Source: an uncultured Planctomycetaceae bacterium
GTDB lineage: Bacteria > Planctomycetota > Phycisphaerae > SM23-33
Reading direction: 5' to 3'
Length of the DNA: 64,000 nt
Assembly: GCA_964401385.1 (NCBI GenBank)
Contig: CAYNYF010000005.1
Span: 5,810-69,809, forward strand
Positions 1-64,000 of this stretch are shown piece by piece. How positions within the stretch are numbered: the first letter of the stretch is position 1; every line of letters begins with the position of its first letter. The position numbers and the translations under genes are program-made. A model generated the notes under the pieces. It had not been told where the DNA came from. It was given only the letters and a program-made list of their open reading frames with translations, and did not search any database.

Positions 1-1791
1 GGGCGTGTTCGGCCAGGTCCAGGAGTGCTTGCCCCAACTGGCGGCGAAGGCGCGCTTCGTCCGAACCATCGCCCGGAAGAACCGCGGGAACGGCGGCCAG
101 CCCATCTCCGTGTTGTGGGCGCCGGTGGACGAGCGGATCAGCAGGTACGGCATCTCCCTGCGCGGGTCCAGGCTTACGTAGTTGCCGTAGTCCTGGCGAT
201 AGTAGACGTTCTCCTGGTCGGGGCGGTCGGCGTAGGCGCGGGGCGGGCCCCAGACGCCGTTGGCCCGGTTCCAACACTGGAACCCCTTGGTGAACTCCGG
301 CTGCCCCCAGCCGACCAGCCAGGAGTACAGATCCGGGCGCTCGATCTCCATCATGCCCCACACACCCATGTTCACGTCGATGCGCTGCTCGTCGATCGCC
401 CACCTGGACTTCACCCAGCGGATGAGCGCCTCCTGCCGGCGCTGGGCGAACGGCCGCCACTTGCCGTGCTCGATTCCCTTGAGCGTGGCGTAGGCGTCGT
501 TGATGCCCATCCAGTACGACATGGGCTGCTCGTCGGACGGGGTGAGGATGATGTGGTTAAACGGGCTGTTGGTCGACGTCGGCTGGGGATAACTGGACCA
601 GTCGTTCTTGTGCGAGACCTGGAGCCGCGCCGGCTTGGCCAGCGAGTCGGGGCAGTACTGCACGATCACGTCGTAGCGCAAGGGGCGCGGGCCGAGCGGC
701 TGATCGGCCCAGTAGGAATGCCACTGCTCCAGATGGGTCTGCTTGTCGCGGCCGACCTGGCGGACGATCTGCTTGTACATGACCGGCTCCGGCGGGGCGA
801 CCTTTTCCTCGATGGGACCAGCGGTGTTGGCCTGGGTCAGATCGGTGGTGTTCGCAACGCCGTTGACGCAGGTGACCACGGCGTAGTAGCCCCGGCCGGG
901 CTTGCCGACCATGTGCACGTACACGCCGGTGCCGGGCGGGACGGACTGCTTGCCGTCGACGCCGACGCGCATCACCCGAAATTCCTTGTCCAGCACCGAC
1001 CGCCCGGTCTCGCCGATGGGCCAGCGGATAACAGTCCGCGTGTTGATGCACGAGCCGGGCACCAGCTCGCCCAGCAGCTTCGCGGCGCCGATGCTGGCGG
1101 GCGTGATGGGCTTGTCGTGGCGATACACGCGGTAGCGAATCTCGCGCTTCTCGTCGTCGGGGACGATCGCCTCGGCGCTGTAGGACTTGATCTTCTTTTT
1201 CAGCTCGACCCAGCGGAACGCCTCCTTGCCCTCGCAGAGGTCTTCGATCTCCTTGAAGGTGATGAACACCTGCCCGCTGCGATACAGCGCCCGCACGCCG
1301 GCAACCTGCTCGGGCGGGTCCTTCAGCTTGCCCTCATAGGTGATTTCAAGGATGGTTCCATTGCGGTCGTAGCGAGGGGCGCTGCGGAGCAGAAGCGAAA
1401 CCACTTTCTTGGGCGAGCCGGCCTGGCGGCGGACGACGTCGGTGACGTCGAACCAGCGATAGTACGGCGGCGCCAGTTGCAGCGGCCGGTCGGCGAGCTT
1501 GACACCGCCTTGCTCGTCCCGGCTTTCGACCGCGACCGCGTCGAAGCCACGGTCGTACGAGCCACTGTTCCGCCGGAAGAGCAGCCGCGCGCAGTAAATC
1601 TTCGCCCGCCGGGGCAGGGCCGACAGGTCGAAGACCAGCAGCCGGCCCTGGCTGCCGAGCAGCTCGTATTTCAGCGCCTTGGGGTGCTGGAGCCGCCCCG
1701 AGACGCCCCAGCGCTCGACCACCACGTCGGCCCGCGCCGAAGCGGCCGCCAGGAGCAGCAGCCCAATGGCAATCGGCCCGGCCCGTCTCAT
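1..1791 (-). CDS. Secreted hypothetical protein, partial (runs off the window start); paralog of the next gene
   Basis: Read by hand from the reverse complement: ATG at 1789-1791 (plus-strand cat), no stop down to position 1. The product begins MRRAGPIAIGLLLLAAASARA (signal peptide). It shares blocks with the 1788-3695 product, e.g. PPGTGVYVHMVGKPGRGYYAVV versus PPGTGLYVHNPAKPGKRYYAVV, and GQVFITF versus GQTFITW. Its ATG overlaps the upstream gene's TGA (ATGA coupling). Missing from the ORF track because it exits the window. The track's 25..2100 + ORF is its antisense. Confidence 0.6.
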   Translation of the reverse strand, partial: MRRAGPIAIGLLLLAAASARADVVVERWGVSGRLQHPKALKYELLGSQGRLLVFDLSALPRRAKIYCARLLFRRNSGSYDRGFDAVAVESRDEQGGVKLADRPLQLAPPYYRWFDVTDVVRRQAGSPKKVVSLLLRSAPRYDRNGTILEITYEGKLKDPPEQVAGVRALYRSGQVFITFKEIEDLCEGKEAFRWVELKKKIKSYSAEAIVPDDEKREIRYRVYRHDKPITPASIGAAKLLGELVPGSCINTRTVIRWPIGETGRSVLDKEFRVMRVGVDGKQSVPPGTGVYVHMVGKPGRGYYAVVTCVNGVANTTDLTQANTAGPIEEKVAPPEPVMYKQIVRQVGRDKQTHLEQWHSYWADQPLGPRPLRYDVIVQYCPDSLAKPARLQVSHKNDWSSYPQPTSTNSPFNHIILTPSDEQPMSYWMGINDAYATLKGIEHGKWRPFAQRRQEALIRWVKSRWAIDEQRIDVNMGVWGMMEIERPDLYSWLVGWGQPEFTKGFQCWNRANGVWGPPRAYADRPDQENVYYRQDYGNYVSLDPRREMPYLLIRSSTGAHNTEMGWPPFPRFFRAMVRTKRAFAASWGKHSWTWPNTP

Positions 1792-3695
1792 TTCGAAGCC
1801 TCCTGGGCGCTCTGGCCTTCGGCGGGCCCGCCTGCCTCCGGCAGGTGGGCAGGCGGCAACTGGGACGGCCTGGCGATCTTCACCACCAGCGGCCCGCCGG
1901 AGAGCTTGAGCTTCTCCAGCGTCATGAGCCCGTGGGCGTCCACGATCACCTCGCCGCTCTGGGCCGGGGCGGTCTTGCCGCGCCTGTCGGGCAGGGAGAC
2001 GGCCGAGAAGGCCAGCTTGTCGCCGGGCTTCGGTTTGAACCTGCTGAGCCGGCGCGGCGTCAGGTCGAAGGTGCTCGCCCGGCCGGTGATGGTGATCTGA
2101 AAGCCGTCCGGGGCGTCCTTGATATCCTTCCAGGCGTAGACGGTGTTGGTCTGGCCGCCGCCTTCGCCCTCCTTGTCCAGCGAGGAGTTGGCGAAGGCCG
2201 GAACGGGCGTGTCGCGGCGGATGTCCAGTCCCCGCCACAGTCCGGTGTAGCGGTCCGGCGGGGCCAGGGTGCCGCCCCAGGCCCAGTGGGCGTACAGCGG
2301 CTGGCGGGCCTTATGCATGGCCGAGTAGAGCCGCCCGCGGCCCTTGCCCCAACCCTTCACCCGGCCCCAACTGCCGCCCTTGCAGACGAACAGCGGCAGG
2401 TCCCTGGCCGCATTTTCCAGCACCACCTTGTCCAGCTCGGCCCAGGCCCACTCGCCCCGGCCCTTATCGTCGGTGATCTTCGCGTCCTTCTCGCCCCAGG
2501 CGCGGGCGAACTTGCGGATGGACTTGCGGTCGAGCAGGCGGGCCTCAAAGCCGGTGACCAGCACGTATGCGAACTCGTCCGGGTAGCTCAGCGCCATCAT
2601 GGCCGCGCCGTCCCCGCCGACGGGGATGATCCGGTCCGGATCGATCGGGAGCTTCCTCTTGGCCCAGGCCAGAAAGGCGAGGATGCGCTTCTGGGTATGA
2701 TTGCTCACGCGGCCAGCCTTGGCGTCCTTGCCAGCGGCGAGGGCGTCGTTGTAGCCGTACCAGCCGCTGAAGGGCCAGTCGTGCGGGGCGATCTGCACGC
2801 TGCCGGCCATGTACTTGGCGTTCGGCTTGGCGTAGGAGTAGTTGCCGCTGTGGAAGTACAGCTCCACCGGAGCGGGCTTCTTGACCTCCGGCCTGCCTGC
2901 CTCCGGCAGGTAGGCAGGCGGCACGAGCACGGACCAGTTGAAATACATGTTCGGAAGCGGCGACAGCGGCGGGGCCGTCCACTGGACGTAGACCTTTCGC
3001 CTGCCGGGGTAGTCGAAGAACGGCCCCCACAGGCCGTCGCCCTGGCAGACCGGCTCGCCCGGGCCGACGGTCTCTTCGACCGGCTCGGTCAGGACGTTGG
3101 CCCTCAGCAGGCGCTCCTCGCCGCCCTCGCCGGCTAGGCGGCGGCAGACGACGGCGTAGTAGCGCTTGCCCGGCTTGGCGGGGTTGTGGACGTACAGCCC
3201 GGTCCCCGGCGGCAGCGGCCCGGCCTTTTCGTCGATGACGAAGCGCGGGATGGGACAGCGGTTCATCCGCGGATGGTCCATGTGCCACGAATACACGTAG
3301 CCGTTGTAGTTCCGCGCCAGCTCGCCCACCCGGTCGGGCTGGATCATGGCCTGGCCGATGAGGTACTCGACGTTTCGCCCGTTGACGTTGTAGCCGGATA
3401 GCGGGGCGACCTCGCCCAGCAGCTTGGCCTTCTTGAGGTTCCTGCCCGTGATCCGCTCGTCGTGGCAGTAGATGCGGTACGTCCAGGCGCCGTTTTCATT
3501 GGCGGCCTCGAGCTTGTCCTTGATTTCGCCCCAGGTGACCTTCTCGGCCGTGATCAGCGGCTCCAGCTCGCCCCAGGTGATGAACGTCTGGCCGGCGCGA
3601 TGGAAGGCGCGTATCTCACCTGCCGCCGACGCCGCCGCCAGCGCGATCGACAGGCCCGCCGCCGTAAGATACACGAAGCGCAGTTGTCTGATCAT
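1788..3695 (-). CDS. Secreted hypothetical protein (signal peptide), paralog of the previous gene
   Basis: 635-aa ORF with N-terminal MIRQLRFVYLTAAGLSIALAAASAAGE signal. AAGGAG-like RBS (aaggagatcgggcaATG) upstream. Paralogous motifs shared with the 1-1791 product. Its stop overlaps the next gene's start. Confidence 0.7.
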   Translation of the reverse strand: MIRQLRFVYLTAAGLSIALAAASAAGEIRAFHRAGQTFITWGELEPLITAEKVTWGEIKDKLEAANENGAWTYRIYCHDERITGRNLKKAKLLGEVAPLSGYNVNGRNVEYLIGQAMIQPDRVGELARNYNGYVYSWHMDHPRMNRCPIPRFVIDEKAGPLPPGTGLYVHNPAKPGKRYYAVVCRRLAGEGGEERLLRANVLTEPVEETVGPGEPVCQGDGLWGPFFDYPGRRKVYVQWTAPPLSPLPNMYFNWSVLVPPAYLPEAGRPEVKKPAPVELYFHSGNYSYAKPNAKYMAGSVQIAPHDWPFSGWYGYNDALAAGKDAKAGRVSNHTQKRILAFLAWAKRKLPIDPDRIIPVGGDGAAMMALSYPDEFAYVLVTGFEARLLDRKSIRKFARAWGEKDAKITDDKGRGEWAWAELDKVVLENAARDLPLFVCKGGSWGRVKGWGKGRGRLYSAMHKARQPLYAHWAWGGTLAPPDRYTGLWRGLDIRRDTPVPAFANSSLDKEGEGGGQTNTVYAWKDIKDAPDGFQITITGRASTFDLTPRRLSRFKPKPGDKLAFSAVSLPDRRGKTAPAQSGEVIVDAHGLMTLEKLKLSGGPLVVKIARPSQLPPAHLPEAGGPAEGQSAQEASK

Positions 3696-3729
3696 TGCCC
3701 GATCTCCTTGGCTTTCGTCAGAGCGGCGG

Positions 3730-6450
3730 CTACTTGGCGTCGCGCCAGTTCGGCCCGATGCCCAAGTCCACCTTCAGCGGGACCTTCAGCCGCATCGCCC
3801 TGGTCATTTCCTCAACAATAACTAACCCGTCCCGCTCGGCGGCGTCTCGCGGGGTCTCGAACAGCAGCTCGTCGTGGATTTGCAGCAGCATCCGCGACGG
3901 CCGGTGCTCCTCGGCCAGCCGGCGGTGAATGTTGATCATGGCGATCTTGATCAGGTCGGCCGCCGAGCCCTGGACGACGGAGTTGATGGCCAGCCGCTCG
4001 GCCAGCCGGCGGCGCTGCGCGTTGGACGAATCAACGCCGGCGATCGGCCGGCGCCGGCCGGCAAGCGTCTCCACGTAGCCGGCGGACTTAGCCTTCTGGA
4101 CGCAGGTCTGAAGGAACTCCTGGATCTTGGGGAACCGCGCCCTGTAGGAATCGATGAACGCCTGCGCGTCGCCGCGCGGAATCCGCAGCGTCTGGGAGAG
4201 CCCGTAGGCGGTCTGGCCGTAGATGATGCCGAAGTTGACCGTCTTGGCGCGGGCGCGCTGCTCGGGGTTGACCGCCTCGGGTTCGACCCCGAAGACCTCC
4301 GCCGCCACGATGCGGTGAATGTCCTGGTCGGCGTGGAAGGCCGCCGTCAGCGTCTCGTCTTCGCAGAGATGTGCCAGGATGCGCAGCTCCACCTGGCTGT
4401 AATCGGCCGACAGCAGCACGTTGGGCTCCTCGGCCACGAAGGCAGCCCGAATTTGCCGGCCGAGGTCCGTCCGCACCGGGATGTTCTGGAGGTTCGGATC
4501 GGACGAGGAGAGCCTGCCGGTGGTCGTGCCCGTCTGGTGAAAGCTGGTGTGGACCCGCCCCGTCTGCGGGTGGATGCACCCGGCCAGCCCCGTCAGGTAC
4601 GTCCGCAGCAGCTTGGTCACCTGGCGATAGTCCAGCACCAACGCCGGCACCTCGTGGTGAACGGCCAGCTCGGTCAGCACCGCCGAGTCGGTGCTCGGAC
4701 CGGTCTTGGTCCGCCGCAGGACGGGCAGCCCCAGCCGCTCGAAGAGCACCCCCGCCAGTTGCTTGGGCGAATCCGGGTTGAAGTCCACCCCGGCCGCGGC
4801 GATTATCCCGTCCCGCAGCTCCTCGGCGCGCTTGGCCAGCTTTACCTTCTGGCGGTTCAGCTCCGCCGGGTCGACGCGGACGCCGTGCCGCTCCATGCTC
4901 GCCAGCACCGGCATCAGGGCCATCTCGACGTCTTCGAACAGGCCGGCGAGCCCCTCTCGCCCCAGCCGCGGGCGGAGCAGATAGCTCAGCCGCAAGGTCA
5001 CGTCGGCGTCCTCGGCGGCGTAGACGACGACCTCCTCGACGGGCACCTCGCTCATTTTCCTCTGGGCCTTCCCCCGGCCGATGAGGTGCTCGATGGGGAT
5101 GCACTGATGATTGAGCATCTCGGCGGCCAGGGCGTCGAGCTTGAAGCTCCCGCGCTCGGCCTCCAGGACGTAGGCGGCCAGCATGGTGTCGAACATGGGT
5201 CCGGCCAGCGGGGCGCCGAAATTTTCCAGCACGATCGCGTCGTACTTGAGGTTGTGGCCGATCTTCTCCACCCGCGGATCGGCAAAGATTCCGGCGAGCT
5301 TTCCCCGCGCCAGCTCCCTCTCGAGCGTCTTTCCGCCCAGCGGCGCCGCCAGCGGGATGTAGACGGCCTCTCCCGGCCGCCAGGAAAGGGATATGCCGAC
5401 CAGGTCGGCCCACACCGGCTGGACGGAGGTCGTCTCGGTGTCGACCGCCAGACGGGAAACGTCCTTCAGCTCCTTCAGCATCGCCTCGAAGGCCTTCGGG
5501 TCATCCACGCAGCGATAGGCGAAGTCCTTGGCCGTGGTCTGCCCCGCCGGCGCGGCGGCCGCCTCCACGCCCTCGCCAACCGCGGCCGGCTCGCCCAACA
5601 GGTTCAGTCGCCCCAACAGCCGCTGGAAGCCCAGCTCGGCCAATATCAGCCCGGCCGTGGCCGCCCGCAGGCCGCGAAACTCGAATTGCGGCAGGTCCAG
5701 ATCCATCTCCACGCGGTCGTTCAGCGTCACCAGCTCCTTGGCCAGAGCCACGTCGGCGGCGTGCTTGCGGACGTTCTCGGCCAGCTTGGGGGTCAACTCG
5801 TCGGCGTGGGCGACGACGGCCTCGGCCGAGCCGAAGCGACCGATGAGCTCGACCGCCCTTTTCGGCCCCACGCCGGGGATGCCGGGGATGTTGTCGGCCG
5901 AGTCGCCGGAGAGGGCCTGAATCTCGACGGCCTTCTCCGGCGGGTAGCCCTTCAGTTGCTCCAGCCGGGCGGCGTCGATGACCTCGGACTTGGTCGGGTC
6001 GTACAGCACCACGTCGCCGCCCAGAAGCTGCTCCAGGTCCTTGTCGCGGCTGACCAGGACGATACGGACGCCGCTGTCGCCCAGCCGCCGGACGATGGTG
6101 GCCATGATGTCGTCGGCCTCGGCGCCGGTCTTTTGCAGCAGCGGCACGCCCAGGGCCTGGACGACCTGGAAGATCCGCTCGATCTGCGGGGGCAGGTCCT
6201 CCGGCGGCTTGGCTCGCTGGGCCTTGTATTCGGGATAAATCTCGGTTCGGTGCAGGTGTTCCCGGCCGCTGTCCATGGCCACGGCCAGGTAATCGGGCTT
6301 TGCCTCGGCGATGAGCTTCAACAGCATGGAGGTGAACACGTAGGTTGCCCGCGTCGGCTCGCCCGCGGGGCTGGTCAGGTCGCGGAAAGGGGCGTAGTAG
6401 GCGCGGAAGATCTGCCAGTGCCCGTCGACAATATAGAAGGACTTTGACAA
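3730..6450 (-). CDS. polA: DNA polymerase I
   Basis: 906-aa product with a 5'-3' exonuclease N-terminus (FYIVDGHWQIFRAYYA), 3'-5' exo region and Pol A-family motifs (DYSQVELRILAHL, KTVNFGIIYG). Apparent TTG start at 6448-6450 with GGGAGAG RBS. Confidence 0.95.
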   Translation of the reverse strand: MSKSFYIVDGHWQIFRAYYAPFRDLTSPAGEPTRATYVFTSMLLKLIAEAKPDYLAVAMDSGREHLHRTEIYPEYKAQRAKPPEDLPPQIERIFQVVQALGVPLLQKTGAEADDIMATIVRRLGDSGVRIVLVSRDKDLEQLLGGDVVLYDPTKSEVIDAARLEQLKGYPPEKAVEIQALSGDSADNIPGIPGVGPKRAVELIGRFGSAEAVVAHADELTPKLAENVRKHAADVALAKELVTLNDRVEMDLDLPQFEFRGLRAATAGLILAELGFQRLLGRLNLLGEPAAVGEGVEAAAAPAGQTTAKDFAYRCVDDPKAFEAMLKELKDVSRLAVDTETTSVQPVWADLVGISLSWRPGEAVYIPLAAPLGGKTLERELARGKLAGIFADPRVEKIGHNLKYDAIVLENFGAPLAGPMFDTMLAAYVLEAERGSFKLDALAAEMLNHQCIPIEHLIGRGKAQRKMSEVPVEEVVVYAAEDADVTLRLSYLLRPRLGREGLAGLFEDVEMALMPVLASMERHGVRVDPAELNRQKVKLAKRAEELRDGIIAAAGVDFNPDSPKQLAGVLFERLGLPVLRRTKTGPSTDSAVLTELAVHHEVPALVLDYRQVTKLLRTYLTGLAGCIHPQTGRVHTSFHQTGTTTGRLSSSDPNLQNIPVRTDLGRQIRAAFVAEEPNVLLSADYSQVELRILAHLCEDETLTAAFHADQDIHRIVAAEVFGVEPEAVNPEQRARAKTVNFGIIYGQTAYGLSQTLRIPRGDAQAFIDSYRARFPKIQEFLQTCVQKAKSAGYVETLAGRRRPIAGVDSSNAQRRRLAERLAINSVVQGSAADLIKIAMINIHRRLAEEHRPSRMLLQIHDELLFETPRDAAERDGLVIVEEMTRAMRLKVPLKVDLGIGPNWRDAK

Positions 6451-6606
6451 GCTCGCTCTCCCGTAATTTCCATGAAGCTACCCTGCCGCGCCGGGCGGGT
6501 CAACGCTTGGCGGCAGCGGGGCGGGAACGAAAAAGATGTTGACTAGGCCCCGCCCGGCAAAGATACTGCCCGTAGCTGGAAGCGACCTAACCGGAGTCCC
6601 CAAGGC

Positions 6607-6632
6607 TGCTCCCGACCGGCCGTTCGGGAGCA
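6607..6632. promoter_or_regulatory. GC hairpin (9-bp stem tgctcccga/tcgggagca, 8-nt loop) in the polA/6707 divergent intergenic region
   Basis: Inverted repeat read directly from the sequence. Lies about 75 bp upstream of the 6707 start codon. Function unknown. Confidence 0.25.
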
Positions 6633-6706
6633 ACGCCCTGATAAGATCCAAAGTTACGGGTTATGGTCGAGTCTGAGACTTCGGTCGGCAACAAAGGAGT
6701 CGGCGA

Positions 6707-8068
6707 ATGGCACGCGTTGTCCAACGACGTGGCACCCCACCGTACCTGCTGATCTTGTTCGTGCTGCTGTTCCTCACCGCCACGACGCTGGCGGTGCTTT
6801 TCTACGTGCGCTATGACGAGAAGATCCAGCAACTCACGACAAGCAATTCCAGGCTCCGCGATCAGAGGCGAAAGGTCAGCGACGAGAAAAAGCAGAAGGA
6901 CCAACTCATCGCGGTCATCGTCGGTCGCGACGCCGAAGGCGTCAAGGCGGACGCCGCCGCGGCCGCGGCGAAAGAGGCGCTGACCGGCCCGCACGCCAAG
7001 GCCTGGCAGAACGACGGACTGGCCGCGGCCGTCGGGGGCCTGGAGGAGCTGATCGGCGACCCGCAGACCAAGACCAGCGGTTTCCTCAAGGACATCGGCG
7101 ACCTGAATGTCCGCGTCAGCAGCCTGGAAGGAACCATCAAGCAGAAAGACGCCGCCATTAAGAACGCGCAAGGCAAATACGACAAGCTGGCGACGGACTC
7201 GGCCGCACAGCTTGCCAAGGCGCGAAACGGCTTCCAGGCGGCTCTCAAGGCCAAGGACAACCAGCTCCAGCGCGCCGTCGACCAACAGAAGACGGACATC
7301 GCCGACAAGGACCGGCGAATCAGCGTGCTCGCCCAAGAGATGGAGCAGGCACGCAACGACATCCGGGAGCGCGACCGGCTGATCCAGAAGTATCTGCAAG
7401 AGATCGCCGATCGCAGGCCCAAGGCCCAGACCGGCGCGCAGCCGCGCAGGCCCGACGGGAAGATCCTAAAGGCCCTGCTGGACCAGCAAATTGTGTACGT
7501 GGACATCGGCGAAAAGGACCACGCCAAGCCGGGGCTGCCGCTGGCGGTGTATTCTTCCCAGACGGGCATACCCGCCGACGGGGTGGGCAAGGCCCAGATC
7601 GTGGTCAACAACGTCTTCTCCACCACCAGCGAGTGCCGCATCGTCAAAGCCAAGAAGGACGACCCGATCATCGAGGGCGATCTGGTGGCCAACGTCGTCT
7701 TCGACCCGGCGCGAAGCTACAAGTTCGTCGTCGAGGGTGATTTTGATATCTACGGCGAGGGGCGGACCGACCCCCGGGCCAAGGAGTACATCCGGACCAT
7801 GATCGATCGCCTTGGCGGCAAGCTGGTGGACGAGATCGCCGTCAGCACCGACTTTGTGGTGCTGGGCGAGGAGCCCCCGCGGCCGCCCAGACCCGAGGCG
7901 GACGCTCCCCCGGGAGACTGGCAGCTCTACACCCAGAAGATGAAGAAGTACGATGACTATACCCGCATAAAGGGCACGGCCCTGCGGCTGCAAATCCCCA
8001 TCATGAACACCACCCGGTTCCTCGCCTTTACCGGGCTGGTTCCGATGAAACGACTGGTCGAGCAATAG
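6707..8068 (+). CDS. Membrane-anchored coiled-coil protein with a BRCT-like C-terminal domain
   Basis: AAGGAG RBS 7 nt before the ATG. N-terminal TM (YLLILFVLLFLTATTLAVLFYV). Long K/E/Q-rich heptad region. C-terminal block YKFVVEGDFDIYGEGRTDPRAKEYIRTMIDRLGGKLVDEIAVSTDFVVLGEEP fits the BRCT pattern (F.G...R.e....I...GGk......T..vV.Gee). Confidence 0.7.
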   Translation: MARVVQRRGTPPYLLILFVLLFLTATTLAVLFYVRYDEKIQQLTTSNSRLRDQRRKVSDEKKQKDQLIAVIVGRDAEGVKADAAAAAAKEALTGPHAKAWQNDGLAAAVGGLEELIGDPQTKTSGFLKDIGDLNVRVSSLEGTIKQKDAAIKNAQGKYDKLATDSAAQLAKARNGFQAALKAKDNQLQRAVDQQKTDIADKDRRISVLAQEMEQARNDIRERDRLIQKYLQEIADRRPKAQTGAQPRRPDGKILKALLDQQIVYVDIGEKDHAKPGLPLAVYSSQTGIPADGVGKAQIVVNNVFSTTSECRIVKAKKDDPIIEGDLVANVVFDPARSYKFVVEGDFDIYGEGRTDPRAKEYIRTMIDRLGGKLVDEIAVSTDFVVLGEEPPRPPRPEADAPPGDWQLYTQKMKKYDDYTRIKGTALRLQIPIMNTTRFLAFTGLVPMKRLVEQ

Positions 8069-8131
8069 CGGCGGCAGGAGGCAAGCTCTTTCGCCGGGTC
8101 GGGAAAGAGCAGCGAACTGTCAGGTCATTCA

Positions 8132-8160
8132 AGTCCCCGTCGCCAGCGGCGGGGACTTTT
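8132..8160 (+). terminator. Intrinsic terminator-like hairpin (agtccccg...cggggact followed by tttt) between convergent genes
   Basis: 8-bp GC-rich stem, 10-nt loop, T-tract. Sits directly after the 6707-8068 CDS and overlaps the stop of the convergent 8159-9595 CDS. Confidence 0.5.
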
Positions 8161-9595
8161 ATGCGCGGCGGCGGGCGCCACGGCCGCGGAGGAGGAGGAG
8201 CGCCGCTGCCGCCAGAACCAGCAAGGCGACCGCGGCCGGCTCCGGAACGGCCGAGCCCCCCCCCAGGTAATTGTCGCCCCAGATGGTGTAATCGCCGCCG
8301 TCGATCAAACCGTCTTCGTTGAAATCGGCCTCCCCCCAGCAGCCCGGCTGAAGGCAATGGTCGGCCCATATTGTGTAGTCCCCCCCGTCGACCGCCCCGT
8401 CGAAGTTGGCGTCGCCCGGCGTGGCCGGCAGGACCACGATGATGGCGGCGTCCTGCGGGTAGCGCATGTCCACGTACCACTCCACCACGGGCGTGTCCTC
8501 CAGCCACATGGAGGGGGAGAACATGCTGTTGCCCAGGATGGCGTCCAGGTCGCCGGGCATGTCCTCGTCGGGAATGATGAACACCGCGGTGTTGCCGATG
8601 GCGAGCACGTCGCCCTCACGCCCATGACCGAGGTCCAGCGCCAGGGCGTTGAGGAACCAGCCGGGGGCTTCGCTCTGTTCGCCTCCCACCCCGCTGACGG
8701 GCAGCGTCAGCTCCGGCGTGGACTCCACGTCGATGCCGGCGGCGACGGCGAAGCTCTCCGAAACGAAGTTCGCCGGCGAGCCGGTGTCGAAGATGGCCGT
8801 GGCGGTCGCGAACGGATCCGAGGCGGTCCGGCGAATGTGGATCGGCAGCATGGGGTGCTCGCCGACGTCGACGGCCTGCGGGTCCTCGAAGAACGGCTCC
8901 AGCGTCACCGGCACGTACAGCGCCCGCGGGTCCGTCGGCGGCGGCAGCGGGCGCTGGAGCGAGCCGGCCATCACCATCAAGGTGAACCGCAGCATCTCCA
9001 GGTAGTGCGGGTCCACGTGCAGCACCCTGCCCTGCATGTTGGTCATGCCGATGATGTCGAAATCGATCCCAAGCAGGCCGCCGCCGATGGGCTCTAACGC
9101 CGCGGCCATTCGCGTCGCCGGCGACGCCGGCCCGGTGTACGGGCCGTGCAGGCCGTACAGGCCGGGGTTTTCCGGGTCGCCCGATTCGAAGGCCGTCTTG
9201 AAGTCGGCCATCATGATGTCCACCGGCTTGGTGACGGCGAAGTCCACCGTGCCGCCGAAGCCGACGTCGGTGAACTTCACCTCCGGGTACGGCTGGAGGG
9301 GAATCCCCACGCCGTCCCAGGCGGCGTAGGACTCCTGCGTGGTCATCCCCAGGATGCTGGCCGACGCGCCGGTGTCGCCGATGGCGACCCACGCCCGGCT
9401 GGGAGAGCCGAACAGATCGGCCCCGAGGTACCAGGAGCCGTCGGCCGGGTCCACCAAGCCGTACAGCAGCCCCACGTAGCCCAGCCCCACCGGGCCGGCC
9501 GCCCGGAGAACAACGTGGTCCGCCCGGGCCGGCCTCCGCCCGCCCAGAAACAAGAGCACACAGCACAGCGCGGACATGGCCGCCAAGCGCCTCAT
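8159..9595 (-). CDS. PEP-CTERM-anchored secreted protein with a pepsin-like double-DTG aspartic protease signature and two dockerin-like Ca-binding repeats
   Basis: Signal peptide. AIGDTGAS (D74) and AIFDTGSP (D270) lie about 196 residues apart, as in A1 pepsins. C-terminal DANFDGAVDGGDYTIW and EADFNEDGLIDGGDYTIW repeats. Ends with a VPEP-hydrophobic-RGRGARRRA (PEP-CTERM) tail. GGAGGA RBS. Confidence 0.8.
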   Translation of the reverse strand: MRRLAAMSALCCVLLFLGGRRPARADHVVLRAAGPVGLGYVGLLYGLVDPADGSWYLGADLFGSPSRAWVAIGDTGASASILGMTTQESYAAWDGVGIPLQPYPEVKFTDVGFGGTVDFAVTKPVDIMMADFKTAFESGDPENPGLYGLHGPYTGPASPATRMAAALEPIGGGLLGIDFDIIGMTNMQGRVLHVDPHYLEMLRFTLMVMAGSLQRPLPPPTDPRALYVPVTLEPFFEDPQAVDVGEHPMLPIHIRRTASDPFATATAIFDTGSPANFVSESFAVAAGIDVESTPELTLPVSGVGGEQSEAPGWFLNALALDLGHGREGDVLAIGNTAVFIIPDEDMPGDLDAILGNSMFSPSMWLEDTPVVEWYVDMRYPQDAAIIVVLPATPGDANFDGAVDGGDYTIWADHCLQPGCWGEADFNEDGLIDGGDYTIWGDNYLGGGSAVPEPAAVALLVLAAAALLLLRGRGARRRA

Positions 9596-9902
9596 GCCGA
9601 ATCCTCCGACGGAAACGATCGAGCCATCACGGACTATCCTTATTATACCGCATTCGGGCGAACGCGCTCACTGCCATCGGCCGGCCAAGAAGCGTTCGGC
9701 CCCGGCCAGTCGCCCGCGCGGAAGCCCGAACAAACGTTGCATTCCGAAAACAATCCACGAAGGCTTGGAAGTGACCCGCGTCGATACATATCATGACCAG
9801 GGAGGCGACGGCGTCACCTCTCGACCGGGCTGATTGGCATTCGACACGGGCGGGCTTAGCCGAATCCGGGCGAAGTCGGCTCGCCGGCAAAGGAGACACA
9901 AA

Positions 9903-10079
9903 GTGCTGCCGCTGAGGATATTGGCCGGGGCCCTGATCGGCGCCGCCGCCGGCGTCCTGATGGGCCGGGCACGGCTCTGCCGGACGGAAGGATGCAACGT
10001 CAAGGCCAACATGGTCGCTTCCATCGTGGCCGGGGCGGTCTTCGGCGCCGCCGTTGCGTTTTACTTCAGCCACCGATGA
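9903..10079 (+). CDS. Small hypothetical membrane protein (about 58 aa, GTG start)
   Basis: AGGAG RBS followed by GTG (aaaggagacacaaaGTG). Product has two hydrophobic segments (ILAGALIGAAAGVL, IVAGAVFGAAVAFYF). Weak call. Confidence 0.3.
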   Translation: MLPLRILAGALIGAAAGVLMGRARLCRTEGCNVKANMVASIVAGAVFGAAVAFYFSHR

Positions 10080-10271
10080 AGCATCCGGAGAGGTCTCCCG
10101 AAAGGCGAGAGGTCCAATGAACGAGCGAACCGTTATCGTCGGAGGCGTTGCCGCCGGCGCGGCGCGACAACGTGCGAAATCTCGCGGGAAGCGACGGCCT
10201 TCTGAAGCGTGTGCCGAAGCCGGCAAAGTGACTGTCCGGCAATGGCGCGCTGGTGAGGGGAGGATGGACAC

Positions 10272-11243
10272 ATGAGCAACGAACACGGCGAACTGTTCAC
10301 CCGGCATCCTGTCAACCCGATTTTGAGGGCTGCGGAGTGGCCGTATCCGGTCAACTCCGTCTTCAACGCCGGGGTGACCACGATGGACGGCCAGACGCTG
10401 CTGCTGGTCCGCGTGGAGGACCGGCGCGGAATGAGCCACCTGTGCGCCGCGCGGAGCGCCGACGGGGTGACCAACTGGCGCATCGACACCAAGCCCACCT
10501 TCCCCGCCGACCCGGCCAACCACCCCGAAGAACTCTGGGGCATCGAGGATCCGCGCATCAGCTTCGTGGCCGAGACCGGCGACTACCTCATCGCGTACAC
10601 CGCCTTCAGCGAGGGCGGCCCGCTGGTCGCGCTGGCCCGGACGCGGGACTTCAAGAAGTTCGAGCGACTGGGCCCGGTGACGCCGCCGGAGGACAAGGAC
10701 GCGGCCGTGTTCCCGGTGCGCTTCAACGGCAGATGGGCGCTGATCCACCGGCCATCCGCCGGGGAAATCGGCCTGGGCGCGCACATCTGGGTGTCCTTCT
10801 CCCCCGACCTGACGCACTGGGGCGATTTTCGAATCCTTCTCCGCGCCCGGCACGGCGGCTGGTGGGACGCCAACAAGATCGGGCTTTCTCCGCCGCCGCT
10901 GGAAACGCCGGAAGGGTGGCTGCTGATGTACCACGGTGTTCGCATGACCGCCTCCGGATGCATCTACAGGCTGGGGCTTGCCCTGCTGGACCGGTCCGAC
11001 CCTACCACGGTGCTTCGCCGCAGCGACGAGTGGATCTTCAGTCCCAGGGAGGTCTACGAGAGGCAGGGAGACGTCGAGCAGGTGGTCTTTCCCTGCGGCT
11101 GGGTGGTCGAGGGGGACGAGATCCGGCTTTACTACGGCGGGGCGGACACCTGCATCGCCCTGGCCACGGGCAGCCTGCGCGAGGTAATGGACCACCTGCT
11201 GGGCCTGCCGGCGTATGAGGCCCCGAAACCTCCCCCGTGCTGA
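10272..11243 (+). CDS. Glycoside hydrolase family 130 (beta-mannoside phosphorylase/hydrolase family, 5-bladed beta-propeller)
   Basis: 323-aa product with GH130/DUF377-type motifs (NPIL, EDPRI, MYHGV, LYYGGAD). GGAGG RBS. Confidence 0.8.
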   Translation: MSNEHGELFTRHPVNPILRAAEWPYPVNSVFNAGVTTMDGQTLLLVRVEDRRGMSHLCAARSADGVTNWRIDTKPTFPADPANHPEELWGIEDPRISFVAETGDYLIAYTAFSEGGPLVALARTRDFKKFERLGPVTPPEDKDAAVFPVRFNGRWALIHRPSAGEIGLGAHIWVSFSPDLTHWGDFRILLRARHGGWWDANKIGLSPPPLETPEGWLLMYHGVRMTASGCIYRLGLALLDRSDPTTVLRRSDEWIFSPREVYERQGDVEQVVFPCGWVVEGDEIRLYYGGADTCIALATGSLREVMDHLLGLPAYEAPKPPPC

Positions 11244-11264
11244 CAAGGCACAGGCGAGACAGCA

Positions 11265-12707
11265 TCAACGCTCGGCCAGGGTGGCAACGTATTCGCTGAG
11301 CATCTTCGCGTAGCTCGCCGCGGCCGGGCCGGGCTGGACTCGGCGAGTCTCGCCGGCCATCGACCGGTGCAGTTGGTCCAGGGAGGTTTCCTCCTCCAGC
11401 ATGGCCCGGGCGAGGATGGCGGCCCCGAAAGCGCTGATCTCGGGCTCGGTCGGCAGCGTCACCGGCCGGCCGACCACGTCGGCGACGATCTGGGGGGTGC
11501 ATCGGCTGCGGGCGCCGCCGCCGCACATGATCAGCCGACGCGCCGGGCAGCCCGCCACCTCCAGCCAGCCGATCTGCCGCGCCAGCTCCATGCACAGGCC
11601 CTCCACGGTCGCGCGGAGCAGGTGGGCCCGCCCGTGGGCGAGCTTCAGCCCGTGCACGCTGCCGGAGGTCGGGCGCCCCCCCCCGCCCGTGCCGGACAGG
11701 AACGGCCACAGCCTCAGTCCGTCGGAGCCCGGCGGAATCGAATCGATCACCTTGTCGATCGCCTCGGGCGATTCGCCCTCCAGAGCGGTCATCGCCAGGG
11801 CCCAGCGAAAGGCCGAGCCGCCGACGACCAGCGAGAGCATCTGCCCCCATCGCCCCGGCAGGACGTGATCGCACACCCACGCCGACGGCACCACCGGGCT
11901 CATCAGCCGGTCGGTCACCGCCAGCAGGGCCCAGGCCGTCCCCGCCCCGAACATGACGTCGCCGGCGTCGATCGCGCCGCAGCCGAGGGCGGCGGCGTAC
12001 TGGTCGTGCACGGCCGGTCCGACGGGAATGCCGGCGGGCAGGCCCGTCAACTCGGCGGCCTCGGCGCTCAGCGGCCCGGCCGCCTGCCGCGCCGACAGCA
12101 AGTCGGGAAGCTGCTCGGCCCGCAGGCCCATCAGCTCCAGCACGTCCGGGTCGGCCTGGCGGAGGGAGGGATTGTACAGGCAGCAGATGCTCAGCGACGA
12201 GCCGTCGTGGGCCCCCCGCCCGCACAGCCGCCGCACGATGGTGTCGCCCACGAAGCCCACCCGGTTCGGCCAGGCGAGCAGCTCCGGCCGGCGCCGCCGC
12301 AGCCAGAGAAGCTGCCCCAGGGAGATGCCGCTTCGCCCGTGGCCCAGGCGGGAGGCGAAGTACTCGCTGCCCATCCGCTTCGTCAGTTCCCGGTCGAAAG
12401 GCTGTCCGCGCGGGTCCATCCAACTGATTACCGACCCCAGGCAGGTCCCGTCCTCAGCGCGGATCTGCATGGCCGCGCCCTGACTGGAGACGCCCACCGC
12501 CCGCACCTCACCCGGCCTGGCGCCGCCGGCGGCCTGGCGAACGGCCTCCAGCGTCGCCTGCCAGATCCGCTCGATGTCCTGCTCCACGCCGCCGTCGGGG
12601 GTGTGAACCAGCGGCACGGGCGCGGACCCCCTGGCCGCGATCACCCCGTCGGCCTCGACCAGCAGGGCCTTGACGTTGGTCGTTCCCAGGTCCAGTCCCA
12701 GCAGCAT
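11265..12707 (-). CDS. FGGY-family carbohydrate kinase (xylulo-/ribulokinase-like)
   Basis: N-terminal LGLDLGTTNVKA motif; 480 aa; typical FGGY length and C-terminal domain. Confidence 0.85.
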   Translation of the reverse strand: MLLGLDLGTTNVKALLVEADGVIAARGSAPVPLVHTPDGGVEQDIERIWQATLEAVRQAAGGARPGEVRAVGVSSQGAAMQIRAEDGTCLGSVISWMDPRGQPFDRELTKRMGSEYFASRLGHGRSGISLGQLLWLRRRRPELLAWPNRVGFVGDTIVRRLCGRGAHDGSSLSICCLYNPSLRQADPDVLELMGLRAEQLPDLLSARQAAGPLSAEAAELTGLPAGIPVGPAVHDQYAAALGCGAIDAGDVMFGAGTAWALLAVTDRLMSPVVPSAWVCDHVLPGRWGQMLSLVVGGSAFRWALAMTALEGESPEAIDKVIDSIPPGSDGLRLWPFLSGTGGGGRPTSGSVHGLKLAHGRAHLLRATVEGLCMELARQIGWLEVAGCPARRLIMCGGGARSRCTPQIVADVVGRPVTLPTEPEISAFGAAILARAMLEEETSLDQLHRSMAGETRRVQPGPAAASYAKMLSEYVATLAER

Positions 12708-12710
12708 CGC

Positions 12711-14120
12711 CTAAACCTCAACGTATTCAGCGCCCAGCATCTCGGCGGCGATGGCAAGCCGGCCGCGGGCGTCGCCGAAGCACACGGCCAAGTGGTGCGG
12801 GCCGCCGGCCCGGGCATAGGCCGTCAGGAACTCGCGCACGTCGCCGGGCGGGCTCATCTTCGAATGCGGCACGGCCAGTTGCGGCAGCGGGCCGAAGTCC
12901 TCGATCGTCATCGGCGAGGCGATGATCCGCCATTTCTGCCCGGCCGCGAGCGTCAGCGCCGTCAGCGTCGCCTCGCCGGGCTGGAAGCTGCACGCCAGCG
13001 CCAACTGCCGCCCGCGAATCGGCACCAGCGACTTCTTGCGGGCGACCATGCACACCTTGCGGTCCTTCCGGGCCATGGCCACGTTGGCCTCGCCCATGTG
13101 GCTGACCAGCACGGCGTTGCCGGCGAAGTCGATGGTGAAGATCTCGCTGAAGCTGGCCGGCGGGTGCAGCCAGCCCAGGAACGCCGACCCGGCCGCGGAG
13201 ATCAGGTCGCCCTCCCCGCCGAAGCCGACGGCCTCGCCCAGCAGCCGGCTGGCGGCGACGAACGGCAGCGTCTCCACCCTGTCGTCCTCGCCGAAGGCCA
13301 GGAACTGATACGTCAGCGCGTCCAGCCGGTTGTCGCCGACCATTCCCCGCAGGGCGATCTCCGCCCGGGCGGTGGCAGACAGATCTTCGTCGGTGACGTC
13401 CGCGGCGATCTCGTAGGCGTCGCGATACTCCGCCGTCAGCCGGGCGACGTCGGCCGGGGCGGCCTGCCCGGCTCGCCGGACGTACTCAGCCACGGTCAGT
13501 GCCTGCCACTGACAGCCGAGCGTCGTGGCCATCATCGTCGTATCCAGGCCGAAATCGCCCATGCCCGGAAACGGATAGCCCAGCAGCCCCAGCCGCGCCC
13601 TGCCCAGCCGGCTGACCGCGTAGCCGGCGCGGATGTGGTCGGTCAGGGCGGCCACGCCCGCGGCATCGTCCAGGTGGCTGGTCACGTAGCCGAACGGCAC
13701 GCCGGAGCGGACCAGCACGTTGCACAGGTCGTGCGTGCCGTGGACGCCGTGATTGGCGGTCAACTCGGCGTCGCCGTAGGAAGCGTCCACCGCGTACAGC
13801 TCCTGCGTGTTCCAGACCACGATCGGCAGGCGCGTCCGCTTCAGCGCCGGGGCGGAAATCAGGCTGGGCGAGTACGAAAGCAACACCACCAGCAGGACGT
13901 CGACCCCGTCAGCCTCGAAGCCCGCCACCGTCCGCTCCACCGCCTCGCGAGTGAAGACCGCCCCGCCGAAGCGGACCTCGGCCACGTCGGCCAGGGCGGG
14001 CATGAGCCGCTCGCGGACGAACTTCTCCCGGCCCTGGCGAAGCTGGGGTCCGGACCTCTCATAAAACTCCAGCGTCAGCCCCAGCAATCCAACTTTCGGT
14101 CGACTGGAATTTTCCGGCAC
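12711..14120 (-). CDS. L-arabinose isomerase family protein (AraA-like)
   Basis: Blocks alignable to E. coli AraA (GEGDLISAAGSAFL vs GEGDWKTAALLRIM; LVSHMGEANV vs LVLGSHMLEV; AGGPHHLAV vs AGGAHHTVF). GTG start with AGGAGAG RBS. Confidence 0.75.
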   Translation of the reverse strand: MPENSSRPKVGLLGLTLEFYERSGPQLRQGREKFVRERLMPALADVAEVRFGGAVFTREAVERTVAGFEADGVDVLLVVLLSYSPSLISAPALKRTRLPIVVWNTQELYAVDASYGDAELTANHGVHGTHDLCNVLVRSGVPFGYVTSHLDDAAGVAALTDHIRAGYAVSRLGRARLGLLGYPFPGMGDFGLDTTMMATTLGCQWQALTVAEYVRRAGQAAPADVARLTAEYRDAYEIAADVTDEDLSATARAEIALRGMVGDNRLDALTYQFLAFGEDDRVETLPFVAASRLLGEAVGFGGEGDLISAAGSAFLGWLHPPASFSEIFTIDFAGNAVLVSHMGEANVAMARKDRKVCMVARKKSLVPIRGRQLALACSFQPGEATLTALTLAAGQKWRIIASPMTIEDFGPLPQLAVPHSKMSPPGDVREFLTAYARAGGPHHLAVCFGDARGRLAIAAEMLGAEYVEV

Positions 14121-14151
14121 GGCGGTCTCTCCTGACAGGTTGGCGGCTGGG

Positions 14152-14943
14152 TCAGTCCTCGATTTCCTTGCGAACCGGCTCCAGGAAGCTGCGGGGAACG
14201 TCCCTCGCCAGCAGGTCGTTGAAGACCTCGGCCACGGCCGAGGCGTATGTCTCGAGCAGCCGGCGGCCCAGCTCGGCGGTCGCGCGGGTGGCGCGGCCTT
14301 CCACGGCGTCGGGCAGGTCGGTCACCGAGGGCACGCAGAAGACGCCCTCTCGCCCGCGAAGTGCCGGGAACGGAAACTCCCGGCCGTAGAGATCGGTCGG
14401 ACCGTCCACGGCCGCGGACATGTTCACCAAGTCCGGGCGCAGGGCCAGCATCAGCGAGGTCTCGATCAGGCCGGCGTGCGTGATCGGCTCGGCGGCGATT
14501 CTGCCGGCTACCTCGGCGGCCATCTCGTACGGGCTGACGTCAACGTACATGGCGTGCGTCCCCCGCCAGCGCAACTGCCACACGGCCAGTTGGGCCGCCG
14601 GCAGGTTGCCGTGGCCCTGGACGAAGACAATCTTGCGGAAGCCGAGCCGGTGAAGGTCGCCCGCCACGTCGACCAGTTTGGCCAGCAGCGTCGCCGGCGA
14701 GACGCCCGCCGACGCGAACGGCCGGGCCCACTCCACCACGCTGTACCGCACCGTCGGGAAGATGGCCACTCTCTCGGCATCACTGGCGGCCGCGGCGCGG
14801 GCGAGGATGCCCTCGACGATCAGGCTGTCGGTCCCGCAGGGAAGGTGCGGGCCGTGGGCCTCCAGCGACCCCATCGGAATGACCCCGACGCCGCCTTCGG
14901 CCGCCCGACGCAACTGGATGTAGTTGGCTTGTTCGGCTTCCAC
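14152..14943 (-). CDS. Creatininase-family amidohydrolase
   Basis: VIPMGSLEAHGPHLP metal-binding motif typical of the creatinine amidohydrolase family. Confidence 0.8.
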   Translation of the reverse strand: MEAEQANYIQLRRAAEGGVGVIPMGSLEAHGPHLPCGTDSLIVEGILARAAAASDAERVAIFPTVRYSVVEWARPFASAGVSPATLLAKLVDVAGDLHRLGFRKIVFVQGHGNLPAAQLAVWQLRWRGTHAMYVDVSPYEMAAEVAGRIAAEPITHAGLIETSLMLALRPDLVNMSAAVDGPTDLYGREFPFPALRGREGVFCVPSVTDLPDAVEGRATRATAELGRRLLETYASAVAEVFNDLLARDVPRSFLEPVRKEIED

Positions 14944-14968
14944 GCTGCTCGATGCCTCCGGCCCGCCC

Positions 14969-15928
14969 TCACCGGGCGGGGAATTCGATCGGGACCCTTC
15001 TCTCGCTGGTCTCGCTACTGCAATCCGCGGCCACCGCCCCGGACAGGACCAGCTCGCTGTTCAGGATTTGCAGGATGCTGGCCGGCACCAGCGGCGTGAC
15101 CGGCCCGTGGGCGGCCAGGCGGGTGACGAACCGCTGCCACACCGACTCGCCGCAGCCGAAGCCGTTCCAGAAGCTCACGCGCTTGGCCCCGGCCAGCTCC
15201 CTCGGCCCGATGGTGGCGGCCTTGGGCGGCGTCCAGGACCAGTCGCCGGCGCTGCCGGCGTCGGCGTACAGGCAGTTCTGAAGGATGGTGATCGGGTGCA
15301 GCTCGACGATCCTGGCCCCGGCCTGGAGGTAGGCGTCGACGTCGTCGCCGAACTCGACCCCCAGGTGCGGCTCGAAGAAGGCGATGTGCCCGCCCCAGCC
15401 GATGCCGCCGTAGCAGACGTCCGCCCCGCCCGCGTCCTCGAGCATTCCGCTGTAATCGTTGACGTTGTCGGTGCTGGGGAAGTGAATCTGCTCCTCCGGC
15501 ATTCTCAGCTCGGGCCTGATCCGGCCGAAGAAGTCCTGCCACATCCAGTACTGAAAGCCGCCCTTCCAGTCGCGCGGAGCGGTGTTGCCGTCCTGGTCGG
15601 CGTACTCGTCCATGTTGAACGTGTGCACGTGCCGGCAGGAAAGGTTCAGCTCGTTGATGGCGTGGGCGGCCAGGGCGTAGTTGGGGTTCGGCGCCGGCAG
15701 GATCATCACGTGCCGCCGGCCCTCGTCCAGGCTGCGCTGGATCCCGGCCACGATGTCCAGCACGTAGCCGAACTGAAAGGCCGTCTCGTTCTCGATGATG
15801 CGGATCTTGAAGTTCGGATTGGCATGCCGGCAAAGATCCTCCTTCCCGATCTTCCGGACCCGCTCGCACACGGCCGCATCTCGAAAGGGGAGGAACCGGG
15901 CCATCTCATGGGCAAAGCCCGCCGGCAT
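14969..15928 (-). CDS. Glucosamine-6-phosphate deaminase/isomerase (NagB) superfamily protein
   Basis: HTFNMDEY motif (NagB TFNMDEY). GAAAGGAG RBS. Confidence 0.75.
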   Translation of the reverse strand: MPAGFAHEMARFLPFRDAAVCERVRKIGKEDLCRHANPNFKIRIIENETAFQFGYVLDIVAGIQRSLDEGRRHVMILPAPNPNYALAAHAINELNLSCRHVHTFNMDEYADQDGNTAPRDWKGGFQYWMWQDFFGRIRPELRMPEEQIHFPSTDNVNDYSGMLEDAGGADVCYGGIGWGGHIAFFEPHLGVEFGDDVDAYLQAGARIVELHPITILQNCLYADAGSAGDWSWTPPKAATIGPRELAGAKRVSFWNGFGCGESVWQRFVTRLAAHGPVTPLVPASILQILNSELVLSGAVAADCSSETSERRVPIEFPAR

Positions 15929-15955
15929 GTCGCGCTCCTTTCTCCCCGGCGCGTT

Positions 15956-17098
15956 TCATTGCATCTGCGGCAGATCGACCGCGGCCTGCGTCTCGGCCGA
16001 TTCGCGAACCGCCTCCAGCACGCGCTGGAGGTGAATGCCCTCTTGCAGCGAGGGGCTGGGCTGGCCCCCCTCGGCGATAGCCCGCAGGAACGAGTACAGG
16101 CTGTGGACATGGCCGCGGACCCAACCGACGGGGAACTTCGGTCCGGGGAACTTCCCGCCGGGGGCGGGGTACCGGTGCACGCAGGCGATCTGCTGCCAGC
16201 CGCGCCCGCCGAGATCGCCGTCGGGCGGTCGGCCGTCGTAGATCTCCAGGTAGTTCGGCTGCATGGAGTTGAAGCGGATCGCCCCGTGCCGGCCGTGAAT
16301 CTCAAACCGCAGCTCGTCCTCCGTGCCCGTGGCGATCTTGCTGACGTCCACGCTGCCAAAGGCGCCGTCGGCGCTTTGCAGCAGCACCAGCGCCGCGTCC
16401 TCGACGTCGATCTTCATCATCGTTCCGGGCTCATCCAGGCTGGGGCGCTCGGCCGCCCAGATCCGGCTGAGACAGTGGGCCCGCTGGAACGGCCCGATCA
16501 GCCACCACAGCAGGTCGATCACGTGCGAGCCCAGGTCGCGGATCACCCCGCCGCCGGCGGCCGCGGTCGACTTCCAGTTCACCGCCTTGTTCGGATCGGC
16601 GCTGCCGCTGTGCAGATACGCCGCCCGGAAGTGCGTCACCTTGCCCAGGAAGCCCTCCTCCAGAAGCCCCCTGGCCTTCAGCGTGGCCGGGTAGAACCGG
16701 AACTGAAACGCCACCTGTGCCTTCGCCCGGTAGCCGGCAAGCAGCCCGGCAAGTTCCTCGGCCTCGGCCAGACTGGCGGTAACGGGCTTGTCGACGTAGA
16801 CGTGCTTGCCCGCCTTGATGGCCGCCGCCAGGGCCGGGAAGTGCGCCTGGTTCGGCGTGCAAACGTGAACCAGATCCACGTCGTCGGCCTCGATCACCTC
16901 CCGCGGGTCGGTCGTGTGCCGCTCGAAGCCGCCGGTCTCGCGCGCCGCCGCGGCCAGCTCGTCGGTGAGTTCGCAGACCGCCTTCAGCCGGCAGGCGAGA
17001 GGCTCCGGGCTGTAGTACAGGGGGATGGTCTTGTGGGCGAACGTATGCATCTTGCCCATGAACCCAAACCCCAGCACGCCCACGCCCAGAGTCTTCAT
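15956..17098 (-). CDS. Gfo/Idh/MocA-family NAD(P)-dependent oxidoreductase
   Basis: Start taken at MKTLGVGVLGFGFMGKMH (Rossmann GxGxxG) with GAGGAG RBS. The track ORF up to 17572 is an upstream extension. Confidence 0.85.
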   Translation of the reverse strand: MKTLGVGVLGFGFMGKMHTFAHKTIPLYYSPEPLACRLKAVCELTDELAAAARETGGFERHTTDPREVIEADDVDLVHVCTPNQAHFPALAAAIKAGKHVYVDKPVTASLAEAEELAGLLAGYRAKAQVAFQFRFYPATLKARGLLEEGFLGKVTHFRAAYLHSGSADPNKAVNWKSTAAAGGGVIRDLGSHVIDLLWWLIGPFQRAHCLSRIWAAERPSLDEPGTMMKIDVEDAALVLLQSADGAFGSVDVSKIATGTEDELRFEIHGRHGAIRFNSMQPNYLEIYDGRPPDGDLGGRGWQQIACVHRYPAPGGKFPGPKFPVGWVRGHVHSLYSFLRAIAEGGQPSPSLQEGIHLQRVLEAVRESAETQAAVDLPQMQ

Positions 17099-17133
17099 GC
17101 CGCGCTCTCCTCGGTGCCAATCCGGATCGGCCG

Positions 17134-18144
17134 CTACAATACGGTCTCCAGCAACTTCATTCCATTTCCGAAAAAGACGGCCTCGAAAAAGCCTCGCCCC
17201 AGGTGCAGCCGGCCGGCCGCCTTCTTGATCGCTCGAAGCTCCTCGTACAGGAACGCGGTGAAGATAAGCTTCTGCTGCTCGTCGGAAATCGACAGGTGCC
17301 ACGGAACCGGCGTCACGTACGTGTACTGGTCGTTGATCTCGACGGATTTTCCCGGCGCCAGGGCGATGGGAGTATCCGTGGCGAACAGGATCTTCTCCTG
17401 CGGCACCCGCCGGAAGAGATACTCCATCACCTCCCAGTTGTTCAGCATCGCCAGGTCGAAATACAGGTTCGGCAGGTCCTTCAGTCCGGCCAGGTTGCCC
17501 ACGATGTTCTTGAGGAAATACGCCCTGCCGATGTGTGCAAGCACGATCTTTGCCCGCGGCCAGGCCGAGCAAAGCTCCACGATCTGGGCCTGGTTGAGCG
17601 GATCGGCCAGGCGCCGGCTGCGGGGGATGTGCAGCATCACGATCAGGCCGAGATCGTCGGCCACGCGCATGATCGGCTCCGGGAGCATCTCGTGGATTTC
17701 CACCAGGTTGGGGTCGTCCTTCCTGACGTAGTCCAGGTAGGGCTTGAGGCCCAGGAAGCCCGACTCGATCACGTCGCGCCGAACCTCGCCGGCATCCTCG
17801 GCAGGGTCGACCAGGCGGAAGCCGAAGAACTGCCGTCTGTCGGCCCCGGCGGCGACGTATCGGTTGTTGGCGACCATATCGTACTGGACGTGGGGCAGGC
17901 CGAAGCAGACGGCCGACGTCTCCCGGCCGGGATAGGCCTCGGCGAGGTCCTGCCGCAGATCGTCGAAGCCGTACCTGCTGATGAGATGCCCGGCGGAGGA
18001 GTAGGTGTGCCCGGCCGGCAGAGTCTTCTCGTCGAAGACGTGGACGTGAAAGTCCAGCACCCTGGCCGGCACGAACTCATCCAGCTCTTCCCGCCAGATT
18101 GTCAGGTTGCGCGGGTGTTTCGTCGTCTGGCGCCACACGGGCAA
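17134..18144 (-). CDS. Amidohydrolase-2 family (TIM-barrel metal-dependent hydrolase/decarboxylase) protein
   Basis: DFHVHVF metal-binding motif and the ATDTPIA region typical of amidohydrolase-2. Start uncertain (TTG at 18144 or a downstream GTG). Confidence 0.7.
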   Translation of the reverse strand: MPVWRQTTKHPRNLTIWREELDEFVPARVLDFHVHVFDEKTLPAGHTYSSAGHLISRYGFDDLRQDLAEAYPGRETSAVCFGLPHVQYDMVANNRYVAAGADRRQFFGFRLVDPAEDAGEVRRDVIESGFLGLKPYLDYVRKDDPNLVEIHEMLPEPIMRVADDLGLIVMLHIPRSRRLADPLNQAQIVELCSAWPRAKIVLAHIGRAYFLKNIVGNLAGLKDLPNLYFDLAMLNNWEVMEYLFRRVPQEKILFATDTPIALAPGKSVEINDQYTYVTPVPWHLSISDEQQKLIFTAFLYEELRAIKKAAGRLHLGRGFFEAVFFGNGMKLLETVL

Positions 18145-18195
18145 TTGCTTTCACTTTCGAGGCCCGCGGCCTGCGGCAGGCCGTCGCGGGCGAGA

Positions 18196-19335
18196 TTACG
18201 CCGGGGCGTCGCCCCAGTCGGGCACGTCCATCCATTCGCCGTCCTTCAGCGCGGATTTGTGGGCCATCACGCCGGGGGCGAAGTATCGCGCCGCCTCCCA
18301 GGCGTTGACGCTCGGCCGGCGGCCGGCGGCGACGGCATCGACGAACTCGTGCACCAGGTAGGCGTGGGAGCCGCCGTGCCCGCCGTAGACCTCCACGTCG
18401 CTGGAGCTTTCCCGGCTGAACGCCTCCAGCACCTCCGGCGGCAGCGGGTCGCGCATCTCCTCCGGCGCCAGCGGCGTGATGTCGCTCTTGGTCACCCAGT
18501 GCGCCCCCCAGGGCTCGTCGATGAACGAGCCCTCCGTGCCGAACAGGCGGAACCCCTCGCGGCCGCCATGGCCGACGCGGCGGTACTCGCACACGCGCGC
18601 GACCGCCCCGCCGCTCAGCCGGAAAAACGCCGTCTCGTTGCTGAAGACGTTGCCGGAGACCGTATCCTGGCGGAACCAGTCGTCGTTGGGGTGCACGTAA
18701 CCGATGGCCGAGACGCGCGTGACCCGCTCCCTCATCACCGAGAGGAACCCGCCGATGGAGTGCGTGGGATAGTGCATGGGCACGCCGCCGCTGTGGGAGA
18801 TGTCCCACTGGTCGCCGCGGCGATTCCGCGCCACCTCGCGCAGGCCGTGGTCCAGGTCGTGAAGATACTCGCCCTCGGCCAGGACGAAGTTGCCGAAGGC
18901 CTCCTCGGCCGCGCGGCGGCGGCAGTACATCGCCTGCGGGCGGTAGTAGCTGGTCTCGCCCATCATGTAGTGCATGCCCGTCCGCGTGCAGGCGGCGATG
19001 ATCTTGTCGCACCAGTCGAGCATCTTGTCCCCCTCGGCCAGGCAGATCATGGGCACGGCGCTGTAGACGTGCTTGCCGGCCTCCATGGCCTGGATCGCCT
19101 GCGGGGCGTGCAGCCACGGCTGGGTGATGATGGCGAGGGCCTGAACGTCGGTCCTGCAGATCTCGTCCAGGCTGGCGTAGGTCTCGGCGATGCCGAATCG
19201 CTCGGCCACCTTGGCCAGCCGCCCGGCCTTGACGTCGCAGAGGGCGATCCGATCCACCAGGGGATGGTCCCGGAAGAGCCGGACGAACCCCTGCCCGAAC
19301 ATCCCCACGCCGACGATGCCAATGCTGATTCCCAT
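18196..19335 (-). CDS. Gfo/Idh/MocA-family oxidoreductase
   Basis: Start at MGISIGIVGVGMFGQGF (Rossmann). The track ORF up to 19746 is an upstream extension. Confidence 0.85.
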   Translation of the reverse strand: MGISIGIVGVGMFGQGFVRLFRDHPLVDRIALCDVKAGRLAKVAERFGIAETYASLDEICRTDVQALAIITQPWLHAPQAIQAMEAGKHVYSAVPMICLAEGDKMLDWCDKIIAACTRTGMHYMMGETSYYRPQAMYCRRRAAEEAFGNFVLAEGEYLHDLDHGLREVARNRRGDQWDISHSGGVPMHYPTHSIGGFLSVMRERVTRVSAIGYVHPNDDWFRQDTVSGNVFSNETAFFRLSGGAVARVCEYRRVGHGGREGFRLFGTEGSFIDEPWGAHWVTKSDITPLAPEEMRDPLPPEVLEAFSRESSSDVEVYGGHGGSHAYLVHEFVDAVAAGRRPSVNAWEAARYFAPGVMAHKSALKDGEWMDVPDWGDAPA

Positions 19336-19388
19336 GGTTTTCCCTTTCGCGTCTTTGCTCCGGTTCGCTTGTCTTCCTGCCCCGCGGC

Positions 19389-20579
19389 CTAGGCGTGGCC
19401 GCGGCCGTGCTCGCGGTAGTGATGCAGGCCTTCCATGAAGGCGCGGACGTTTTCCCGATTCGTGCCGGGGGCGATGCTGCTGCTGGCGCCCAGCATCAGC
19501 CCGACCTCCGGTCCGTTGGCCACGAGCCACTTCATCTGGTCCACCACGTCCTGCCGGCTGCCGAAGGGCAGCGTCGTGGTCACGGACACGCCGGCGATGA
19601 TGAACAGGGGCCCGCCCGCGCGGTCCTTCATTTGGCAGATGCGGGCGTAGTCCATGCCGTCCTCGTATTGAAAGCCCTGGAACCCGCCGATTCCCGCCTC
19701 GATCAGCCGCGGCACCATCGCCATCAGGTTGCCGTCGCAATGCCACAGCAGGCGGATGCCGGCGTCGCCGAACGGCTCGATCGCCCGGGCGAAGTGCGGC
19801 AGCCAGATCGCGTCCAGCGTCTTGACGTCCACCAGCGTCCCGCGCGAGTCAGCCATGTCGTGATCCAGCCGGAGCTGCCGCGGCAGGCCGCCCTCGACGA
19901 TGGCCCTGGCGGCCAGGCGGTTCCGCAGCACGGACAGGTCGGCCTGCTGGGCGAAGTCCCGCTCCATCACGTCAGGGAACAGGGCGTAGGCCGCGAAGTA
20001 GTCGGCGTAGCCGTAGGCGCCGTAGTGCAGCCCGGGAAAGCTCTGGAAGCCGTCGCTGTAGGGCCCCTTGAGCAGGTCGCCCCCGAAGCGCCTCTGAAGG
20101 CTCGCCTCGCTCTCGATCAGCTCGGCCAGGCGCGCGGGGGCATCGGCGTCAAACGCCTCGATCTCGGCGGCCCGGCGGGGGAAAACCACCGTCTCCATGT
20201 GCTCGACGACGGCCTCGGGGGAGTCGATCTCGATGCCGTCCAGGACGACCCTCTCGGCCCCGGTGGTGGCCTTTCGCGGCGTGGCGGAGGAAAACCCGTC
20301 CTGCTCCATGGTCAGCGGGTTGGTGGGGATGAACTGATCGATAAAGCACGCGCCGGCGAGCTGCTGGAAGGCTAGGTAGACCGTCTCCGGATCGGCGGCG
20401 AAATCGCCGGGCCGCCGCCCGGTCGCCTGCTCGATGAAGGGCACGTCCATGACGTGGACGATCCAGCCGGGAATGCCCCGGACGGGCTTCATGGCGAGGG
20501 TGTCCCAGGCCAGTTGCGCCCGGCCGCCCCATCTGCCCGCCAGGGATTCGTAGTACCCTTGCATGGTTCCGTCCTGCAC
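19389..20579 (-). CDS. Uroporphyrinogen-decarboxylase (URO-D)-like family protein
   Basis: About 396 aa; overall URO-D/MtaA-like TIM-barrel character. Not a canonical HemE. Confidence 0.55.
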   Translation of the reverse strand: MQDGTMQGYYESLAGRWGGRAQLAWDTLAMKPVRGIPGWIVHVMDVPFIEQATGRRPGDFAADPETVYLAFQQLAGACFIDQFIPTNPLTMEQDGFSSATPRKATTGAERVVLDGIEIDSPEAVVEHMETVVFPRRAAEIEAFDADAPARLAELIESEASLQRRFGGDLLKGPYSDGFQSFPGLHYGAYGYADYFAAYALFPDVMERDFAQQADLSVLRNRLAARAIVEGGLPRQLRLDHDMADSRGTLVDVKTLDAIWLPHFARAIEPFGDAGIRLLWHCDGNLMAMVPRLIEAGIGGFQGFQYEDGMDYARICQMKDRAGGPLFIIAGVSVTTTLPFGSRQDVVDQMKWLVANGPEVGLMLGASSSIAPGTNRENVRAFMEGLHHYREHGRGHA

Positions 20580-20600
20580 GCTCTCCGGCCGGGGCGAGGG

Positions 20601-22001
20601 CTACCCGCGGCCCAGCTCCTCGGCCGTCTCGCCGATGGCCTGGTCGATGATGTCCAGCCCGCGCAGCAACTCGGCCTCGTTCATCACGATCGGCGGGCTC
20701 ATGCGAAGGATGTGCCCGGCCGGGATCCACGCCAGGCCCTTCCGGAAGGCCTTGACGTAGACCATCCTGCCGGCCTCGTCAAATGGTTCTTTCGTGGAGC
20801 GGTCCTTGACCAGCTCCACGCCCATCAGGCAGCCCCTCGCCCGCACGTCGCCGATGATTCCGTGGGAGGACTTCATCTCCTCCAGCCGCTTGCCGGCGAT
20901 CTCGCCCAGCCGGCGGCTGTTTTCCAGCAGCCCCTCTTCCTCGATCACCTCGATGGACGCCAGCGCGGCCGCACACGCCATCGGGTTGCCGCCGTAGCTG
21001 CTGGAGGCGCTGATCCGATCGAAGTTGTCCCGAATCCCCTCGCGGGCGACGCAGGCGGTGACGGGAAAACCGTTGCCCAGCCCCTTGCCCAGCGTCACCA
21101 CGTCCGGCAGCACGCCCCAGTGCTCCATGCACAGCCACCGTCCGGTGCGGCCCATGCCGGTGAGTACCTCATCCGCCACCAGCAGGATGCCGCGCTCGTC
21201 GCAGAAGCCCCGCAGCGCGGGGAAGAAATCATCCGGCGGGGTGATGGTGCCGGCCCAGCCCTGGATCGGCTCCAGCACGAACGCCGCCACCTGAGCGGTC
21301 GTGCCCTCCCGGATGAACTGGTCGTAGTAGGAAAGGTAGGCCTGCGTGTCCGGCGAGCCGTCCGGGCGCGCCCACAGCGGCCGGTACGTGTCCGGCCGGG
21401 GCAGCATGTAGAACCCCGGCATCCGCGTGGGCGCGTACATCGGATTCATCCGGGCGCAGGAAACCGACCCCAGCGTCTTGCCGTGGAAGTCCATGAAGCC
21501 CGACAGGAACTCCGTCCGCCCGGTCGCGGCCCGGCAGACGCGCATGGCCGCCTCCACCGCCACCGTGCCGCTGTCGTAAAGCTGCATGCCGTTCAGATCG
21601 CCCGGCAGAATCTCGGCGAGCTTCCTGACCAGCGCCTCCTTGACCGGCGTGGTGAAGTCGTGGCAGTTCATCAGCCGGCGGGCCCAATGGGCCACCGCCT
21701 CGCTGACCTTCGGGTGGCAGTGGCCCAGGCTGGTGACGTAGATGCCGCTGGAGAAGTCCAGGTACCGGTTGCCGTCCACGTCCTCCAGCGTAACCCCGCG
21801 GCCGCGGCTCCAGCAGACCGGAAAGAGCCTCACCTGGCCGGACAGCCCCTTGTAGTGGCCGGCGGCCGAGGCGTGCAGGCGGCGGCTCTCCGGCCCGGGC
21901 GGCGTGGTCACAATGTTCGGCACCCGCGACAGGTCCGCGCGGCACCAGTCCCGGTCGTACTCAACCTTGGGAATGATCTGCTCCGCTGCCGTCTTCGACA
22001 T
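20601..22001 (-). CDS. Class-III (omega/GABA-AT-like) PLP-dependent aminotransferase
   Basis: LVADEVLTGMGRTGRW and the lysine motif TLGKGLGNGFP. Start set at MSKTAAEQ with GAAGGAAGG RBS; the track's GTG at 22022 is also possible. Confidence 0.85.
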   Translation of the reverse strand: MSKTAAEQIIPKVEYDRDWCRADLSRVPNIVTTPPGPESRRLHASAAGHYKGLSGQVRLFPVCWSRGRGVTLEDVDGNRYLDFSSGIYVTSLGHCHPKVSEAVAHWARRLMNCHDFTTPVKEALVRKLAEILPGDLNGMQLYDSGTVAVEAAMRVCRAATGRTEFLSGFMDFHGKTLGSVSCARMNPMYAPTRMPGFYMLPRPDTYRPLWARPDGSPDTQAYLSYYDQFIREGTTAQVAAFVLEPIQGWAGTITPPDDFFPALRGFCDERGILLVADEVLTGMGRTGRWLCMEHWGVLPDVVTLGKGLGNGFPVTACVAREGIRDNFDRISASSSYGGNPMACAAALASIEVIEEEGLLENSRRLGEIAGKRLEEMKSSHGIIGDVRARGCLMGVELVKDRSTKEPFDEAGRMVYVKAFRKGLAWIPAGHILRMSPPIVMNEAELLRGLDIIDQAIGETAEELGRG

Positions 22002-22014
22002 CGCTGGCCTTCCT

Positions 22015-23409
22015 TCATCCACGGGCGCCCGCGGCCGACGACCGCAGCAGCGACCGGAACTTCTCGATGATGAAATCCACGATCTGCTCGTCCGCCGCCA
22101 GGGAGAGCTTGGTCAGGATCGTGCTGTGCCCGGCGTGATACGCGTGCACGCGGACCCACAGCCCGGCCTCGACCGCCCGGCGGTGAAAATCCAGCGCGTC
22201 CTCGACCCGGCGGAACTTCAGCCCCGCCAGGTGCCGCTTGCCGCGGGCGTCCTGAACGACGCCGCCGAACTCCTCGGCCAGTTCCGAGAGCCGCCCCAGG
22301 AAGCGGTCGCCCACGGCCGCGAGCCGCTCGCCCTGCCCGGAGACCATGTCCATCACGCACAGCCCGACGTAGCTGGCCAGCGAGGCGCTGCCGTTGGTGT
22401 TGATCGCGTCATACTGGCCGAGCACATCGTAACGGCTCTTGTACAACACCGCCGCCAGCGGATGGAAGCCCGCGGTCATGCCCTTGCCGGCGATGACCAT
22501 GTCCGGGACGAAGCCCATCGTGCGGTAGGCGAAGATCTCCGGCTGCCAGAAGCCGGTCTGGATTTCGTCCATGCACATGATCGCGCCGGCCTCGTCGCAC
22601 AGCCGCCGAGTGAGTTGCAGGTACGACGGCTGGAGGGGGAGAGCCTCGCGGTTCATCATGATCGGCTCGGCCCAGAAGGCGGCGACGCGCCGGCCATGGC
22701 GGCGAAAGACCGCCTTCAACTCTTCGGCATCGTTCGGCTGGACGGTGGCGACTTCCAGGCCCTTGACGTACTGCCGCCACATGCCGCGCATGTACTGGGG
22801 AACCATGTCGGTGCCGTGGTAGTTGCCGTCCAGAACCACCACCACCGGCTTGCCCCTGCCCCGGTGGGCGCGCTTATACCAGACAAGCTGCATCTTCAGG
22901 GCCGCCTCGCAGGCGACCGAGCCGGTGCAGCAGCCCAGCAGCACCGTGTCGATGGGGTCCCGCTGGCCGGGGGGGCTGGCCGCCTCCACCAGCCGGTGGG
23001 CCAGGCGCTTCACCGGCGCCTGCGGGATGTTGGCATGGTTGTCCCAGACGACCCCGGCCGCGACGGCCTCGTTGATGGCCGCGCACAACTGCGGGTGGTT
23101 GTAGCCCCAGAGCATCTGGTAGTGCCCGGAGGTGCAGTCCAGGTACAGCCGCCGCTGCTCGGTGAGGTAGAACAGCCCGCGCCCGACCAGCAGGTCGTCG
23201 CAGGCGGCCGTCTGGCTTCCGCCGAAGGAGTCCTGAAGGGCCGTCTTGTCGACCGGCGTCAGCGCGGGGATTTCCTCAATGGTCTGGCCGACGCGGGCCA
23301 GGAGCTGGTCGGTCGGCCCGGTGAGGAAATCCAATCCGGCCCGCATGCTGGCGAGCGTCTGCCCGCCGTCGGGCCCCAGCAACGAAGCGGCTGTCGAGAG
23401 CTGTGTCAT
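22015..23409 (-). CDS. Class-III PLP-dependent aminotransferase (second, tandem)
   Basis: MCMDEIQTGFWQ and AGKGMTAGFHP motifs; 464 aa. Confidence 0.85.
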   Translation of the reverse strand: MTQLSTAASLLGPDGGQTLASMRAGLDFLTGPTDQLLARVGQTIEEIPALTPVDKTALQDSFGGSQTAACDDLLVGRGLFYLTEQRRLYLDCTSGHYQMLWGYNHPQLCAAINEAVAAGVVWDNHANIPQAPVKRLAHRLVEAASPPGQRDPIDTVLLGCCTGSVACEAALKMQLVWYKRAHRGRGKPVVVVLDGNYHGTDMVPQYMRGMWRQYVKGLEVATVQPNDAEELKAVFRRHGRRVAAFWAEPIMMNREALPLQPSYLQLTRRLCDEAGAIMCMDEIQTGFWQPEIFAYRTMGFVPDMVIAGKGMTAGFHPLAAVLYKSRYDVLGQYDAINTNGSASLASYVGLCVMDMVSGQGERLAAVGDRFLGRLSELAEEFGGVVQDARGKRHLAGLKFRRVEDALDFHRRAVEAGLWVRVHAYHAGHSTILTKLSLAADEQIVDFIIEKFRSLLRSSAAGARG

Positions 23410-23413
23410 GTTG

Positions 23414-24223
23414 CTACTCCAGACTGTACTTGGCGATCATCGCCTCCGGGGCGGCGTTTTCCCTGACGACCTCGCACAGGGCGGCCTGAAAGGCCTGGGG
23501 GTCGGGAACCTGGATGGCGTTGCGTCCGAAGACCACCCCGGCCGCGCCGGTCGAAACCTCCGCCGCCGCCAGGGCAAGCGCCTCCCGCTGCGTGGGCAGC
23601 CGCTCGGCCCCGAGGGCGAGCACGGGAACCGGACACGTGCCGGTGACCTCCTCGAATCGGCAGGTGCAGAAGGTTTTGATCGCGTCGGCGCCCAGCTCGG
23701 CCACGATCCGGCTGCCGATGCGCACGTTCTCATGTAGCTCCTCTGCCGACATGTCGGCGTGTCCGGTCGGGAAATACTCGCCGATGACGGGAATGCCCAG
23801 ACGGTGGCAGCGGTTCATCGCCCGGGCGAACACGGACACGTTGGCGGCGTCGCGCTGCTCGGACCCGGTCCGCAGCGTCAGCGACACCAGGGCGAGGTCC
23901 ATCCCCTCGCGGAGGGCGTCCTCGGCATCGTAGCAGTCGGCGCTGGGGGCCTCGCGGCAGCCCCACGTGAAGCAGTACACCGAGTTCCAGTTCAGCCGGA
24001 CCGCGGCCAGTGGTCGGCGCCGCCCGGCGAAGATGCCGCAGCAGTGTCGCAGCATCCCCGGCGACAGCAGGACCGCGTCGACGGCCGGGTTGATCTTCCC
24101 GGCCGTGGCGGGCAGGTCCTCCATGCCGGCGATGGGCCCGTCGAACAGGCCGTGGTCGATGGCGATGATGACCGCCCTGCCGTCGCCCAGCAGCCGCCGC
24201 ATCCGGATTTCACGACCGTCCAT
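23414..24223 (-). CDS. Class I aldolase (DeoC/FbaB/LacD-type TIM-barrel aldolase family)
   Basis: AVIIAIDHG N-terminal motif and GADAIKT lysine region typical of this aldolase family. Confidence 0.7.
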   Translation of the reverse strand: MDGREIRMRRLLGDGRAVIIAIDHGLFDGPIAGMEDLPATAGKINPAVDAVLLSPGMLRHCCGIFAGRRRPLAAVRLNWNSVYCFTWGCREAPSADCYDAEDALREGMDLALVSLTLRTGSEQRDAANVSVFARAMNRCHRLGIPVIGEYFPTGHADMSAEELHENVRIGSRIVAELGADAIKTFCTCRFEEVTGTCPVPVLALGAERLPTQREALALAAAEVSTGAAGVVFGRNAIQVPDPQAFQAALCEVVRENAAPEAMIAKYSLE

Positions 24224-24241
24224 ATTCTTTCCTCGCTTCCG

Positions 24242-25021
24242 TCATGCCAGCGTCACCTTGACTCCCCGCCGCCGCATGGCCGCCACGAGCGACCCGCTCG
24301 CCCGCCGATCCGTGATGAGTTCATCCACGTCCTGGATGCGGGCGAACCTGGCGGCGGCGGTGCGCCCGAGCTTGTCGGCGTCGGCCACGACGATCACCCG
24401 CCGCGCCCGCCGGACCATCAGGGCGGCCACGCCGGCAACCTCCGCATCGTCGGCGAAGCTGCCTCGCTGCGGGTCCACGCCGTCGCTGCCGACGAAGGCC
24501 ACGTCGGCCCGCATCTGCCTTAGCGCCGCCTCCGTCTCGGCCCCGGCTAGGTCCGGCGAGCCGTCGCGGACGCGCCCGCCCAGCAGCACCAGCGCCACCG
24601 GCTCGCGCGACCACAGCTCGGCCGCCACCGCCAGCGAGGACGTGACCACGGTGCAGCGCCGCCTCGTCCGCGCCAGGGCCCGGGCCAGCGCCAGGGTCGT
24701 GGTGCCGGTGTCCACGAAGACCGTATCGCCCGGCCTGACCCTCCCGACCGCGGCCGCGGCGATGCGGCGCTTCTCAGGCAGGTGCGACAGGTGCCGCTGG
24801 CTGAAGGCGTATTCGAAGGTGATCCTCCCGGCCGGCACCGCCCCGCCATAGCTGCGGATGGCCACGCCGGCCGAGGCCAGCGCCGCCAGATCGCGCCGGA
24901 TCGTCATTGCCGTCACGCCGAGCCTCTCGGCCGCCTCGGAAGTGCGGATCCGCTCGCTCGATCGCAGCAGCCGGGTCAGGACCCGCCGGCGAAGCTCTGC
25001 CTCTCTGGAAGATCGCGACAT
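24242..25021 (-). CDS. DeoR-family transcriptional regulator
   Basis: N-terminal HTH (AAERLGVTAMTIRRDLAAL) plus DeoR C-terminal sugar-phosphate-binding domain. First gene of the 13-gene minus-strand cluster. Confidence 0.85.
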   Translation of the reverse strand: MSRSSREAELRRRVLTRLLRSSERIRTSEAAERLGVTAMTIRRDLAALASAGVAIRSYGGAVPAGRITFEYAFSQRHLSHLPEKRRIAAAAVGRVRPGDTVFVDTGTTTLALARALARTRRRCTVVTSSLAVAAELWSREPVALVLLGGRVRDGSPDLAGAETEAALRQMRADVAFVGSDGVDPQRGSFADDAEVAGVAALMVRRARRVIVVADADKLGRTAAARFARIQDVDELITDRRASGSLVAAMRRRGVKVTLA

Positions 25022-25037
25022 GAAACCACACGCCCAA

Positions 25038-25058
25038 TAATGTTCACTTCGAACATTA
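25038..25058. promoter_or_regulatory. Perfect palindrome TAATGTTC-acttc-GAACATTA; candidate DeoR operator
   Basis: 8-bp perfect inverted repeat with 5-bp spacer, 17 bp upstream of the deoR-family start, in the divergent region shared with the MFS transporter. Confidence 0.45.
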
Positions 25059-25167
25059 TAACCGCCGCCCCCGCCACTGCAAGCGCCAACCCGCCGCCGC
25101 GCGCGGCCGGCGCCACGGCCGCGCCGGCTTGTCGGCCAAGCCCGCGTCGGGTAGAATTGGTCCGAAC

Positions 25168-26547
25168 ATGGAAGCCCCGGCCGAGAAGAGCCCCCGCAGA
25201 ATGCTGTTCCACTTCAGCCTGTACGGCTTCCTGAAGAACCAACAGTATTACGAGCCCTTCCTGATGCTCTTCTTCCTCCAGACGCTCAGCGAGGACTTCT
25301 TCAAGGTGGGACTGCTGGTCAGCTACCGCGAGGTCTTGATCAACCTGTTCGAAGTGCCCAGCGGCGCCATTGCCGACCTGTACGGGCGGCGCCGGTGCAT
25401 GATGTTCAGCTTCTGCGCGTACATCGTCTCCTTTGCCATCTTCGCCTTTTCATCGGTCCTGTGGCAACTGCTGCTGGCCATGAGCTTTTTCTCCCTTGGC
25501 GACGCCTTCCGCACGGGCACGCACAAGGCGATGATCTTCGGCTACCTCCACCGCCACGGACGCTCGGACGAAAAGACCAAGTACTACGGCACGACCCGGA
25601 GCTGGTCGAAGATGGGCTCGGCCCTGTCGGTGGTCATCGCCGCGGGGATAGTATTCACGGCGTCGGCCTTTTACGGCAACTCACAGGCCCCGGTGTACCG
25701 CTATCTGTTCCTGGCCTGCATCGTGCCGTACCTGATCGGGCTGGTCAACTTCACCGGTTATCCCCGGTACCTCGACGGCACGGCCGGCAAGGCCCCGGCG
25801 ATCGGCAAGATCTTCACCCACCTGCTGCGCGTGGGGCGCGACGCCGTCAAGGCCCCGGCCCTGCGGAGGCTGCTGATCGAGTCGATGGGCTACGAGGGCC
25901 TCTACAAGGTCGCCAAGGACTACCTCCAGCCGATCGTCAAGGGCCTGGCGCTGACGCTGCCGCTGCTGGCGGCGCTGAAGGGCATGCAGCGGACGGCCGC
26001 GCTGATCCTCGTCGTCTACGTCGCCATATACCTGCTGGAGAGCTTCTCCTCCCGGCGCAGCGACAGCGTGCGTCGGCGCAAAGGCGGCGAGGAGCACGGG
26101 GCGTGGTTCCTGTGGAAGCTGAACCTGATCGTCTTCAGCGCGATCGCCGCCGGGCTCACGGTCGACTGCTACCTCAGCGGGGCGGCCGTCTCCTTTGGGC
26201 TGGTGGTGGCGATCGCCGGCTTCATGGCCTTGGCCGTGCTCCAGAACCTCTGGCGGCCGATGCACATGGGCCGGTTCGACACCGTCGGCTACGCCAAGGC
26301 CGGCGCCACCATCCTCAGCGTCGAATCCCAGGCCAAGAGCCTCTCGGCGGCAATCTTCGCCCCGCTGCTGGGGCTGGCCGTCAACGCCATCAAGAACTTC
26401 CCCCAGGTGCACAGCGAACACGCCAAGTTCATCCCCATCTCCCTGGTCGGCATCCTCTTTGCCGCGGCCATGCTGACGCTCCGCCGCGGCCCCCGGCCCC
26501 GGGCGCAGGGTGCCGATGCTGTGCAGGCAACGACCGAGGACGTATAA
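25168..26547 (+). CDS. MFS transporter
   Basis: About 12 hydrophobic helices; divergent from the DeoR-regulated cluster. Start taken at ATG 25168 (MEAPAEK); the track start 25129 is TTG. Confidence 0.8.
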   Translation: MEAPAEKSPRRMLFHFSLYGFLKNQQYYEPFLMLFFLQTLSEDFFKVGLLVSYREVLINLFEVPSGAIADLYGRRRCMMFSFCAYIVSFAIFAFSSVLWQLLLAMSFFSLGDAFRTGTHKAMIFGYLHRHGRSDEKTKYYGTTRSWSKMGSALSVVIAAGIVFTASAFYGNSQAPVYRYLFLACIVPYLIGLVNFTGYPRYLDGTAGKAPAIGKIFTHLLRVGRDAVKAPALRRLLIESMGYEGLYKVAKDYLQPIVKGLALTLPLLAALKGMQRTAALILVVYVAIYLLESFSSRRSDSVRRRKGGEEHGAWFLWKLNLIVFSAIAAGLTVDCYLSGAAVSFGLVVAIAGFMALAVLQNLWRPMHMGRFDTVGYAKAGATILSVESQAKSLSAAIFAPLLGLAVNAIKNFPQVHSEHAKFIPISLVGILFAAAMLTLRRGPRPRAQGADAVQATTEDV

Positions 26548-26619
26548 TCCCCGCCGGCGGATCGGCCCGGCCGCGGCCGGCCGGAAGCGCAGGAATGCAA
26601 GCGGCGTTGAGGTGCGATC

Positions 26620-27147
26620 ATGGCCCAGCATCAAAGGCGCGTCGTCATTTTTCCCGGGATGTTCGACCCCGTCACCAACGGACATCTCGACGTCATCGAG
26701 CGCGGGCGGAAGCTCTTCGACGAACTCGTCATCGCCGTCGGCGAAAACCCGGACAAGAAGGCCCTCTTCGCCCAGGCCGAACGCGCCGAGACCATCGGCC
26801 AGCTCGTCGCAAAGCACCCCAACGTGCGGGTGGAGGTCTTTGACGGGCTGACGGTCGACTTTGCCGCCAAGGTCGGCGCCGCGGCCATCCTCCGCGGCAT
26901 CCGCAACAGCTCGGATCTCCAGTTCGAATTCCAGACCGCCTTGACCAATCGAGCGGTGGCGGGCGTCGAGACCGTGTTCATCATGACCTCCACCGAGTTT
27001 GCCTTCACCTCCTCGTCTCTGATCAAGCAGATCGCCTCCATGGGCGGCGATATTTCTGCCCTGGTGCCGCCGATCGTGGTCGAGGCCATGCGAACCAAGC
27101 GCGGCGAGATACGCAACCATGACCGGCACCTGGAGGAGTCAGACTAG
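26620..27147 (+). CDS. coaD: Phosphopantetheine adenylyltransferase
   Basis: IFPGMFDPVTNGHLDVIERG (H/TxGH nucleotidyltransferase motif); 175 aa. Confidence 0.9.
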   Translation: MAQHQRRVVIFPGMFDPVTNGHLDVIERGRKLFDELVIAVGENPDKKALFAQAERAETIGQLVAKHPNVRVEVFDGLTVDFAAKVGAAAILRGIRNSSDLQFEFQTALTNRAVAGVETVFIMTSTEFAFTSSSLIKQIASMGGDISALVPPIVVEAMRTKRGEIRNHDRHLEESD

Positions 27148-27195
27148 GCGGCGGCCTGGGCGCACGCCACAAGCCGTCGAGCAAAGGGATTGACC

Positions 27196-27232
27196 AAAAA
27201 AAGTCGGCGTCAGGGGAGGGGAGCCTGACGCC
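27196..27232 (-). terminator. Intrinsic terminator (9-bp stem ggcgtcagg/cctgacgcc, 9-nt loop, then U7 on the minus strand)
   Basis: Hairpin preceded on the plus strand by aaaaaaa, which gives UUUUUUU after the hairpin on the minus-strand transcript. In the convergent coaD/nadD gap. Confidence 0.55.
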
Positions 27233-27422
27233 GTTGCAATAAACTCGGCCAAGGGAGGGAGCTCGGCCGAGGAGCCTCACTCGCTGTGCAACAACGTACA
27301 CCCCATCTTGTATTCGCAAACGGTGGAATTGTCAACCCAAAAAGATGATTTTCCCGCGGATTTTACCGTTTCCCCGTGGCCGGCCATAAGGTCTTTATTC
27401 AACACGACTTATATCGCCATAC

Positions 27423-28083
27423 TCAGTCGGCGTACAGCCCCCGCTGGCTTATATAATCTATTACAGCATAGGGGGTTAGATAACGGGCCGATTTCCCCTC
27501 CCGGACGCGTCGGCGAATCTGGGTGCTGGTGATGTCTATCAGCGGTGTCGGGGCCACCGCGGCCGCCAGGCGCGACACCTGATCGGGCGTGAAAAGCACC
27601 CGCAGCTTGTCCAGCGTCGCCGAAAGTCGGGCACTGTACGGCGGGCGGGCGAGGGTGACAATCGTGGCCATCTCGACCACCTCGCTGGCCCGGTGCCAGG
27701 TCGGCAGGTCCTCCAGCATGTCGGCCCCGATGATCCAATACAACTGCACGTCCAGGCCATGCTCCTGGCGGAGCTGCATCAACGTGTCGAAGGTATAGCT
27801 GGGCGGGGGCCGCCTCAGCTCGACGTCGCTGACGTCGAACAGTTCCTCCCCCGCAATCGCCAGCCGGGTCATTTCCAGGCGATCCTCGGCCGTGGCCGCA
27901 AAGCCGGGCGAAGCCGCCGGCCCCCGACCGCCATGGTCCACACTCTTGTGCGGCGGCACGTACGCCGGCACGAACGTGACACGCTCGAAATGGAAATACT
28001 CCGCCACCGCCCGGGCCGCGATCAGGTGCCCGTGATGAATCGGATTGAACGTCCCGCCGAACAGTACGATCCGCTCGCGCATC
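27423..28083 (-). CDS. nadD: Nicotinate-nucleotide adenylyltransferase
   Basis: Start at MRERIVLFGGTFNPIHHGH (HxGH motif); the track start 28139 is an extension. Confidence 0.85.
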
Positions 28084-28234
28084 TGGGTCTTCCTTTCGCA
28101 GCGGACATTAGAACACGCCCGGCCGTCCGATGCGAGCATCTCCGCCGGCCCGGCCGCGCCAGCGCCGACCCCGCACGCGCTGGCCTTCGAGCGGGCGTTC
28201 GGCTACACTTTCCGGCCTGCAAGGGAAGGCAGAA

Positions 28235-29062
28235 ATGAAATTGTGCCGGGTCGTCGATGAAAGCTCGCAGGTCTGTTACGCGGCCGAGGCCGACGGCGTC
28301 TTCCGAAAGGTCGCCGGCGACGTCTTCGGCGATTACAGCATCGTCGACCGGGAAATTCGCCCCGGGAAAATCCTGCCACCGGTCGTTCCGCCGAACGTCT
28401 TCGCCGTCGGGCTGAACTATCGCGGGCACGCCCGCGAGACGAACAAGCCCCTCCCCGAGGCCCCGGTGGTCTTTGCCAAGGCGACCACGTCGGTGATCGG
28501 CGCGGGCGAGCCGATCGTGCTGCCGGCGGCCGGGGCGGCGTGCGTGGACTACGAGGTGGAGCTGGCCGTGGTCATCGGGCGGACCTGCCGGGACGTCCCG
28601 GCCGAGCGGGCCGGCGAATGCGTCCTGGGCTACACCGTCGCCAACGACGTGTCCGCCCGCGACTGGCAGCGGCGGCTCGGCCAGTGGGTCCGGGCCAAGA
28701 GCTTCGACAGCTTCTGCCCGCTGGGGCCGTGCATCCAGACGGAGCTGGACCCGGCCGACGCGGGCCTCTCCTGCACCCTCAACGGAACGCTCATGCAGGA
28801 TTCAACCACCGCCGATCTGATCTTTTCCGTGCCGCAGTTGATCGAGTTTCTCTCGGCGGACCTGACGCTGCTGGCCGGGACGGTGATCCTGACCGGCACG
28901 CCGGCGGGGGTGGGCGCGGCCCGCTCGCCGCAGGTGTTCCTCCGCCCCGGCGACACGGTCACCTGCGCCGTCGAGGGCATCGGCGAGCTGACCAACCCGG
29001 TGATCGCGGCCGAAGGGGCCGCAGCCCAATCGGGCGGCGCCGGCCGGACCTGGGGAAGCTGA
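28235..29062 (+). CDS. Fumarylacetoacetate hydrolase (FAH) family protein
   Basis: Start at MKLCRV (GGGAAGG RBS). FAH-fold motifs (VFAKATTSV, CVDYEVELAVVIGR, ILTGTPAGVG). Confidence 0.8.
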   Translation: MKLCRVVDESSQVCYAAEADGVFRKVAGDVFGDYSIVDREIRPGKILPPVVPPNVFAVGLNYRGHARETNKPLPEAPVVFAKATTSVIGAGEPIVLPAAGAACVDYEVELAVVIGRTCRDVPAERAGECVLGYTVANDVSARDWQRRLGQWVRAKSFDSFCPLGPCIQTELDPADAGLSCTLNGTLMQDSTTADLIFSVPQLIEFLSADLTLLAGTVILTGTPAGVGAARSPQVFLRPGDTVTCAVEGIGELTNPVIAAEGAAAQSGGAGRTWGS

Positions 29063-29214
29063 GCCGCGCATTTGCCGTCTCCGGTCGGCGGCCCTCCGCC
29101 GCCGGGTTCCGCAAAGCGGCGCAGCGGAAGTAAAAGACGCACCGCAGGTCGCAGTGGTAGCCTTTAGGGCGGAAAGACTTACGTCCCCATTTCCGAGCGC
29201 GGGCAACCGCACCA

Positions 29215-29249
29215 TTGACAAAACGGGAGATCCGTTGTACCATACTGAC
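29215..29249 (+). promoter_or_regulatory. Sigma70-like promoter candidate (TTGACA-17 nt-TACCAT) upstream of the RCC1 PEP-CTERM gene
   Basis: ttgacaaaacgggagatccgttgtaccatact. Perfect -35 hexamer, 17-nt spacer, 4/6 match at -10. Lies in a 340-bp lower-GC intergenic region. Confidence 0.3.
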
Positions 29250-29399
29250 GCTCAAGCTCGGTAAGCGCGAAGGTTTCCACCTGACAGCACGGCCGATTTT
29301 GTTTCGGCGCAGCGGCACGTGCCGCAGGCATACCGGCTCGTTTCAGATAGCAGAAGGTGGTTGAGGTCTGGCAAGGATCTTACGGCTCGGCTCAATTCA

Positions 29400-30371
29400 A
29401 TGAAGGATTCTATCATGCGGACACTGAAGTTGGTTGGCATGGCGGTCTTGGCGGGGTGTCTCTGGGCGGGTGCGGCCTCTCAAGCGGCGGAGATCGGCAG
29501 CCTGGAGGCCTGGGGCTGGAACGCCAGCGGGCAGTGCGACGTACCGGGCGGCGACTATTTCCTGTCCGTCGTGGGCGGGAACTGGCACAGCCTTGCCCTC
29601 AGGGACGACGGATCGCTGGCGGCCTGGGGGACAAACGTCTACGGTGTCTGCCAAGTGCCGGCGGGGGACGATTTCACAGCCATCTCGGCCGGGCTGGTCC
29701 ACAACCTGGCTTTGAGGGAAGATGGGTCGGTGGAGGCATGGGGCTCCAATGAAAGCGGGCGATGTGACGTCCCGCCGGGATACGTCTTCTCGGCCATTGC
29801 CTGCGGCAATCGCCACAGCTTGGCCATCACAGACGGGGGAGCCCTGGTGGCCTGGGGGGAGGACCTCAACGGCGAATGCGACGTGCCGGCGGGCAACGAT
29901 TACGCCGCCGTCTCGGGCGGGTACCGCTACAGCCTTGCCCTCAAGGATGATAACTCACTGGTGGCCTGGGGCTGTAGCAGCACGGTCGTATCCGACGTTC
30001 CCACCGGGAACGATTACGTGGCCATCGCGGCCGGAGACGAGCACGCCCTGGCCCTGCGGGACGACGGATCGATCGCCGCCTGGGGGCGGGACACGTTCGG
30101 TCAGTGCAACGCCCCGGCCGGCAACGACTTCGTGGCCGTCGCCGCCGGCTGGTGCCACAGCCTGGCGCTCAGAAGTAATGGCACCGTGGAGGTTTGGGGC
30201 TCCTACCTCGGCACGCCGATAAAGCCTATGCCCCCGAGGGACGATTTCATCGCCATCGCCGCCGGGCACGACCACAGCCTGGGCATCGTCCCCGAGCCGG
30301 CCTGCACACTGCTGCTGGCCGTGGGCGTCTGTGCCCTGAGCCGGCGCCGGCATAGACGCGGCAAGGGTTGA
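29400..30371 (+). CDS. RCC1-repeat (beta-propeller) protein with PEP-CTERM anchor
   Basis: Repeated WG.N..GQCDVP / HSLAL units. C-terminal VPEPACTLLLAVGVCALSRRRHRRGKG. Signal peptide. Alternative start at ATG 29415 with AAGGA RBS. Confidence 0.8.
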   Translation: MKDSIMRTLKLVGMAVLAGCLWAGAASQAAEIGSLEAWGWNASGQCDVPGGDYFLSVVGGNWHSLALRDDGSLAAWGTNVYGVCQVPAGDDFTAISAGLVHNLALREDGSVEAWGSNESGRCDVPPGYVFSAIACGNRHSLAITDGGALVAWGEDLNGECDVPAGNDYAAVSGGYRYSLALKDDNSLVAWGCSSTVVSDVPTGNDYVAIAAGDEHALALRDDGSIAAWGRDTFGQCNAPAGNDFVAVAAGWCHSLALRSNGTVEVWGSYLGTPIKPMPPRDDFIAIAAGHDHSLGIVPEPACTLLLAVGVCALSRRRHRRGKG

Positions 30372-30619
30372 GCCAGCGAGCCGCGGGCTATGTCGCGGAG
30401 GCAGGGAGCCCCTTCAGATCCGTGCGGTACTTGAAAAAATGGACCGTCGTGGCATGTATCCCGGGCTTCGCGACCGCCCGGGCAGCGGCGGAGTAGCTCA
30501 ACGTGATGGGCAGGAGCGTCACTGGTTCCAGCGCAGACTCGGCACAGGCCACACCGCCCAAGTTGCCATGCACAGGACGCTGTCGGGTCAGTGTCGCGCC
30601 CCAAGGTGAGGAAAGGACA

Positions 30620-31255
30620 ATGGTAGGAAAGTATCTGCTCTCGACGGCTGTGGCCGGGCTGATCCTGCTGACACCACGCGCAGGCGCCTCGGCGACCATC
30701 AGCACGTTTGACTCCACCGATGAAGGCTGGACGATCACCGGCGACGCACAAGGTGCTTCAGTCTTGCCGACCTATCACGCGACGGGTGGAAACCCCGGCG
30801 GGTACGTCTCGGCCACCGATAATGTTCAAGGGGGCGTCTGGTACTTCAAGGCGGGCCCGCAGTTCCACGGCGACTTCTCAGCGGGTCACGGGACCGACCT
30901 GACGTTCGACCTGCGCCAAAGTGGCACGCACAGTCAGTTCGACGCGGTCGACGTCTACCTGCGGGGCGGCGGATTGGAACTGACCTACGACACGGCCAGC
31001 AATCCCGGCACTGTCTGGACCTCCTACAGCATTGAGCTGACCGAGACAGCCGGCTGGACGCTGGGCGCCGTTCCTCCTACGCAGGCCGAGATGCAGCAAG
31101 TGCTCGCCGACGTGACGGACTTGCAGATTCGTGGGGAATTCATCACGGGTAGCGACATAGGTGACCTGGACAACGTGGTGATGGTGCCCGTACCCGCTGC
31201 GCTGTCGCTGCTGGCGCTGGGCGCCCCGCTGCTGGGCCGGAAACGCCGAAGATAA
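30620..31255 (+). CDS. PEP-CTERM sorting-domain protein
   Basis: Start MVGKYLL with AGGAAAGGA RBS; signal peptide. C-terminal VPVPAALSLLALGAPLLGRKRRR. Confidence 0.7.
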   Translation: MVGKYLLSTAVAGLILLTPRAGASATISTFDSTDEGWTITGDAQGASVLPTYHATGGNPGGYVSATDNVQGGVWYFKAGPQFHGDFSAGHGTDLTFDLRQSGTHSQFDAVDVYLRGGGLELTYDTASNPGTVWTSYSIELTETAGWTLGAVPPTQAEMQQVLADVTDLQIRGEFITGSDIGDLDNVVMVPVPAALSLLALGAPLLGRKRRR

Positions 31256-31295
31256 ACCGTGCGCAGGGAGCGGCGCTTCCCTGCCGGACAATAGA

Positions 31296-31342
31296 AAGGC
31301 CGCGGACACCCTGGGAAAGGGCGCCCGCGGCCTTGGCTTTTG
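31296..31342 (+). terminator. Terminator-like hairpin (aaggccgcgg...ccgcggcctt followed by ggcttttg)
   Basis: 10-bp stem with a large loop and a short T-tract, in the convergent gap between the PEP-CTERM gene and the OMP gene. Confidence 0.35.
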
Positions 31343-31365
31343 CCGCGGTCAGGTCTTCCGGCCGA

Positions 31366-32412
31366 TCAGAACTCGTACTTGAGCTGGGCGCCCCAGACGC
31401 CGTTGCCCTCGGAGTTGGCCAGGTTGCCGAAGAACCCGCAGCCCAGCCCCAAGGTGAAGTTCGGATTGAAGGCAAAGCCCACGAATATGGCGTGCCAGTT
31501 GTTCTCGTCGCCAAGGACGTTGTTGATGCGGTCGTAGGGGTTTTCCTTCTGGCGGAACTCATAGCCCACGCCCATCCAGTCGGTGACCAGGCAGATGACG
31601 CTGCCCTCGACGGTGGTGGCGCAGCTATCGCCGAAGCCCAGATAGCCGAGCTGCGCGGCCTGGCTGTTGCGCAGGCCCGCGCTGAAGATCACCGGCCGGC
31701 CGACGATGGGCACCGTCTTGCTGGCCGTCAGGGTGTAATCGATGCCGTTGCTGCGCTTGAAGCCGACGGAGCTGAGCGCCTTGCCGCCATTGTTGTCGAT
31801 GGTGCGAATGCCGCAGGTGTACTTGAAGTGCATGCCCGCGGTGACGGCCGGGGTCGGCAGGCCGAAGCTGTTCTCCTCGATCACCATCGCCCGCAGGTTG
31901 AACACGTTCATGTACACGTCGCTGCGCTTGATGTTGAAGCCCATCTTGCTGATGGCGTCCGGCACCGTGCCCATGTCGAAGCGGCTGAGGGTGTAGCCGA
32001 CCTCGACCCGCCGCCAGAACGTCTCGGTGATGGAGATGTTCTGAGCGCTTTTCTGGGAACCGAGGTAGACGTAGGTGAACGAGACAGCCGGCCGCCCGAT
32101 GACCGTGCCTTTGGGCCCGGGGTTGGACAGGTAGGCGGTGGGCGTGATCAGGCCGCCGCCAACGCCCTCGATGTTGTGCAGGGGCCAGGGAGGAGGTTTG
32201 CCGGGCGGGGCGGCCTCTGCCTCTTCCTCTGCGGCCACGGCCGCCTGGCCCACCTGAGCCAGCCAACCCGCCGACTCGCCGCCCATGGCCAGCAGGGGCG
32301 TGGATTCAGCACTTTGGTCGAAAAGCCCCAGATCCTTCGTCCCTCCGGCCAGGGCCGGAACCGTCAGGGCAAGCATCGCCACGAAGCCCACTGCGTAACG
32401 CAGTGATGACAT
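31366..32412 (-). CDS. Outer-membrane beta-barrel (porin-like) protein
   Basis: Signal peptide (MLALTVPALA). Alternating amphipathic beta-strand pattern. C-terminal ...LKYEF aromatic terminus typical of OMPs. AAAGGAG RBS. Confidence 0.6.
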   Translation of the reverse strand: MSSLRYAVGFVAMLALTVPALAGGTKDLGLFDQSAESTPLLAMGGESAGWLAQVGQAAVAAEEEAEAAPPGKPPPWPLHNIEGVGGGLITPTAYLSNPGPKGTVIGRPAVSFTYVYLGSQKSAQNISITETFWRRVEVGYTLSRFDMGTVPDAISKMGFNIKRSDVYMNVFNLRAMVIEENSFGLPTPAVTAGMHFKYTCGIRTIDNNGGKALSSVGFKRSNGIDYTLTASKTVPIVGRPVIFSAGLRNSQAAQLGYLGFGDSCATTVEGSVICLVTDWMGVGYEFRQKENPYDRINNVLGDENNWHAIFVGFAFNPNFTLGLGCGFFGNLANSEGNGVWGAQLKYEF

Positions 32413-32691
32413 ATCAAAGACTCCTTTCTCCCATGAGGCAAACCACGTGACAAATATACCCGGCCCGCCGGCGCCGGCCGGCGTGCCCAGAACTTTTATT
32501 GAGAAGCATTTAGTTTATCGGTCAGGGGCATTCAAGAAAATTTGCCGAAAATCTGCCGCCGCTGCCGCGCTTCGCCCGACAGGGCAAGGCCGCCCGCCGG
32601 CAGTGGGCCGCCCGGGCCGGAGAATTTCGGCCTGCCCGCGGCCGCTGAATGTTGACGGCGCAGTGCCGGCCGACATAGGCTTTGCCCGGCC

Positions 32692-34962
32692 ATGGGAAAG
32701 AGCTTGGCAGAGAAAGTGATCGCCCTGCGGTGGTGGATCGTCGGGGCGTGGGCGGCCGGCGCGATCGCGCTGGGGGTCTTTGTGGTCGCCCCCGACCCGG
32801 CCGCGAACGAATTGCAGACGTTCCTGCCGGTCGAGTCGGCCTCGGTGCGGGCGGCCGGCGCCCTGGCCAAGTCCTTTCCCCGTTCGGCCGGGCTGTCGCA
32901 GGCGGCAATCGTCATCGAGCGGCGCCGGGGCGGCCCTGCCGGCAGCGGGCGGAGCGCCCGGCTGACGGAGGCCGACCTGGCCGCGCTGAACGGCTTGGCC
33001 GGGCGGCTGCGGGAGAGCCTGCCCGAGGCCTTCGCCGGCGTGCTGCCCGCCGGGTCGCTGTCGGTTCGGGCGCCGGGCGACTTTCCGGCTATTCTGGGGG
33101 CGAATCCCTTCGTCAGCGGCGACGGGGCGTCGGCGGTGGCGGCGGTGCAGATCCCGGCCACCTTCGTCACGATCCGCGCCGCCCGCGTCGTCGAGTACGT
33201 CCGCCGCGCCGTGAGCGAATCCAGCTTCCCCACCGGGCTGGACGTGGCCGTGACCGGCTCGGCCGCCTTCGGGGCCGACTACGCCGCCGCCGCCAACAAG
33301 TCACATTCCGACACCGTCTGGGTGACGGTGGTGGCGGTGCTGGTGATCCTGCTGGTGGTCTACCGGGCGCCGCTGGCGGCGGGGACGGTGCTGGCGACGA
33401 TCGCCCTGGCCGCAACCGTCGCCCACTTCGGCCTGCAAATCGCTTCCCACCTGGGCCTGCACGTGGGCACGGCCGAGAAGATCTTCGTCTTTGTGCTGGT
33501 CTTCGGCGTGGGCGTCGACTACTCGCTGCTGTACCTGAGCCGGTTCCGGGAGTCGCTGGAGGTTTCGCCCGGCGCGCGGGCGGCGGCGGCGGTGGCGCTG
33601 TCGGCGACGGCGGCGACGATCCTGGCGTCGGCGAGCACGGACATCGCCGGGCTGGCAATGCTCTCGACGGCCCGGTTCAAAATATTCCAGACGGCGGGCA
33701 TGGCCGTGCCCATCGGGCTTGCGGTGGCCCTGGCGGCGGCGTTGACGCTGGTGCCGGCGGTCGTCGCCATCTGCCGGCACAGGCTATTCTGGCCGAGCCG
33801 GCGGACGGGCTTCATCGGCTCGCGGCGGATCTGGCCGGCCGTCGCCGGGGCCGTGGCCGCCCGGCCGGGCCTCGTCCTCATCGTCACGCTGGCCGCCCTG
33901 GCCGTTCCCGCCAGCCAGGCCTTCCGGCTGGACTTCGTCTACGACGCCCTGACCGGCCTGGGCAACGAGTACGGCTCGGTCCGCGGGCGGGAGATGACCC
34001 GCCGCCACTGGCCGGTCGGGCAGACCAGCCCGACGATCGTGCTCTTGCAGGCCCACTCGCCCTCGCCCGCAAAAGAGCTGCCCGCGGCCGCCGCCAGGCT
34101 CACCGTCGCCCTGGCGAAGCTCGACGGCGTCTCCGACGTCCGCTCGCTGGCTCAGCCCCTCGGCCGGGCGGGGGCAAACCCCGCCACCGGCATGCTCCTG
34201 GGGGCGGCGGGCGAGAAGGTGCGGGCCGAGTACCTCAGCCCCGACGGCCGGGCGACCCGGCTCGACGTGGTGCTGACGCACCCCGGCTTCTCCATCGCCG
34301 CCATGGACACGCTCCAGCGAATCCAGCAGGCCTGCCGGAGCACGCTTCCGGACGGGGTGGCCGCCGACTTCTCCGGCGTCACGGCCGAGATGGCCGACAT
34401 CCGGGCCGTCACGCAGCGAGATTTCTACCGCATTGCCGCCCTGGTGCTGACCGTGGTGTTCCTGATCGTGCTGCTGCTGCTGCGGGAGCCGATCGTTTCG
34501 GCCTTCATGGTCGGCTCGATGGTGCTCAGCTATCTGGCGGCCCTGGGCACGGCCTGGTGGTTCTTCACCGGCGTGTGCGGCTCGCCCGGGCTGGACTGGA
34601 AGGTCGAGGTCTTCCTGTTCGTGGTGATGCTGGCCGTGGGCGTGGACTACAACATTTTCCTGGCGGCGCGGCTGTCGGAGGAGTCGCGCCGGGCCGGCCC
34701 GCGCGAGGCCGCCCGGACGGCCATCATCCGCACCGGCGGCATCATCAGCTCGGCCGGGCTGATCATGGCCGCCGCCCTGGGCTCGCTGATGATCTCCAGC
34801 ATATCCCTGTTCGTGCAGTTGGGCTTTGCCTTTGCGGTGGGCATGCTGCTGGAGACCTTCCTCGTCCGCCCGCTGCTGCTGCCGTCCTTCGCCATCCTCA
34901 CCGGCCGACTCGGCCACCGGCGCAAGTCGGCATCAGAATCAACGGAACCTGCGGATCGCTGA
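32692..34962 (+). CDS. MMPL-family (RND superfamily) membrane transporter
   Basis: 756 aa with two TM bundles, each followed by the conserved VDYSLLYLSRFRE / VDYNIFLAARLSEE blocks. Confidence 0.85.
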   Translation: MGKSLAEKVIALRWWIVGAWAAGAIALGVFVVAPDPAANELQTFLPVESASVRAAGALAKSFPRSAGLSQAAIVIERRRGGPAGSGRSARLTEADLAALNGLAGRLRESLPEAFAGVLPAGSLSVRAPGDFPAILGANPFVSGDGASAVAAVQIPATFVTIRAARVVEYVRRAVSESSFPTGLDVAVTGSAAFGADYAAAANKSHSDTVWVTVVAVLVILLVVYRAPLAAGTVLATIALAATVAHFGLQIASHLGLHVGTAEKIFVFVLVFGVGVDYSLLYLSRFRESLEVSPGARAAAAVALSATAATILASASTDIAGLAMLSTARFKIFQTAGMAVPIGLAVALAAALTLVPAVVAICRHRLFWPSRRTGFIGSRRIWPAVAGAVAARPGLVLIVTLAALAVPASQAFRLDFVYDALTGLGNEYGSVRGREMTRRHWPVGQTSPTIVLLQAHSPSPAKELPAAAARLTVALAKLDGVSDVRSLAQPLGRAGANPATGMLLGAAGEKVRAEYLSPDGRATRLDVVLTHPGFSIAAMDTLQRIQQACRSTLPDGVAADFSGVTAEMADIRAVTQRDFYRIAALVLTVVFLIVLLLLREPIVSAFMVGSMVLSYLAALGTAWWFFTGVCGSPGLDWKVEVFLFVVMLAVGVDYNIFLAARLSEESRRAGPREAARTAIIRTGGIISSAGLIMAAALGSLMISSISLFVQLGFAFAVGMLLETFLVRPLLLPSFAILTGRLGHRRKSASESTEPADR

Positions 34963-35112
34963 CGCCGGCTGTCGTGCCCGTCACCACTCGCCGCGATTCG
35001 CGGGCGTGTTCCTCCCAGGCGACAGCCCTTGGCAGGATCAGGAGCACCCACCCCGCCATCGGCAGGCAGATCCCGGGCGCAGCGCCAGCCATGCGTATCC
35101 GCCCGCCGCGTG

Positions 35113-35301
35113 CTATTTCTTGTGCAGGTCGGCGATCAACACCCCGCCGGCGGCGACGTTCTCCGGGGGGTTCTCCTTGATCAGCACGGTGACCTGCTTG
35201 ATCCCGTAGACCTCCACGGCCACGTCGGTAAGCCTCCTGGCCAAGTCCCGTTTCTTCTGGACGTCCTTAACGATCGGGCCTTCCACCGTAATCATCGGCA
35301 T
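35113..35301 (-). CDS. 4-oxalocrotonate tautomerase-family protein
   Basis: MPMITVEGPI... (Pro1 after Met); about 62 aa; GGGAAGGGAAG RBS. Confidence 0.7.
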   Translation of the reverse strand: MPMITVEGPIVKDVQKKRDLARRLTDVAVEVYGIKQVTVLIKENPPENVAAGGVLIADLHKK

Positions 35302-35523
35302 CGCACTTCCCTTCCCTGCAAGAGCCGGGCGGCCAGCCGACCACGGCAAGGCCAGCCGCCCTGCTGTCCGACGCGCTCATCTCCGGGCACGCACACACGC
35401 CCGCCGGGATGTCACAACGTTAGCAGGAATGCGGCACGGACAACAGCGGCGTCGCGCCGGCGCTTCCAGGTGCATTTCCCGGCGGCGTTGACGCAGGCCC
35501 CGGGCGGCGATACAGTGGCGCAA

Positions 35524-36510
35524 ATGCGATACACGCCCATAGCTTTTCTCTGCTTGTTGCTGGCCCTGGGCTGTGAGGTCCAAGAGCCGCCGACGCCCTC
35601 CGCCGCGGCGGCCGAGCCGGCAAAGCCCGGGCCGGCAGCGCCGGTCGTGCCGGGCGGTAAGGTGATGGCGACCGTCAACGGCCGGCCGATCTACATGAAG
35701 GACCTCTACCAGCCGCTGGTCGAGGCCGACGGACTGCGGATGGCTGAAATGCTCATCGCCGACGCCATCGTCGCCCAGGAGGCCGCCCGCCGAAGCGTCA
35801 GCGCCACCGACTCCGACGTCGAGGCCGAGAACCAGCACTCTCTCAAGAACATCTCCCACCTGCTCAACGAAGCCCTCGGCCCCGACCAGCGCGAGCGGCT
35901 GCTGGATCAGTTGCTCGCCAGCCGCGGGCTCACCCGGTCGCTGTGGCAGGCCACCATGAGGCGCAACGCACTGCTGCGGAAGATGGTCGCCCCGCAGGTG
36001 GTGGTCAGCGAGGCCATGCTCAAGGTCGAATACGACCGCAGATACGGGGAAAAGGTCCAGATCAGCCACGTTCAGCTTCCCACCTTCGCAGAGGCCGAGA
36101 AGATCATCGCCCTGCTGAAGGCCGGGGAGGACTTCGCCGCCCTGGCCCGGAAGCACTCCACCAACACCGACACCGCCCGCGTGGACGGGATGATCTCGCC
36201 GGCGTTCACGCAGGCCAACGCCTCCGTGCCCAAGCCCATCCGCGACGCGGCCTTCGCCCTGAGAAGGCCGGGCGAGATCAGCGGCGTCGTCCAGGTGGGC
36301 AGCGAGTTCCACGTGCTCAAGCTCCGCCAGCGGATCCCCGCCCCGCCGGCCGATTTCGGGAAGGTCAAGGAACAGCTCCGCGGGGAGCTTCGAGAGCGCC
36401 TGACCGAGCGGCTTCAGCTTCAACTGCTGCGGGACCTGCGGACCAAGGCCGACGTGGACTACATCAACCCCGCGCTGCGGACGGCGGTGAAGCGGCAATC
36501 CCGCCCCTGA
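35524..36510 (+). CDS. SurA/PrsA-like peptidyl-prolyl isomerase (parvulin domain), lipoprotein
   Basis: Lipobox LLALGC; parvulin-type domain (HVQLPTFAEAEKIIALLKAGEDFAALARKHS ... GVVQVGSEFHVLKL). Confidence 0.75.
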   Translation: MRYTPIAFLCLLLALGCEVQEPPTPSAAAAEPAKPGPAAPVVPGGKVMATVNGRPIYMKDLYQPLVEADGLRMAEMLIADAIVAQEAARRSVSATDSDVEAENQHSLKNISHLLNEALGPDQRERLLDQLLASRGLTRSLWQATMRRNALLRKMVAPQVVVSEAMLKVEYDRRYGEKVQISHVQLPTFAEAEKIIALLKAGEDFAALARKHSTNTDTARVDGMISPAFTQANASVPKPIRDAAFALRRPGEISGVVQVGSEFHVLKLRQRIPAPPADFGKVKEQLRGELRERLTERLQLQLLRDLRTKADVDYINPALRTAVKRQSRP

Positions 36511-36547
36511 GCCCGCGGCGGCCGAGAAGGACAAGGAAGGGTGGCCG

Positions 36548-37849
36548 ATGCAGCCGTGCAACGTCTTGTACATTCACTCACACGACACCGGCCGATACGT
36601 CCGGCCGTACGGCTACGCCGTGCCCACACCGAACATCCAGGCCCTCGCCCGGCAGGGGGTGCTCTTCCGCAGCGCCTTCTGCTGCGCCCCCACCTGCTCG
36701 CCCAGCCGGGCGTCGCTGCTGACCGGGCAGTACCCCCACAGTAGCGGAATGCTGGGGCTGGCCCACCGCGGATTCGCCCTGAACGACTACGGCCGGCACA
36801 TCATCCACACGCTGGGGGAGGCCGGCTACCACTCGGTGCTGAGCGGCATCCAGCACGTGGCCCGCAATTCGGCCACCGTCGGCTACGATGAGGTGCTGCC
36901 CGCTCCGGGCTACAGCGAGGAGGCCGTCGCCCGGGACGCGGTGAGATGGCTCGCCGGCTCGCCGAAAAAGCCGTTCTTCCTGTCGGTGGGCTTCGGCGCG
37001 ACCCACCGCGTTTTCCCCCCGCCGGACCCGGCCGACGAGCCGCAGTACTGCCGGCCGCCGGCGCCGCTGCCGGACACGCCCGAGACCCGCTACGACTTCG
37101 CCTGCTACCGGAGCCGCGCGCGCATGCTGGACAAGGCCGTAGGAACCGTGCTGGCGGCGCTGGAGCGGGCGGGGCTGGCCGAAAGCACGCTGGTCATCTG
37201 CACCACCGACCACGGGGTGGCCTTTCCCGGCATGAAGTGCAACCTGACCGATCACGGCATCGGCGTAATGCTCATCCTCCGCGGGCCCGGCGGCTTTTCC
37301 GGCGGGAGGGCCTGCGAGGCGATGGTCTCCCACGTCGACCTGTTCCCGACGGTCTGCGAGCTGATCGGCGTCGACCCGCCCGGCTGGCTCCAGGGACGGT
37401 CGATGATGCCGCTGATCCGCGGTGAGGTCGAGCAGATCAACGAGGAGATCTTCGCCGAGGTCACCTATCACGCGGCGTACGAGCCGATGCGGGCGGTGCG
37501 GACGCAGCGGTGGAAATACATCCGCAGGTTCTCCGAGCGGCCGACGGGCGTGATGTGCAACTGCGACAAGAGCCCCAGCAAGGACGTGTGGCTGGCCCAC
37601 GGCTGGCGGGATCGGCCGGTCGCCGGCGAAGAGTTTTTCGACCTGGTTTTCGACCCCAACGAGGCGCACAACCTCGCCGCCGACCCGGCCGCGAAGGGCG
37701 CCCTCGACGACATGCGCCGGCGGCTGGAGAAATTCATGCGGGCCACCGACGATCCGCTGCTGAAGGGCCCCGTGCCCCCGCCGCCCGGGGCACGCGTCAA
37801 CCACCCGGACTGCCTCTCGCCGGGCGAGAAGCGGTTCATCGACACCTGA
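36548..37849 (+). CDS. Sulfatase (Cys-type, C-S-P-S-R), no signal peptide
   Basis: YIHSHDTGR and CCAPTCSPSRASLLTGQYPH formylglycine motif. AAGGAAGGG RBS. N-terminus lacks a signal peptide. Confidence 0.85.
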   Translation: MQPCNVLYIHSHDTGRYVRPYGYAVPTPNIQALARQGVLFRSAFCCAPTCSPSRASLLTGQYPHSSGMLGLAHRGFALNDYGRHIIHTLGEAGYHSVLSGIQHVARNSATVGYDEVLPAPGYSEEAVARDAVRWLAGSPKKPFFLSVGFGATHRVFPPPDPADEPQYCRPPAPLPDTPETRYDFACYRSRARMLDKAVGTVLAALERAGLAESTLVICTTDHGVAFPGMKCNLTDHGIGVMLILRGPGGFSGGRACEAMVSHVDLFPTVCELIGVDPPGWLQGRSMMPLIRGEVEQINEEIFAEVTYHAAYEPMRAVRTQRWKYIRRFSERPTGVMCNCDKSPSKDVWLAHGWRDRPVAGEEFFDLVFDPNEAHNLAADPAAKGALDDMRRRLEKFMRATDDPLLKGPVPPPPGARVNHPDCLSPGEKRFIDT

Positions 37850-37876
37850 ACCGCCCTGGCGAAACGAAAGGAAGAC

Positions 37877-39367
37877 ATGGCCAAGCCACCCAACATCCTG
37901 CTGTTCTGTGCCGACCAGCTCCGGGCGGACGCCCTCGGCTGCTACGGCAACAATGTCTGCCGGACGCCCAACCTGGACGCCCTGGCCACCGCCGGCGTGC
38001 TGTTTGAGAACACCTTCACCCCCAATCCGATCTGCGTGCCGGCCCGGGCGGTCATCACCACCGGCAACTACCCCCACGTCTGCACCGGCACCAAGAACAA
38101 CTCCGGCAGGATTCGCGACGATCAGCCCAAGCTGGCCGAGCACTTCGCCCGGTGCGGCTACGAGACCTACGCCTGCGGCAAGCTGCACTATGTGCCCTAT
38201 GCCCCGCCGGGCGAGCCGCGCCTGCTGCACGGCTACCAGCACTGCGACCTGACCGAGTCCGGGCGGCTGCAATGGCTCTACAACCCGGCCGGCGGGCAGC
38301 GCGGGCTGGAAGACTACATCGACTACCTCGCCGACGTCGGCTGGGCCGGCTACAGCCGCGCCCACGGTGCCGGCAACAACGACGTCCGCCCGTGCCCGTC
38401 GCCGCTGCCGGCCGAGCATCACGTCGACCACTGGGTGGCCGACCGAGCCATCGCCCGCCTGGGCGAGCACCTGGCCAACCGCGCCGACAAGCCCTTCCTG
38501 ATCTGGTGCAGCTTCCCCAAGCCGCACTCGCCGATGGACCCGCCCATCGAATACGCCACGATGTACGACCCGCGCGAGGTACCCCCGCCCGTCGGCGGCG
38601 AGTCGACGCTGGCCGACCGCAATCCGCTGCTGGAGGCCACCCGCATCACCCACGGCATGGACACGCTCAGCCCCGCCGCGCGGCAGGTTATCAAGGCATA
38701 CTACTACGCCGTGATCAGCCATCAGGACGCCCAGGTCGGGCGGGTGATGGCGGCGCTGGCGGCGGCCGGCGCGGCCGAGGACACCATCATCATGTTCATG
38801 GCCGACCACGGCGACCTGATGGGCGACTTCGGCGTTTACTTCAAGAGCAACTTCCTGGAAGGGGCGGTGCGGGTGCCGCTGCTGGTCAAGGCCCCCGGCC
38901 GGCCCGGCGGGCAACGGCGGAGCCAACTGGTCGGGCTCCAGGACGTGCTGCCGACGCTGGCGGCCCTGACCGATTGCCCGCTCGGCCGCGAGGTCCACGG
39001 GATCGACCTGACGAACGCGCTGTCCGACGCAGACGCCGACGTCCGCGAGTTCTACTACAGCCAGTGCATGGACGACCCGCGGCAGGCGGCCATGATCTGC
39101 GACGGCCGCTGGAAATACTGCTACGCCCAGCAGGGCCCCACCGAAGAGCTGTACGACCTGGCCGAGGACCCGCACGAGCTGGTCAACCTGGCCGCCCGCG
39201 GTGACGCCGAGAAGCTGCTCGAGCCCTGGCGCGAGCGGCTGATGGCCGAGGCCCGCCGCCTGGGCGATACCGCCCTGCTCGACGGGAAGAAGCTGAAGAC
39301 CGCGCCGCTGGATCGGGCCGCCATCGGCAAGCTGCCCATCAGCGGCATGGGCTGGCGCTGGTTCTGA
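37877..39367 (+). CDS. Sulfatase (Cys-type, C-V-P-A-R), no signal peptide
   Basis: ILLFCADQLRAD and CVPARAVITTGNYPH motifs; 496 aa. Confidence 0.85.
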   Translation: MAKPPNILLFCADQLRADALGCYGNNVCRTPNLDALATAGVLFENTFTPNPICVPARAVITTGNYPHVCTGTKNNSGRIRDDQPKLAEHFARCGYETYACGKLHYVPYAPPGEPRLLHGYQHCDLTESGRLQWLYNPAGGQRGLEDYIDYLADVGWAGYSRAHGAGNNDVRPCPSPLPAEHHVDHWVADRAIARLGEHLANRADKPFLIWCSFPKPHSPMDPPIEYATMYDPREVPPPVGGESTLADRNPLLEATRITHGMDTLSPAARQVIKAYYYAVISHQDAQVGRVMAALAAAGAAEDTIIMFMADHGDLMGDFGVYFKSNFLEGAVRVPLLVKAPGRPGGQRRSQLVGLQDVLPTLAALTDCPLGREVHGIDLTNALSDADADVREFYYSQCMDDPRQAAMICDGRWKYCYAQQGPTEELYDLAEDPHELVNLAARGDAEKLLEPWRERLMAEARRLGDTALLDGKKLKTAPLDRAAIGKLPISGMGWRWF

Positions 39368-39437
39368 CCGCCCGGTCGAGCCGCCCGCCGCCGCGCCCAA
39401 GAAACCCAAGTGATTTCGGGGCGGCGCTCGCTATCAT

Positions 39438-40787
39438 GTGGCCATGCTCCGGCGGCGTTTCGGGACATTCACGGGCGGGATCGACATTCCCGACGACAAG
39501 GAAGCCACCCTGGATGCACCCATCGCCCCGGTCGGGCGCCTGGAGAGGCTCCGCGTTCCGCTGGCGCCGGTCCCGGCCGAGCCGGCCCGCCCGGTCGTTC
39601 GGCCGGGCTATCGCGTCGCGGACGGGCAGAAGCTCGCCGAGGCGGACTCCCCGGAGCAGGTGGCGGTTTTCGCCCCGCTGGCGGGGCGGGTGGCGCGGTT
39701 TACCGAGGCGCTCGTTCCGGCCCATCCGAGCGGCTGGCGGGTCTCGCCGGCGATTGAGCTGACCGACCTGGGCCGCCCCGAGGGCATACGCCCGCTGCCG
39801 ACGACCTATCAGTGGCAGGCCGCCGACGACGGCTCCCTGCGGCTGCGAGTGGCCGAGGGCGGGCTGGTAACGTCCGGCTCGCCGCCGACGGCCCTGGCCG
39901 GCTGGGTGGAGGCCGCCCGGCGGGCGAAGGTCCACACCCTCATCGCCAACGTGATGGAGAACACGCCGTTCGTCACGGCCGATCACCGCCTCCTGGCCGA
40001 GCACGGCGGCGAGGTCATGCGCGGGCTGGTGATCCTCGCCCGGGCCATCGGCGTCACGGAGGCTATGCTGGCGGTCGACCTTCGCCGAACCGGCGCCTAC
40101 CAGGCCGCGGTCGGGCCGGCACACCTGCACGGCGTCGACGCCATCGCCCTGGCCCACAAGTATCCCATCGGGGCCGAGCCCATCCTGGTCAAGGTCCTCA
40201 CCCGGCGGGAGATCCCGCTGGGCCGGCGGGCCTTTTCGATCGGGGTGGCCACGACCGACGCGGCAACCTGCTGGGCGACGTACCAGTGGGTGGCGTGTGG
40301 CGTTCGGCCGACGGCGCGCGTGGTCACCGTCGCCGGGCCGAGGGTCGGCGCGCCGGGCAACCTGCTGGTGCCCTTCGGCGCCGACGCCGGCGAGGTGCTG
40401 GCGCTGGCCGAGGTTCGCGGCGACGAGCCGGCCATCCACGGGCCGGCCATGACCGGGCGCATGCTGCCACCCGAGGCGGTCGTCACCGGCCAGACCAACG
40501 CCCTGCTGGCACTGGAGCCCCCGCCGGCGGGCGTGCCCACGCCCTGTATCCGCTGCGGCTGGTGCACGGACAACTGCCCGGCGCGGCTGAACGTGGCCGC
40601 CCTAAACGACGACTTCGAGCTGGGCAGGACCGAGCGGGCGCGGCGGCGCGGGGCGCTGGCGTGCGTGGGCTGCGGCATATGCAGCTACGTCTGCCCGGCC
40701 CGGCTGCCCCTGGCCCGGCGGGTGGGGCTGCTGATGCAGGCCATCCGGGAAGAGCAAACGGCCGCCCCGGCCAGGGCGAGCCAATGA
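39438..40787 (+). CDS. RnfC-like electron-transport subunit (two 4Fe-4S ferredoxin motifs)
   Basis: N-terminal FTGGIDIPDDK (RnfC F.GGIHPPE.K-like). CIRCGWCTDNCP and CVGCGICSYVCP cluster motifs. Confidence 0.7.
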   Translation: MAMLRRRFGTFTGGIDIPDDKEATLDAPIAPVGRLERLRVPLAPVPAEPARPVVRPGYRVADGQKLAEADSPEQVAVFAPLAGRVARFTEALVPAHPSGWRVSPAIELTDLGRPEGIRPLPTTYQWQAADDGSLRLRVAEGGLVTSGSPPTALAGWVEAARRAKVHTLIANVMENTPFVTADHRLLAEHGGEVMRGLVILARAIGVTEAMLAVDLRRTGAYQAAVGPAHLHGVDAIALAHKYPIGAEPILVKVLTRREIPLGRRAFSIGVATTDAATCWATYQWVACGVRPTARVVTVAGPRVGAPGNLLVPFGADAGEVLALAEVRGDEPAIHGPAMTGRMLPPEAVVTGQTNALLALEPPPAGVPTPCIRCGWCTDNCPARLNVAALNDDFELGRTERARRRGALACVGCGICSYVCPARLPLARRVGLLMQAIREEQTAAPARASQ

Positions 40788-40788
40788 C

Positions 40789-42039
40789 GTGAACCACCGC
40801 CGCCGGCGCCGCAGCGCCCGCGGCCGGGAGATCCAAAGCGCTGGTATGGTGCAGACACGGCAAACGCTGAGCAGCCAGGCAGCCGCCCACGCCCCGTTCC
40901 TGCGGGCCCCCGAGGCCAGCCGCAGCATCTTCGTGGTGATGTTCGCGGCCGCGTGCGCCCCGCTGGGGGCCGGGGTGGTGCTGTTCGGCTGGCGGGCGCT
41001 GGCGGTGGCAGGCCTGAGCGTGGGCGGATGCGTGCTGACGGAGACCGCCTACTACCGCGTGACGCGGACGCCGGCGCTTCTGGGCCGCTCGCACGCGGCC
41101 CTGACGGGGCTGCTGCTGGCGCTGACGCTGCCGGCGTTCGTGCCCTGGTACGTGCCGTTGACGGGGGCGGTCTTCGCCATCATCGTCGGCAAGGCCATCT
41201 TCGGCGGCATGGGGCACTTTCTCTGGCAGCCGGCGCTGGTGGGGCGGCTGGCGGTGGGCGTGATCTTCGCCCCGCCGCTGCTGCCGATCGACCTGCTCAA
41301 CCCGCAGCAGTGGCCCGTGCTGGCGGTCAACCGCGTCATCCTCGGAGACGTGCGCCAGACCCGGTCCGTCCGCGCCGTCCGCGACTGGCAGCGGACGCCC
41401 GCCCCGCCCCAGGCTGACGCCTTCAAAACCCGGCGCCCGCGCGAGATGCTGCGCGAGCTGACCGGCCCGGGCGAGGCCCGCCCGGCGTCCATCGTGGACA
41501 CGCTGCGGCGGATGCCGCCGGTCCGCGATCTGCTGCTGGGCGCCCACGGCGGCGACATCGGCGAGACCTGTGTGCTGGTGATCCTGGTAGCCGGGCTGTA
41601 CCTGGTCTATCGCAACTACGTCCGGGGGTTCCTGCCGGGGATGTTCATCCTCGCGGCCGTCGTCACCGCCGCAATCGCGCCCGTCCGGGCGGGGCAAGGC
41701 CAGAGCTGGAAGTGGCTGCCCATCGCCTCCGAGGGGCTCGACGTGGGGTTCAGCTACGTCGCCTACCATCTCACATGCGGCGAGATCATGCTGGCGGCGT
41801 GGTTTCTCGCCACGGAGATGACCTCGCGCCCGGTGACGGCGCCGGCGCAGGCGATCTTCGCCGCCGGCTGCGGGGCAACGGCGGTGCTGCTTCGACTGTA
41901 TACGCCGCTGGCGATACCGGCCTACGCGGCCGTGCTCGGGTGGAATACTTTCACCCCCGTCCTGGACGTGATCCGCCCGCGGGTGCTGGGGCAGAAGCGC
42001 TTCTGGCAGCGGTGGCGCGAACCGCGCCCGGCAGAGTGA
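40789..42039 (+). CDS. RnfD/NqrB-like integral membrane subunit
   Basis: Polytopic. LLGAHGGDIGETCVLVILVAGLYLVY matches the RnfD block. Starts 2 nt after the RnfC-like stop. True start may be an internal Met. Confidence 0.7.
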   Translation: MNHRRRRRSARGREIQSAGMVQTRQTLSSQAAAHAPFLRAPEASRSIFVVMFAAACAPLGAGVVLFGWRALAVAGLSVGGCVLTETAYYRVTRTPALLGRSHAALTGLLLALTLPAFVPWYVPLTGAVFAIIVGKAIFGGMGHFLWQPALVGRLAVGVIFAPPLLPIDLLNPQQWPVLAVNRVILGDVRQTRSVRAVRDWQRTPAPPQADAFKTRRPREMLRELTGPGEARPASIVDTLRRMPPVRDLLLGAHGGDIGETCVLVILVAGLYLVYRNYVRGFLPGMFILAAVVTAAIAPVRAGQGQSWKWLPIASEGLDVGFSYVAYHLTCGEIMLAAWFLATEMTSRPVTAPAQAIFAAGCGATAVLLRLYTPLAIPAYAAVLGWNTFTPVLDVIRPRVLGQKRFWQRWREPRPAE

Positions 42040-42102
42040 CCGGCGAGAGCAGCTCCCGCCTGGGGCGTCTCTCGTGCCGTGCCGCCCGGCGGTGCAACCG
42101 CT

Positions 42103-42738
42103 TTACCGACTCCGGCCGCGGAAAGCCCGCCTCCGCCTGCGAGTCACCGCCAGGGCCCCCATGCCCAGAAGCACCATCACGGCCGGGGCGGGAACCGGAG
42201 TGCCCTCGAAGATGAGCGTCGCCTGCGTCACGTCGCCGGTTGCGTGCTCCACCAGCTCATAGGGTTCCTCGGGATACAAAAAAAGGGGAGCATTGATGCT
42301 CCAGCTCACCTCGCCCCATCCCTGTTTCACGCGCTCCAACTCGTAGGCGGCAATCTGGTCATAGACCGCCTCGCCGTCGAACGCCCCGCTGCAATCGAGG
42401 GCCACCACGTCCACGCCCGAGATTCCGCCCTCCGGATACAGCACCGAAAAGAAGCCGGGGGCGGTCACGTTGTCCACACCCGTCCCAAAGGGCAAACCAC
42501 GCGCCCACAGGCCTCCGTAGAATGTCCCGGCGATTCGGATTCGAACCTCCTGGACTTCCAGAAAGGCCGTGCCGCAGTCATAGGCGCACTTCTTCCCCGA
42601 CGAGCCGGCGGAAGCGTCGGTGGTGTAATGTCCCAGCAGACCATCCAGCGGCAGTTCGAACGTGTCCGTCCATCCCGCCGATGCCGGCACCAGCAGACCC
42701 ATCAGGCAGGCAATGGAAGCACATCCCTTCGCGTACAT
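42103..42738 (-). CDS. PEP-CTERM sorting-domain protein
   Basis: Start MYAKGCASIACLMGLLVPASA with AAGGAGG RBS. C-terminal TPVPAPAVMVLLGMGALAVTRRRRRAF. Confidence 0.7.
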   Translation of the reverse strand: MYAKGCASIACLMGLLVPASAGWTDTFELPLDGLLGHYTTDASAGSSGKKCAYDCGTAFLEVQEVRIRIAGTFYGGLWARGLPFGTGVDNVTAPGFFSVLYPEGGISGVDVVALDCSGAFDGEAVYDQIAAYELERVKQGWGEVSWSINAPLFLYPEEPYELVEHATGDVTQATLIFEGTPVPAPAVMVLLGMGALAVTRRRRRAFRGRSR

Positions 42739-42992
42739 TCGGTCCTCCTTTCCGCCATGCAAGGACAGAGGCATTCTCCTGGCTTGTTGGACGTACCCTC
42801 GGCGTGGCTCGGCTGAGGCCGATGGCCATGCCGCACGAAGAGGAACGAATCAAGACTTCCGACAAAGTCCCGGCTGAACTGATCCCCCAGGCCAATGTAA
42901 TTCTACGGCCGCCGACCGCCGGCGTCAAGGGCCCATCTCGCGGGAAGGAAGCTCGGGGGGTGGCCAACCCAGGCGTGAATGCCCGGCCTCCG

Positions 42993-43721
42993 CTACCTTG
43001 CCCGCAGCAGGCGGGCGAAGGCCAGGGCGGCTGCGACGCCCGGCCACAGGGCCCAGGCCCAGATCGGCGCGGGATGCCAGGAGGCGCTCCTGGCGGCGGC
43101 GACCGAATACGCACAGGTCGCCGGCCCGGCCGAGAAGAGCCAATCGGGCGGGACGCCCCTGCCGGTCACCTCGGTCAGCACGTAATAGGTCACGGGCATG
43201 CCAACGGCAATGAGGGCGGCGGCCAGGGCGGCGGCGGTCGTGGTGGCGGCGCGGCCTTGGGCCACCCACAAGCTTAGCCCCCACGCCGCCATCGCCACGC
43301 CCGTCAGGTACAGCAGGCCGCGGACGACGTCCCCGGCCGTGGCGTCCGACAGCCACGCGGCGGCCACGTAAAGCGGCGCCGAGGCCACCAGCAGCATCAC
43401 GTACTCACCGGCCGCGGGAAAAATCGACGCCAGCGCGCCCTCGTCGCTCGCCGCGGACCGCCCGGCCGCGGCGGCCCTGCGCCCGAGAACCAGCGGGCAG
43501 ATCAACATCAGCAGGCCCGCCTGGGCCGCCAGCAGCACCTGCAAGGCCGGCGGGCTGGCAAAGCCCCCGCCAAAGTCTGGTTGCAGGAAGCTCTCCGGCA
43601 GCGACCCCACCGCCAGCGCCGCCACCGAGACGGCCAGGAAGACCGCCCCGGCCGGATGCCAGAACTGCACGACCTTCCCGCCGGCGGGAACATCGCCGCC
43701 CTGATCAATGGATGCTGACAT
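42993..43721 (-). CDS. Hypothetical polytopic membrane protein
   Basis: 242 aa with about 6 hydrophobic helices. Immediately downstream of ftsQ, overlapping it by about 17 bp. Confidence 0.45.
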   Translation of the reverse strand: MSASIDQGGDVPAGGKVVQFWHPAGAVFLAVSVAALAVGSLPESFLQPDFGGGFASPPALQVLLAAQAGLLMLICPLVLGRRAAAAGRSAASDEGALASIFPAAGEYVMLLVASAPLYVAAAWLSDATAGDVVRGLLYLTGVAMAAWGLSLWVAQGRAATTTAAALAAALIAVGMPVTYYVLTEVTGRGVPPDWLFSAGPATCAYSVAAARSASWHPAPIWAWALWPGVAAALAFARLLRAR

Positions 43722-44646
43722 GGAGTTTTTCGAAGCGGAGATCGATCCAGTCCTTCACGCCGGCCAGCTTGCCGCCGTTGGAGGCGACGTAGGCGTCCAG
43801 GTTGGCCAGTTTGGCCTCCGGGGCCAGGCAGTAGTCCAGCCCGTCCTCGGCCGGAAAACGCCCGAAGAGAACCCGCGTCCGCCGCGACTGGCCGAGCTGG
43901 GCGTAGAACTGGAGGTGCGGGTCCATCGGGCTGATGCGCCCGTTGTGATTGCGGACGTCGATGACGCTGATCTGACCTTGCCACGCCCGGCCCTTCAGCA
44001 GGCTGAGCAGGCGCAGGCCCTTATCCAACTCCGGGGCGTCCCACTTCTGCCCCGGCCGCGGCGGTAGCGTGCCCACGCCGTCGATCTTGACGAAGGCGTC
44101 CTGGCGAACCTGATTGGCCCGCAGCGGCAGCACCACGCCGCCGGCGTCGACCACGTGAAATTCGCCCGGCCGATCCTCGACCGCCACCAGCGCCGCCGGC
44201 CGGCGGAACTCGGCCTCGATCACGACCGTGCCGTCATGGTGCTTGCGGACGCAGCGTACCTTCGCGATCCAGGGGTGCTCGGCGGCGGCATCGTAAACGT
44301 CCTTCGCCAAGCTCTCGTCGAAGACGCTGCGCCCGGACACTTTGGCCTGAACGCGTGACAGGACACTGCGGACAGCGTACGGCGGCAGGTCCATCGGGCG
44401 CTCGGCCAGCCGCACGCGCGCGGACTTTCCGGCGTACTCCGGCGAGGCCAGCACACTGCTCCGCATGCCCCACAGCGCCAGCGCCGCCAGCGCCGCCACC
44501 GTCAACACGGCCGAAGCCTTGACGGCCTTGGCCTTGTGCGGCCAGGGCGGGTGCGACGGCTTGACCTGGGCTTTCGCCCGATCCTTCTTCTTTTTCTTCC
44601 TTCGCAGCACCAGCGGTAACCTCCCTGTTCCGGCCGGCACAGGCAA
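43705..44646 (-). CDS. ftsQ: Cell division protein FtsQ-like (POTRA domain)
   Basis: Basic cytoplasmic N-terminus, single TM, periplasmic POTRA-like domain. Sits directly downstream of ddl in the dcw cluster. Confidence 0.7.
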   Translation of the reverse strand: MPVPAGTGRLPLVLRRKKKKKDRAKAQVKPSHPPWPHKAKAVKASAVLTVAALAALALWGMRSSVLASPEYAGKSARVRLAERPMDLPPYAVRSVLSRVQAKVSGRSVFDESLAKDVYDAAAEHPWIAKVRCVRKHHDGTVVIEAEFRRPAALVAVEDRPGEFHVVDAGGVVLPLRANQVRQDAFVKIDGVGTLPPRPGQKWDAPELDKGLRLLSLLKGRAWQGQISVIDVRNHNGRISPMDPHLQFYAQLGQSRRTRVLFGRFPAEDGLDYCLAPEAKLANLDAYVASNGGKLAGVKDWIDLRFEKLHVSIH

Positions 44647-44658
44647 CCCGTGCCCGGC

Positions 44659-45645
44659 TCACGCCCCACCGGGCAACCTGTTCAGGGCCAACTGCACGAT
44701 CCGGTCGCAGAGCTGCTCGAAGCTGACGTTCGCGGCCGCGGCCGCCTTCGGCAGCAGCGAGTGAGACGTAAAGCCGGGAATCGTGTTGACCTCCAGCACG
44801 TGGGCGACGCCGGCCGGGGTAAGGATGAAGTCCACCCGGCTGAAGTCCCGACAGCCCAATGCCTTATGGGCAGTGACCGCGGCCGCCCGGAGGTGCTCGA
44901 CCACGGCCGGCGGCAACTGCGTGTCCACGATGTACTCCGTGGCGTCGTCCTCGTACTTGGCGACGTAGTCGTAGAACTCCCGCGCGGGGCGAATCTCGAC
45001 CACCGGCAGCGGCCTGTCGGCCAAGATGCCGACGGTCATCTCCCGCCCCTCGATGAACGCCTCGACCATTGCCCTGCCGTACCGGGCCAGCAGCCCTTCC
45101 AGGGCCGCGTCGCGGCTGGCGTCGTCGCGGGCGATGATGACGTCCACGCTGGAGCCGCCATCGACGGGCTTGAGCACGCACGGCGGCGGCACGCCCGCCA
45201 GCAGCCCACCCCAGTCCGGCGGCGAAAGCCCCCCGTCGACCACCACCCAATCCGGCGTCGCCAGCCCCGCCCGGCGGAACAGCCGCTTGCTGGCGTCCTT
45301 GTCCATCGCCAGCTCCGAGGCGGACGGGCCGGAGCCCACGTACCTCAGGCCCCGCTGCTCGCACAGCCGCTGGACCTGGCCGTTCTCGCCGAAGGCCCCG
45401 TGCACGGCGATGAACACCATCTCGATGCCCTCGCGGTCCAGGGCGGCGGTGTCTTCGGGGCCGACGTCGGCGGCGGTGACCCGGTGCCCGCAGCGCCGCA
45501 GCGCCTCGGCCACGGCTCGGCCGGACAGCAACGATACCTCGCGCTCGCTGCCGGGCCCACCCATGAGCACGGTGATGTCCAGCGGGCGGGTTCTACGGCC
45601 CGCCACGTCGATGGCGCCTTGGGCTGCGAGGGGCTCTGCCGGCAT
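44659..45645 (-). CDS. ddl: D-alanine--D-alanine ligase
   Basis: VLMGGPGSEREVSLLSG ... ATP-grasp motifs. Confidence 0.9.
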   Translation of the reverse strand: MPAEPLAAQGAIDVAGRRTRPLDITVLMGGPGSEREVSLLSGRAVAEALRRCGHRVTAADVGPEDTAALDREGIEMVFIAVHGAFGENGQVQRLCEQRGLRYVGSGPSASELAMDKDASKRLFRRAGLATPDWVVVDGGLSPPDWGGLLAGVPPPCVLKPVDGGSSVDVIIARDDASRDAALEGLLARYGRAMVEAFIEGREMTVGILADRPLPVVEIRPAREFYDYVAKYEDDATEYIVDTQLPPAVVEHLRAAAVTAHKALGCRDFSRVDFILTPAGVAHVLEVNTIPGFTSHSLLPKAAAAANVSFEQLCDRIVQLALNRLPGGA

Positions 45646-45648
45646 GGC

Positions 45649-46533
45649 TCACCAGACCTCCACTTCCAGTTCCAGATACACTTCCCAGCGCTTGTAGACG
45701 TCCTCGCGGATGATGTTGATCAGTTTCAGCACGTCGGAAGCCCGCGTCCCCGGGTCAGCGATGATGAAGTTGGCGTGCCTGTCCGAGACCTGTGCCCCGC
45801 CGGTGCGGCGGCCCTTCAGGCCGGACTTGTCGATCAGGGCCCCGGCCGACAGGCCCCGGGGGTTCTTGAAGATGCAGCCGGCGCTGCGGACCCACAGCGG
45901 CTGGGTGTTCTTCTTGTAGATCCAGATACGTTTGACCTGGTTGAGGATCCTGCGCGGGTCGTCGGGCATCAGCCGAAACTGGGCGCCGAGGATGACCTTG
46001 GCGGAGATGTTGGTGTGGCGGTAGCCGAAGACCAGCTCCCCGCGGAGGCGGGTGAAGCCGACGCCGTCGCTGTCCATCAGGTCGACCGACTCGACCATGT
46101 TGCCGATGTCGCCGAAGGCCCCGCCGGCGTTCATCCGTACCGCCCCGCCGATGCTGCCGGGGATGCCGGCCAGGCATTCCATTCCGCTCATCCCCTCCCG
46201 CACCGAGCGCAGCACTATCCGGTGCAGCTCGGCCGCCGCCCCCGCCTCCACGCCGTCCTTAGTGAAGCGCACCCGCCCGAACGTCTCGCCGGCCAGACGC
46301 ACCACCGCCCCGCGTACGCCGGAATCGTCGATCAGAAGGTTCGCCCCGCCGCCCAGGATGCGCACGGGAACCTCGTTCTCCCGGCAGCGCCGGAGCACCT
46401 CCGCCAACTGCTCCGGCGTGGTCGGCTCGATGAAGTACTGCGCCGGCCCGCCGATGCGCATCCACGTATACGAGGCCAGCGGCACTTCCGTCTTAACGAT
46501 CTGTTCCAAGCCAGCGAACAATGTCATCCGCAA
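45649..46533 (-). CDS. murB: UDP-N-acetylenolpyruvoylglucosamine reductase
   Basis: FAD-binding RIGGPAQYF...ILGGGANLL and C-terminal MurB domain. Confidence 0.9.
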   Translation of the reverse strand: MRMTLFAGLEQIVKTEVPLASYTWMRIGGPAQYFIEPTTPEQLAEVLRRCRENEVPVRILGGGANLLIDDSGVRGAVVRLAGETFGRVRFTKDGVEAGAAAELHRIVLRSVREGMSGMECLAGIPGSIGGAVRMNAGGAFGDIGNMVESVDLMDSDGVGFTRLRGELVFGYRHTNISAKVILGAQFRLMPDDPRRILNQVKRIWIYKKNTQPLWVRSAGCIFKNPRGLSAGALIDKSGLKGRRTGGAQVSDRHANFIIADPGTRASDVLKLINIIREDVYKRWEVYLELEVEVW

Positions 46534-47935
46534 CTTCCCAGATGTTGCCCGCCCCCATGGTTACCACCAGGTCGCCCGGGGCCAGAGAGGCCTTCAGGTG
46601 TCGGCTGATCGACTCAAAGCTGTTCCGGTAGACCGCGTCGCCGCCGTTGAGGCGAATCTGAGCGACCAGGTCTTCGGCGGAGATGTATTCCTTTTCGCGC
46701 TCGCTGTCGCGGACGAAGTAGATGTCCGGGACGATGACGCGGTCGGCGGCGCCGAAGCTGCGGGCGAAGTCCTTCAGCAAGAAGCGCGTGCGCGAGTGCT
46801 GGTGCGGCTGGAAGACGCACCAGATCCGCTGCGGCAGGAAGAACTCGCGAATGGCCCGCAGCGTCACCTGGATCTCGGTGGGGTGGTGGGCGTAGTCGTC
46901 GACCACGGTGACGCCGCCGAGGGCGGCCTTGATGGTGAGCCGGCGATACACGCCCTCGAAGCCGGCGACGGCCTTCGCGATCTGGGCGGGGCTGAGCCCG
47001 GCCTGATGCAGCAGCCCGGCCGCCGCCAGGGCATTATAGACTTGGTGCAGCCCGGGAAGCTGAAGCGCCATCCTGCAAAAGCGCTTTCCGCCCAGCAGCA
47101 CGTCGAACCGGAAGCGGCCGCGGTCGGCCCTCAAGTTGCTCGCCCGCCACAGCGGGTCGTCCTCCACGCCGAACGTCTGCACCTCGCAGGTTGCCTCGCG
47201 CACCGCCTGCATGACGTTGCGGTCGTCGCCGTTGGCCATCAGCAGCCCGCGGGCGGGCAGCTTGGACGCGAACGCCCGGAAGGCCTCCACGATGGCGGCA
47301 ATGTCGGCATAGCAGTCCAGGTGGTCCTCCTCGATGTTCAGAATGGCCGCGTACATCGCGGAGAGGTTCAGGAAGGAGCGGTCGAACTCGCAGGCCTCGG
47401 CGACGAAATGCCGGCCCGCGCCGACGCCGCTGGGCCCGCCGAGCTGGGCGACGGTCGCCCCGATGATGAAGGACGGGTCCATGCCCGCCGACGCCAGGGC
47501 GTAGGCGACCAGGGCCGTGGTGGTGGACTTTCCGTGGGTGCCGGCGACGGCGATGCCGCAGCGGTCGCCCATCAGCCGCCCCAACATCTGGCTATACTTG
47601 ATCACCTCCGCCCCGCGCTGCCGAGCGGCCAGCAGCTCCGGGTTGGCCTCGTGAATCGCGGCCGAGTACACCACCAGGTCCAGCTTCTCCGGCAGGTTCT
47701 CCGCCCGCTGGCCCACGGTCACGCCGGCCCCGTGAGCGGCCAAGTCCTGTAGCGCGGCCGAGTCGGCCTGGTCGGAGCCGCTGACGGTCGCCCCGCGGGC
47801 CAGAAGCATCCTCGCCAGGGCGCGCATGCCCGATCCGCCCATGCCGATCAGGTGCACCCGCCGGCGGAGATACTTGGCCTCGGCCACCCCGGCGGCGGCG
47901 AATGTCCTCCGCTCAGTTTCCATCGGTCTCAGCAT
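46493..47935 (-). CDS. murC: UDP-N-acetylmuramate--L-alanine ligase
   Basis: HLIGMGGSGM and VAGTHGKSTTT P-loop; Mur ligase C-terminal domain. Confidence 0.9.
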   Translation of the reverse strand: MLRPMETERRTFAAAGVAEAKYLRRRVHLIGMGGSGMRALARMLLARGATVSGSDQADSAALQDLAAHGAGVTVGQRAENLPEKLDLVVYSAAIHEANPELLAARQRGAEVIKYSQMLGRLMGDRCGIAVAGTHGKSTTTALVAYALASAGMDPSFIIGATVAQLGGPSGVGAGRHFVAEACEFDRSFLNLSAMYAAILNIEEDHLDCYADIAAIVEAFRAFASKLPARGLLMANGDDRNVMQAVREATCEVQTFGVEDDPLWRASNLRADRGRFRFDVLLGGKRFCRMALQLPGLHQVYNALAAAGLLHQAGLSPAQIAKAVAGFEGVYRRLTIKAALGGVTVVDDYAHHPTEIQVTLRAIREFFLPQRIWCVFQPHQHSRTRFLLKDFARSFGAADRVIVPDIYFVRDSEREKEYISAEDLVAQIRLNGGDAVYRNSFESISRHLKASLAPGDLVVTMGAGNIWEVADDIVRWLGTDR

Positions 47936-48000
47936 AGTAGTTACTCACACACGTCCCTGTCAAACTCGCCCAACCGCCACTCTCGTTGCAGCTTTCGGCC

Positions 48001-48060
48001 TCCCGCTTTCAGTTTTCAGCTTTCAGCTTTGCCCTTCGCTCTTCGTCTTTTTCAAATCGC
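48001..48060. repeat. Dispersed intergenic repeat: GCTGAAA-heptad element (copy 1, inverted orientation) in the murG/murC gap
   Basis: gctttcagttttcagctttcagctttg is the reverse complement of the 53131-53160 copy. Similarity extends about 45 bp: gacgaagagcgaagggcaaagctgaaagctgaaaactgaaagc vs cacgcgagaaggagacaaagctgaaagctgaaaactgaaagc. Confidence 0.6.
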
Positions 48061-48088
48061 GCGGACTTTGACAAAGCCCGCGTAGTAC

Positions 48089-49219
48089 TTATCGCCCGGT
48101 GGAGGAATTTTGCTTTAGCCCGGTCAACCAGCGGGCGACGGCTTCGGCCGCGCCGGGGCGGGCGAGCGCCTCCGCGGCCGAGCGCATCGCCTCCAACCGC
48201 GACGGGTCCCGCAGGATCGGCAGCAGGGCCTCGCGCAGCGCCTGGGCGTTGAGTGCCCGGTCGCGGGCATCGATCACCTCCACGGCCGCGCCGGCCGATA
48301 CTAAGGCGGCGGCGTTGTGGCGCTGGTGCTGGTCGCGGTGATACGGATACGGCATGAGCACGGCCGGAGTGGCGGTGGCGGTCAGCTCGGCCACGGTCGA
48401 TGCCCCCGCTCGACTGAGCACGACGTCGGCCAGGGCGTAGGCAAGGTCCATCCGCTGGCAGAACTCCAGCAGCGTCCACCGCATCCTGCTGCCGGCGAGG
48501 GCCGCCCGCACTTCGTCGGCCTTGCCCGGCCCGGCCACGTGCAGGAGCTGCCAGCCAGCGGCCAGCTCGTCCAGGTCGTCCACGATTTCGGCGACCGCCT
48601 GATTGATGTTGGCGGCCCCCTGGCTGCCGGCGGCGACCAGCAGGGTTTTGCGATCACCGCCCAGCGACCACAGCTTCCGGCCCTCGGCCGGATCGCCCCG
48701 CACCAACGCCTGCCGCACGGGACAGCCCACCAGCCGCGATTTGGCTCCGCCGCGGCCAAGGTCGGCCGCCGTCCGCTCGAACTGCGTAAAGATCACCCCC
48801 GCCCGCCGGGCCAGGTGGCGGTTGGCCGCGCCGGCCACGGCGTCGATGCAGAGCAGGCCCGTTCGCACGCCGGCGCGAGCGGCCGCGCGGACCACCGGAA
48901 CGGCGGCGAATCCGCCCAGCCCCAGCACCGCCGCCGGACGGACGTCGGCCAGCAACTCGCCGGCCAGCCGCGCCGACGACACCCAGCGACGCAGGAACTT
49001 TCCCCAGCCGCGCAGGCCGCGCGGCGGCGGGCAGATCGGCTGGGCGACGAAGGCATACGGCGTGGAGGAGAGGATCCGCCGGTCAATGTCGCGATCCGAG
49101 CAGGCGAAGACGATCTGGGCGTCGCCCTGCATCTCCAGCAGCCGCTCGACCACGGCCAGGGCCGGATACAGGTGCCCGCCGGTGCCCCCCCCGGCGAAGA
49201 TGTACGCTGGTCGGCTCAT
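48089..49219 (-). CDS. murG: Undecaprenyldiphospho-muramoylpentapeptide beta-N-acetylglucosaminyltransferase
   Basis: IFAGGGTGGHLYPALAV N-terminal motif; GT28 fold. Confidence 0.9.
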   Translation of the reverse strand: MSRPAYIFAGGGTGGHLYPALAVVERLLEMQGDAQIVFACSDRDIDRRILSSTPYAFVAQPICPPPRGLRGWGKFLRRWVSSARLAGELLADVRPAAVLGLGGFAAVPVVRAAARAGVRTGLLCIDAVAGAANRHLARRAGVIFTQFERTAADLGRGGAKSRLVGCPVRQALVRGDPAEGRKLWSLGGDRKTLLVAAGSQGAANINQAVAEIVDDLDELAAGWQLLHVAGPGKADEVRAALAGSRMRWTLLEFCQRMDLAYALADVVLSRAGASTVAELTATATPAVLMPYPYHRDQHQRHNAAALVSAGAAVEVIDARDRALNAQALREALLPILRDPSRLEAMRSAAEALARPGAAEAVARWLTGLKQNSSTGR

Positions 49220-49297
49220 GCACCACCACGGGCGGCCGCCAACGGAATCGCCAGGCGCAGGCCGGATTCCGGCGGGCGGCGCGACATTTGTGCTCCG

Positions 49298-50464
49298 TCA
49301 TTCATTGGCCATCAGGCGTTCGGCGCTCGTCATTTTCTTGCGCGCGCTCACTGAGACGATCATGGCCGTCGCCGCCGACATTGCCAGCAGCGAACTCCCG
49401 CCGGCCGAGACGAACGGCAGCGACACGCCGGTCGGCGGCAGGCACACCGCGTTCACGGCGACGTGCATGACCGCCTGCAAGCCGATGAGGAAGCCGAGCC
49501 CTCCCGCGAGCAGGGCGCCGAGGCGATCGCCGGCCGTCCGCGCCGCCCGATACGCCAGCAGCAGCCAGACCAGCAGCAGGGCGATGACCACCCCCGCCCC
49601 GATCGCGCCCAGCTCCTGGCAGATCATGGCGAAGATGAAGTCGGTGCCGGCCTCGGGCAGATATCCGTACTTCGCCACCCCGCCGCCGACCCCGGCCGGC
49701 GCCGCCCCGGAGGCGACGGCGATCAGGGCCTGCCGCGGCTGGTAGGCCGACGGGTTGGTCGTGCTGAACGGATCCCAGAAGGCCGTGATCCTCGCCCACC
49801 GGTGCGGGTCGCAGACGACGAACTTATAGAAGCCGGCGGCGGCGAGCGGCAGCAGGGCCAGCACGTACAGCCACGGCACGCCGCCCATCAGCAGCAGCAC
49901 GGCCGAGGCGATGGCGATGATCGCGGCCGTGCCGAAGTCCTGCGTGACCACCAGCGCGATGCCCAGCCCGATCAGCCCAACGGCCGGCAGGAACGTCCGA
50001 GTGAAACTCCGCGGGCGGACGCCCGGGCGGCTGAGCAGTCCCGCCAGAAAGACCAGCACACCGAACTTGAGCACCTCGGAGGGCTGAAACCCCACCGGGC
50101 CGAACTGGAGGAAACGCAGCGTCCCGCGGATGTCTCTGCCGAACACCAGCACCGCCGCGGCGCTGCAAAGGCCAACGACCAGCAGCGCTTCGGCCGGCGT
50201 GGGCAGCCGTCGGCCCCAGGGCCGGCGGACAAGCCAGCGATAGTCCAGCCGCCACAGCAGCAGGAGCAGCAGCAGCCCGCTGGTCGCGAAGAGTAGTTGC
50301 CGGACATCGCGGCGATAGTACCACTTCGCCCCGGCCGCCGTTGGGAAGGAGGTGCTGAAGACCATCACCGCCCCCAGGGCCATCAACGCCAGCGTCGTCA
50401 GGATCAGGGCCTCGCCGCCCGGGTTGTCCCGCAACGCGATCCGTCCAGGCTTTCCGCCTTCCAT
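49298..50464 (-). CDS. ftsW: SEDS-family peptidoglycan glycosyltransferase (FtsW/RodA)
   Basis: 10-TM SEDS protein with the conserved C-terminal loop. Confidence 0.85.
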   Translation of the reverse strand: MEGGKPGRIALRDNPGGEALILTTLALMALGAVMVFSTSFPTAAGAKWYYRRDVRQLLFATSGLLLLLLLWRLDYRWLVRRPWGRRLPTPAEALLVVGLCSAAAVLVFGRDIRGTLRFLQFGPVGFQPSEVLKFGVLVFLAGLLSRPGVRPRSFTRTFLPAVGLIGLGIALVVTQDFGTAAIIAIASAVLLLMGGVPWLYVLALLPLAAAGFYKFVVCDPHRWARITAFWDPFSTTNPSAYQPRQALIAVASGAAPAGVGGGVAKYGYLPEAGTDFIFAMICQELGAIGAGVVIALLLVWLLLAYRAARTAGDRLGALLAGGLGFLIGLQAVMHVAVNAVCLPPTGVSLPFVSAGGSSLLAMSAATAMIVSVSARKKMTSAERLMANE

Positions 50465-50508
50465 GGCGTCCTCCAGAACGCGAATTCGAGCAAATCACGA
50501 GAAGAAAC

Positions 50509-50538
50509 AGAACGCGAACTCGCGCGAATTCGCGTTCT
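50509..50538 (-). promoter_or_regulatory. Hairpin (10-bp stem agaacgcgaa/ttcgcgttct) overlapping the mraY stop, followed by a U-rich tract on the transcript
   Basis: Inverted repeat read from the sequence. A direct partial repeat cgcgaattcg lies nearby at about 50478-50490. Confidence 0.35.
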
Positions 50539-51659
50539 CAGCGGAGTTTCAGCGTCGCCAAAGCCACGGCCGCGCACAGGATGCCCAGCAGCCAGAAGCG
50601 GACCACCACCTTGGACTCCGCCCAGCCGGCCAGGTGGAAATGATGATGGACCGGTGCACAGCGGAACAGCCGCCGGCCGCCGGTGCCCTTGAAATACAGA
50701 ATCTGCATCAGCACGCTGACGGCTTCCATGACGAACACGCCGCCGGCGAGGAACAGCATCAGCTCGTGCCGGGTGACCACGGCGATGTAGCCGATCAGCC
50801 CCCCCAGCGGCAGCGAGCCGGTGTCGCCCATGAACACCTGCGCCGGCAGGCAGTTGTACCACAAGAACCCCACGCAGGCGCCGACCATGGCCGCGCACAC
50901 CACCGTCAGCTCCGCCGCCTCCGGCACGAAGGGCAGGCGGAAGACGTTGGCCCAATCGTGCACGCCGGCCACCCACGCCAACACCAGAAACACGCCGGTG
51001 ACCATGACCATGCAGCCGCCGGCCAGCCCGTCCATGCCGTCGGTGAGGTTGACGGCGTTGGAGGAACCGGTGATGACCAACACCCCGATGATCACGAACG
51101 CCAGCAGCGGCAGGTGCAACGGCTGGGCCCGGAAGGGGAAGTAAAAGTTCTGGACGGCGTTGATGAGTCTGCCATCGTAGTCCTCGTAGAAGCTCTCGCG
51201 CCCGTGGCTGTAGATGAAGATGGTCAGCAGCACCCCCAAGCAGACCTGGAAGACGATCTTCTCCCACATCTTCAGCCCGTCGCGGGTGGAGCCTTCGCCG
51301 CTGCCGGGGCGGCCTTGGCGCAGCTTGAACCAGTCGTCGAAAGCCCCCACCCCCCCCAGCCAGATCAGGGCGAACAACGCCAGCCGCACGTACATGCTGT
51401 CCAGGTCTGCCAGCAGCAGCGTGCTCAGAAAGATCGCCAGCACGATCAGGGCGCCGCCCATGGTGGGCGTGGCCGACTTGTGGCGGGTCAGCTCGTTCAG
51501 GGCGGCGTGGTCGAACTCCGGGCGGTCGCCCAGCTTCTTGCGAATCAGGAAGCGGATCATCCGCGGGCTCAGCAGCACCACCACCAGAAAGCTCACCACG
51601 GCCGCGCACACCATCCGCAGGATCAACTGCGTCCCGCCGAAAAGCAGGTCGGTCAGCAC
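50538..51659 (-). CDS. mraY: Phospho-N-acetylmuramoyl-pentapeptide transferase
   Basis: PTMGG motif and other MraY-family blocks. Confidence 0.9.
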   Translation of the reverse strand: MLTDLLFGGTQLILRMVCAAVVSFLVVVLLSPRMIRFLIRKKLGDRPEFDHAALNELTRHKSATPTMGGALIVLAIFLSTLLLADLDSMYVRLALFALIWLGGVGAFDDWFKLRQGRPGSGEGSTRDGLKMWEKIVFQVCLGVLLTIFIYSHGRESFYEDYDGRLINAVQNFYFPFRAQPLHLPLLAFVIIGVLVITGSSNAVNLTDGMDGLAGGCMVMVTGVFLVLAWVAGVHDWANVFRLPFVPEAAELTVVCAAMVGACVGFLWYNCLPAQVFMGDTGSLPLGGLIGYIAVVTRHELMLFLAGGVFVMEAVSVLMQILYFKGTGGRRLFRCAPVHHHFHLAGWAESKVVVRFWLLGILCAAVALATLKLR

Positions 51660-53074
51660 TTGGGCTTTGCCTTTCTGGTCTTGCCCGCCCGCCTAGCGGG
51701 GGCGAAGGCCGCCTGAATTTTGCCTACCAGCCGCTCCATCCCCATCGCCCGGGAGCCCTTGAGCAGGACGACGTCGCCGCTCTTGAGCATCTTCGGCAGC
51801 CTCCTGCACGCGGCCTCGACGGAGGCGATCTGCTCTGTCTGGACGTTGTCGCCCGCGGCCGCGGCGGCGATCTGCCGGCCCAGCGGACCCACCCCCACGA
51901 GCAGGTCCACCCGGCAGCGGGACAGCGCCTCGCCGGCGGCCCGATGCAGCTCGTCGCTTCGCGGGCCCAGCTCCAGCATGTCGCCGGCGACGATGACGCG
52001 GCGCTTGCCGGGGAAGCTCGCCAGCGTCTCGCCGGCCGCCAGCAGCGAGGCCGGATTGGCGTTGTAGGCGTCGTTGACGATGGTGACCGCGCCGGCGGGT
52101 ACCCGCTCCAGCCGCATTTCCAGGCCGGTGTAATCGCCCAGGGCCTCGGCCGCCGCCCGCGGGTCCATGCCGAACCGCTGAGCGACCCCGATCGCTGCAA
52201 GGGCGTTGAGGGCGTTGTGCTTGCCCGGCACCGACAGCTCCGCCCACGTCCGGCCGTTCAGCTCGAAGCGGCACCGGCCGTCGCCGGCCTCATAGCCGGT
52301 CAGGCGCAGCTCGGCCGAGTCGCTCTCGCCGAAGCCCACCCGCCGCACGTCGTAGGCACGCACTGCCCGTTCCAGCGGCTCGCTGTCGGCCCAGATCACG
52401 CCCAGGCCGGATGGACCCAACCCCCCAAGAATCGCCGCCTTCTCGGCCGCGATGTGCTCCAGGTCCATCAGCTTCTCCAGGTGCGTCTCAGCCACCGAGG
52501 TGATCACGGCCACGTCCGGGCGAACGATGCCCGTCAGGGCGGCGATCTCACCGGGGGCGTTGGAGCCGATCTCGCAGATGACGTAATCGTCGTCGGCGGC
52601 CGCGTCGAATATCGTCAGCGGCACGCCCACGTCGTTGTTGAAGCTCTTGGGCCCGGCGCGGCCTTTGAGCCGCCGGGAGAGAATCCGGTCGATCATGCCC
52701 TTGACGGTGGTCTTCCCGTTGGAGCCGGTCACGCCCACGAAGCTCGCGGCCAGGTGTTGCCGGACCGACCCCGCCAGCTTGCCCAGCGCTACCCGGGTGT
52801 CGGCGACGCCGACCACGCCGCCGGCGAACCACCCCATGACCTGCTCGTCCAGGGTCGCGCCGAAGTCCACCACGGCCGCGACGCAGCCAGCCGCGGCGGC
52901 CTGCGGCAGGAAGTCGTGCCCGTCGAAGTTCGGCCCGCGCAGGGCGAAGAACACGTCGCCGGCCCGGGCCGTGCGCGAATCGACTGAGACGCCCTCGATC
53001 GGCACCATCTCCGCCGGCGAGCGCCACCCGCCGCGAACCGCCCCTCGAAGCTCTTCCGGCATCAACCGTCGCAT
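51653..53074 (-). CDS. murF: UDP-N-acetylmuramoyl-tripeptide--D-alanyl-D-alanine ligase
   Basis: VTGSNGKTT P-loop; Mur ligase domains. Confidence 0.9.
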   Translation of the reverse strand: MRRLMPEELRGAVRGGWRSPAEMVPIEGVSVDSRTARAGDVFFALRGPNFDGHDFLPQAAAAGCVAAVVDFGATLDEQVMGWFAGGVVGVADTRVALGKLAGSVRQHLAASFVGVTGSNGKTTVKGMIDRILSRRLKGRAGPKSFNNDVGVPLTIFDAAADDDYVICEIGSNAPGEIAALTGIVRPDVAVITSVAETHLEKLMDLEHIAAEKAAILGGLGPSGLGVIWADSEPLERAVRAYDVRRVGFGESDSAELRLTGYEAGDGRCRFELNGRTWAELSVPGKHNALNALAAIGVAQRFGMDPRAAAEALGDYTGLEMRLERVPAGAVTIVNDAYNANPASLLAAGETLASFPGKRRVIVAGDMLELGPRSDELHRAAGEALSRCRVDLLVGVGPLGRQIAAAAAGDNVQTEQIASVEAACRRLPKMLKSGDVVLLKGSRAMGMERLVGKIQAAFAPARRAGKTRKAKPKC

Positions 53075-53099
53075 GATCGTCGCTATATCCTACCCCGCC

Positions 53100-53232
53100 C
53101 TCGGAAAACTTTACACGCGAGAAGGAGACAAAGCTGAAAGCTGAAAACTGAAAGCTGAAAAAAGCCAAACGGTCCGTTACGCTCGCGTCGTCTTTCAGCT
53201 TTTAGCTTCTAGCTTTCAGTTTTCATTTTTCC
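53100..53232. repeat. Composite inverted-repeat/hairpin element built from GCTGAAA heptads (copies 2 and 3) in the murE/murF gap
   Basis: Left arm aagctgaaagctgaaaactgaaagctgaaaaaag (53131-53164). Loop contains the mini-palindrome aacggtccgtt. Right arm tctttcagcttttagcttctagctttcagttttcattttt (53191-53230) abuts the murE stop. Confidence 0.6.
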
Positions 53233-54701
53233 TACGCCCCCGCCTCACCCAGCAGCTCCGCGGCGGTTTCCATGTCGTCGAAGTGGATCCGCCTGTCGCC
53301 GATGACCTGATAGTTCTCGTGGCCCTTTCCGGCGATCAGGACGACGTCGCCTTTTCCCGCCGAGGCGACGGCCGCGGCGATGGCCGACCGCCGGTCCGGC
53401 TCGACCTGCACCTGGCCGCGGGCCCGCTCGGAGAATCCGGCCATCACCTCCTCGATGATAGCCGCCGGCTCCTCGGTGCGCGGGTTGTCGGAGGTGACGA
53501 TGATGCGGTCGGCGCGCTTCTCGGCCACGGCGGCCATCCGCGGGCGCTTGGAGCGGTCGCGGTCGCCGCCGCAGCCGAAGACCAGGATCAGCTTTCCGTC
53601 CGTCAGTGGCCGCAGGGCCGAAAGAACGTTGTCCAGGGCATCGTCGGTGTGGGCGTAATCCACCATCACGTCGAAGGGCCCGGCGAAGGTTACCCGCTGG
53701 AGCCGGCCGGGGACGTAGCGAACCTCGCCCAGGGCTCCGGCGATGGCTTCCAGGTCAACGCCCAGGGCGATCGCCGCCGCCGCCGCCGCCAGGGCGTTGG
53801 CAACGTTGTGCCGCCCGATCAACTGAAGCTGCACGCCCGCCTCCCGCCCGGCGTGGACGAGAAAGAAGGTGCTGCCGGACGGCTCGATTCGCTCGATCCG
53901 GGCGTACACGTCGGCCGCGGGGCTCAGGCCGTACCAAAGGACCGGCGCGGCCGTGGCCGAGGCGATCTGCTCGGCGTAGCGGCTGTCGCGGTTGACCACG
54001 GCCCGGGCGGCGGCCGGCAGCGACTCGAACAGCCTCCGCTTGGCCGCCAGGTAGTTGGCCATGGTGCCGTGATAGTCCAAATGGTCGCCGCTGAGATTGG
54101 TGAACACGCCCACGTCGAAGTCGACCCCGGCGGTGCGGTGCTGGTCCAGGGCGTGGGAGGAGACCTCCATCACCAGGTGGGTGCCGCCGGCCCGGACCAC
54201 CTCGGCCATCATCTCCGCCAGTCGCAGCGGGTCGGGGGTGGTGGTGCCGGCGGGGGCGGAGGCGGCGATGGTGTCGTAGGCAATCGTGCCCAGCAGGGCC
54301 GCTTTTTTCCCGGACGATTCCAGGATGTGGTGCAGCAGGTAGGTGAAGGTGGTCTTGCCGTTGGTGCCGGTGACGCCGACGACGGTCAGCTTTCGCGCGG
54401 GCCAGCCGGCGATGGCCTGGGCGACCGGCCCGACGGCCCGGGCCGAGTCCGGCACGACCGCGTAAGCAACCCGAGGGCGCACGGCCGCGGCGTCTTCGCA
54501 GACCACGGCCGTGCACCCCGCCGCCACGGCTGAAGCGATGTATCGGTGGCCGTCCGTCGCCGTCCCCCGAACGGCCACAAAGCAATCTCCTTCCTGCGCC
54601 TTGCGAGAGTCCGTCACGACGCGCCGCACGTCGGCCTCGCCCCGGCGCTGCACGCCGTCCACTCCGGCCTCGGCCAGCAGTTCTGAAAAACGCATCGCCA
54701 T
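53232..54701 (-). CDS. murE: UDP-N-acetylmuramoyl-L-alanyl-D-glutamate--2,6-diaminopimelate ligase
   Basis: Start at MAMRFSELL, which aligns with the E. coli MurE N-terminus. VTGTNGKTT P-loop. DNPR / KGHE motifs near the C-terminus. The track's longer ORF up to 55055 would overlap ftsI. Confidence 0.9.
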   Translation of the reverse strand: MAMRFSELLAEAGVDGVQRRGEADVRRVVTDSRKAQEGDCFVAVRGTATDGHRYIASAVAAGCTAVVCEDAAAVRPRVAYAVVPDSARAVGPVAQAIAGWPARKLTVVGVTGTNGKTTFTYLLHHILESSGKKAALLGTIAYDTIAASAPAGTTTPDPLRLAEMMAEVVRAGGTHLVMEVSSHALDQHRTAGVDFDVGVFTNLSGDHLDYHGTMANYLAAKRRLFESLPAAARAVVNRDSRYAEQIASATAAPVLWYGLSPAADVYARIERIEPSGSTFFLVHAGREAGVQLQLIGRHNVANALAAAAAAIALGVDLEAIAGALGEVRYVPGRLQRVTFAGPFDVMVDYAHTDDALDNVLSALRPLTDGKLILVFGCGGDRDRSKRPRMAAVAEKRADRIIVTSDNPRTEEPAAIIEEVMAGFSERARGQVQVEPDRRSAIAAAVASAGKGDVVLIAGKGHENYQVIGDRRIHFDDMETAAELLGEAGA

Positions 54702-54907
54702 CTCGTTGCCGCCGGCGAGGGCGCCGACTCGCCGGCACCGGCAGGAAGACATCTTTCGAGGGCCCCAAACGCCCATCGCCCCCGCCGGGGGCGCGGCCTG
54801 CGCTTGGGGCCGTCGCTGCCCGGGCGCGGCGACACTCCGAGTGCCGCCGGCCCGGGCCAACGCTGGGACACTATTGTAACCAATCCATCGGCCCACCGGC
54901 CGAGGGG

Positions 54908-56653
54908 TCATCGCCTGACGACCTCCCCGAGCTTGTCGGGAGGGGTCTCCAGATATTCCAGGGTCTTTTCGAGCACCTCGCCGACGTAGGGGGCGGCCAC
55001 CTTGCCGCCGGTGTAGCCGGTGCTGTAGTCGGGCCGGTAGACGCTGATCACGCACACCGCCGCCGGCCGGGCGGCCGGGGCGCCGCCCACGAAGGTGGCC
55101 GTGTACGCCCGCTCCTCATAGCCGTTCGGCCCGCCGATCTGGGCGGTGCCGGTCTTGCCGAAGACCCGCCACTGGCGCAGCCGCGCCCGCTTGCCCGTGC
55201 CGCGCTCGACCACGTTGACCAGCACCTCTTCCAGGAACTGCCGTGCGACGCGGCGGCTGAGCACACGCCGGATGCGCCGGCGGCGGGACTGATACACCAG
55301 GGCTCCGTCGGCGTCGACCACGTGGTCGACGATCCGCGGGCGCAGCAGCTCCCCGCCGTTGGCGATGGCGCTGAAGGCCGTCGTCATCTGCAAGGCGGTG
55401 ACCATGATCGGCCCCTGGCCGAAGGGAAGCCGGCGGGTGGCGTAGGGCGTCCAGCGGCGGATGGACACCAGCCGTCCGGGAGACTCGCCCGGCAGGTCGG
55501 CTCCCGTGCGCCGGCCGAAGCCGAAGGCCGAGGCGATGCGGTGCAGCCGCCAATTGCCCAGGTGCTCGCCCAGCTTGGCCATGCCGATGTTGCTGGAGTG
55601 GATCACGATCTCCGCCAGCGGAAGCTGCCCGAAGTGCATACCCGGGAAGTCGCGAATCGTCCCGCCCCTGTAGGCGTGGTAGATGCCATTGTGGCAGAAG
55701 AACTCCGTGTCCAGGGCGGCGGCGTTCATCTGCACCGCCCCAGCGGCGATGAAGAGCTTGAAGCAGCTTCCCGGCTCGTACGGGTCGGTGACGGCGCGGT
55801 TGCGGCGCCGTTCGGGGGAGCTGTGGGCGTAGTCGTTGGGGTCGTAGCCGGGCGCGCAGGCGACGGCGAGGATCTCGCCGGTGTCGGGCTCCATCACCAC
55901 GCCCCAGGCGGCCGCCGCCTTATAGCGCTCGGCCAGCTCGGCCAGGGCCTGCTCCAGAAAGCCCTGTACGATCACGTCCAGTGTCAGGAAGACGTGCCTG
56001 CCGTCGACGGGCGGGCGGTAGTGCCGGAGGAAGCCGTAGCTGCCGGTTCTGGCGGCGTCGGAACCCATGACGGCGACGCCATCGCGGCTGCGGAGGTAGG
56101 AATCGGCCTGAAGCTCGATGCCGGCGCCGGCGACACCGTCGACCCGCCGAAAGCCGACCGCCTGCGCCGCCAGCGACCCGCTGGGATAGTGTCGCCGCCA
56201 CTCATGCATCAGCCCCACACCCCGCAGCTTCAGATCGCCCAGCGCCCGGGCTTGGGCGGCCGAGACGTTGCGAAGCAGGTACACGAAACGCTTGTCCCGC
56301 CGCTCGTACATCTTGCGGTACAGCTCCGCCTCGAAGCCGCCGACGGCGGCGGCGATCTTCCGCGCCGCCGATGCCAGATTGTCCGGGCCGATGAGCACCG
56401 GGTCGGCGTAGCAGGTGGGCACCTGCTTGGACCCGGCCAGGAGAACGTATCCGCCGCGGGTGCGGGCGTAGATGTTACCCGGGCGGGCGGGCAGGACCAT
56501 CACTCGCCGCTGCTGGCGGGCGGCCAGACGGGCCAGGTCGCCGCCGCCGCCGAACTGCAAGTACACCACCCGCCCGGCCAGGGCCGCGAAGGCAGCGACC
56601 AGCAGGCCGAAGAACAGGTCGAATCGCCATTTTGCCAGTTTCAGTTCGCCCAT
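54908..56653 (-). CDS. ftsI: Peptidoglycan D,D-transpeptidase (PBP3-like)
   Basis: Start at MGELKLAKWRFDLFFGLLVAAF (TM anchor). Transpeptidase SxxK/SxN/KTG-type blocks. The track ORF start 56767 is an extension. Confidence 0.85.
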   Translation of the reverse strand: MGELKLAKWRFDLFFGLLVAAFAALAGRVVYLQFGGGGDLARLAARQQRRVMVLPARPGNIYARTRGGYVLLAGSKQVPTCYADPVLIGPDNLASAARKIAAAVGGFEAELYRKMYERRDKRFVYLLRNVSAAQARALGDLKLRGVGLMHEWRRHYPSGSLAAQAVGFRRVDGVAGAGIELQADSYLRSRDGVAVMGSDAARTGSYGFLRHYRPPVDGRHVFLTLDVIVQGFLEQALAELAERYKAAAAWGVVMEPDTGEILAVACAPGYDPNDYAHSSPERRRNRAVTDPYEPGSCFKLFIAAGAVQMNAAALDTEFFCHNGIYHAYRGGTIRDFPGMHFGQLPLAEIVIHSSNIGMAKLGEHLGNWRLHRIASAFGFGRRTGADLPGESPGRLVSIRRWTPYATRRLPFGQGPIMVTALQMTTAFSAIANGGELLRPRIVDHVVDADGALVYQSRRRRIRRVLSRRVARQFLEEVLVNVVERGTGKRARLRQWRVFGKTGTAQIGGPNGYEERAYTATFVGGAPAARPAAVCVISVYRPDYSTGYTGGKVAAPYVGEVLEKTLEYLETPPDKLGEVVRR

Positions 56654-56720
56654 GCTGGCGTGCTTAGCATTCCGGTGCCGGCGCGGGGCCGGGCCGAGGG
56701 CCAAAGTTAGTTTCGCTCGC

Positions 56721-56999
56721 TCACCAGGCCGGCCGGGGCGGGCGGCGGCTGGGCCGGCGCGGCTCACCGGGGCCGGCGACGTCGATGGGCCAATCCTCGG
56801 CCAATCGGCGTATGTTCTGCGGGGCCGTCAGTTCGCCCAGTCGAAGCTGCTGGCTCCACAGCCTCCGCCGGACCTCGAGCCTCCGGCCCTCCAGGTTGCA
56901 GATGTCGGATCGTACTCGGGTTTGTTGCAGGCGGAAGCCGGCCGCGGCCGCGGCGATTGCCGCCACCGCCAGGATGATCCACGCAAAGCGCATCCTCAC
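56721..56999 (-). CDS. ftsL: FtsL/DivIC-like small bitopic division protein
   Basis: TM (AWIILAVAAIAAAAAGF) followed by a short coiled coil. Sits immediately upstream of ftsI. Confidence 0.5.
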   Translation of the reverse strand: MRMRFAWIILAVAAIAAAAAGFRLQQTRVRSDICNLEGRRLEVRRRLWSQQLRLGELTAPQNIRRLAEDWPIDVAGPGEPRRPSRRPPRPAW

Positions 57000-57014
57000 A
57001 CTCCGCCCGTCCGC

Positions 57015-57797
57015 TCACGCACCGTTGGGAATTCGCAGCCTCAGCCCCACGGGCAGGCGGTCGGGGTCGCGGATCCGATCGGGATTTGCCTCCAGCAGCT
57101 TCCGCACGGCCGACCCGGCGGACGAGCCCATCTGGCGACGGGCGATGTCGGTCAGGGTGTCGCCGGCCCGGACGACGTAGGTTCGCCCCCGCCGGAAGCG
57201 GCCCTCCAGCGCAGGCAGCGTCATCTCGGTGTAGTTCTCCCGCCGCCGCACCCCGGGCGGGGAAACCGCCCGCCGCGACGCCGCCTCCAACGGCGGGATC
57301 AGAAGCACCTGGCCGACACCCACCTGCGAGGCGCTCGGCAGCTTCTCGCGATTGGCCGCGAAGATGCGGAGGTGCTCCCTTTCGTGCTCGCGCCCGTAAA
57401 CCTTCCGGGCGATCCGGATGAGCGTGTCTCCCGCCACCACCGTGTACGTCCGCGCCGGCCGAGCGGGCTGCACCGGGGGCGTCCGCTCCGGCGGCTGCGG
57501 GAGGTCCTGGCGGGCGACCAGGCTGGGCAGGCGCAAAGAGCCGTCCCCACGGTTGGCCTGATCGGAAGCCGGCGGAGGCGCAGTTTGCGCGGCAAGCTCG
57601 GGGGCATCGTCGCGGTGGTCCATCGAGGCGGCGGCCAGCTCCGGGCCAGTCAGTTGCGGCGGGGGCACGACGCCGGGGGGCGGCTGGCGGCTGGCGCTCT
57701 CGGCCGCCAGTCTCAAACTCCTCTGGCCGAGGACCATGCCGAAAAGAGCAATGAACGCCAGACCAACCAGCAGTGCGACGCGTCTGTCCCGTTTCAT
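57015..57797 (-). CDS. Membrane-anchored protein with two LysM domains
   Basis: N-terminal TM, Pro-rich linker, LysM repeats YTVVAGDTLIRIARKVYG and YVVRAGDTLTDIARRQMG. Confidence 0.75.
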   Translation of the reverse strand: MKRDRRVALLVGLAFIALFGMVLGQRSLRLAAESASRQPPPGVVPPPQLTGPELAAASMDHRDDAPELAAQTAPPPASDQANRGDGSLRLPSLVARQDLPQPPERTPPVQPARPARTYTVVAGDTLIRIARKVYGREHEREHLRIFAANREKLPSASQVGVGQVLLIPPLEAASRRAVSPPGVRRRENYTEMTLPALEGRFRRGRTYVVRAGDTLTDIARRQMGSSAGSAVRKLLEANPDRIRDPDRLPVGLRLRIPNGA

Positions 57798-57896
57798 GAC
57801 AGCAGGCTCCGTCCCAGGCGGGTCAGGCAGGTGCCGTCCGGGGGCGACCCGTCGGCGTCCGGGGCCCGACGGGTGAGAACCTGCTCTGACCAGCGA

Positions 57897-58793
57897 CTAC
57901 TGAATCCTTTCCAGTGTGCGAAGTTTCGCCGAGCGGCTTCGCGGGTTACGTGCGACCTCGTCTCGACTCGGCGTCAGCGGTTTGGGCGTCAACAGCCGGT
58001 GCGTGCCGGCCTCGGCGGCCGCGGCAAAACATCGCTTCACCAGCCGGTCCTCCAGCGAGTGAAAGCTGATGACGGCCGCCCGCCCGCCGACGCTCAGAAG
58101 CTGCGGCAGCCGCTCCAGCAGCCGCTGGAGGTTTTCCAGCTCGCCGTTGACGGCGATGCGGATGGCCATGAAGGTCCGCGTGGCCGGGTGGATCCGCCCA
58201 CGCCCGGGGCGGGCGCGACGGACCGCGCCGGCGACGATCCAGGCCAACTCCGCCGTGCGGCAGATCCGCTCCCGCCGGCGGGCACGCACGATGGCGCGGG
58301 CAATCCGCCGGGCGTGGCGCTCCTGGCCGTAGCGGCTGATGAGATCGGCAAGGGCGACCTCGCCGGCGGTGTTGACCAGGTCCTCGGCCGTCGGGCCCCG
58401 CCGCCGCATCCGCATGTCCAGCGGCCCGTCGAGCTGGAAGCTGAATCCACGCTCCGGGTCGGCCAACTGGGTCGAGGAGACGCCCAGGTCGGCCACCGCC
58501 GCGTCGACCGAGGCCACCTCGGCCTCGGCCAGTACCGCCTCCAGCTCGGCGAAGTTGGCCTCGAACAGCCGGACACGCGCGCCAAACCGCGCTAAACGCT
58601 CTTTGGTTTTCAAAAGATTGGACTCGTCCAGATCGACGCCGATCAGCCTTGCGGCCGGGCCCGCCGCCTCCAGCAGCGCTTCGGCGTGCCCTCCCAGCCC
58701 AACCGTGCAGTCGACGATGGTTCGCCGGCCCGCGGGGGCCAGGTGCCGCACGACCTCATCGAGCAATACAGGAAAATGGCCGGCATCGTCCAT
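57897..58793 (-). CDS. rsmH: 16S rRNA (cytosine1402-N4)-methyltransferase
   Basis: HFPVLLDEV...DCTVGLGGH SAM motif; 298 aa. Confidence 0.9.
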   Translation of the reverse strand: MDDAGHFPVLLDEVVRHLAPAGRRTIVDCTVGLGGHAEALLEAAGPAARLIGVDLDESNLLKTKERLARFGARVRLFEANFAELEAVLAEAEVASVDAAVADLGVSSTQLADPERGFSFQLDGPLDMRMRRRGPTAEDLVNTAGEVALADLISRYGQERHARRIARAIVRARRRERICRTAELAWIVAGAVRRARPGRGRIHPATRTFMAIRIAVNGELENLQRLLERLPQLLSVGGRAAVISFHSLEDRLVKRCFAAAAEAGTHRLLTPKPLTPSRDEVARNPRSRSAKLRTLERIQ

Positions 58794-58805
58794 GACGCCG
58801 GCCCT

Positions 58806-59138
58806 TCAGACCGTTGGAGCCCGCCCGAAAACTGCCTCGACGTGCTCTGAAAACTCGACCCGGGCATATCCGTTTCCCAACGACCGCACCCGCGCCAGGC
58901 GCTTTTCAAGTACCAGCAGGCGCTGCCGAAGCCCCTCATCACAAAACGAGGGCGTCGCGTCCTGACGCTGAAGCTGGGCGAAAACGGAGCGGAAACATCC
59001 GTGTTTCGCGCCCGATCCGCTTACCGGCCGCTGGGAAACGAACATGGCGGAATCCTTTCCATCCCGGTACGACTCAACGGTCTTCCTCGCCGGCGCTTTC
59101 GGACCGTCCCTGCCGCGCCGACGTTTTCCTGGCTTCAC
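58806..59138 (-). CDS. Small hypothetical protein between mraZ and rsmH
   Basis: 110-aa ORF whose start overlaps the mraZ stop by 4 nt and which ends 12 nt before the rsmH start. No recognisable domain. Confidence 0.3.
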   Translation of the reverse strand: MKPGKRRRGRDGPKAPARKTVESYRDGKDSAMFVSQRPVSGSGAKHGCFRSVFAQLQRQDATPSFCDEGLRQRLLVLEKRLARVRSLGNGYARVEFSEHVEAVFGRAPTV

Positions 59139-59605
59139 TTGTCTCTCTCGGAGGCCCCGTCCAGACCGTCGCCGACGTCCAGGACGTCTTCGCCGTATCG
59201 CGGCAGGGTCTCCTCAACGTAGCGCTCCCACTCCTCGGTGGGCCACAGCTCGATGTGGTTGCCCTTGCCCACCAGCGTGACCTGCTCGGAGATCAGCGCG
59301 CGCTGCATGGACTTTTCCGGCAGCACCACCCGGCCCTGCGAGTCAGGGCTCAGCAGCCTGGCCATCGCGAACATCAGGTCCAGCCGGCGCGACCCACGGC
59401 TGGGGAGCGGATTGCGCTGAAGCGGTGCGAGCATCCGCCGGTACTCCGCATCGGGGTACAGGCACAAATACCGGTCGGGGCTCAGGACCAGATAGAATTT
59501 CCTGCCGTCTTCGGCCGGGTTCATCTGCTCCCGCAGGGGCGCCGGAATCGCCAGCCTGTGCTTGGCATCGATCGTTACATCAAACTCGCCCACGAACAAC
59601 GCCAC
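59135..59605 (-). CDS. mraZ: Transcriptional regulator MraZ
   Basis: Two tandem SpoVT/AbrB-like repeats (FDVTIDAKHRLAIPA, QVTLVGKGNHIELW). GTG start with GAAAGGGG RBS. Confidence 0.85.
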   Translation of the reverse strand: MALFVGEFDVTIDAKHRLAIPAPLREQMNPAEDGRKFYLVLSPDRYLCLYPDAEYRRMLAPLQRNPLPSRGSRRLDLMFAMARLLSPDSQGRVVLPEKSMQRALISEQVTLVGKGNHIELWPTEEWERYVEETLPRYGEDVLDVGDGLDGASERDK

Positions 59606-59629
59606 TTTGTGGCCCCTTTCACCGCTAGA

Positions 59630-59670
59630 AGGGAATTGCAGGGAAGATTAACCACCAGTAGGGCAAGCTG
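59630..59670 (-). promoter_or_regulatory. Phased GGGAA/GGGCA direct repeats upstream of mraZ (MraZ-box-like)
   Basis: agaaGGGaattgcaGGGaagattaaccaccagtaGGGcaag: GGG at offsets 5, 15 and 35, i.e. 10-bp helical phasing, 25-65 bp upstream of the mraZ start. Confidence 0.35.
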
Positions 59671-60006
59671 CAACAAAAAAATTGTAAGTTTTTTCCGGGG
59701 CTGCACCTAACGGAACCCTACTCTGCCCAATAAATTCGCCCTCGGCCACCTAAAGGCCCAATATGTGGGGGATCAACTTTTTTTGGCCGGCTCAAATTGC
59801 CTCTTCCGAAAACGCCCTATCGCCCCACCGGACCCCACGCCCCACCGCCGCCGGCAGGCAGAATTCGGCGCCTCGGCGGCCGCGCGCGGCGAATTCAGGC
59901 GAGACTATCACTCGACGCATGGACATACCTAGTTGGATGCATGATGCCGGTGTTCGCCGCGAAGCCCCCTCGGCAGGATGGACGAAGGCCCCCGTCACTC
60001 CGCCCA

Positions 60007-61143
60007 TCAGCTCACGCGCCCCGGTGCGTCCCCGGCCAACTCCGTGTAGAGGCGCTCGTGTGCGGCCAAGTTGGCGGCGATGGAAAAACGCTCGCCCACG
60101 CGCCGCCGGCCGGCCAGACCCAACCGCGCCCTTCTCGCCGGATCATCGATGAGTCCGGCCACGGCGGCGGCGAGGCCGTCGAGGTCTTCCGAGTCCACCA
60201 GCAGTCCGCTCTTGCCGTCCTCGATCACCTCGGTCAGCCCCGGGACCCTGGTGGCGACGACGGGCAACCCGGCCGCCATCGCCTCCGCCACCGCCAGACC
60301 GAAGCCCTCCCAGCGGCTGGGCAGAACGAGCATATCGGCCGCGCTCAGCACGCCCGCCACGTCGTCGGTGAATCCCAGCCAGACTGCCCAGCGGGAGGCG
60401 TCGTCGCGGCGGAGGAATTCCTCGACGAGGGACCTTTCCGGCCCGTCGCCGGCGATCACAACGCGGACGCCCCTGCCCGCGCGGCGAAGCCGGTCGGCCG
60501 CAGCCAGGAACAAAGCGACGTTCTTCTGGTAGTCCAGGCGCCCGACGAACGCGAGTAGGACCTCCTCATCGGCGACGCCCCAGCCGGCCCGCAGTTGCCT
60601 GCCGCGGGTGAGGTCGGCCGCATAGTCGTCCGGGTCGATGCCGTTGTGAATCACGCCGTAGCGCCACGCCGGCAGGCCCGATCTCCGCGCGTGGTGGTCG
60701 CGGACGGCGGCCGAGACGCACAGAATGCGGTCGCACAGGCCGGCGGCGGCGCGGGCCCAGGCATACTGCCACGGGCGGAAGCGGGCTTCGGCCACGTGCA
60801 CGGTGTGCACCAGGTGCGGCACGCCGGCGGCGCTGGCGGCGATCCTGCCGGCCAGGTCGGCGTGGAACAGGTGGGTGTGAAGCAGTTGGACCCGCTGCCG
60901 CCGCAGCAGCCGGATCAGCCCCAGGAGCTTGACCGCGTCCAGCCGCCCGCGGACGCCCAGCACGGTCACCCCCACGCCGGCGCGCCGGAGCCACTCGGCC
61001 ACCGCCCCGCCGCGGAGGGCGGCCACGTGAACGGCGAAGCGCCCACGGTCGAGCCTTCTGGCCAGCTCGTAGACGCATCGCTCCGCCCCGGCCGGGCGCA
61101 GCTCCGTAATCAGTTGGCAGATACGCAGGCGGCCCATGTCCAC
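60007..61143 (-). CDS. GT4-family glycosyltransferase (GT-B fold)
   Basis: C-terminal EGFGLAVAEAMAAGLPVVAT motif typical of GT4. Confidence 0.85.
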   Translation of the reverse strand: MDMGRLRICQLITELRPAGAERCVYELARRLDRGRFAVHVAALRGGAVAEWLRRAGVGVTVLGVRGRLDAVKLLGLIRLLRRQRVQLLHTHLFHADLAGRIAASAAGVPHLVHTVHVAEARFRPWQYAWARAAAGLCDRILCVSAAVRDHHARRSGLPAWRYGVIHNGIDPDDYAADLTRGRQLRAGWGVADEEVLLAFVGRLDYQKNVALFLAAADRLRRAGRGVRVVIAGDGPERSLVEEFLRRDDASRWAVWLGFTDDVAGVLSAADMLVLPSRWEGFGLAVAEAMAAGLPVVATRVPGLTEVIEDGKSGLLVDSEDLDGLAAAVAGLIDDPARRARLGLAGRRRVGERFSIAANLAAHERLYTELAGDAPGRVS

Positions 61144-61225
61144 AATGTATCGGCAAGGCCGCCCCGGGCAAGATCACAAATCCGCCCTGGAAAAGCGCGC
61201 CCGCGCCCGATACATTCTGCTGGCT

Positions 61226-62077
61226 ATGAGCAGCTACATAGGCACAGACAGAGCGATCATCCTGGCCCGCGGGCTGGGCACGCGAATGCAGAAGCGCGTG
61301 GAAGGGCTTCCCCTGGATGACGAGACCGCCAAGCTCGCCGACGAGGGCGCCAAGGGGATGATCCCCGTCGGCCGGCCGTTCCTGGACCACGCCCTGCAAG
61401 CCATGCTGGACGGCGGGGTGCACCAGTTCTGCCTGATCGTCCCGCCGGAGGCCTCGTCCATCCGGAACTACTACAAGGCCGTGCGCAGGAGCCTGACGGC
61501 CGCGACCATCTCCTTCGCCGTCCAGGCCGAGCCGCTGGGCACGGCCGACGCCGTCGCCGCCGGGCGCCAGTGGGCGGGCGATCGGCCGTTCATGGTCTTC
61601 AACTCCGACAATTACTACACGCCCGAAACCGTCCGGGCCCTGGCTGCCGCCGAGCCGCCGGCAAGCATCGCCTTCGAGCGAGAGGCGATGATCGAAAAGA
61701 GCAACATCGCCCCCGAGCGAATCCGCCGGTTCGCCGTGCTCGACGTCGACAAGGCCGGCTACGTCCGCCGTATCATCGAAAAGCCGCAAGACCCCGACGC
61801 CTACGCCCGCGGCGGAAAACTGTTCCTGTCCATGAACTGCTGGCTGTTCACGTCGGAGATCTTCCAGGCGTGCGCGTCGATCGCGGCCCACCCGATCCGC
61901 AAGGAATACGAGCTGCCCGCGGCCGTGCAGCACAGCATCGACAAGATGCACCTGCGATATCGGGCGGTGTCGCTCGCCGAGGGCGTGCTCGACCTGACCG
62001 GGCGGGCCGACATCGAGCCGGTGCGGCGGATGCTGGCCAATCACCAGGTGCGCTTCCCGGCGCCGGATCTTTGGTAG
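61226..62077 (+). CDS. Sugar-1-phosphate nucleotidyltransferase (NTP-transferase fold)
   Basis: Start at MSSYIG. AIILARGLGTRM (GxGTR) activator motif; about 284 aa. Confidence 0.8.
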   Translation: MSSYIGTDRAIILARGLGTRMQKRVEGLPLDDETAKLADEGAKGMIPVGRPFLDHALQAMLDGGVHQFCLIVPPEASSIRNYYKAVRRSLTAATISFAVQAEPLGTADAVAAGRQWAGDRPFMVFNSDNYYTPETVRALAAAEPPASIAFEREAMIEKSNIAPERIRRFAVLDVDKAGYVRRIIEKPQDPDAYARGGKLFLSMNCWLFTSEIFQACASIAAHPIRKEYELPAAVQHSIDKMHLRYRAVSLAEGVLDLTGRADIEPVRRMLANHQVRFPAPDLW

Positions 62078-62129
62078 GTGCAGTGAGATGGTCTGCTTAT
62101 GCGACCTGCTTGGCAGCGGCGATGCATTG

Positions 62130-63422
62130 ATGGCCCGGTCGGCGTCCGCGCTGGAGCGGCTTTTCGCCCGGAGCGGGCAGGAGCCGGTCATCGGCGTGTA
62201 CGTCCCCGGGCGGGTGGAGTTCCTGGGCAAGCACACCGACTATGCCGGCGGGCGCAGCCTGCTGATGACCGTGAACCGCGGCTTCCGGCTGGTGGCGGCC
62301 CCGCGGCAGGACAAGACGCTCCGCGTCGTCGCCGACGGCAACGAAAAGGACGCCCAGGAGTTCCGCTACGGGCAGATGCCCGCCCACGAGCCGGGCCATT
62401 GGGTCAACTACGTGGCCACGGTCGCCCGCCGGGTGGAGCGGAACTTCTCCGCCCGCGCGGACCTGCGCGGGGCGGACATCGCCTTCGCCTCCGACCTGCC
62501 CATCGCCGCCGGCATGAGTTCCTCCAGCGCGCTGATGGTGGCGACCTTCCTGGCGATCTCGGCGACCAACCGGCTGGACCGGACGCCGGACTACCGCCGC
62601 CAGATCACCTCGCCGGTGGAGCTGGCCGAGTATCTCGGCTGCGTGGAGAACGGGCAGTCCTTCGGGCCTCTTACCGGCGAGGCCGGCGTGGGAACCTTCG
62701 GCGGCAGCGAGGACCACACCTCCATGCTGTGCTGTAAGGCGGGGATGCTCTCGCAGTTTTCCTTCGCCCCGGCCAACTTCGAGCGGGAGATTGCCTTCCC
62801 CCGCCAGGCCGAGCTGGTGATTGCTTCCTCGGGCGTGCACGCGGTCAAGACCGGCCCGGCCATGGAGCTGTACAACCGCGCGTCCATCCGCGCCCGCAGG
62901 GCCTGCCAAGCCTACGACCGCGCCACCGGGGCGGACTGCCGCCACCTGCGCGAGATCGCCGCCAGGGTCGGCCCCGAGGGGCTGCTGGAGGCATTGGAAG
63001 CCATCCGCCGCGGGGCCGAGCCGGCCGACGGCGAGCTGGACCTTCCCGGGAGATTCGAGCAGTTCTTCCGCGAGGACCAGCAGATCATCCCGGCCGTTGG
63101 CGACGCTTTGGCCGCCGGCCAGATCGAGCGCATCGGCGAGCTGGTGGACGCCTCGCACGCCGGCGCCGCCCGCGGCCTGCAAAACCAGGTTCCGCAGACG
63201 AACTTCCTTCAGAAGTCGGCGCGGGAGCTGGGGGCGCTGGCGGCGTCGTACTTCGGCGCCGGCTTCGGCGGGTCGGTCTGGGCGATGGTGGAAAAGGACC
63301 GGGCCGAGGCCTTCGCCGACGAGTGGCGCCAGACCTACACGCGACAATTCCCCGAAGACGCCCAGCGCTCGGAGTTCTTCTCCTCCCGCCCCGGCAGGCC
63401 GGCCGAACTCTTGCAGGATTAA
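62130..63422 (+). CDS. GHMP kinase, galactokinase-like
   Basis: PGRVEFLGKHTDYAGG (GalK signature PGRVNLIGEHTDY) and PIAAGMSSSSAL ATP motif. Start taken at MARSAS. Confidence 0.8.
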   Translation: MARSASALERLFARSGQEPVIGVYVPGRVEFLGKHTDYAGGRSLLMTVNRGFRLVAAPRQDKTLRVVADGNEKDAQEFRYGQMPAHEPGHWVNYVATVARRVERNFSARADLRGADIAFASDLPIAAGMSSSSALMVATFLAISATNRLDRTPDYRRQITSPVELAEYLGCVENGQSFGPLTGEAGVGTFGGSEDHTSMLCCKAGMLSQFSFAPANFEREIAFPRQAELVIASSGVHAVKTGPAMELYNRASIRARRACQAYDRATGADCRHLREIAARVGPEGLLEALEAIRRGAEPADGELDLPGRFEQFFREDQQIIPAVGDALAAGQIERIGELVDASHAGAARGLQNQVPQTNFLQKSARELGALAASYFGAGFGGSVWAMVEKDRAEAFADEWRQTYTRQFPEDAQRSEFFSSRPGRPAELLQD

Positions 63423-63441
63423 CCCGACAGAACCTACGCCC

Positions 63442-64000
63442 ATGGAACTAACCACCAAAGGTGATTACCGGCAGTGCATGGATCGTGTCGAGGCGTGGTG
63501 GGCCCGGCAGATCATCGACCGCCCGCCGGTGACGATTTTCGTCCGCCCGGATCGCCCGGCGCGGGAGATAGCCTCGCATCACACGTCGCTTCAGCAGCAA
63601 TGGCTGGACGCGGAGTTCGCCGTGGACCGGGCCGAGGCCGCGGCCGAGGCGGGCGTCTGGCTGGCCGAGAACTTCCCCAGATACATGCCCAACCTCGGCC
63701 CGGAGGTCTGCGCGAACGCCTACGGGGCGGAGCTGGAGTTCTCGGAAGGCACGAGCTGGTCGATCCCCTGCGTCGGCAATATCCGCGACGTGCTGAAGAT
63801 GCAGCCGGACCTCGAGGCGCCCCACTGGAAGACGATCCGGCGGATGACCGAGCTTTCGCTCCAGCGCGGCGCGGGCAGGTGGATCACGGGCGTGGCCGAC
63901 CTGCACACCAACGGCGACCTGCTGGCCAGCCTGCGCGATCCGGAAATGCTCGCCCTGGACTACGCCGACGACTTCGAGGGCGTCCGCGCGGCCTGCCGGC
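63442..64000 (+). CDS. Hypothetical protein, partial (runs off the window end)
   Basis: Read by hand: ATG at 63442, open to the window end (MELTTKGDYRQCMDRVEAWWARQIIDRPPVTIFVRP...) with strong GC3 codon bias. Not in the ORF track. Confidence 0.45.
   Translation, partial: MELTTKGDYRQCMDRVEAWWARQIIDRPPVTIFVRPDRPAREIASHHTSLQQQWLDAEFAVDRAEAAAEAGVWLAENFPRYMPNLGPEVCANAYGAELEFSEGTSWSIPCVGNIRDVLKMQPDLEAPHWKTIRRMTELSLQRGAGRWITGVADLHTNGDLLASLRDPEMLALDYADDFEGVRAACR

Follow-up and report, generated by a model that had tools for sequence, protein, structure and literature searches.

Genes B and A, which follow polA at the left end of the window analysed here (64,000 nt of contig CAYNYF010000005.1 of an uncultured Planctomycetaceae bacterium), are a conserved two-gene module of planctomycete bacteria that has so far no annotation, in which gene order, strand and a short or overlapping junction are kept and the two partners diversify together. 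The conserved unit is the B-A pair, and polA is not part of it. The products of both genes are proteins of an esterase-D-like alpha/beta-hydrolase fold in which, as judged from their sequences, the Ser-His-Asp triad of serine hydrolases is lost. Our best reading, to which we assign a probability of about one half, is that they are esterase-fold proteins without a triad that act jointly as a pair and would be exported and directed at glycans.

Gene layout and coding strand

The features of this region at the level of genes are as follows:
3730-6450, minus strand: polA, DNA polymerase I, 906 aa, TTG start, TAG stop at 3732-3730
3696-3729, minus strand: spacer between polA and B, 34 nt, with a Shine-Dalgarno sequence AAGGAG at 3709-3704, 8 nt ahead of the ATG of B
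1788-3695, minus strand: gene B, 635 aa, ATG start
1788-1791, minus strand: B/A junction ATGA, in which the B stop TGA (1790-1788) overlaps the A start ATG (1791-1789)
1-1791, minus strand: gene A, the initial 597 of its roughly 736 codons, with the 3' end beyond the window
25-2100, plus strand: 691-aa ORF, an antisense shadow with mirrored codon-position GC and no Pfam match

The upstream gene encodes a DNA polymerase I with 5'-3' exonuclease, 3'-5' exonuclease and family A polymerase domains. Its product is matched in one chain by all of the Pfam models 5_3_exonuc_N, 5_3_exonuc, DNA_pol_A_exo1 and DNA_pol_A, and scores 1026.6 bits with NCBIfam PRK05755 (cutoff 720) and 859 bits with TIGR00593. 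The positions of the B start codon and the polA stop codon bear out the earlier description of the pair as lying 34 nt 3' of polA on the same strand, and the overlap of the two genes as ATGA is read directly from the sequence. The start codon of A is preceded, 7 nt upstream, by AGGAGG at 1804-1799. A scan of the polA-B spacer revealed no promoter-like and no terminator-like site, and an Rfam scan of the whole window gave no match.

As the DNA is 67% GC and the strand opposite to A holds a 691-aa ORF, the length of an ORF alone proves nothing here. The reverse-complement translation of positions 1-1791 comprises 597 sense codons and zero stops, and the GC content of this frame by codon position is 0.63/0.46/0.915 (0.70/0.42/0.91 in polA). 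The values for the plus-strand ORF at 25-2100, 0.86/0.49/0.68, are the mirror of those of the coding minus frame. Homology searches with the products of A and B returned hundreds of homologues, and substitutions relative to a 93%-identical relative are distributed over the minus-frame codon positions as 27/17/59, mostly at position 3. These results agree with the earlier note, which had regarded the minus frame as uninterrupted and coding and the ORF at 25-2100 as its shadow. Codon-position GC and the absence of homologues rule out both this ORF and the one at 1845-3137 as genes, and a false plus-strand ORF is thereby removed from the annotation. The same note had held that A was missed by the ORF track. 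Its absence from the ORF list is an edge effect and does not stem from a failure of annotation, since A has no stop inside the window and ORFs touching the window ends are omitted from that list. Orthologues of A are about 736 aa long, so about 140 C-terminal residues of the window protein lie outside the window.

Domain architecture, fold and catalytic residues

The following elements of the two proteins are of importance here:
3621-3695, minus strand: predicted signal peptide of B, residues 1-25 (MIRQLR, a hydrophobic stretch, ASA/AG), read by eye
2604-2618, minus strand: 'nucleophile elbow' of B, GGDGA (G360-G-D362-G-A364), with the D362 codon at 2612-2610
1729-1791, minus strand: predicted signal peptide of A, residues 1-21 (MRR, a hydrophobic stretch, ARA/D), read by eye
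1327-1728, minus strand: A-specific N-terminal beta domain, residues 22-155, with the motifs RWG..H and FDLSALP..A.IY.ARL
352-366, minus strand: degenerate elbow of A, GVWGM (G-V-W478-G-M), nucleophile absent

The paralogy of A and B that had been noticed from two common sequence blocks is well founded. Both blocks are present (VPPGTGVYVH..GKPGRGYYAVV vs. LPPGTGLYVH..AKPGKRYYAVV, and RSGQVFITFKEIE vs. RAGQTFITWGELE), BLASTP aligns the two proteins with 31% identity over 370 residues (E 1e-32), and their family profiles align over 554 columns at E 2.5e-103. Signal peptides, also claimed previously, could be read in the translations of both genes, and in the structural model of B residues 1-25 have pLDDT values below 50; the export of A and B from the cytoplasm is thus suggested by their N-termini. 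The N-terminal domain of B is of beta type and contains the HRAGQTFITW motif (residues ~28-230); it is followed by the esterase-D-like alpha/beta-hydrolase core (~231-495) and, C-terminally, by a beta sandwich with DLTPRR (~496-610). In A and B alike, the core has helices flanking a central parallel beta sheet and superposes on solved structures of the fold. The extra N-terminal domain of A, modelled with beta strands across residues 21-153, is absent from B and, according to the alignment, present in B-type relatives of about 740 aa. A possible CBM96/DNRLRE identity of this domain is a lead only: the best score with CBM96 was 17.7 bits, below the cut-off of 26, for one of nine N-terminal domains, and four others of the nine matched TGFb_propeptide at E 0.05-0.2 on the FDLSALP..A.L motif.

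Neither A nor B matched PF00756 or PF00326 even at E <= 1; searches against Pfam and NCBIfam gave only a chance-level match to DUF5538 and none in NCBIfam, and the best hit of a B-orthologue profile among PDB sequences was esterase 8z91 at only E 0.37. Five distant relatives that share the N- and C-terminal motifs score 24-35 bits with the PF00756 Esterase model (cutoff 22), and three of these five Ser-type proteins also pass PF00326; distant solitary members of the superfamily retain GxSMGG and the triad Asp. With esterase D, S-formylglutathione hydrolase and other PF00756 proteins, A and B share the HG-type oxyanion stretch (LYFH282SG), the P-H-D that follows beta4, the G-W-Y-G-Y-N loop and the [DN]R[IV] motif leading into beta5. 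They differ from these proteins in the lack of the Ser nucleophile, acid and His, in the absence of a PF00756 match, and in the flanking of the core by the HRAGQTFITW beta domain and the DLTPRR beta sandwich, both of which esterase D lacks. PF00756 ('Putative esterase') includes CE1 feruloyl and acetyl-xylan esterases as well as antigen 85 mycolyltransferases. A family of hypothetical proteins for which there is no Pfam or NCBIfam model is in this way placed in the esterase D superfamily. The function of the pair, given as unknown in the earlier note, can be narrowed to that of esterase-D-fold proteins without the Ser-His-Asp triad, whose canonical relatives belong to Pfam Esterase/Peptidase_S9. 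Membership of A and B themselves in the S9 peptidases was rejected on the lack of a PF00326 match and of the triad; moreover, unlike in prolyl oligopeptidases, their N-terminal domains are beta sandwiches of about 130-200 residues in the model secondary structure, with no beta-propeller match.

The Ser of the canonical GxSMGG has D362 as its counterpart in B and W478 in A. G360, D362, G363 and A364 are invariant in 34 B orthologues, Asp is present at the elbow in 100% of 31 Asp-type genes, and the elbow W and G of A are nearly invariant in 37 A-family sequences. An ungapped count from a conserved Arg (R+7) puts D362 at the Ser position, as does the secondary structure of the B model, in which a strand ends at residue 360 and a helix starts at 362; hhalign pairs W477 of the A-family protein P0121 (equivalent to W478 of window A) with D362 of B. 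MAFFT and HMMER, on the other hand, delete GxSM and place D362 four residues after the Ser position. Asp362 would therefore, depending on the alignment, lie at or near the former Ser position. The column of the triad acid, which holds D in 96% of Ser-type genes, is occupied by G or A in B-type and by T or F in A-type proteins. No conserved His was found after beta8 in A or B, and orthologues of B have D or G in place of H470; both the acid and the His assignments rely on a multiple alignment of divergent loops. By these sequence comparisons A and B do not qualify as serine hydrolases and are probably devoid of classical esterase activity. They combine a retained alpha/beta fold with replaced catalytic residues, as expected of pseudoenzymes, and may likewise work by binding.

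Non-catalytic members of such families have precedents, among them MPT51/FbpC1 of the antigen 85 family. In DPP6 the nucleophile Ser is replaced by Asp, with loss of activity, and in DPP10 by Gly, with the His-Asp pair retained (PMC4350108). DPP6, DPP10 and MPT51/FbpC1, which function as binding or auxiliary subunits, resemble A and B in that the fold is kept and the nucleophile replaced, in DPP6 by an Asp at the Ser position, as in B. However, A and B lack the His-Asp pair of DPP10, and these three proteins have no sequence relationship to A and B past the fold and are not conserved bacterial gene pairs.

Conservation of the pair and its position behind polA

An A-like gene directly follows the B-like gene in 46 of the 52 first-type genes that could be evaluated, namely in 22 of 26 Asp-type genes and in 24 of 26 other non-canonical B-like genes. 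It never directly follows a canonical Ser-type gene. The four Asp-type genes without an A-like neighbour are those of loci L009, L015, L023 and L026. The B-first order holds even between clades with identities of only about 30%, and the second gene is always without a nucleophile. The ATGA overlap is also found in L001, and gaps of 8-27 nt separate B and A elsewhere. Sub-clades of the two proteins are matched: B proteins with GGDGAA are paired with A proteins with GxWGMME, those with GCRGGASGSGAL with LLHFG, and those with GYWGGTAAL with GQFAGWA. A Mantel test on the distance matrices of 45 pairs gave r = 0.72, a value reached by 0 of 999 permutations, with part of this co-diversification signal accounted for by shared species history. 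Several paralogues often form a tandem array (L014, L016/L017, L019, L022, and L039), and some genomes contain at least 12 loci. What makes these proteins a clean test case of a pseudoenzyme/partner pair arising from a hydrolase is that the paired forms are without the catalytic triad, the solitary relatives have it, and the paired genes are inherited and diversify together.

The pair is located directly behind polA only in L001, L081 and L006, whose polA products are 93%, 75% and 70% identical to that of the window (in L081 over the same 906 aa), and the same 34-nt spacer occurs in L001 and L081. In L016 (polA 77%), polA and the pair are separated by about 5.3 kb with other genes, among them one for a heparinase II/III-like lyase. 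In distant relatives the pair follows genes for AAA_14/DUF4143, a GDSL-like protein, SDRs, PQQ-repeat proteins or CN_hydrolase+apiosidase. In L081, A is followed by a third paralogue and then by fmt. An association of the pair with polA as a conserved feature, checked in relatives as had been proposed, is thus confined to close ones, and the adjacency looks incidental. Co-transcription of polA, B and A is plausible in this lineage because the gap is 34 nt and has no terminator-like site, and it would be uninformative on function; transcription probably occurs by read-through from polA or from a promoter inside the polA 3' end.

The short gap, the Shine-Dalgarno site, the lack of a terminator-like site and the same arrangement in three relatives with polA 70-93% identical could be taken as signs of a functional tie between the pair and DNA polymerase I, e.g., in an operon for DNA metabolism or its regulation. 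We consider this very improbable. It is largely refuted by the synteny, as other genes intervene already in L016 and unrelated genes precede the pair in all more distant relatives, and it fits poorly with two proteins that have signal peptides, an esterase fold and fusion partners of glycan type. A DNA-related role of the pair was ruled out by the synteny, and the adjacency of polA should not be read as function in annotation. The place behind polA would have been inherited in one lineage without functional meaning.

Possible function and alternative explanations

Many B-type proteins carry a C-terminal CBM9, and in P0242 an A-type body is joined to CBM9 and a GDSL/SGNH esterase. NPCBM, BACON, dockerin or beta-helix domains occur as fusion partners in other members of the family. 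Around the pairs lie genes for CBM9+GDSL esterases (in L005 and L079), for pectate-lyase-like beta-helix proteins and an FGE-sulfatase domain, and for an apiosidase and a heparinase II/III-like lyase. These fusions and neighbouring genes suggest that the pair probably handles polysaccharides, i.e., extracellular glycans. P0242 and the B-type relatives with CBM9 liken the family to the CBM9- and SGNH/GDSL-containing carbohydrate esterases of Planctomycetota; in contrast to the latter, A and B of the window have no recognisable CBM or SGNH domain and no esterase active site of their own. A literature search on the family (Phycisphaerae with CBM9 and esterase; MPT51) found nothing specific.

In the scenario that we favour, the ancestor would have been a solitary serine hydrolase with GxSMGG, Asp, His and the N- and C-terminal beta domains seen in A and B; a duplication would have given rise to the pair of first and second gene, followed by the loss of the triad in both copies. 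B would have kept the superfamily-wide HRAGQTFxT motif and an Asp, now invariant, at or adjacent to the place of the lost Ser, and A, with Trp in place of a nucleophile, would have relaxed the motif of the N-terminal domain. Each protein would be exported by the Sec route and consist of several domains around an esterase-D-type core; in this window the two genes are translationally coupled. Outside the cytoplasm the two proteins may work jointly, probably in a heteromer of fixed ratio, and serve as recognition or scaffolding partners of true esterases and lyases on complex polysaccharides.

A tentative alternative, which we rather doubt, is that B is an active, non-canonical alpha/beta hydrolase with Asp362 as the nucleophile, with H32, H282, D306 and E208 replacing the lost His and acid, and that A, itself non-catalytic, serves it as a specificity or regulatory subunit. 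An Asp nucleophile at the elbow is known from haloalkane dehalogenases and epoxide hydrolases. The invariance of D362 in the 31 Asp-type genes, with G360 and A364 at Nu-2 and Nu+2, and the strand end and helix start at 360 and 362 in the model would agree with such a role, as would the MAFFT column of D362, which holds Ser or Thr in other first-gene clades and is gapped in A-like genes. The 34 B orthologues have many invariant polar residues (D362, H32, E208, H282, and D306 included), the HRAGQTFxT motif and E208 are conserved at about 100% in Ser-type and B-type genes and relaxed in A-type genes, and CBM9 fusions are typical of enzymes. However, the triad acid and His are both gone, and known Asp-nucleophile alpha/beta hydrolases still require the His. 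Helices are also commonly N-capped by Asp, and D362 may thus be conserved for structural reasons; MAFFT and HMMER put it four residues past the Ser, and the Ser-to-Asp replacement of DPP6 at this position accompanies a loss of activity (PMC4350108). Should B be active in this way, the pair would be a new kind of carbohydrate-active enzyme.

That A and B are independent tandem duplicates, secreted binding proteins or enzymes that are redundant or differ in specificity, whose overlap and adjacency are by-products of duplication and which form no complex, appears unlikely to us. The frequent tandem arrays, the presence of at least 12 loci in some genomes and the four Asp-type genes without an A-like neighbour would be in line with it. 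Against it speak the first-then-second order kept in 46 of 52 cases across clades about 30% identical, the co-diversification of the partners, the constant lack of a nucleophile in the second gene together with the absence of pairing in Ser-type genes, and start and stop codons that overlap or lie 8-27 nt apart. A further and quite improbable variant is an obligate heteromer, a carbohydrate-active machine of a new kind working extracellularly on esterified or otherwise decorated polysaccharides, in which the esterase-D fold would be rebuilt around the Asp nucleophile of B and A would provide substrate recognition; it would represent a new CAZy-type family, which in Phycisphaerae-like planctomycetes would have expanded to at least a dozen loci in each genome.

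Planctomycetota of the Phycisphaerae type play an important part in breaking down complex polysaccharides of marine and sediment origin, and many of the proteins they secrete lack an annotation. Under the favoured reading of a jointly acting, triad-less pair, B and A are a candidate new module of glycan recognition or glycan processing. Members of the family are occasionally labelled 'sugar-binding protein', because of CBM9.

Gene layout and coding strand

Three consecutive genes, polA and two genes termed here B and A, occupy the minus strand at the beginning of the window, whose GC content is about 67%:

3730-6450, minus: polA, 906 aa, TTG start, TAG stop at 3732-3730
34 nt, minus: polA-B spacer, with AAGGAG 8 nt ahead of the ATG of B
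1788-3695, minus: gene B, 635 aa
1791-1788, minus: ATGA overlap of the B stop (TGA) and the A start (ATG), with AGGAGG 7 nt upstream of the ATG of A
to window base 1, minus: gene A, 597 open codons

The polA product matches NCBIfam PRK05755 with 1026.6 bits and comprises the Pfam domains of 5'-3' exonuclease, 3'-5' exonuclease, and family A polymerase. Its TTG start is supported by polA of the related locus L081, which has the same 906-aa length and N-terminus (M[SA]KSFYIVDGH). The uninterrupted minus-strand frame, without a stop up to base 1, the ATGA overlap and the 34-nt gap, all described in the earlier note, can be read directly in the sequence. Orthologues of A are of 736 aa (P0121, 93% identical to A, and that of locus L002) or 733 aa (L005), and thus about 140 C-terminal residues of A are missing from the window. 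In L081, A is followed by a third paralogue (12284-14524, 746 aa, A-type, with SHWGMWE in place of the nucleophile elbow) and then by fmt and rsmB, and the same continuation is probable to the left of window base 1. The absence of A from the ORF track, pointed out earlier, is explained by its truncation and not by a defect of the ORF finder: A runs off the window end, and the list omits edge-touching ORFs.

As DNA of about 67% GC gives long ORFs on both strands, ORF length is no evidence here. The GC content by codon position reveals one coding pattern common to the minus frames of A, B, and polA, of which the plus-strand ORF 25-2100 is the mirror image.

Table. GC content at codon positions 1/2/3
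A, minus: 0.63/0.46/0.915
B, minus: 0.64/0.49/0.92
polA, minus: 0.70/0.42/0.91
ORF 25-2100, plus: 0.86/0.49/0.68

Differences from the closest relative, locus L001, fall mostly at third positions of the minus frames (27/17/59 at positions 1/2/3 in A and 27/25/50 in B). Hundreds of homologues of the minus-strand products were found, and the plus-strand ORF, searched against Pfam for membership in a known family, had no match. It is therefore an antisense shadow, as proposed earlier.

Domain architecture and loss of the catalytic triad

The paralogy of A and B, suggested from shared motif blocks, was borne out by BLASTP (E 1e-32, with these blocks covered) and by comparison of profiles of the two orthologue sets (probability 100%, E 2.5e-103, 554 columns). 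Residues 28-623 of B correspond to residues 146-733 of A, so A consists of a B-like body and an extra N-terminal beta domain of about 135 residues, which is also present in some B-type relatives of about 740 aa; B-type relatives of about 960 aa have a C-terminal CBM9 added. Judged by eye, the N-termini of both proteins (basic n-region, hydrophobic stretch, A-x-A site) look like Sec signal peptides, and the conserved cysteines of the A-family C-terminal domain (NCSLD, CTVDLTPRRC) would suit an extracytoplasmic protein.

Confident AlphaFold2 models were built from family alignments for B (pLDDT 83, pTM 0.85) and for a full-length A orthologue (pLDDT 90, pTM 0.90). On the basis of fold matches, with which Foldseek was concordant, the central third of A and B is assigned as an alpha/beta-hydrolase domain of esterase D type; lower-ranked matches include mycoloyltransferases, CE1 ferulic acid esterases, antigen 85, MPT51, acetyl-xylan esterases, and S9 peptidases. 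The core is flanked by an N-terminal beta domain with HRAGQTFITW, the most conserved motif of the superfamily, and by a C-terminal beta sandwich with DLTPRR. HRAGQTFxT is conserved in about 100% of Ser-type (canonical, GxSMGG-containing) and first-gene proteins; second-gene proteins keep it less strictly (H 50%, Y 29%).

An alignment of 146 distinct family ORFs from fetched loci indicates the fate of the catalytic triad. Distant members, mostly solitary, carry the esterase D elbow in its canonical form, [DN]R[IV]xxxG-x-S-M-G-G-x-G, together with the oxyanion motif HGWGG and, after beta7, an Asp; the sub-clade of L068, L071, and L075 additionally has D/G-H-[ST]-W after beta8. Five distant members score above the cut-off of 22 bits for Pfam PF00756 Esterase (24-35 bits), and three of these five also pass PF00326. 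The elbow is G-G/S/A-D-G-A-A, with an invariant Asp, in the B clade, and G-x-W-G-M-M-E in the A clade. Asp fills the acid column in 96% of Ser-type genes; B-type genes have G/A there and A-type genes T/F, and a conserved His after beta8 was found in neither clade. Counting from the conserved Arg (R+7) and the secondary structure of the model (strand end at 360, helix start at 362) both place D362 of B at the Ser position, while MAFFT and HMMER delete G-x-S-M and place D362 four residues later. Whether D362 occupies exactly the Ser position is thus alignment-dependent; the Ser is missing under both alignments.

Sequences and models suggest that A and B descend from, and may work like, alpha/beta hydrolases of the esterase D / PF00756 type, with which they share the predicted fold. 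They differ from active members in scoring below the HMM threshold (neither reaches any Pfam or NCBIfam model) and in having no Ser elbow, acid, or His. Their similarity to known alpha/beta-fold pseudoenzymes would be one of logic only.

The B-A pair, its spread and its position relative to polA

In the fetched loci, an A-like gene directly follows 22 of the 26 evaluable Asp-type genes (B-like, with the Asp elbow) on the same strand, and 24 of 26 other B-like genes with non-canonical elbows, but none of the canonical Ser-type genes. Sub-clades pair one to one:

Table. Motifs of matching B-type and A-type sub-clades
GGDGAA with GxWGMME or SSGWAW
GCRGGASGSGALHLG with LLHFG
GYWGGTAALQYG with GQFAGWA
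GAAGSGALHLG with SHYG

Across 45 pairs, first-gene and second-gene distance matrices are correlated (Spearman r 0.72; all 999 label permutations gave at most 0.21), a co-diversification signal that is partly shared species history, and the nearest neighbour is identical for both genes in 26 of these pairs. The B-A junction is an ATGA overlap in the window and L001 and a gap of 8-27 nt elsewhere. Many paralogous pairs lie within single genomes, which shows that a pair is duplicated as a unit.

Scanning one genome per species identified 224 relatives, and 73 loci were fetched. The majority come from MAGs of Planctomycetota, under the labels Phycisphaerae, Planctomycetales, Brocadiia, or Thermoguttaceae; remote members turn up in Acidobacteriota, Verrucomicrobia, Armatimonadota, Chloroflexota-type MAGs, and Chromatiales. 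Paralogues are numerous per genome, and the family ranks among the large lineage-specific expansions of these planctomycete genomes. Tandem arrays contain up to five family genes, and MAG CAZNSB01 alone has at least 12 loci (L012, L016, L017, L019, L022, L029, L030, L032, L042, L051, L053, and L063). The superfamily is small: among 1.84 billion cluster representatives, a profile search gave only 2,443 members at E <= 1e-3 (1,740 at 1e-10, 775 at 1e-30). No Pfam or NCBIfam model and no paper was found for the family or its paired organisation.

The order polA, gap of about 34-45 nt, B, A is common to L001 (polA 93% identical), L081 (75%), and L006 (70%), and in L081 the genes upstream of polA correspond too. 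The linkage to polA, for which the earlier note had proposed a conservation check, does not extend beyond such close relatives: in L016 (polA 77%) other genes fill the roughly 5.3 kb between polA and the first B-type gene, and in all more distant relatives the pair follows unrelated genes. The best explanation for the adjacency to polA is inheritance within one lineage rather than function. A scan of the spacers, which is weak evidence and does not cover planctomycete promoters, found neither a terminator-like nor a sigma-70-like site, and read-through from polA is therefore plausible in this lineage.

Glycan context and possible roles

The contextual evidence all points to extracellular glycans, with a substrate that is not readable from sequence. 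Many B-type proteins have a C-terminal CBM9. P0242 (1403 aa, from the search of representatives) is a natural fusion that joins CBM9 and a GDSL/SGNH esterase domain (GDS motif ALFGDSLTG) to an A-type nucleophile-less body; in the manner of a Rosetta-stone protein, it hints that a true esterase may act alongside the triad-less module. Fusion partners of other superfamily members are NPCBM, BACON, type I dockerin, PKD/He_PIG, beta-helix, and Calx-beta. Neighbours of the pair include genes for CBM9+GDSL esterases, GDSL-like 750-aa proteins with faint CBM96 or Disaggr matches, pectate-lyase-like beta-helix proteins, an FGE-sulfatase-domain protein, and a CN_hydrolase+apiosidase protein.

We infer, with a probability of about 0.5, that A and B are both exported and function jointly, probably as a heteromer whose fixed ratio would be set by translational coupling, and that, no longer being classical serine esterases, they recognise decorated polysaccharides or present them to true esterases and lyases. 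A scenario in which an ancestral serine esterase duplicated into a two-component system, the second component (A) becoming a nucleophile-less partner and the first (B) also losing the classical triad, fits the pattern of pairing and motif conservation. Possibly, though with clearly lower probability, B is a non-canonical enzyme with Asp362 as the nucleophile and A its accessory subunit. The replacements in DPP6 (Ser to Asp) and DPP10 (Ser to Gly) indicate that such changes can accompany loss of activity and a partner role (PMC4350108), a precedent that does not prove the same switch in A and B. That the two are independent tandem paralogues seems rather unlikely, as it fits poorly with the strict gene order and partner matching, and a functional link of the pair to polA is contradicted by synteny and highly improbable. 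The arrangement as first noted, polA with two paralogues, is for the most part ordinary; the worthwhile lead, and one open to direct testing, is the conserved triad-less pair with its expansion in polysaccharide-degrading planctomycetes.

On the opposite side of polA, a sugar-utilisation cluster (10272-14120) lies within 10 kb in the window, followed by amidohydrolase, GFO/IDH/MocA oxidoreductase, and class III aminotransferase genes:

10272-11240, plus: GH130 mannoside phosphorylase-like gene
11268-12707, minus: FGGY sugar kinase
12714-14120, minus: L-arabinose-isomerase-like (AraA-like) gene

Between polA and a five-gene B-type/A-type array, L016 encodes a heparinase II/III-like lyase (3300-5345, plus; PF16889 151 bits, PF07940 100 bits). 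A BrnT toxin / CopG-like antitoxin pair (2274-2785, minus) lies in the glycan-related neighbourhood of the B-A pair in L079.

Two further genes near polA have counterparts in L081. The gene at 6707-8068 (plus, divergent from polA) encodes a 453-aa protein with a hydrophobic segment at its N-terminus, a long charged region resembling a coiled coil, and a BRCT match below threshold (19.9 bits); L081 has a 452-aa gene in this position. The gene at 8159-9595 (minus) encodes a 478-aa secreted protein with a weak Asp_protease_2 match (26.8 bits), two dockerin/EF-hand-like D.N.DG.(V/I)DGGDYTIW repeats, and a C-terminal tail (VPEP, hydrophobic stretch, RGRGARRRA) that looks like a PEP-CTERM sorting signal; its 468-aa homologue in L081 has the same place relative to polA.

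Follow-up and report, generated by a model that had tools for sequence, protein, structure and literature searches.

Known pathways and the present cluster

In the L-fucose (FucI-FucK-FucA, with the DeoR-type regulator FucR) and L-rhamnose (RhaA-RhaB-RhaD) operons, an isomerase, an FGGY-family kinase and an aldolase lead to a triose phosphate and an aldehyde. The same succession of enzyme types is encoded in a gene cluster of an uncultured Planctomycetaceae bacterium, which was analysed here within a stretch of 64,000 nucleotides (the window), and a DeoR-family regulator is common to this cluster and the L-fucose operon. However, the aldolase is of the class I DhnA/LsrF type here, whereas FucA and RhaD are class II enzymes, the cluster proteins are all below the FucK, RhaB and FucR cut-offs, and eight cluster genes (two PLP enzymes, two Gfo/Idh/MocA oxidoreductases, a NagB-like protein, two amidohydrolases and a URO-D-fold protein) have no counterpart in these operons.

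The NagA/NagB and Aga pathways for GlcNAc and GalNAc are alike in another respect, deacylation, after which a NagB-fold enzyme deaminates the sugar and isomerises it from aldose to ketose; the Aga pathway also has a DeoR-family regulator, and that of the cluster is AgaR-like at the family level. These pathways rely on ROK or PTS where the cluster has an FGGY kinase, AgaS and AgaY/Z are absent from the cluster, and R172, K208 and the 41-44 loop of canonical NagB are missing from its NagB-like protein. Phosphorylation in the cluster would probably come after deamination, whereas it comes before in NagA/NagB and Aga.

A Gfo/Idh/MocA enzyme and a PLP aminotransferase side by side are also found in NtdC/NtdA (kanosamine), GnnA/GnnB and WbpB/WbpE, couples that convert a single ring carbon between the hydroxyl, ketone and amine states. 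These couples serve biosynthesis, with sugar phosphates or nucleotide sugars as substrates, and their aminotransferases are of the DegT type, the usual kind for sugars, in contrast with the catabolic context and the class-III enzymes of the cluster. The Thermotoga maritima inositol pathway (IolG, IolM, IolN) resembles the cluster in its two GFO-type dehydrogenases and its creatininase-family hydrolase, but IolO and the uronate enzymes are absent here, and aminotransferases, a NagB-like protein, an isomerase and an aldolase are present instead. Finally, the closest solved relative of one oxidoreductase (GFO_B) is levoglucosan dehydrogenase (6a3f, 232 bits), which oxidises C3 of a pyranose; compared with levoglucosan and 3-keto-glycoside pathways, the cluster has no sugar-phosphate-isomerase/epimerase-type eliminases (LgdB-like), and GFO_B reaches 261 bits with the NCBIfam LevoglcsnDh model, under the cut-off of 650.

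A first-pass annotation had stated that the cluster fits no textbook pathway. Indeed, all its proteins fall below the NCBIfam equivalog cut-offs, and the literature searched yielded no named pathway with the same gene content. The operon matches no described pathway, and its NagB-like enzyme is devoid of the usual phosphate-binding residues.

Organisation of the cluster

The features are as follows, in order of transcription for the cluster genes.

ATG probably at 25168, divergent: MFS transporter, flank beyond deoR
25037..25059, no strand: candidate DeoR operator, perfect AT-rich palindrome (9-5-9), ATAATGTTC-ACTTC-GAACATTAT
24242..25021, minus: DeoR-family regulator, 259 aa, first gene of the operon (Pfam HTH_DeoR 53 bits, DeoRC 161 bits)
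23414..24223, minus: DhnA/LsrF-type class I aldolase, 269 aa (Pfam DeoC 51 bits)
22015..23409, minus: AT_A, divergent class-III PLP enzyme, 464 aa (Pfam Aminotran_3 138 bits)
20601..22001, minus: AT_B, class-III PLP enzyme, 466 aa (Aminotran_3 328 bits)
19389..20579, minus: URO-D/MtaA-fold protein, 396 aa (Pfam URO-D 22.4 bits, cut-off 23.9)
18196..19335, minus: GFO_A, Gfo/Idh/MocA oxidoreductase, 379 aa (Pfam)
17134..18144, minus: Amidohydro_2-family metal hydrolase, 336 aa (Pfam PF04909 63 bits)
15956..17098, minus: GFO_B, Gfo/Idh/MocA oxidoreductase of the levoglucosan/scyllo-inositol dehydrogenase clade, 380 aa (NCBIfam and PDB matches)
14969..15928, minus: NagB-superfamily deaminase/isomerase-like protein, 319 aa, without the canonical phosphate clamp
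14152..14943, minus: creatininase-family metal amidohydrolase, 263 aa (Pfam 158 bits)
12711..14120, minus: AraA-like aldose-ketose isomerase, 469 aa (Pfam AraA_central and Arabinose_Iso_C)
11265..12707, minus: FGGY-family sugar kinase, 480 aa, last gene of the operon (Pfam FGGY_N and FGGY_C)
10272-11243, convergent: GH130, its stop codon 21 bp from that of the kinase gene
9627-11246, minus: 539-aa ORF

In the ORF listing, 12 ORFs follow one another without interruption on the minus strand, from 25021 to 11265, DeoR first and FGGY kinase last. Thirteen genes had been announced, in a list that itself named twelve, and no 13th gene was found. The 539-aa ORF has no Pfam match and overlaps the GH130 gene on the opposite strand, and is therefore taken as a shadow ORF. 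Three starts were corrected: GFO_B to 17098, GFO_A to 19335, and AT_B, whose ORF reaches upstream to a GTG at 22022, probably to the ATG at 22001, from which its 466 aa are counted. The gaps then amount to 3, 31, 25, 27, 35, 51, 53, 21, 13, 4 and 18 bp. The genes are co-directional and tightly spaced (3-53 bp), much as first described. The family assignments also stood, by Pfam for most proteins, by fold for the URO-D-like protein, and by a sub-threshold TIGR00502 match, PDB matches and fold for the NagB-like one. Above the Pfam threshold were DeoR, the DeoC/LacD-family aldolase, both Aminotran_3 and both GFO_IDH_MocA proteins, Amidohydro_2, Creatininase, the central and C-terminal AraA domains, and FGGY_N/C.

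The NagB-like protein

No Pfam match was obtained for this protein. A sub-threshold match to TIGR00502 (53 bits, cut-off 237), PDB sequence matches to GlcN6P deaminases and its fold confirm the assignment. The E. coli NagB reference sequence used for numbering was checked, and is 100% identical to PDB 1cd5. Catalytic Asp72, His143 and Glu148 are kept in all 71 aligned members of the NagB-like family. In the protein of the cluster, R172 is replaced by L and K208 by Q, and the 41-44 loop has a 3-residue deletion; Arg172, Lys208 and the loop are absent in 71/71 members, whereas in canonical NagB (n = 57) R172, K208 and G42 are invariant, position 44 is always Ser/Thr, and T41 is present in 56. 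In the structure of E. coli NagB, R172, K208 and the 41-44 loop bind the phosphate. With the catalytic residues kept and the 6-phosphate clamp lost, the substrate is probably a non-phosphorylated (or 6-deoxy) amino sugar. The family holds other invariant Arg/Lys residues, and these could form a different anion site, for a phosphorylated, sulfated or carboxylated substrate.

Genes of this family adjoin PIG-L deacetylases in 12 loci of the cleaned clustering (19 in the first pass) and NagA-like amidohydrolases in 11, and ROK proteins and ABC transporters are found nearby. The PIG-L, NagA-like and ROK neighbours point to amino-sugar catabolism.

The other enzymes

The isomerase-kinase-aldolase trio recognised at first pass is real. 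The AraA-like protein, whose fold is akin to that of FucI, scores 87 bits with NCBIfam AraA (cut-off 622) and has all four Mn ligands identical in an alignment to Geobacillus AraA (4r1o). The top NCBIfam match of the kinase is XylB (240 bits, cut-off 380). For the aldolase, the top NCBIfam matches are ADH synthase (141/241) and LsrF (126/297), and the top PDB matches are MJ0400 and LsrF; its motif GADAIK (residues 178-183), read by eye, places Lys183 at the Schiff-base lysine position of the family.

Both PLP enzymes carry a lysine motif, IAGKGMTAG in AT_A, which also has MDEIQTG, and TLGKGLGNG in AT_B. The latter has 6831 homologues at E<=1e-60, and its orthologues from other phyla are 60-66% identical. 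In the PDB it lies nearest to a Pyrococcus GABA-AT-like enzyme and to amino-acid racemases; as these closest solved relatives act on amino acids, the substrate of AT_B could carry a carboxylate.

The Amidohydro_2 protein has no NCBIfam match, and its orthologues in loci L081 and L150 are 78% and 68% identical. Known members of this family are mostly lactonases, sugar lactonases among them, or decarboxylases, not N-deacylases. The creatininase-family protein carries the motifs LEAHGPHLP and QGHGN, matches 3lub and creatininase in the PDB, and scores 89/172 with NCBIfam MftE, 78/235 with creatininase and 48/245 with IolN.

Conservation of the cluster

Loci were sampled through three anchor proteins, and many of them are short. 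The closest relative, L081, shares 11 of the 12 genes in the same order, with proteins 68-87% identical and gene calls giving the same layout; GFO_A is the only operon gene absent, and a homologue of it (49% identity) is found in L092. Twelve genes on the same strand, with gaps of at most 53 bp and an order kept at 68-87% protein identity, are beyond chance. The neighbourhood is thus conserved in one relative, but the 12-gene set is not a single conserved unit. In L150, 7 of the 12 genes have orthologues, and 6 of these form one co-directional backbone; the cluster there reads DeoR-aldolase-Amidohydro_2-AT_B-AraA-FGGY-SSF-GFO, where SSF is a transporter. L084 and L085 keep shorter stretches. 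The backbone DeoR-aldolase-Amidohydro_2-AT_B-AraA-like-FGGY is conserved in some relatives, and others keep other subsets: L085 is missing the URO-D-like, GFO_A and Amidohydro_2 genes, L150 the NagB-like, creatininase and AT_A genes, and among the loci examined AT_A has orthologues in L081 and L085 alone. In L145, AT_B, creatininase and FGGY are accompanied not by an AraA-like gene but by a cupin (lyxose-isomerase-like) gene, a non-orthologous displacement of the isomerase step. The flanks are not constant either. A divergent MFS gene and a convergent GH130 gene are present as described, but MFS is absent in both relatives whose sequence covers the upstream side, and GH130 is retained solely in L081, with the SSF transporter in its place in L150.

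Certain adjacencies recur. AT_B pairs with a levoglucosan/scyllo-inositol-dehydrogenase-like GFO or with the aldolase, and GFO_B-NagB-like-creatininase is found as a block; in several loci GFO_B adjoins AT_B or the NagB-like gene. An AT_B orthologue is present in 19 of the fetched loci; in these and the window together, a GFO gene directly follows AT_B in 6 (and lies ∼1.4 kb off in L136), the DhnA aldolase abuts AT_B in 6 and is one gene off, across AT_A or Amidohydro_2, in 3 more, and DeoR is directly upstream in 5. None of the 5 loci fetched through an AT_B homologue had a NagB-like gene within 10 kb, and homologues of the URO-D-like gene often stand alone (e.g. L148, L149), which means that the linkage between modules is loose. 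We conclude that the cluster is a mosaic, in which modules are combined with a smaller conserved backbone; these modules are met separately in Planctomycetota, Verrucomicrobiota, Kiritimatiellia and other groups.

Proposed route and alternatives

Our preferred reading, to which we give a probability of about one half, is a DeoR-repressed operon for the catabolism of an unusual, probably N-acylated, amino-deoxy sugar, with two deamination routes followed by isomerisation, phosphorylation and cleavage. All chemical steps are drawn from family membership and gene neighbourhood. The creatininase-family and Amidohydro_2 metal amidohydrolases would take off N-acyl groups or open a lactone. AT_B, perhaps also AT_A, would then turn a ring-carbon amine into a ketone, which GFO_B, perhaps also GFO_A, would reduce to a hydroxyl. 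The recurrent AT_B-GFO adjacency suggests the logic of an NtdC/NtdA-type couple, and the L150 cluster, without a NagB-like gene, fits AT_B and GFO as an independent route of amine removal. The NagB-like enzyme would remove a C2 amine from a substrate that is probably a non-phosphorylated or 6-deoxy amino sugar, giving a ketose and ammonium. The AraA-like isomerase would convert the de-aminated aldose to a ketose, the FGGY kinase would phosphorylate it, and the DhnA-type aldolase would cleave the product into a triose phosphate and an aldehyde. By analogy, we infer an overall logic of fucose/rhamnose type, to which two amine-removal modules have been added.

The first-pass annotation had proposed an amino-/deoxy-sugar or an aminocyclitol-type substrate. 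The former is backed by the family context of the NagB-like gene and by AT_B lying beside a pyranose/cyclitol-type GFO; the latter fared poorly. With such a substrate, the transaminases would yield an inosose from an inosamine, the GFO enzymes would act like IolG/IolM, and the creatininase-family protein would open a diketo ring like Thermotoga IolN, the linear product being processed further. The gene content (two GFO, one creatininase-family) does recall that pathway; scyllo-inositol dehydrogenase (5ya8, 165 bits) is among the relatives of GFO_B, and IolG is a weak match (128 bits, cut-off 355). Yet the weak IolN match is outscored by MftE and creatininase, the closest solved relative of GFO_B is a pyranose enzyme, the NagB-like family is elsewhere tied to N-acetyl-sugar deacetylases, and the NagB-like protein, AraA-like isomerase and DhnA aldolase have no role in known inositol routes, which makes this substrate very unlikely. 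An oxidative amino-aldonic route is quite unlikely too. GFO_B would oxidise C1 to a lactone, Amidohydro_2 would be the lactonase, AT_B would turn the 2-amino-2-deoxy-aldonate, an alpha-amino acid, into a 2-keto acid, and the NagB-like protein, isomerase, kinase and aldolase would form a second branch. This would suit the nearest solved relatives of AT_B, which use alpha- or omega-amino acids, the aldose C1 dehydrogenase activity given in the PDB name of 5ya8, the sugar lactonases among Amidohydro_2 proteins, and the adjacency of Amidohydro_2 and GFO_B in the window and L081. Against it, the cluster has no 2-keto-acid kinase, reductase or KDPG-type aldolase, AT_B adjoins GFO without a lactonase in L011, L085 and L144, and in the L150 backbone AT_B goes with an aldose isomerase, an enzyme that requires a free aldose and not an aldonate.

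The varying module content of L081, L085 and L150, and the lone URO-D-like genes of L148 and L149, could also mean that at least two independent catabolic modules with different substrates share one promoter in this lineage without forming a single pathway. We consider this unlikely, as the same families recur jointly in other orders and phyla (L092, L145, L082, L022), such short gaps would allow translational coupling, and one regulator with one candidate operator stands at the cluster head. As for a biosynthetic cluster making an amino sugar or aminocyclitol, with dehydrogenase and aminotransferase working in the aminating direction, such couples are best known from biosynthesis (NtdC/NtdA, GnnA/GnnB), but DeoR, FGGY kinase, aldose isomerase, aldolase, amidohydrolases and the SSF/MFS importers of relatives are catabolic hallmarks, and Pfam and NCBIfam detected no glycosyltransferases, nucleotidyltransferases or DegT-type aminotransferases in the cluster, so that we regard it as extremely improbable.

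A putative operator and the URO-D-fold protein

The DeoR-family regulator is under all NCBIfam equivalog cut-offs (GlpR 188/300, AgaR 166/260, FucR 92/259). The palindrome at 25037..25059 lies 16 bp upstream of the deoR ATG, inside the 146-bp deoR/MFS intergenic region, and has one match in the window against 0 expected (100 shuffles). It is found identical upstream of deoR in L081 (461-485), and variants with an unchanged core precede deoR in L150 and the aldolase-AT_B pair in L146. We regard it as a putative operator, to which DeoR would bind until released by a sugar-phosphate intermediate.

The URO-D-like assignment, just sub-threshold in Pfam, is confirmed by the predicted fold: the AlphaFold model (pLDDT 90) has MtaA (4ay7) and URO-D as top PDB matches, with TM 0.55-0.65 and 10-16% identity. 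Residues H280, C281, D282, E306 and C315 are invariant among 30 homologues. An identical database entry begins 5 codons later.

A twelve-gene operon composed of recurring modules

The GC content is ∼69% across the whole window, and all six frames are consequently full of long ORFs. A single sensible ORF chain was found, made of twelve minus-strand ORFs running from 25021 to 11265, with intergenic gaps of 3-53 bp. The first-pass annotation had described a co-directional unit of thirteen genes. The common direction was borne out, but the count was not: twelve genes were found, as in the list given by that annotation itself, and a thirteenth was rejected, the large opposite-strand ORFs without domain match being shadow ORFs of the 69% GC sequence. 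Pfam thresholds were passed by 10 of the 12 proteins.

Table. Genes of the operon in order of transcription (window coordinates, strand, product, basis of the assignment)
24242-25021, −, DeoR regulator; Pfam above threshold
23414-24223, −, DhnA/LsrF-type class I aldolase; Pfam above threshold
22015-23409, −, AT_A, divergent class-III PLP enzyme; Pfam above threshold
20601-22001/22022, −, AT_B, typical class-III PLP enzyme; Pfam above threshold
19389-20579, −, URO-D-fold protein; Pfam just sub-threshold, and fold
18196-19335, −, GFO_A, Gfo/Idh/MocA oxidoreductase; Pfam above threshold
17134-18144, −, Amidohydro_2; Pfam above threshold
15956-17098, −, GFO_B, Gfo/Idh/MocA oxidoreductase; Pfam above threshold
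14969-15928, −, NagB-like protein; sub-threshold TIGR00502, PDB sequence matches and fold
14152-14943, −, creatininase-family hydrolase; Pfam above threshold
12711-14120, −, AraA-like isomerase; Pfam above threshold
11265-12707, −, FGGY kinase; Pfam above threshold

To compare gene neighbourhoods, 150 loci (designated L plus a number) were fetched with three anchors, the NagB-like, AT_B and URO-D-like proteins, and the twelve window proteins were mapped onto them. In the first genome-wide scan a shared TFNMDEY motif drew in canonical nagB, and only ∼23 of 80 loci belonged to the NagB-like family. Among the 150 loci, the full set of twelve genes was present in the window only.

Table. Gene content of related loci (percentages, identity to the window protein)
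L081 (GCA_975967245.1, closest relative): order as in the window for 11 of 12 genes, GFO_A being the one absent; protein identity 68-87%; GH130 likewise convergent
L085: aldolase-AT_A-AT_B-GFO_B-NagB-like-creatininase-AraA-like, without URO-D-like, GFO_A and Amidohydro_2
L084: GFO_B-NagB-like-creatininase-AraA-like
L150 (Phycisphaerales MAG): DeoR-aldolase (77%)-Amidohydro_2 (68%)-AT_B (80%)-AraA-like (63%)-FGGY (60%)-SSF transporter-GFO; URO-D-like gene (67%) nearby; without NagB-like, creatininase and AT_A
L092: AT_B-FGGY-GFO-GFO_A-like-GDSL esterase-URO-D-like-GFO_B-like-NagB-like
L145: AT_B-creatininase-FGGY-cupin (lyxose-isomerase-like)-URO-D-like, adjoining a GH123 gene
L146: aldolase (74%)-AT_B pair
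L147: DeoR-AT_B pair
L144: AT_B-GFO_B (69%)-GFO/GNAT fusion
L082 (Adhaeretor mobilis CP036263.1, 1788811-1809764): DeoR-aldolase-NagB-like-Amidohydro_2-FGGY-Amidohydro_2
L082, second set just upstream: NagA-like-NagB-like paralogue-AT_B-second DhnA aldolase-SSF

The cluster is a mosaic and not a fixed unit of thirteen genes. Its modules are loosely linked and recur in varying combinations, the window cluster being their largest union so far. It is an L150-like backbone carrying as inserts AT_A, the URO-D-like gene, GFO_A and the block GFO_B-NagB-like-creatininase. The URO-D-like gene was dismissed as a tightly linked partner, being stand-alone in 2 of 3 further loci, and no NagB-like gene was found within 10 kb in five loci fetched through AT_B homologues. 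Adhaeretor mobilis is, like Oleiharenicola lentus and Arenibacter catalasegens, a cultured carrier of a related cluster; past its two paralogous sets lie a double GDSL esterase, an HpcH aldolase and a GH29 fucosidase.

Flanking the operon, as initially described, are an MFS transporter gene that diverges from it (probable ATG at 25168) and a GH130 gene that converges on it (10272-11243). Neither was retained as part of the system: the gene divergent from deoR in L081 encodes a prepilin-type protein, the L150 cluster has its SSF transporter inside, and GH130 is kept in the closest relative only.

A NagB-superfamily branch lacking the phosphate-binding residues

The 319-residue NagB-like protein had no Pfam match and scored 53.2 bits against TIGR00502, far from the cut-off of 236.9, while its PDB sequence matches were to GlcN6P deaminases. 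Its structural model (pLDDT 82) has the NagB fold: the top 26 PDB fold matches were all GlcN6P deaminases (best E ∼4e-15, TM 0.55-0.79), followed by 6-phosphogluconolactonases.

We aligned 71 members of the family, covering all three of its subfamilies, and 57 canonical NagB proteins from among the sequences fetched (28-66% identical to E. coli NagB) on the E. coli NagB sequence, which is 100% identical to PDB 1cd5. The catalytic Asp72, His143 and Glu148 (E. coli numbering) are all kept in the window protein, as D107, H181 and E186. Throughout the family, D72 and H143 are kept in 71/71 and E148 in 70/71, the remaining one having Asp. The phosphate-binding set (Arg172, Lys208 and the loop Thr41-Gly42-x-Ser/Thr44) is absent. 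In the window protein, R172 is replaced by L, K208 by Q and D141 by Gly, and three residues are deleted in the Thr41-Gly42-Gly43-Thr44 loop; among the 71 members, R172 becomes L, V or M, K208 becomes Q, D141 becomes G, C, A, S or T, and the 41-44 loop is 2-3 residues shorter. By comparison, Arg172, Lys208, Gly42 and Ser/Thr44 are invariant in the 57 canonical proteins, with Thr41 in 56/57 and Asp141 in 55/57. In the E. coli NagB structures, Arg172, Lys208 and the 41-44 loop hold the 6-phosphate of the substrate. With these residues missing, the family would seem to consist of NagB-type deaminases/isomerases that lack the canonical mode of 6-phosphate binding. Other basic residues are invariant in the family and could bind an anion.

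Score and absent phosphate-binding residues together ruled out a canonical NagB identity. In two loci (L008 and L105) a canonical NagB that has R172 and K208 is encoded no more than 10 kb from the NagB-like gene, which means that the latter is no simple replacement of canonical NagB and that the two are not interchangeable.

The family has ∼3,500 homologues in many phyla. Members from Planctomycetota, Kiritimatiellia and Verrucomicrobiota share 67-85% identity with the window protein. More distant ones (39-49%), from Opitutaceae, Arenibacter and Calditrichia, have as neighbours AT_B (60-66% identical to that of the window), DhnA aldolase, FGGY kinase and DeoR, along with a NagA-like Amidohydro_1, a ceramidase-like amidase and Amidohydro_2; the Arenibacter cluster has an SSF transporter and an SGSH-type sulfatase as well. 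A third subfamily (50-63%), from Acidobacteriota, Chloroflexota and Actinomycetota, adjoins PIG-L deacetylases, ROK proteins and ABC transporters, with nearly none of the window's other families nearby. What is of wider interest, judging from conserved positions, is this large branch of the NagB superfamily, predicted to be devoid of the phosphate clamp.

Two small Cys-rich proteins (∼150-160 aa) recur beside the distant-type cluster (L022 184-627 and 645-1130, L023, L125 and L018), one of them with a weak ATC_hydrolase match. The NagB-like gene is in tandem duplicate in an Anaerolineae MAG (L003, 5868-6773 and 6805-7713), and possibly in L130.

Other proteins of the operon

Both AT_A and AT_B carry the PLP-lysine motif, and AT_B has more than 6,800 homologues at E≤1e-60. 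Its neighbours were counted in the window and in the 19 fetched loci that carry an AT_B orthologue. Directly after AT_B comes a GFO gene in 6 loci, with one ∼1.4 kb away in a seventh (L136); the DhnA aldolase abuts it in 6 loci and is one gene off, across AT_A or Amidohydro_2, in 3 more; DeoR is directly upstream in 5. In L144 a gene that fuses a GFO/GH109_C-like oxidoreductase to a GNAT acetyltransferase (12728-14422) is directly downstream of AT_B and the GFO_B orthologue.

Among solved structures, GFO_B is most closely related to levoglucosan dehydrogenase (6a3f) and a scyllo-inositol/L-glucose dehydrogenase (5ya8), which act on secondary alcohols in pyranose or cyclitol rings. Pairing such a dehydrogenase with a neighbouring PLP aminotransferase is the classical way to convert amine, ketone and hydroxyl into one another at a single ring carbon. 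GFO_B does not reach either NCBIfam equivalog (score/cut-off in bits, here and below): IolG was 128/355, and levoglucosan dehydrogenase, at 261/650, was ruled out. GFO_A was also below the IolG cut-off (54/355).

The isomerase, kinase and aldolase recall the logic of the fucose and rhamnose pathways, to which amine-removal modules would be added. Those pathways use a class II, metal-dependent aldolase (FucA/RhaD), whereas the sole aldolase of the operon is of the class I DeoC/LacD family (PF01791, 51 bits for a gathering threshold of 23.8). It belongs to the DhnA branch, with MJ0400 and LsrF as best PDB matches, and is under all NCBIfam equivalog cut-offs (ADH synthase 141/241, LsrF 126/297); Lys183 in the motif GADAIK, assigned by eye, is the candidate Schiff-base lysine. 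For the AraA-like protein, the AraA central and C-terminal Pfam domains were above threshold and no N-terminal domain match was reported. Compared with Geobacillus AraA (4r1o), it has identical E, E, H and H (GGEGD, SFSE, SHM, PHH) at the four Mn2+ ligands (Glu306, Glu331, His348 and His447 in the Geobacillus numbering). Equivalog identities were far out of reach for AraA (87/622), as for FucK (127/471), RhaB (42/528) and XylB (240/380, the best) in the kinase. Every cluster-linked FGGY kinase is sub-threshold XylB-like, and the kinase subtype was discarded as an uninformative clue to the phosphorylation site. In L145 a cupin-type isomerase replaces the AraA-like protein, which argues for the need of an aldose-ketose isomerisation step.

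The 396-residue URO-D-like protein scored 22.4 bits against Pfam URO-D (gathering threshold 23.9), over its C-terminal third only, and some close homologues carry a precomputed PF01208 match. Its AlphaFold model (pLDDT 90) has the URO-D/MtaA fold, the best PDB matches being MtaA 4ay7 (E 3e-9) and URO-D (TM 0.52-0.66, 9-16% identity). H280, C281, D282, E306 and C315 occur without exception in 30 homologues and appear similar to the zinc sites (His/Cys/Glu/Cys) that MetE and MtaA have. At the first motif, HSC (L083) or HND (L145) is found in cluster-linked homologues of greater distance.

A proposed pathway and its alternatives

Curated NCBIfam cut-offs were reached by none of the 12 proteins, and full-text literature searches returned neither a characterised pathway with this gene content nor a described pathway for the catabolism of amino-6-deoxy or other amino-deoxy sugars. 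The initial statement that these genes match no textbook pathway is supported, and as far as search tools reach, the cluster is uncharacterised. The substrate then suggested, an amino- or deoxy-sugar or an aminocyclitol, is partly supported, the aminocyclitol being the weaker half.

We propose that an N-acylated amino-deoxy sugar is deacylated, loses its amine and enters an isomerase-kinase-aldolase sequence, a general scheme to which we give a probability of about 0.5. Uptake would be by the MFS transporter in the window genome and by SSF transporters in relatives, and metal amidohydrolases would deacylate the substrate. AT_B, and perhaps AT_A, would convert a ring-carbon amine to a ketone by transamination, and GFO_B, perhaps GFO_A, the ketone to a hydroxyl. 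The NagB-like protein would remove the C2 amine from a non-phosphorylated sugar, giving the ketose directly, and the AraA-like protein would isomerise any de-aminated aldose. The FGGY kinase would phosphorylate the ketose, which the class I aldolase would split into triose phosphate and an aldehyde. Among the weak points of this scheme, sugar aminotransferases do not usually belong to class III, AT_B having its nearest solved relatives in amino-acid aminotransferases and racemases, and known Amidohydro_2 members act as lactonases or decarboxylases more commonly than as deacylases. A version that is phosphate-independent, with deamination first and an amino-deoxy sugar as substrate, is put forward tentatively.

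The dedicated trio, without glycolytic entry, suggests that the de-aminated sugar is probably not glucose and would be a 6-deoxyhexose, a pentose or a rare hexose; for that reason amino-6-deoxy sugars of bacterial surface glycans are favoured, more speculatively. Bacterial cell-surface polysaccharides commonly contain amino-deoxy sugars, and Planctomycetota, Verrucomicrobiota and Kiritimatiellia play a major part in degrading complex glycans, with many of their genes lacking an assigned function. It is conceivable, if doubtful, that the NagB-like proteins are a large unrecognised branch deaminating non-phosphorylated, possibly 6-deoxy, amino sugars, and that with the class-III transaminase/GFO ketoreductase couple they form the first described catabolic route for surface-glycan amino-deoxy sugars (quinovosamine, fucosamine, bacillosamine, 3-/4-amino-6-deoxyhexoses), with phosphorylation after deamination and a fucose-like isomerase-kinase-aldolase end.

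Other readings were weighed against the amino-deoxy sugar scheme. The operon might be a composite serving several substrates, module content being variable between genomes; the same families do recur together in different orders and phyla, and we consider a composite unlikely. An oxidative route through an amino-aldonate, with Amidohydro_2 as the lactonase, is judged quite improbable. The scyllo-inositol dehydrogenase relationship of GFO_B would suit an aminocyclitol/inositol route of the IolG/IolM/IolN kind, but the window proteins fall short of the IolN and IolG equivalog cut-offs of the Thermotoga inositol pathway. The creatininase-family protein in particular is far below the IolN cut-off (48/245; MftE 89/172, creatininase 78/235), and this route is held to be very improbable. 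Finally, the biosynthesis of kanosamine and of GlcNAc3N offers a precedent for the pairing of aminotransferase and dehydrogenase; a biosynthetic role for the operon is given hardly any credence.

The operon and its recurring modules provide concrete, testable candidates: a NagB-fold deaminase whose phosphate clamp is predicted to be missing, a class-III PLP enzyme that is highly conserved and coupled to a ketoreductase of the pyranose type, a DhnA aldolase, a URO-D-fold protein and a candidate operator. Should the amino-deoxy sugar scheme be true, a gap in amino-sugar carbon and nitrogen recycling would be filled, and several thousand genes called 'hypothetical' or mis-named 'glucosamine-6-phosphate deaminase' or '4-aminobutyrate aminotransferase-like' would gain a function; should it be wrong, the cluster would still be an ordinary uncharacterised sugar operon.

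Regulation and surroundings of the operon

The regulator has both HTH_DeoR and DeoRC Pfam domains. Its NCBIfam scores were 188/300 for GlpR and 166/260 for AgaR, and an AgaR equivalog identity was rejected as far under the cut-off. A perfect AT-rich palindrome, ATAATGTTC-N5-GAACATTAT, lies at 25037-25059, 16 bp upstream of the deoR start, with one match in the window versus 0 expected by chance. The same palindrome precedes deoR in L081, in L146 the core TGTTC-N5-GAACA precedes the aldolase-AT_B pair by 40 bp, and TGTTCGATAT-N5-ATATCGAACA ends at the deoR start in L150. Position and conservation make it a candidate operator, which DeoR would bind and from which a sugar phosphate would release it. 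Promoter and terminator scans gave counts at chance level, save for a promoter-like site before the MFS gene: this sigma-70-like site (25129-25157, +), the sole match in 10-27 kb, closely precedes the probable start of the MFS gene (25168) and shares the intergenic region of the palindrome.

No tRNA or Rfam element was found in the window. Other genes are:

3730-6450, −, DNA polymerase I
28130-29062, +, FAA-hydrolase-family protein
29319-30371, +, RCC1-repeat protein
32692-34962, +, MMPL transporter
36548-37849 and 37877-39367, +, two adjacent SGSH_C (N-sulphoglucosamine sulphohydrolase C-terminal) sulfatases, ∼11 kb off the operon

Related clusters in Arenibacter (L022, 14752-16272) and in L146 (16412-17869) have similar SGSH_C sulfatase genes within or next to them, and these sulfatases may hint at sulfated amino-sugar substrates. 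In L148, one such gene (3356-4786) is ∼5 kb from a stand-alone URO-D-like gene.

Follow-up and report, generated by a model that had tools for sequence, protein, structure and literature searches.

The Rnf complex (RnfCDGEAB/RsxABCDGE) and Na+-NQR are the closest described relatives of the genes analysed here. RnfC and RnfD contact each other via the N- and C-terminal arms of RnfD (PMC9588780). The RnfD of A. woodii binds riboflavin with an asparagine, N123, and an aspartate, D249 (PMC11889175). In canonical RnfC, a Gly-rich loop and an ECEP motif are taken to hold FMN and NADH, by analogy with the homologous site of NuoF. In NqrB, the electrons of riboflavin pass directly to quinone (PMC12174285, PMC4014512). 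The fold that RnfD and NqrB share is related to that of urea and ammonium transporters, a relationship noted in a review (PMC12174285). For the reduced NQR/RNF-like flavinylation-associated systems, a single one-way electron path has been proposed (PMC8238504). The locus compared with these systems lies in a 64-kb stretch of DNA, referred to below as the window.

Gene organisation

Five plus-strand genes at 35524-42039, delimited as ORFs and assigned with Pfam and NCBIfam, encode a PPIase lipoprotein, two leaderless CxPxR sulfatases, an RnfC-like protein and an RnfD-like protein (Table 1). An initial annotation made from the sequence had described them as co-directional and tightly spaced, with a single base pair between the two Rnf-like genes. 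This is correct, the intergenic gaps being 37, 27, 70 and 1 nt in order. GC3 across the five genes is 0.82-0.93. A promoter-like site (35488-35516) precedes the PPIase gene, and no terminator-like site is found on the plus strand between the upstream sulfatase gene and the RnfC-like gene, either in the window or in the related loci L007 and L089. The three upstream genes, for the PPIase and both sulfatases, may be co-transcribed with the Rnf-like pair. Judged by its domains and signal, the PPIase is an exported, parvulin-type, PrsA/SurA-like lipoprotein that lies outside the core module.

Table 1. Features of the gene block and its flanks, in window coordinates
Feature	Position	Strand	Evidence
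MMPL-family RND transporter	32692..34962	+	PF03176, 326 bits
PPIase	35524..36510	+	Rotamase_2/Rotamase; SurA_N_3 weak; N-terminal lipoprotein-like signal LLLALGC
Sulfatase 1	36548..37849	+	PF00884, 131.5 bits; CSPSR
Sulfatase 2	37877..39367	+	PF00884, 135.9 bits; CVPAR
RnfC-like	39438..40787	+	RnfC_N, Complex1_51K, 4Fe-4S dicluster (Fer4) domains
RnfD-like	40789..42039	+	PF03116, 198 bits
Secreted-protein gene, convergent	42103..42849	-	ORF, GC3 0.74; marks the end of the plus-strand block

The plus-strand block stops at 42039, since the next two genes are convergent on the minus strand and are followed by the dcw cluster. The product of the gene at 42103..42849 has a C-terminus (...VPAPAVMVLLGMGALAVTRRRRR) that is PEP-CTERM-like by eye; a Pfam search with this product gave no match.

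When E. coli RsxA, RsxB, RsxG and RsxE were used as tblastn queries, no match was obtained anywhere in the window, and Pfam annotation of the remaining window ORFs yielded no Rnf, Nqr, FGE or anSME gene. Both searches thus concur with the earlier statement that a C-like subunit with two 4Fe-4S motifs and a D-like subunit are the only Rnf-type genes present.

The RnfC-like and RnfD-like proteins

The RnfC-like protein comprises 449 aa if translation starts at the GTG at 39438 and 447 aa if it starts at the ATG at 39444; comparison with homologues makes the ATG the more likely start. Pfam resolves an RnfC_N barrel-sandwich domain, a NuoF-like domain and a C-terminal 2x[4Fe-4S] ferredoxin domain with two CxxCxxCxxxCP motifs, and all eight cluster cysteines are present in 117 of 120 family members. 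The AF2 model (pLDDT 90.8) finds RnfC chains as its top PDB matches (TM 0.84-0.87), followed by NqrA. Against TIGR01945 of NCBIfam, the protein scores 228.9 bits, below the cutoff of 245.95, and many family members are named "4Fe-4S dicluster domain-containing protein" or "hypothetical protein" by NCBI. Two canonical RnfC motifs were scored, the loop G-[LM]-G-G-A-x-F-P-[TS] and N-x-x-E-C-E-P. The GGAxFP loop is found in none of the 120 family members but in all 39 canonical RnfC sequences, and the same holds for the cysteine of ECEP (0/120 versus 39/39). The window protein reads TSGSPPT in place of canonical GLGGAGFPT, and NVMENTPF in place of NAAECEPY. On this evidence, the RnfC-like subunit is a cytoplasmic protein predicted to retain an RnfC fold together with its two [4Fe-4S] clusters, with the flavin/NADH loop lost.

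The RnfD-like protein, of 416 aa, has the polytopic membrane fold of PF03116, as recognised both by Pfam and by AF2/Foldseek. Its model (pLDDT 88.2) keeps the 10-helix RnfD fold. The top Foldseek matches are RnfD proteins from three organisms (TMt 0.78-0.86), and the ranking of folds in the PDB is RnfD, then NqrB, then a urea transporter. The TIGR01946 score, 125.8 bits, lies under the NCBIfam cutoff of 207.05. The N-terminal "APFLRAPE" arm motif of RnfD is conserved in the family. Amphipathic N-terminal helices of the NqrB type, which form a quinone site there, are not evident in the family alignment, where the N-terminus is short and variable.

The initial annotation had proposed to inspect this protein for the threonine to which FMN is attached. 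The site was scored as Thr or Ser inside D-x-x-[ST]-x-A-[TS]-P, the ApbE substrate motif. The threonine is absent, just as the flavin/NADH loop of the RnfC-like partner is lost: the window protein reads DAFKTRRP, with R in the Thr column. In this column, T or S occurs in 42/42 canonical RnfD proteins, and mostly R or P across the 230 family members; the 15 members that do have T or S there all lack the ApbE motif context. The loop where canonical RnfD attaches FMN is longer in the family by about 50 residues, which form a structured, family-specific insertion. The riboflavin ligands also differ. The A. woodii positions N123 and D249 align with Q147 and E343 of the window protein. The two columns hold N and D in all 42 canonical sequences, Q (117/119) and E (118/119) in clade 1 of the family, and Q or H and mostly D in clade 2.

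A role other than electron transfer has to be weighed against these features. The RnfD-like protein could be a channel or transporter, gated by the iron-sulfur subunit as a cytoplasmic sensor of redox state or oxygen. This would agree with the loss of both flavin sites, with a urea transporter as the third-best fold match, with the polar Q/E pair kept in the membrane core, and with the MMPL transporter and exported chaperone often encoded beside the pair. Nevertheless, we regard it as unlikely. The eight strictly conserved cluster cysteines, forming a wire aimed at the membrane subunit, fit electron transfer more simply, and we know of no transporter-type substrate motif in the RnfD-like family. 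Moreover, A. woodii RnfD has been reported as dry and devoid of a path for ions (PMC11889175).

Distribution of the pair

The RnfC-like gene lies immediately 5' of the RnfD-like gene in 38 of 40 related loci of Planctomycetota (41 loci with the window). Of the two exceptions, L024 is truncated at the end of its contig, and in L037 the RnfD-like gene has no adjoining RnfC-like gene. Clade 2 has the same pair, overlapping by at least 4 bp, amid wholly different neighbours. Five database representatives (P0356, P0359, P0361, P0371 and P0378; 790-856 aa) are single-chain RnfC-like::RnfD-like fusions. The family falls into hundreds of clusters at 90% identity and about 60-70 at 50%, and its carriers are Planctomycetota, mostly MAGs labelled Phycisphaerae. 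The phylogenetic comparison with bona fide Rnf that had been suggested separates the family as a monophyletic group from 42 canonical RnfD proteins in 30/30 NJ bootstraps. No description of the pair was found in the searchable literature. The Rnf-like pair is a genuine stand-alone two-gene module and not an accident of the window. The earlier proposal of a two-subunit Rnf/Nqr-like module is borne out to this extent, by recurrence in about 40 loci, monophyly and fused forms; the link to sulfatases that went with it is not.

The same data bear on whether the pair could belong to an ordinary Rnf complex as its C and D subunits, with the G, E, A and B genes elsewhere in the genome. Pathway genes are often scattered in planctomycetes, both proteins are Rnf-derived with rnfC and rnfD as their best NCBIfam matches, and the folds agree. 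However, tblastn detected no rnfG, rnfE, rnfA or rnfB within ±10 kb of the pair in any of the 40 related loci, whereas about 40 canonical comparator loci have G/E/A(/B) beside C and D wherever the contig reaches far enough. The RnfD threonine that accepts FMN, needed for electrons from RnfG, and the RnfC flavin/NADH loop are missing across the whole family, both window proteins fall below the NCBIfam cutoffs, and C::D fusions exist. Furthermore, Planctomycetota with a true Rnf have been reported with an rnfABCDEG gene cluster or rnf complex (PMC12628686, PMC4897734). The pair would thus be unable to take electrons from the flavin of RnfG and therefore would not be a piece of a split Rnf. From these motifs and the ±10 kb covered around each pair, we consider the split-Rnf reading very improbable.

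Sulfatases and other neighbours

Both sulfatases belong to family S1, with PF00884 scores far above the cutoff of 25 bits and a C/S-x-P-x-R motif. They had been annotated as lacking a signal peptide and hence cytoplasmic. The Pfam domain begins at residue 5 in both, and the 19 (sulfatase 1) and 9 (sulfatase 2) in-frame codons between the start and the preceding stop are too few to encode a Sec or Tat leader. This speaks against cryptic signals of either kind, the reservation made at the time, and both enzymes are probably cytoplasmic. The nearest solved relatives of sulfatase 1 are S1_8 sulfatases and N-sulfoglucosamine sulfohydrolase. Sulfatase 2 is choline-sulfatase/arylsulfatase-like; among solved structures, choline sulfatases are closest to it, aligning from their residues 2-8, and by this comparison the leaderless state is not unusual in itself.

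The co-occurrence of the five-gene block in related genomes had been put forward as a check. It extends to the RnfC-like/RnfD-like core but not to the sulfatases. A sulfatase gene directly 5' of the pair is found only in the closest relatives, L007 and L089, with one sulfatase each versus two in the window. In L007, it is an orthologue of sulfatase 2 (739 bits), and in L089 a single sulfatase gene directly precedes the RnfC-like gene. Sulfatase 1 accompanies the pair in the window alone and is absent from L007, L089 and L001. The last of these, a close relative (72% identity), has an ABC transporter and DUF1854 in the sulfatase position. Most related loci have no sulfatase at all, and every clade 2 locus examined has unrelated neighbours. 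Commoner neighbours are the PPIase, the MMPL transporter, an aminotransferase and QueE/QueD. The PPIase is the most frequent upstream neighbour in clade 1; tblastn places a homologue 5' of the pair in about 19 of the 40 related loci, and ORF clustering does so in 16. The MMPL transporter recurs upstream in about 10 of 41 loci, the window included. The sulfatases are lineage-specific neighbours and not conserved partners of the pair.

These observations speak against a redox module tied to the sulfatases, whether in sulfoester metabolism, as originally supposed, or as an electron source for formylglycine maturation. Such a link might be read from the window, L007 and L089, with their short gaps and uninterrupted plus strand between sulfatase and RnfC-like genes. 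It might also be read from six related loci, not counting the window, that encode sulfatases within 10 kb, from anSME-like radical-SAM genes within 10 kb in five loci, and from an FGE gene 6 kb away in L087. However, the adjacency is confined to the closest relatives, being missing in L001, in most of clade 1 and in all clade 2 loci examined, and the number and type of sulfatases vary. Planctomycete genomes encode many dozens of sulfatases, with about 110 in the 7 Mb of Rhodopirellula baltica. Because sulfatases are so numerous, roughly one in four 20-kb neighbourhoods should contain one by chance on these general numbers, which is about what is observed. No evidence connects the pair functionally with the sulfatases, and a link of either kind seems highly doubtful.

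That the pair is a functionless, decaying leftover of a lost Rnf operon, as the loss of the motifs that bind the Rnf-defining cofactors might suggest, is scarcely credible given the intact ORFs, the many invariant residues, the cluster cysteines and gene order kept across family clusters, the structured insertion specific to the family and a codon usage typical of coding sequence (GC3 0.91).

Proposed function of the pair

With slightly more than even confidence, the pair is regarded as an autonomous two-subunit iron-sulfur membrane module, derived from the RnfC-RnfD sub-complex and found mostly in Phycisphaerae MAGs. It would be unable to catalyse ferredoxin:NAD+ oxidoreduction, because the flavin sites are lost and G, E, A and B are not encoded near it. 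Most likely, a cytoplasmic one-electron partner, either an enzyme or a protein of the ferredoxin or flavodoxin type, would exchange single electrons with the pair. The electrons would run through the two [4Fe-4S] clusters of the RnfC-like subunit, and the other terminus would be a site for a ligand or for quinone in the half of the RnfD-like subunit nearer the cytoplasm. Such a route would resemble the riboflavin-to-quinone end of NqrB and would not involve ion pumping.

A bolder version is offered only tentatively, at rather less than even confidence. The pair might represent a third functional branch of the Rnf/Nqr superfamily, so far unrecognised, namely a self-sufficient iron-sulfur oxidoreductase of two subunits, or sometimes one chain, that dispenses with covalent flavin, an NADH site and RnfA/E/G/B. 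In Phycisphaerae, it might connect low-potential one-electron carriers of the cytoplasm with the menaquinone pool, or with a partner in the periplasm via the family-specific insertion on that side.

Two observations fit an autonomous module less well, namely the RnfD-like gene of L037 that stands without an RnfC-like gene and the lack of evident NqrB-type quinone helices. The loss of cofactor sites would also agree with a non-redox role.

Comparison with known systems

The RnfC_N/Complex1_51K/2x[4Fe-4S] type of architecture also occurs outside Rnf, in the cobalamin reductase PduS, which shares the RnfC-like architecture and binds flavin, and in PrdC of proline reductase, to which the RnfC-like protein has a weak NCBIfam match. 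Unlike the pair, these soluble proteins have no RnfD-like membrane partner.

The NQR/RNF-like flavinylation-associated systems (Meheust et al. 2021, eLife, PMC8238504) are likewise reduced, with an RnfD/NqrB-like membrane protein that lacks A/E partners. However, in these systems an NqrF-type NAD-binding domain forms one polypeptide with the RnfD-like domain, and the genes lie in clusters with ApbE or FMN-binding domains, whereas the cytoplasmic partner in the pair is a flavin-less RnfC-like iron-sulfur protein, with no flavinylation motif. The NqrF NAD-binding domain (PF00175) has no match in the pair, and no ApbE or FMN_bind gene was found in any examined context.

The likeness to Rnf itself is closer. 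It includes the RnfC and RnfD folds, the domain order, the best matches in sequence and structure, the two [4Fe-4S] motifs, the N-terminal arm motif of RnfD and the C-then-D gene order. In contrast to Rnf, whose six subunits are encoded together, the pair has no RsxG, RsxE, RsxA or RsxB homologue in the 64-kb window or, in the 40 related loci, up to 10 kb to either side. Neither the ECEP motif nor the FMN/NADH loop is found in the RnfC-like protein. In the RnfD-like protein, the flavinylated Thr is missing, Q/E replace the N/D riboflavin ligands, and there is the insertion of about 50 residues. Both window proteins score below the trusted cutoffs of NCBIfam.

An identity as Na+-NQR was considered and rejected, because nqrA and nqrB scores lie far under the cutoffs and nqrC-F do not adjoin. 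The nqrA models of NCBIfam give 17-25 bits, versus cutoffs of 321-505, and the nqrB models 54-60 bits, versus 350-414, with a third nqrB model, NF002181, at 42 versus 792. Neither tblastn nor Pfam annotation of the window ORFs revealed nqrC-F or further Nqr-type genes nearby. Nevertheless, Na+-NQR offers a parallel: NqrA is an RnfC homologue without a flavin site that is still docked on an RnfD homologue, NqrB (PMC12174285, PMC4014512). The two differ in that NqrB has covalent FMN (T236) and extra N-terminal quinone helices, neither of which the RnfD-like protein possesses, and in that NqrA has also lost its iron-sulfur clusters, which the RnfC-like protein strictly keeps.

Gene block and genomic surroundings

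Genes in the window, which has a G+C content of about 69%, were called by a GC3-based ORF screen combined with Pfam and NCBIfam scans. The initial annotation had described five co-directional, tightly spaced genes ending in an RnfC-like/RnfD-like pair without RnfG, E, A or B, and the ORF calls, the domain scans and tblastn bear this out in full. From the PPIase to the RnfD-like gene, the successive gaps are 37, 27, 70 and 1 nt. Searches of the 64 kb by tblastn with E. coli RsxA/B/G/E and by Pfam on the other ORFs revealed no further Rnf or Nqr genes. A promoter-like site lies immediately 5' of the PPIase gene, and no plus-strand terminator-like site was seen in the intergenic gaps of the block. 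As two convergent minus-strand genes follow, the RnfD-like gene is the last gene of the plus-strand block. Beyond these two genes lies a complete dcw cell-wall cluster. Scanning the window for Rfam families and tRNAs returned no matches.

Features of the window around the RnfC-like/RnfD-like pair
Feature	Coordinates	Strand	Basis or remark
Two tandem class-III aminotransferases, DeoC/LacD-family aldolase, weak URO-D-like protein	20601-23436	-	
RCC1-repeat protein and adjoining protein with Laminin_B (domain IV) match	29319-31255	+	
MMPL transporter	32692-34962	+	Pfam/NCBIfam
Promoter-like site	35488-35516		
Parvulin-type PPIase	35524-36510	+	Pfam/NCBIfam; lipoprotein-like signal
Sulfatase 1	36548-37849	+	PF00884; Cys-type formylglycine motif CSPSR
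Sulfatase 2	37877-39367	+	PF00884; Cys-type formylglycine motif CVPAR
RnfC-like	39438-40787	+	Homology favours ATG 39444 as start
RnfD-like	40789-42039	+	Pfam/NCBIfam
ORF 3' of RnfD-like	42103-42849	-	GC3 0.74, below its neighbours; no Pfam hit
Second convergent gene	42993-43754	-	
dcw cluster	43705-59647	-	mraZ, rsmH, LysM protein, ftsI, murE, murF, mraY, ftsW, murG, murC, murB, ddl, FtsQ-like

Several features of these surroundings stand apart from the pair. The protein encoded by the first convergent ORF has a signal-like N-terminus and a C-terminus resembling a PEP-CTERM-type anchor (VPAPAVMVLLGMGALAVTRRRRR). The dcw cluster, which also adjoins the pair in the related loci L001, L036 and L089, lacks murD between mraY and ftsW, and its ftsQ-like gene is followed not by ftsA/ftsZ but by genes encoding one membrane and one secreted protein. 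The RCC1-repeat and Laminin_B domains are better known from eukaryotes, and the aminotransferase–aldolase genes may form a small catabolic cluster.

The RnfC-like and RnfD-like proteins

Among NCBIfam models, rnfC and rnfD come nearest to the two proteins, but both proteins score below the trusted cutoffs: 228.9 against 245.95 for rnfC, and 125.8 against 207.05 for rnfD, with nqrA and nqrB scoring far lower. Both AF2 models are confident. The model of the RnfC-like protein (pLDDT 90.8) matches RnfC best (TM 0.87), followed by NqrA. That of the RnfD-like protein (pLDDT 88.2) matches RnfD (TMt 0.78-0.86), then NqrB and then a urea transporter.

In the RnfC-like subunit, the iron–sulfur motifs have been kept and the flavin site has been lost. 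Across the family, 117/120 members have the full set of eight cysteines that make up the two [4Fe-4S] motifs, and these sit inside the family-specific signature 'CIRCGWCTDHCPAR'. The loop G-[LM]-GGA-x-FP-[TS], found in 39/39 canonical RnfC proteins, occurs in 0/120 family members, and the same counts apply to the ECEP cysteine.

The RnfD-like subunit was aligned with E. coli RsxD, Rnf chains from the PDB and canonical controls. In Acetobacterium woodii RnfD, T156, located within D-x-x-[ST]-x-A-T-P, accepts the FMN, and the riboflavin ligands N123 and D249 are essential according to mutagenesis (PMC11889175). The FMN-attachment threonine, a residue already singled out in the initial annotation, proved to be absent: 42/42 canonical RnfD proteins have T or S here, 230 family members mostly have R or P, and in the 15 members that do have T or S, the context (e.g., LPTPR) does not fit the ApbE motif. 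The region around this position spans about 85 residues, as opposed to about 37 in A. woodii RnfD, and the additional residues form a confidently predicted, small strand-and-helix subdomain in the AlphaFold model. The counterparts of N123 and D249 are Q147 and E343 in the window protein. This combination is nearly invariant in clade 1, the relatives near the window pair (Q in 117/119, E in 118/119); in the more divergent clade 2, the first position is Q or H and the second mostly D.

A family-specific metal site formed by C56, C81, C261 and C361 of the RnfD-like protein was also considered, and was dropped because alignment with PDB chains shows C361 and C81 to have equivalents in RnfD of A. 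woodii or C. tetanomorphum.

Distribution, phylogeny and fusions

A homology search with the RnfD-like protein yielded hundreds of relatives with 50-73% identity, and every named source among them belongs to the Planctomycetota or Phycisphaerae. The taxon labels of these metagenome-assembled genomes (MAGs) are inconsistent, the same contig being called both Planctomycetaceae and Phycisphaerae. Clade 2 members, found in a second search, share 36-38% identity with the window protein. In a neighbour-joining tree, the family forms a single clade separate from the 42 canonical RnfD proteins in 30/30 bootstraps. When 1.8 billion representatives at 50% identity were searched with a profile, about 60-70 clusters lacking the threonine ranked ahead of canonical RnfD.

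Gene neighbourhoods were compared at the window locus and at 40 related loci in Planctomycetota, 41 in all, with 43 canonical Rnf loci spread over many other phyla as controls. The loci were drawn from look-ups by encoded protein and one scan of a one-genome-per-species collection; ORFs in the related loci were called by a simple GC3 heuristic. By tblastn, the RnfC-like gene lies directly 5' of the RnfD-like gene in the window and in 38/40 related loci, the exceptions being L024, which is truncated by a contig end, and L037. Within ±10 kb of the pair, tblastn detected no RsxG/E/A/B homologue in the window or any of the 40 loci; in the controls, G/E/A(/B) adjoin C and D at every locus whose contig is long enough. 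The pair without its usual partners, as proposed initially, is thus a conserved arrangement. The same does not hold for the five-gene block, as the neighbours of the pair vary, and only the closest relatives have sulfatases beside it.

Within clade 1, ORF clustering with the window included identified several recurrent neighbours: the PPIase (about 17-20 loci), QueE (17) and QueD (13), a GT39-like membrane protein (12), MMPL (10), a Tat-exported Gfo/Idh/MocA oxidoreductase (9), an aminotransferase (7) and an anSME-like radical SAM enzyme (5). All of them are absent from the three clade 2 loci, in which the two genes of the pair overlap by at least 4 bp and the neighbours are wholly different in each locus. 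The neighbours were therefore rejected as a clue to the function of the pair; their restriction to clade 1 is taken to reflect shared inheritance of gene order, not functional coupling.

L037 (168-4515) is the sole family locus without an RnfC-like gene beside the RnfD-like gene; its place directly 5' is taken by two tandem Gfo/Idh/MocA-type oxidoreductases with Tat signals, and similar Tat-exported enzymes are encoded a few genes from the pair in eight other loci. In one subclade (L010, L011, L018, L021 and L029), the anSME-like radical SAM/SPASM protein, encoded less than 10 kb from the pair, has a C-terminal SEC-C-type tail (CPCGSGxKxKxCCG) and adjoins a conserved small membrane protein.

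Five single-chain RnfC-like::RnfD-like fusions of 790-856 aa (P0356, P0359, P0361, P0371 and P0378), which came to light in the profile search, stem from clade 1, clade 2 and a third divergent lineage. Their N-terminal RnfC-like half contains both cluster motifs, and their C-terminal RnfD-like half lacks the threonine. A different fusion, P0475 (775 aa), combines an RnfC part with a degenerate flavin loop (TGDTPFP, CVESEP) and an otherwise canonical RnfD part that has kept N, D and a threonine-containing loop (ITASTTPL). It may represent an independent or intermediate instance of flavin-site loss in RnfC.

The adjacent sulfatases

As noted initially, both sulfatases combine a CxPxR motif with the lack of a signal peptide. 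PF00884 scores far over its cutoff in both, the catalytic domain begins at residue 5, and only 19 (sulfatase 1) and 9 (sulfatase 2) in-frame codons precede the ATG, which leaves no space for a Sec or Tat leader. The closest solved structures are S1_8 sulfatases and N-sulfoglucosamine sulfohydrolase for sulfatase 1, and choline sulfatases for sulfatase 2. The latter align from their residues 2-8, so the leaderless form is ordinary in this subfamily. Leaderless sulfatases are also ordinary in planctomycetes. Pfam annotation of the ORFs found no FGE or anSME gene in the 64-kb window.

The initial suggestion of a link between the pair and these sulfatases found no support in the comparison. A sulfatase directly beside the pair is confined to the closest relatives, which makes a functional tie unlikely: a single gene of the sulfatase-2 type lies there in both L007 and L089, L002/L048 have an unrelated sulfatase 3' of the pair, and in L001 (72% identity), an ABC transporter and DUF1854 occupy the position. 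The sulfatases are outside the conserved RnfC-like/RnfD-like unit.

Predicted function of the pair

In Rnf, electrons pass from ferredoxin via RnfB, the [2Fe-2S] cluster of RnfA/E and the FMN of RnfG to the covalent FMN of RnfD, and then from the RnfD riboflavin via the two [4Fe-4S] clusters and the FMN of RnfC to NAD+; the N- and C-terminal arms of RnfD hold RnfC. In Nqr, NqrA has lost all of its cofactors, and quinone is reduced directly by the NqrB riboflavin (PMC12174285, PMC11889175, PMC9588780). Judged by its sequences, the family retains the middle of the Rnf wire, i.e., the two cluster motifs and a modified riboflavin-type pocket, together with the N-terminal arm motif of RnfD. Both ends, the FMN/NADH site of RnfC and the covalent-FMN site of RnfD, are lost. 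These losses imply that neither ferredoxin:NAD+ oxidoreduction nor the uptake of electrons from RnfG is possible for the pair.

Most probably, the pair would shuttle electrons one at a time between a one-electron partner in the cytoplasm and a quinone or ligand in the cytoplasmic half of the membrane subunit, and would not pump ions. The main alternative is a role as a redox-gated channel. That the pair is part of a split Rnf is unlikely, given the loss of both flavin sites and the lack of G/E/A/B within ±10 kb at the loci compared; a decaying remnant is unlikely as well.

Comparison with known systems

Rnf and Nqr are regarded as obligate six-subunit redox pumps. The anatomy of the pair is solidly established, and the family shows that the C–D sub-complex evolves independently, with both flavin sites lost, the iron–sulfur motifs kept and fusions occurring. 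Public databases annotate the D-like protein as 'RnfABCDGE type electron transport complex subunit D' and the C-like protein as '4Fe-4S dicluster domain-containing protein' or 'hypothetical'. The subunit D label invites false 'Rnf present' reconstructions for Phycisphaerae MAGs. Family members can be told from true Rnf by the absence of the GGAxFP loop and of the flavinylation threonine and by the presence of the motifs 'GHFLWQPA' and 'TEMTSRP'.

Searches of the literature on Rnf in Planctomycetes/Phycisphaerae and on Rnf with sulfatases yielded no account of an RnfCD module of two subunits; the 'RnfCD' matches were prefixes of rnfCDGEAB. Among known systems, canonical Rnf, NqrA/NqrB and the 'NQR/RNF-like' flavinylation-associated systems come nearest, and the family fails the defining features tested for each of them. 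The last of these (Meheust et al., PMC8238504) are an earlier example of RnfD serving as the base of a reduced system with a single path, but they rely on an NAD domain of the NqrF type and on flavinylation by ApbE. The pair is a naturally occurring minimal model in which electron flow between the RnfC clusters and the membrane pocket of RnfD can be studied. It is also a present-day counterpart of the loss of cofactors from RnfC to NqrA that has been proposed in explaining how Na+-NQR arose.
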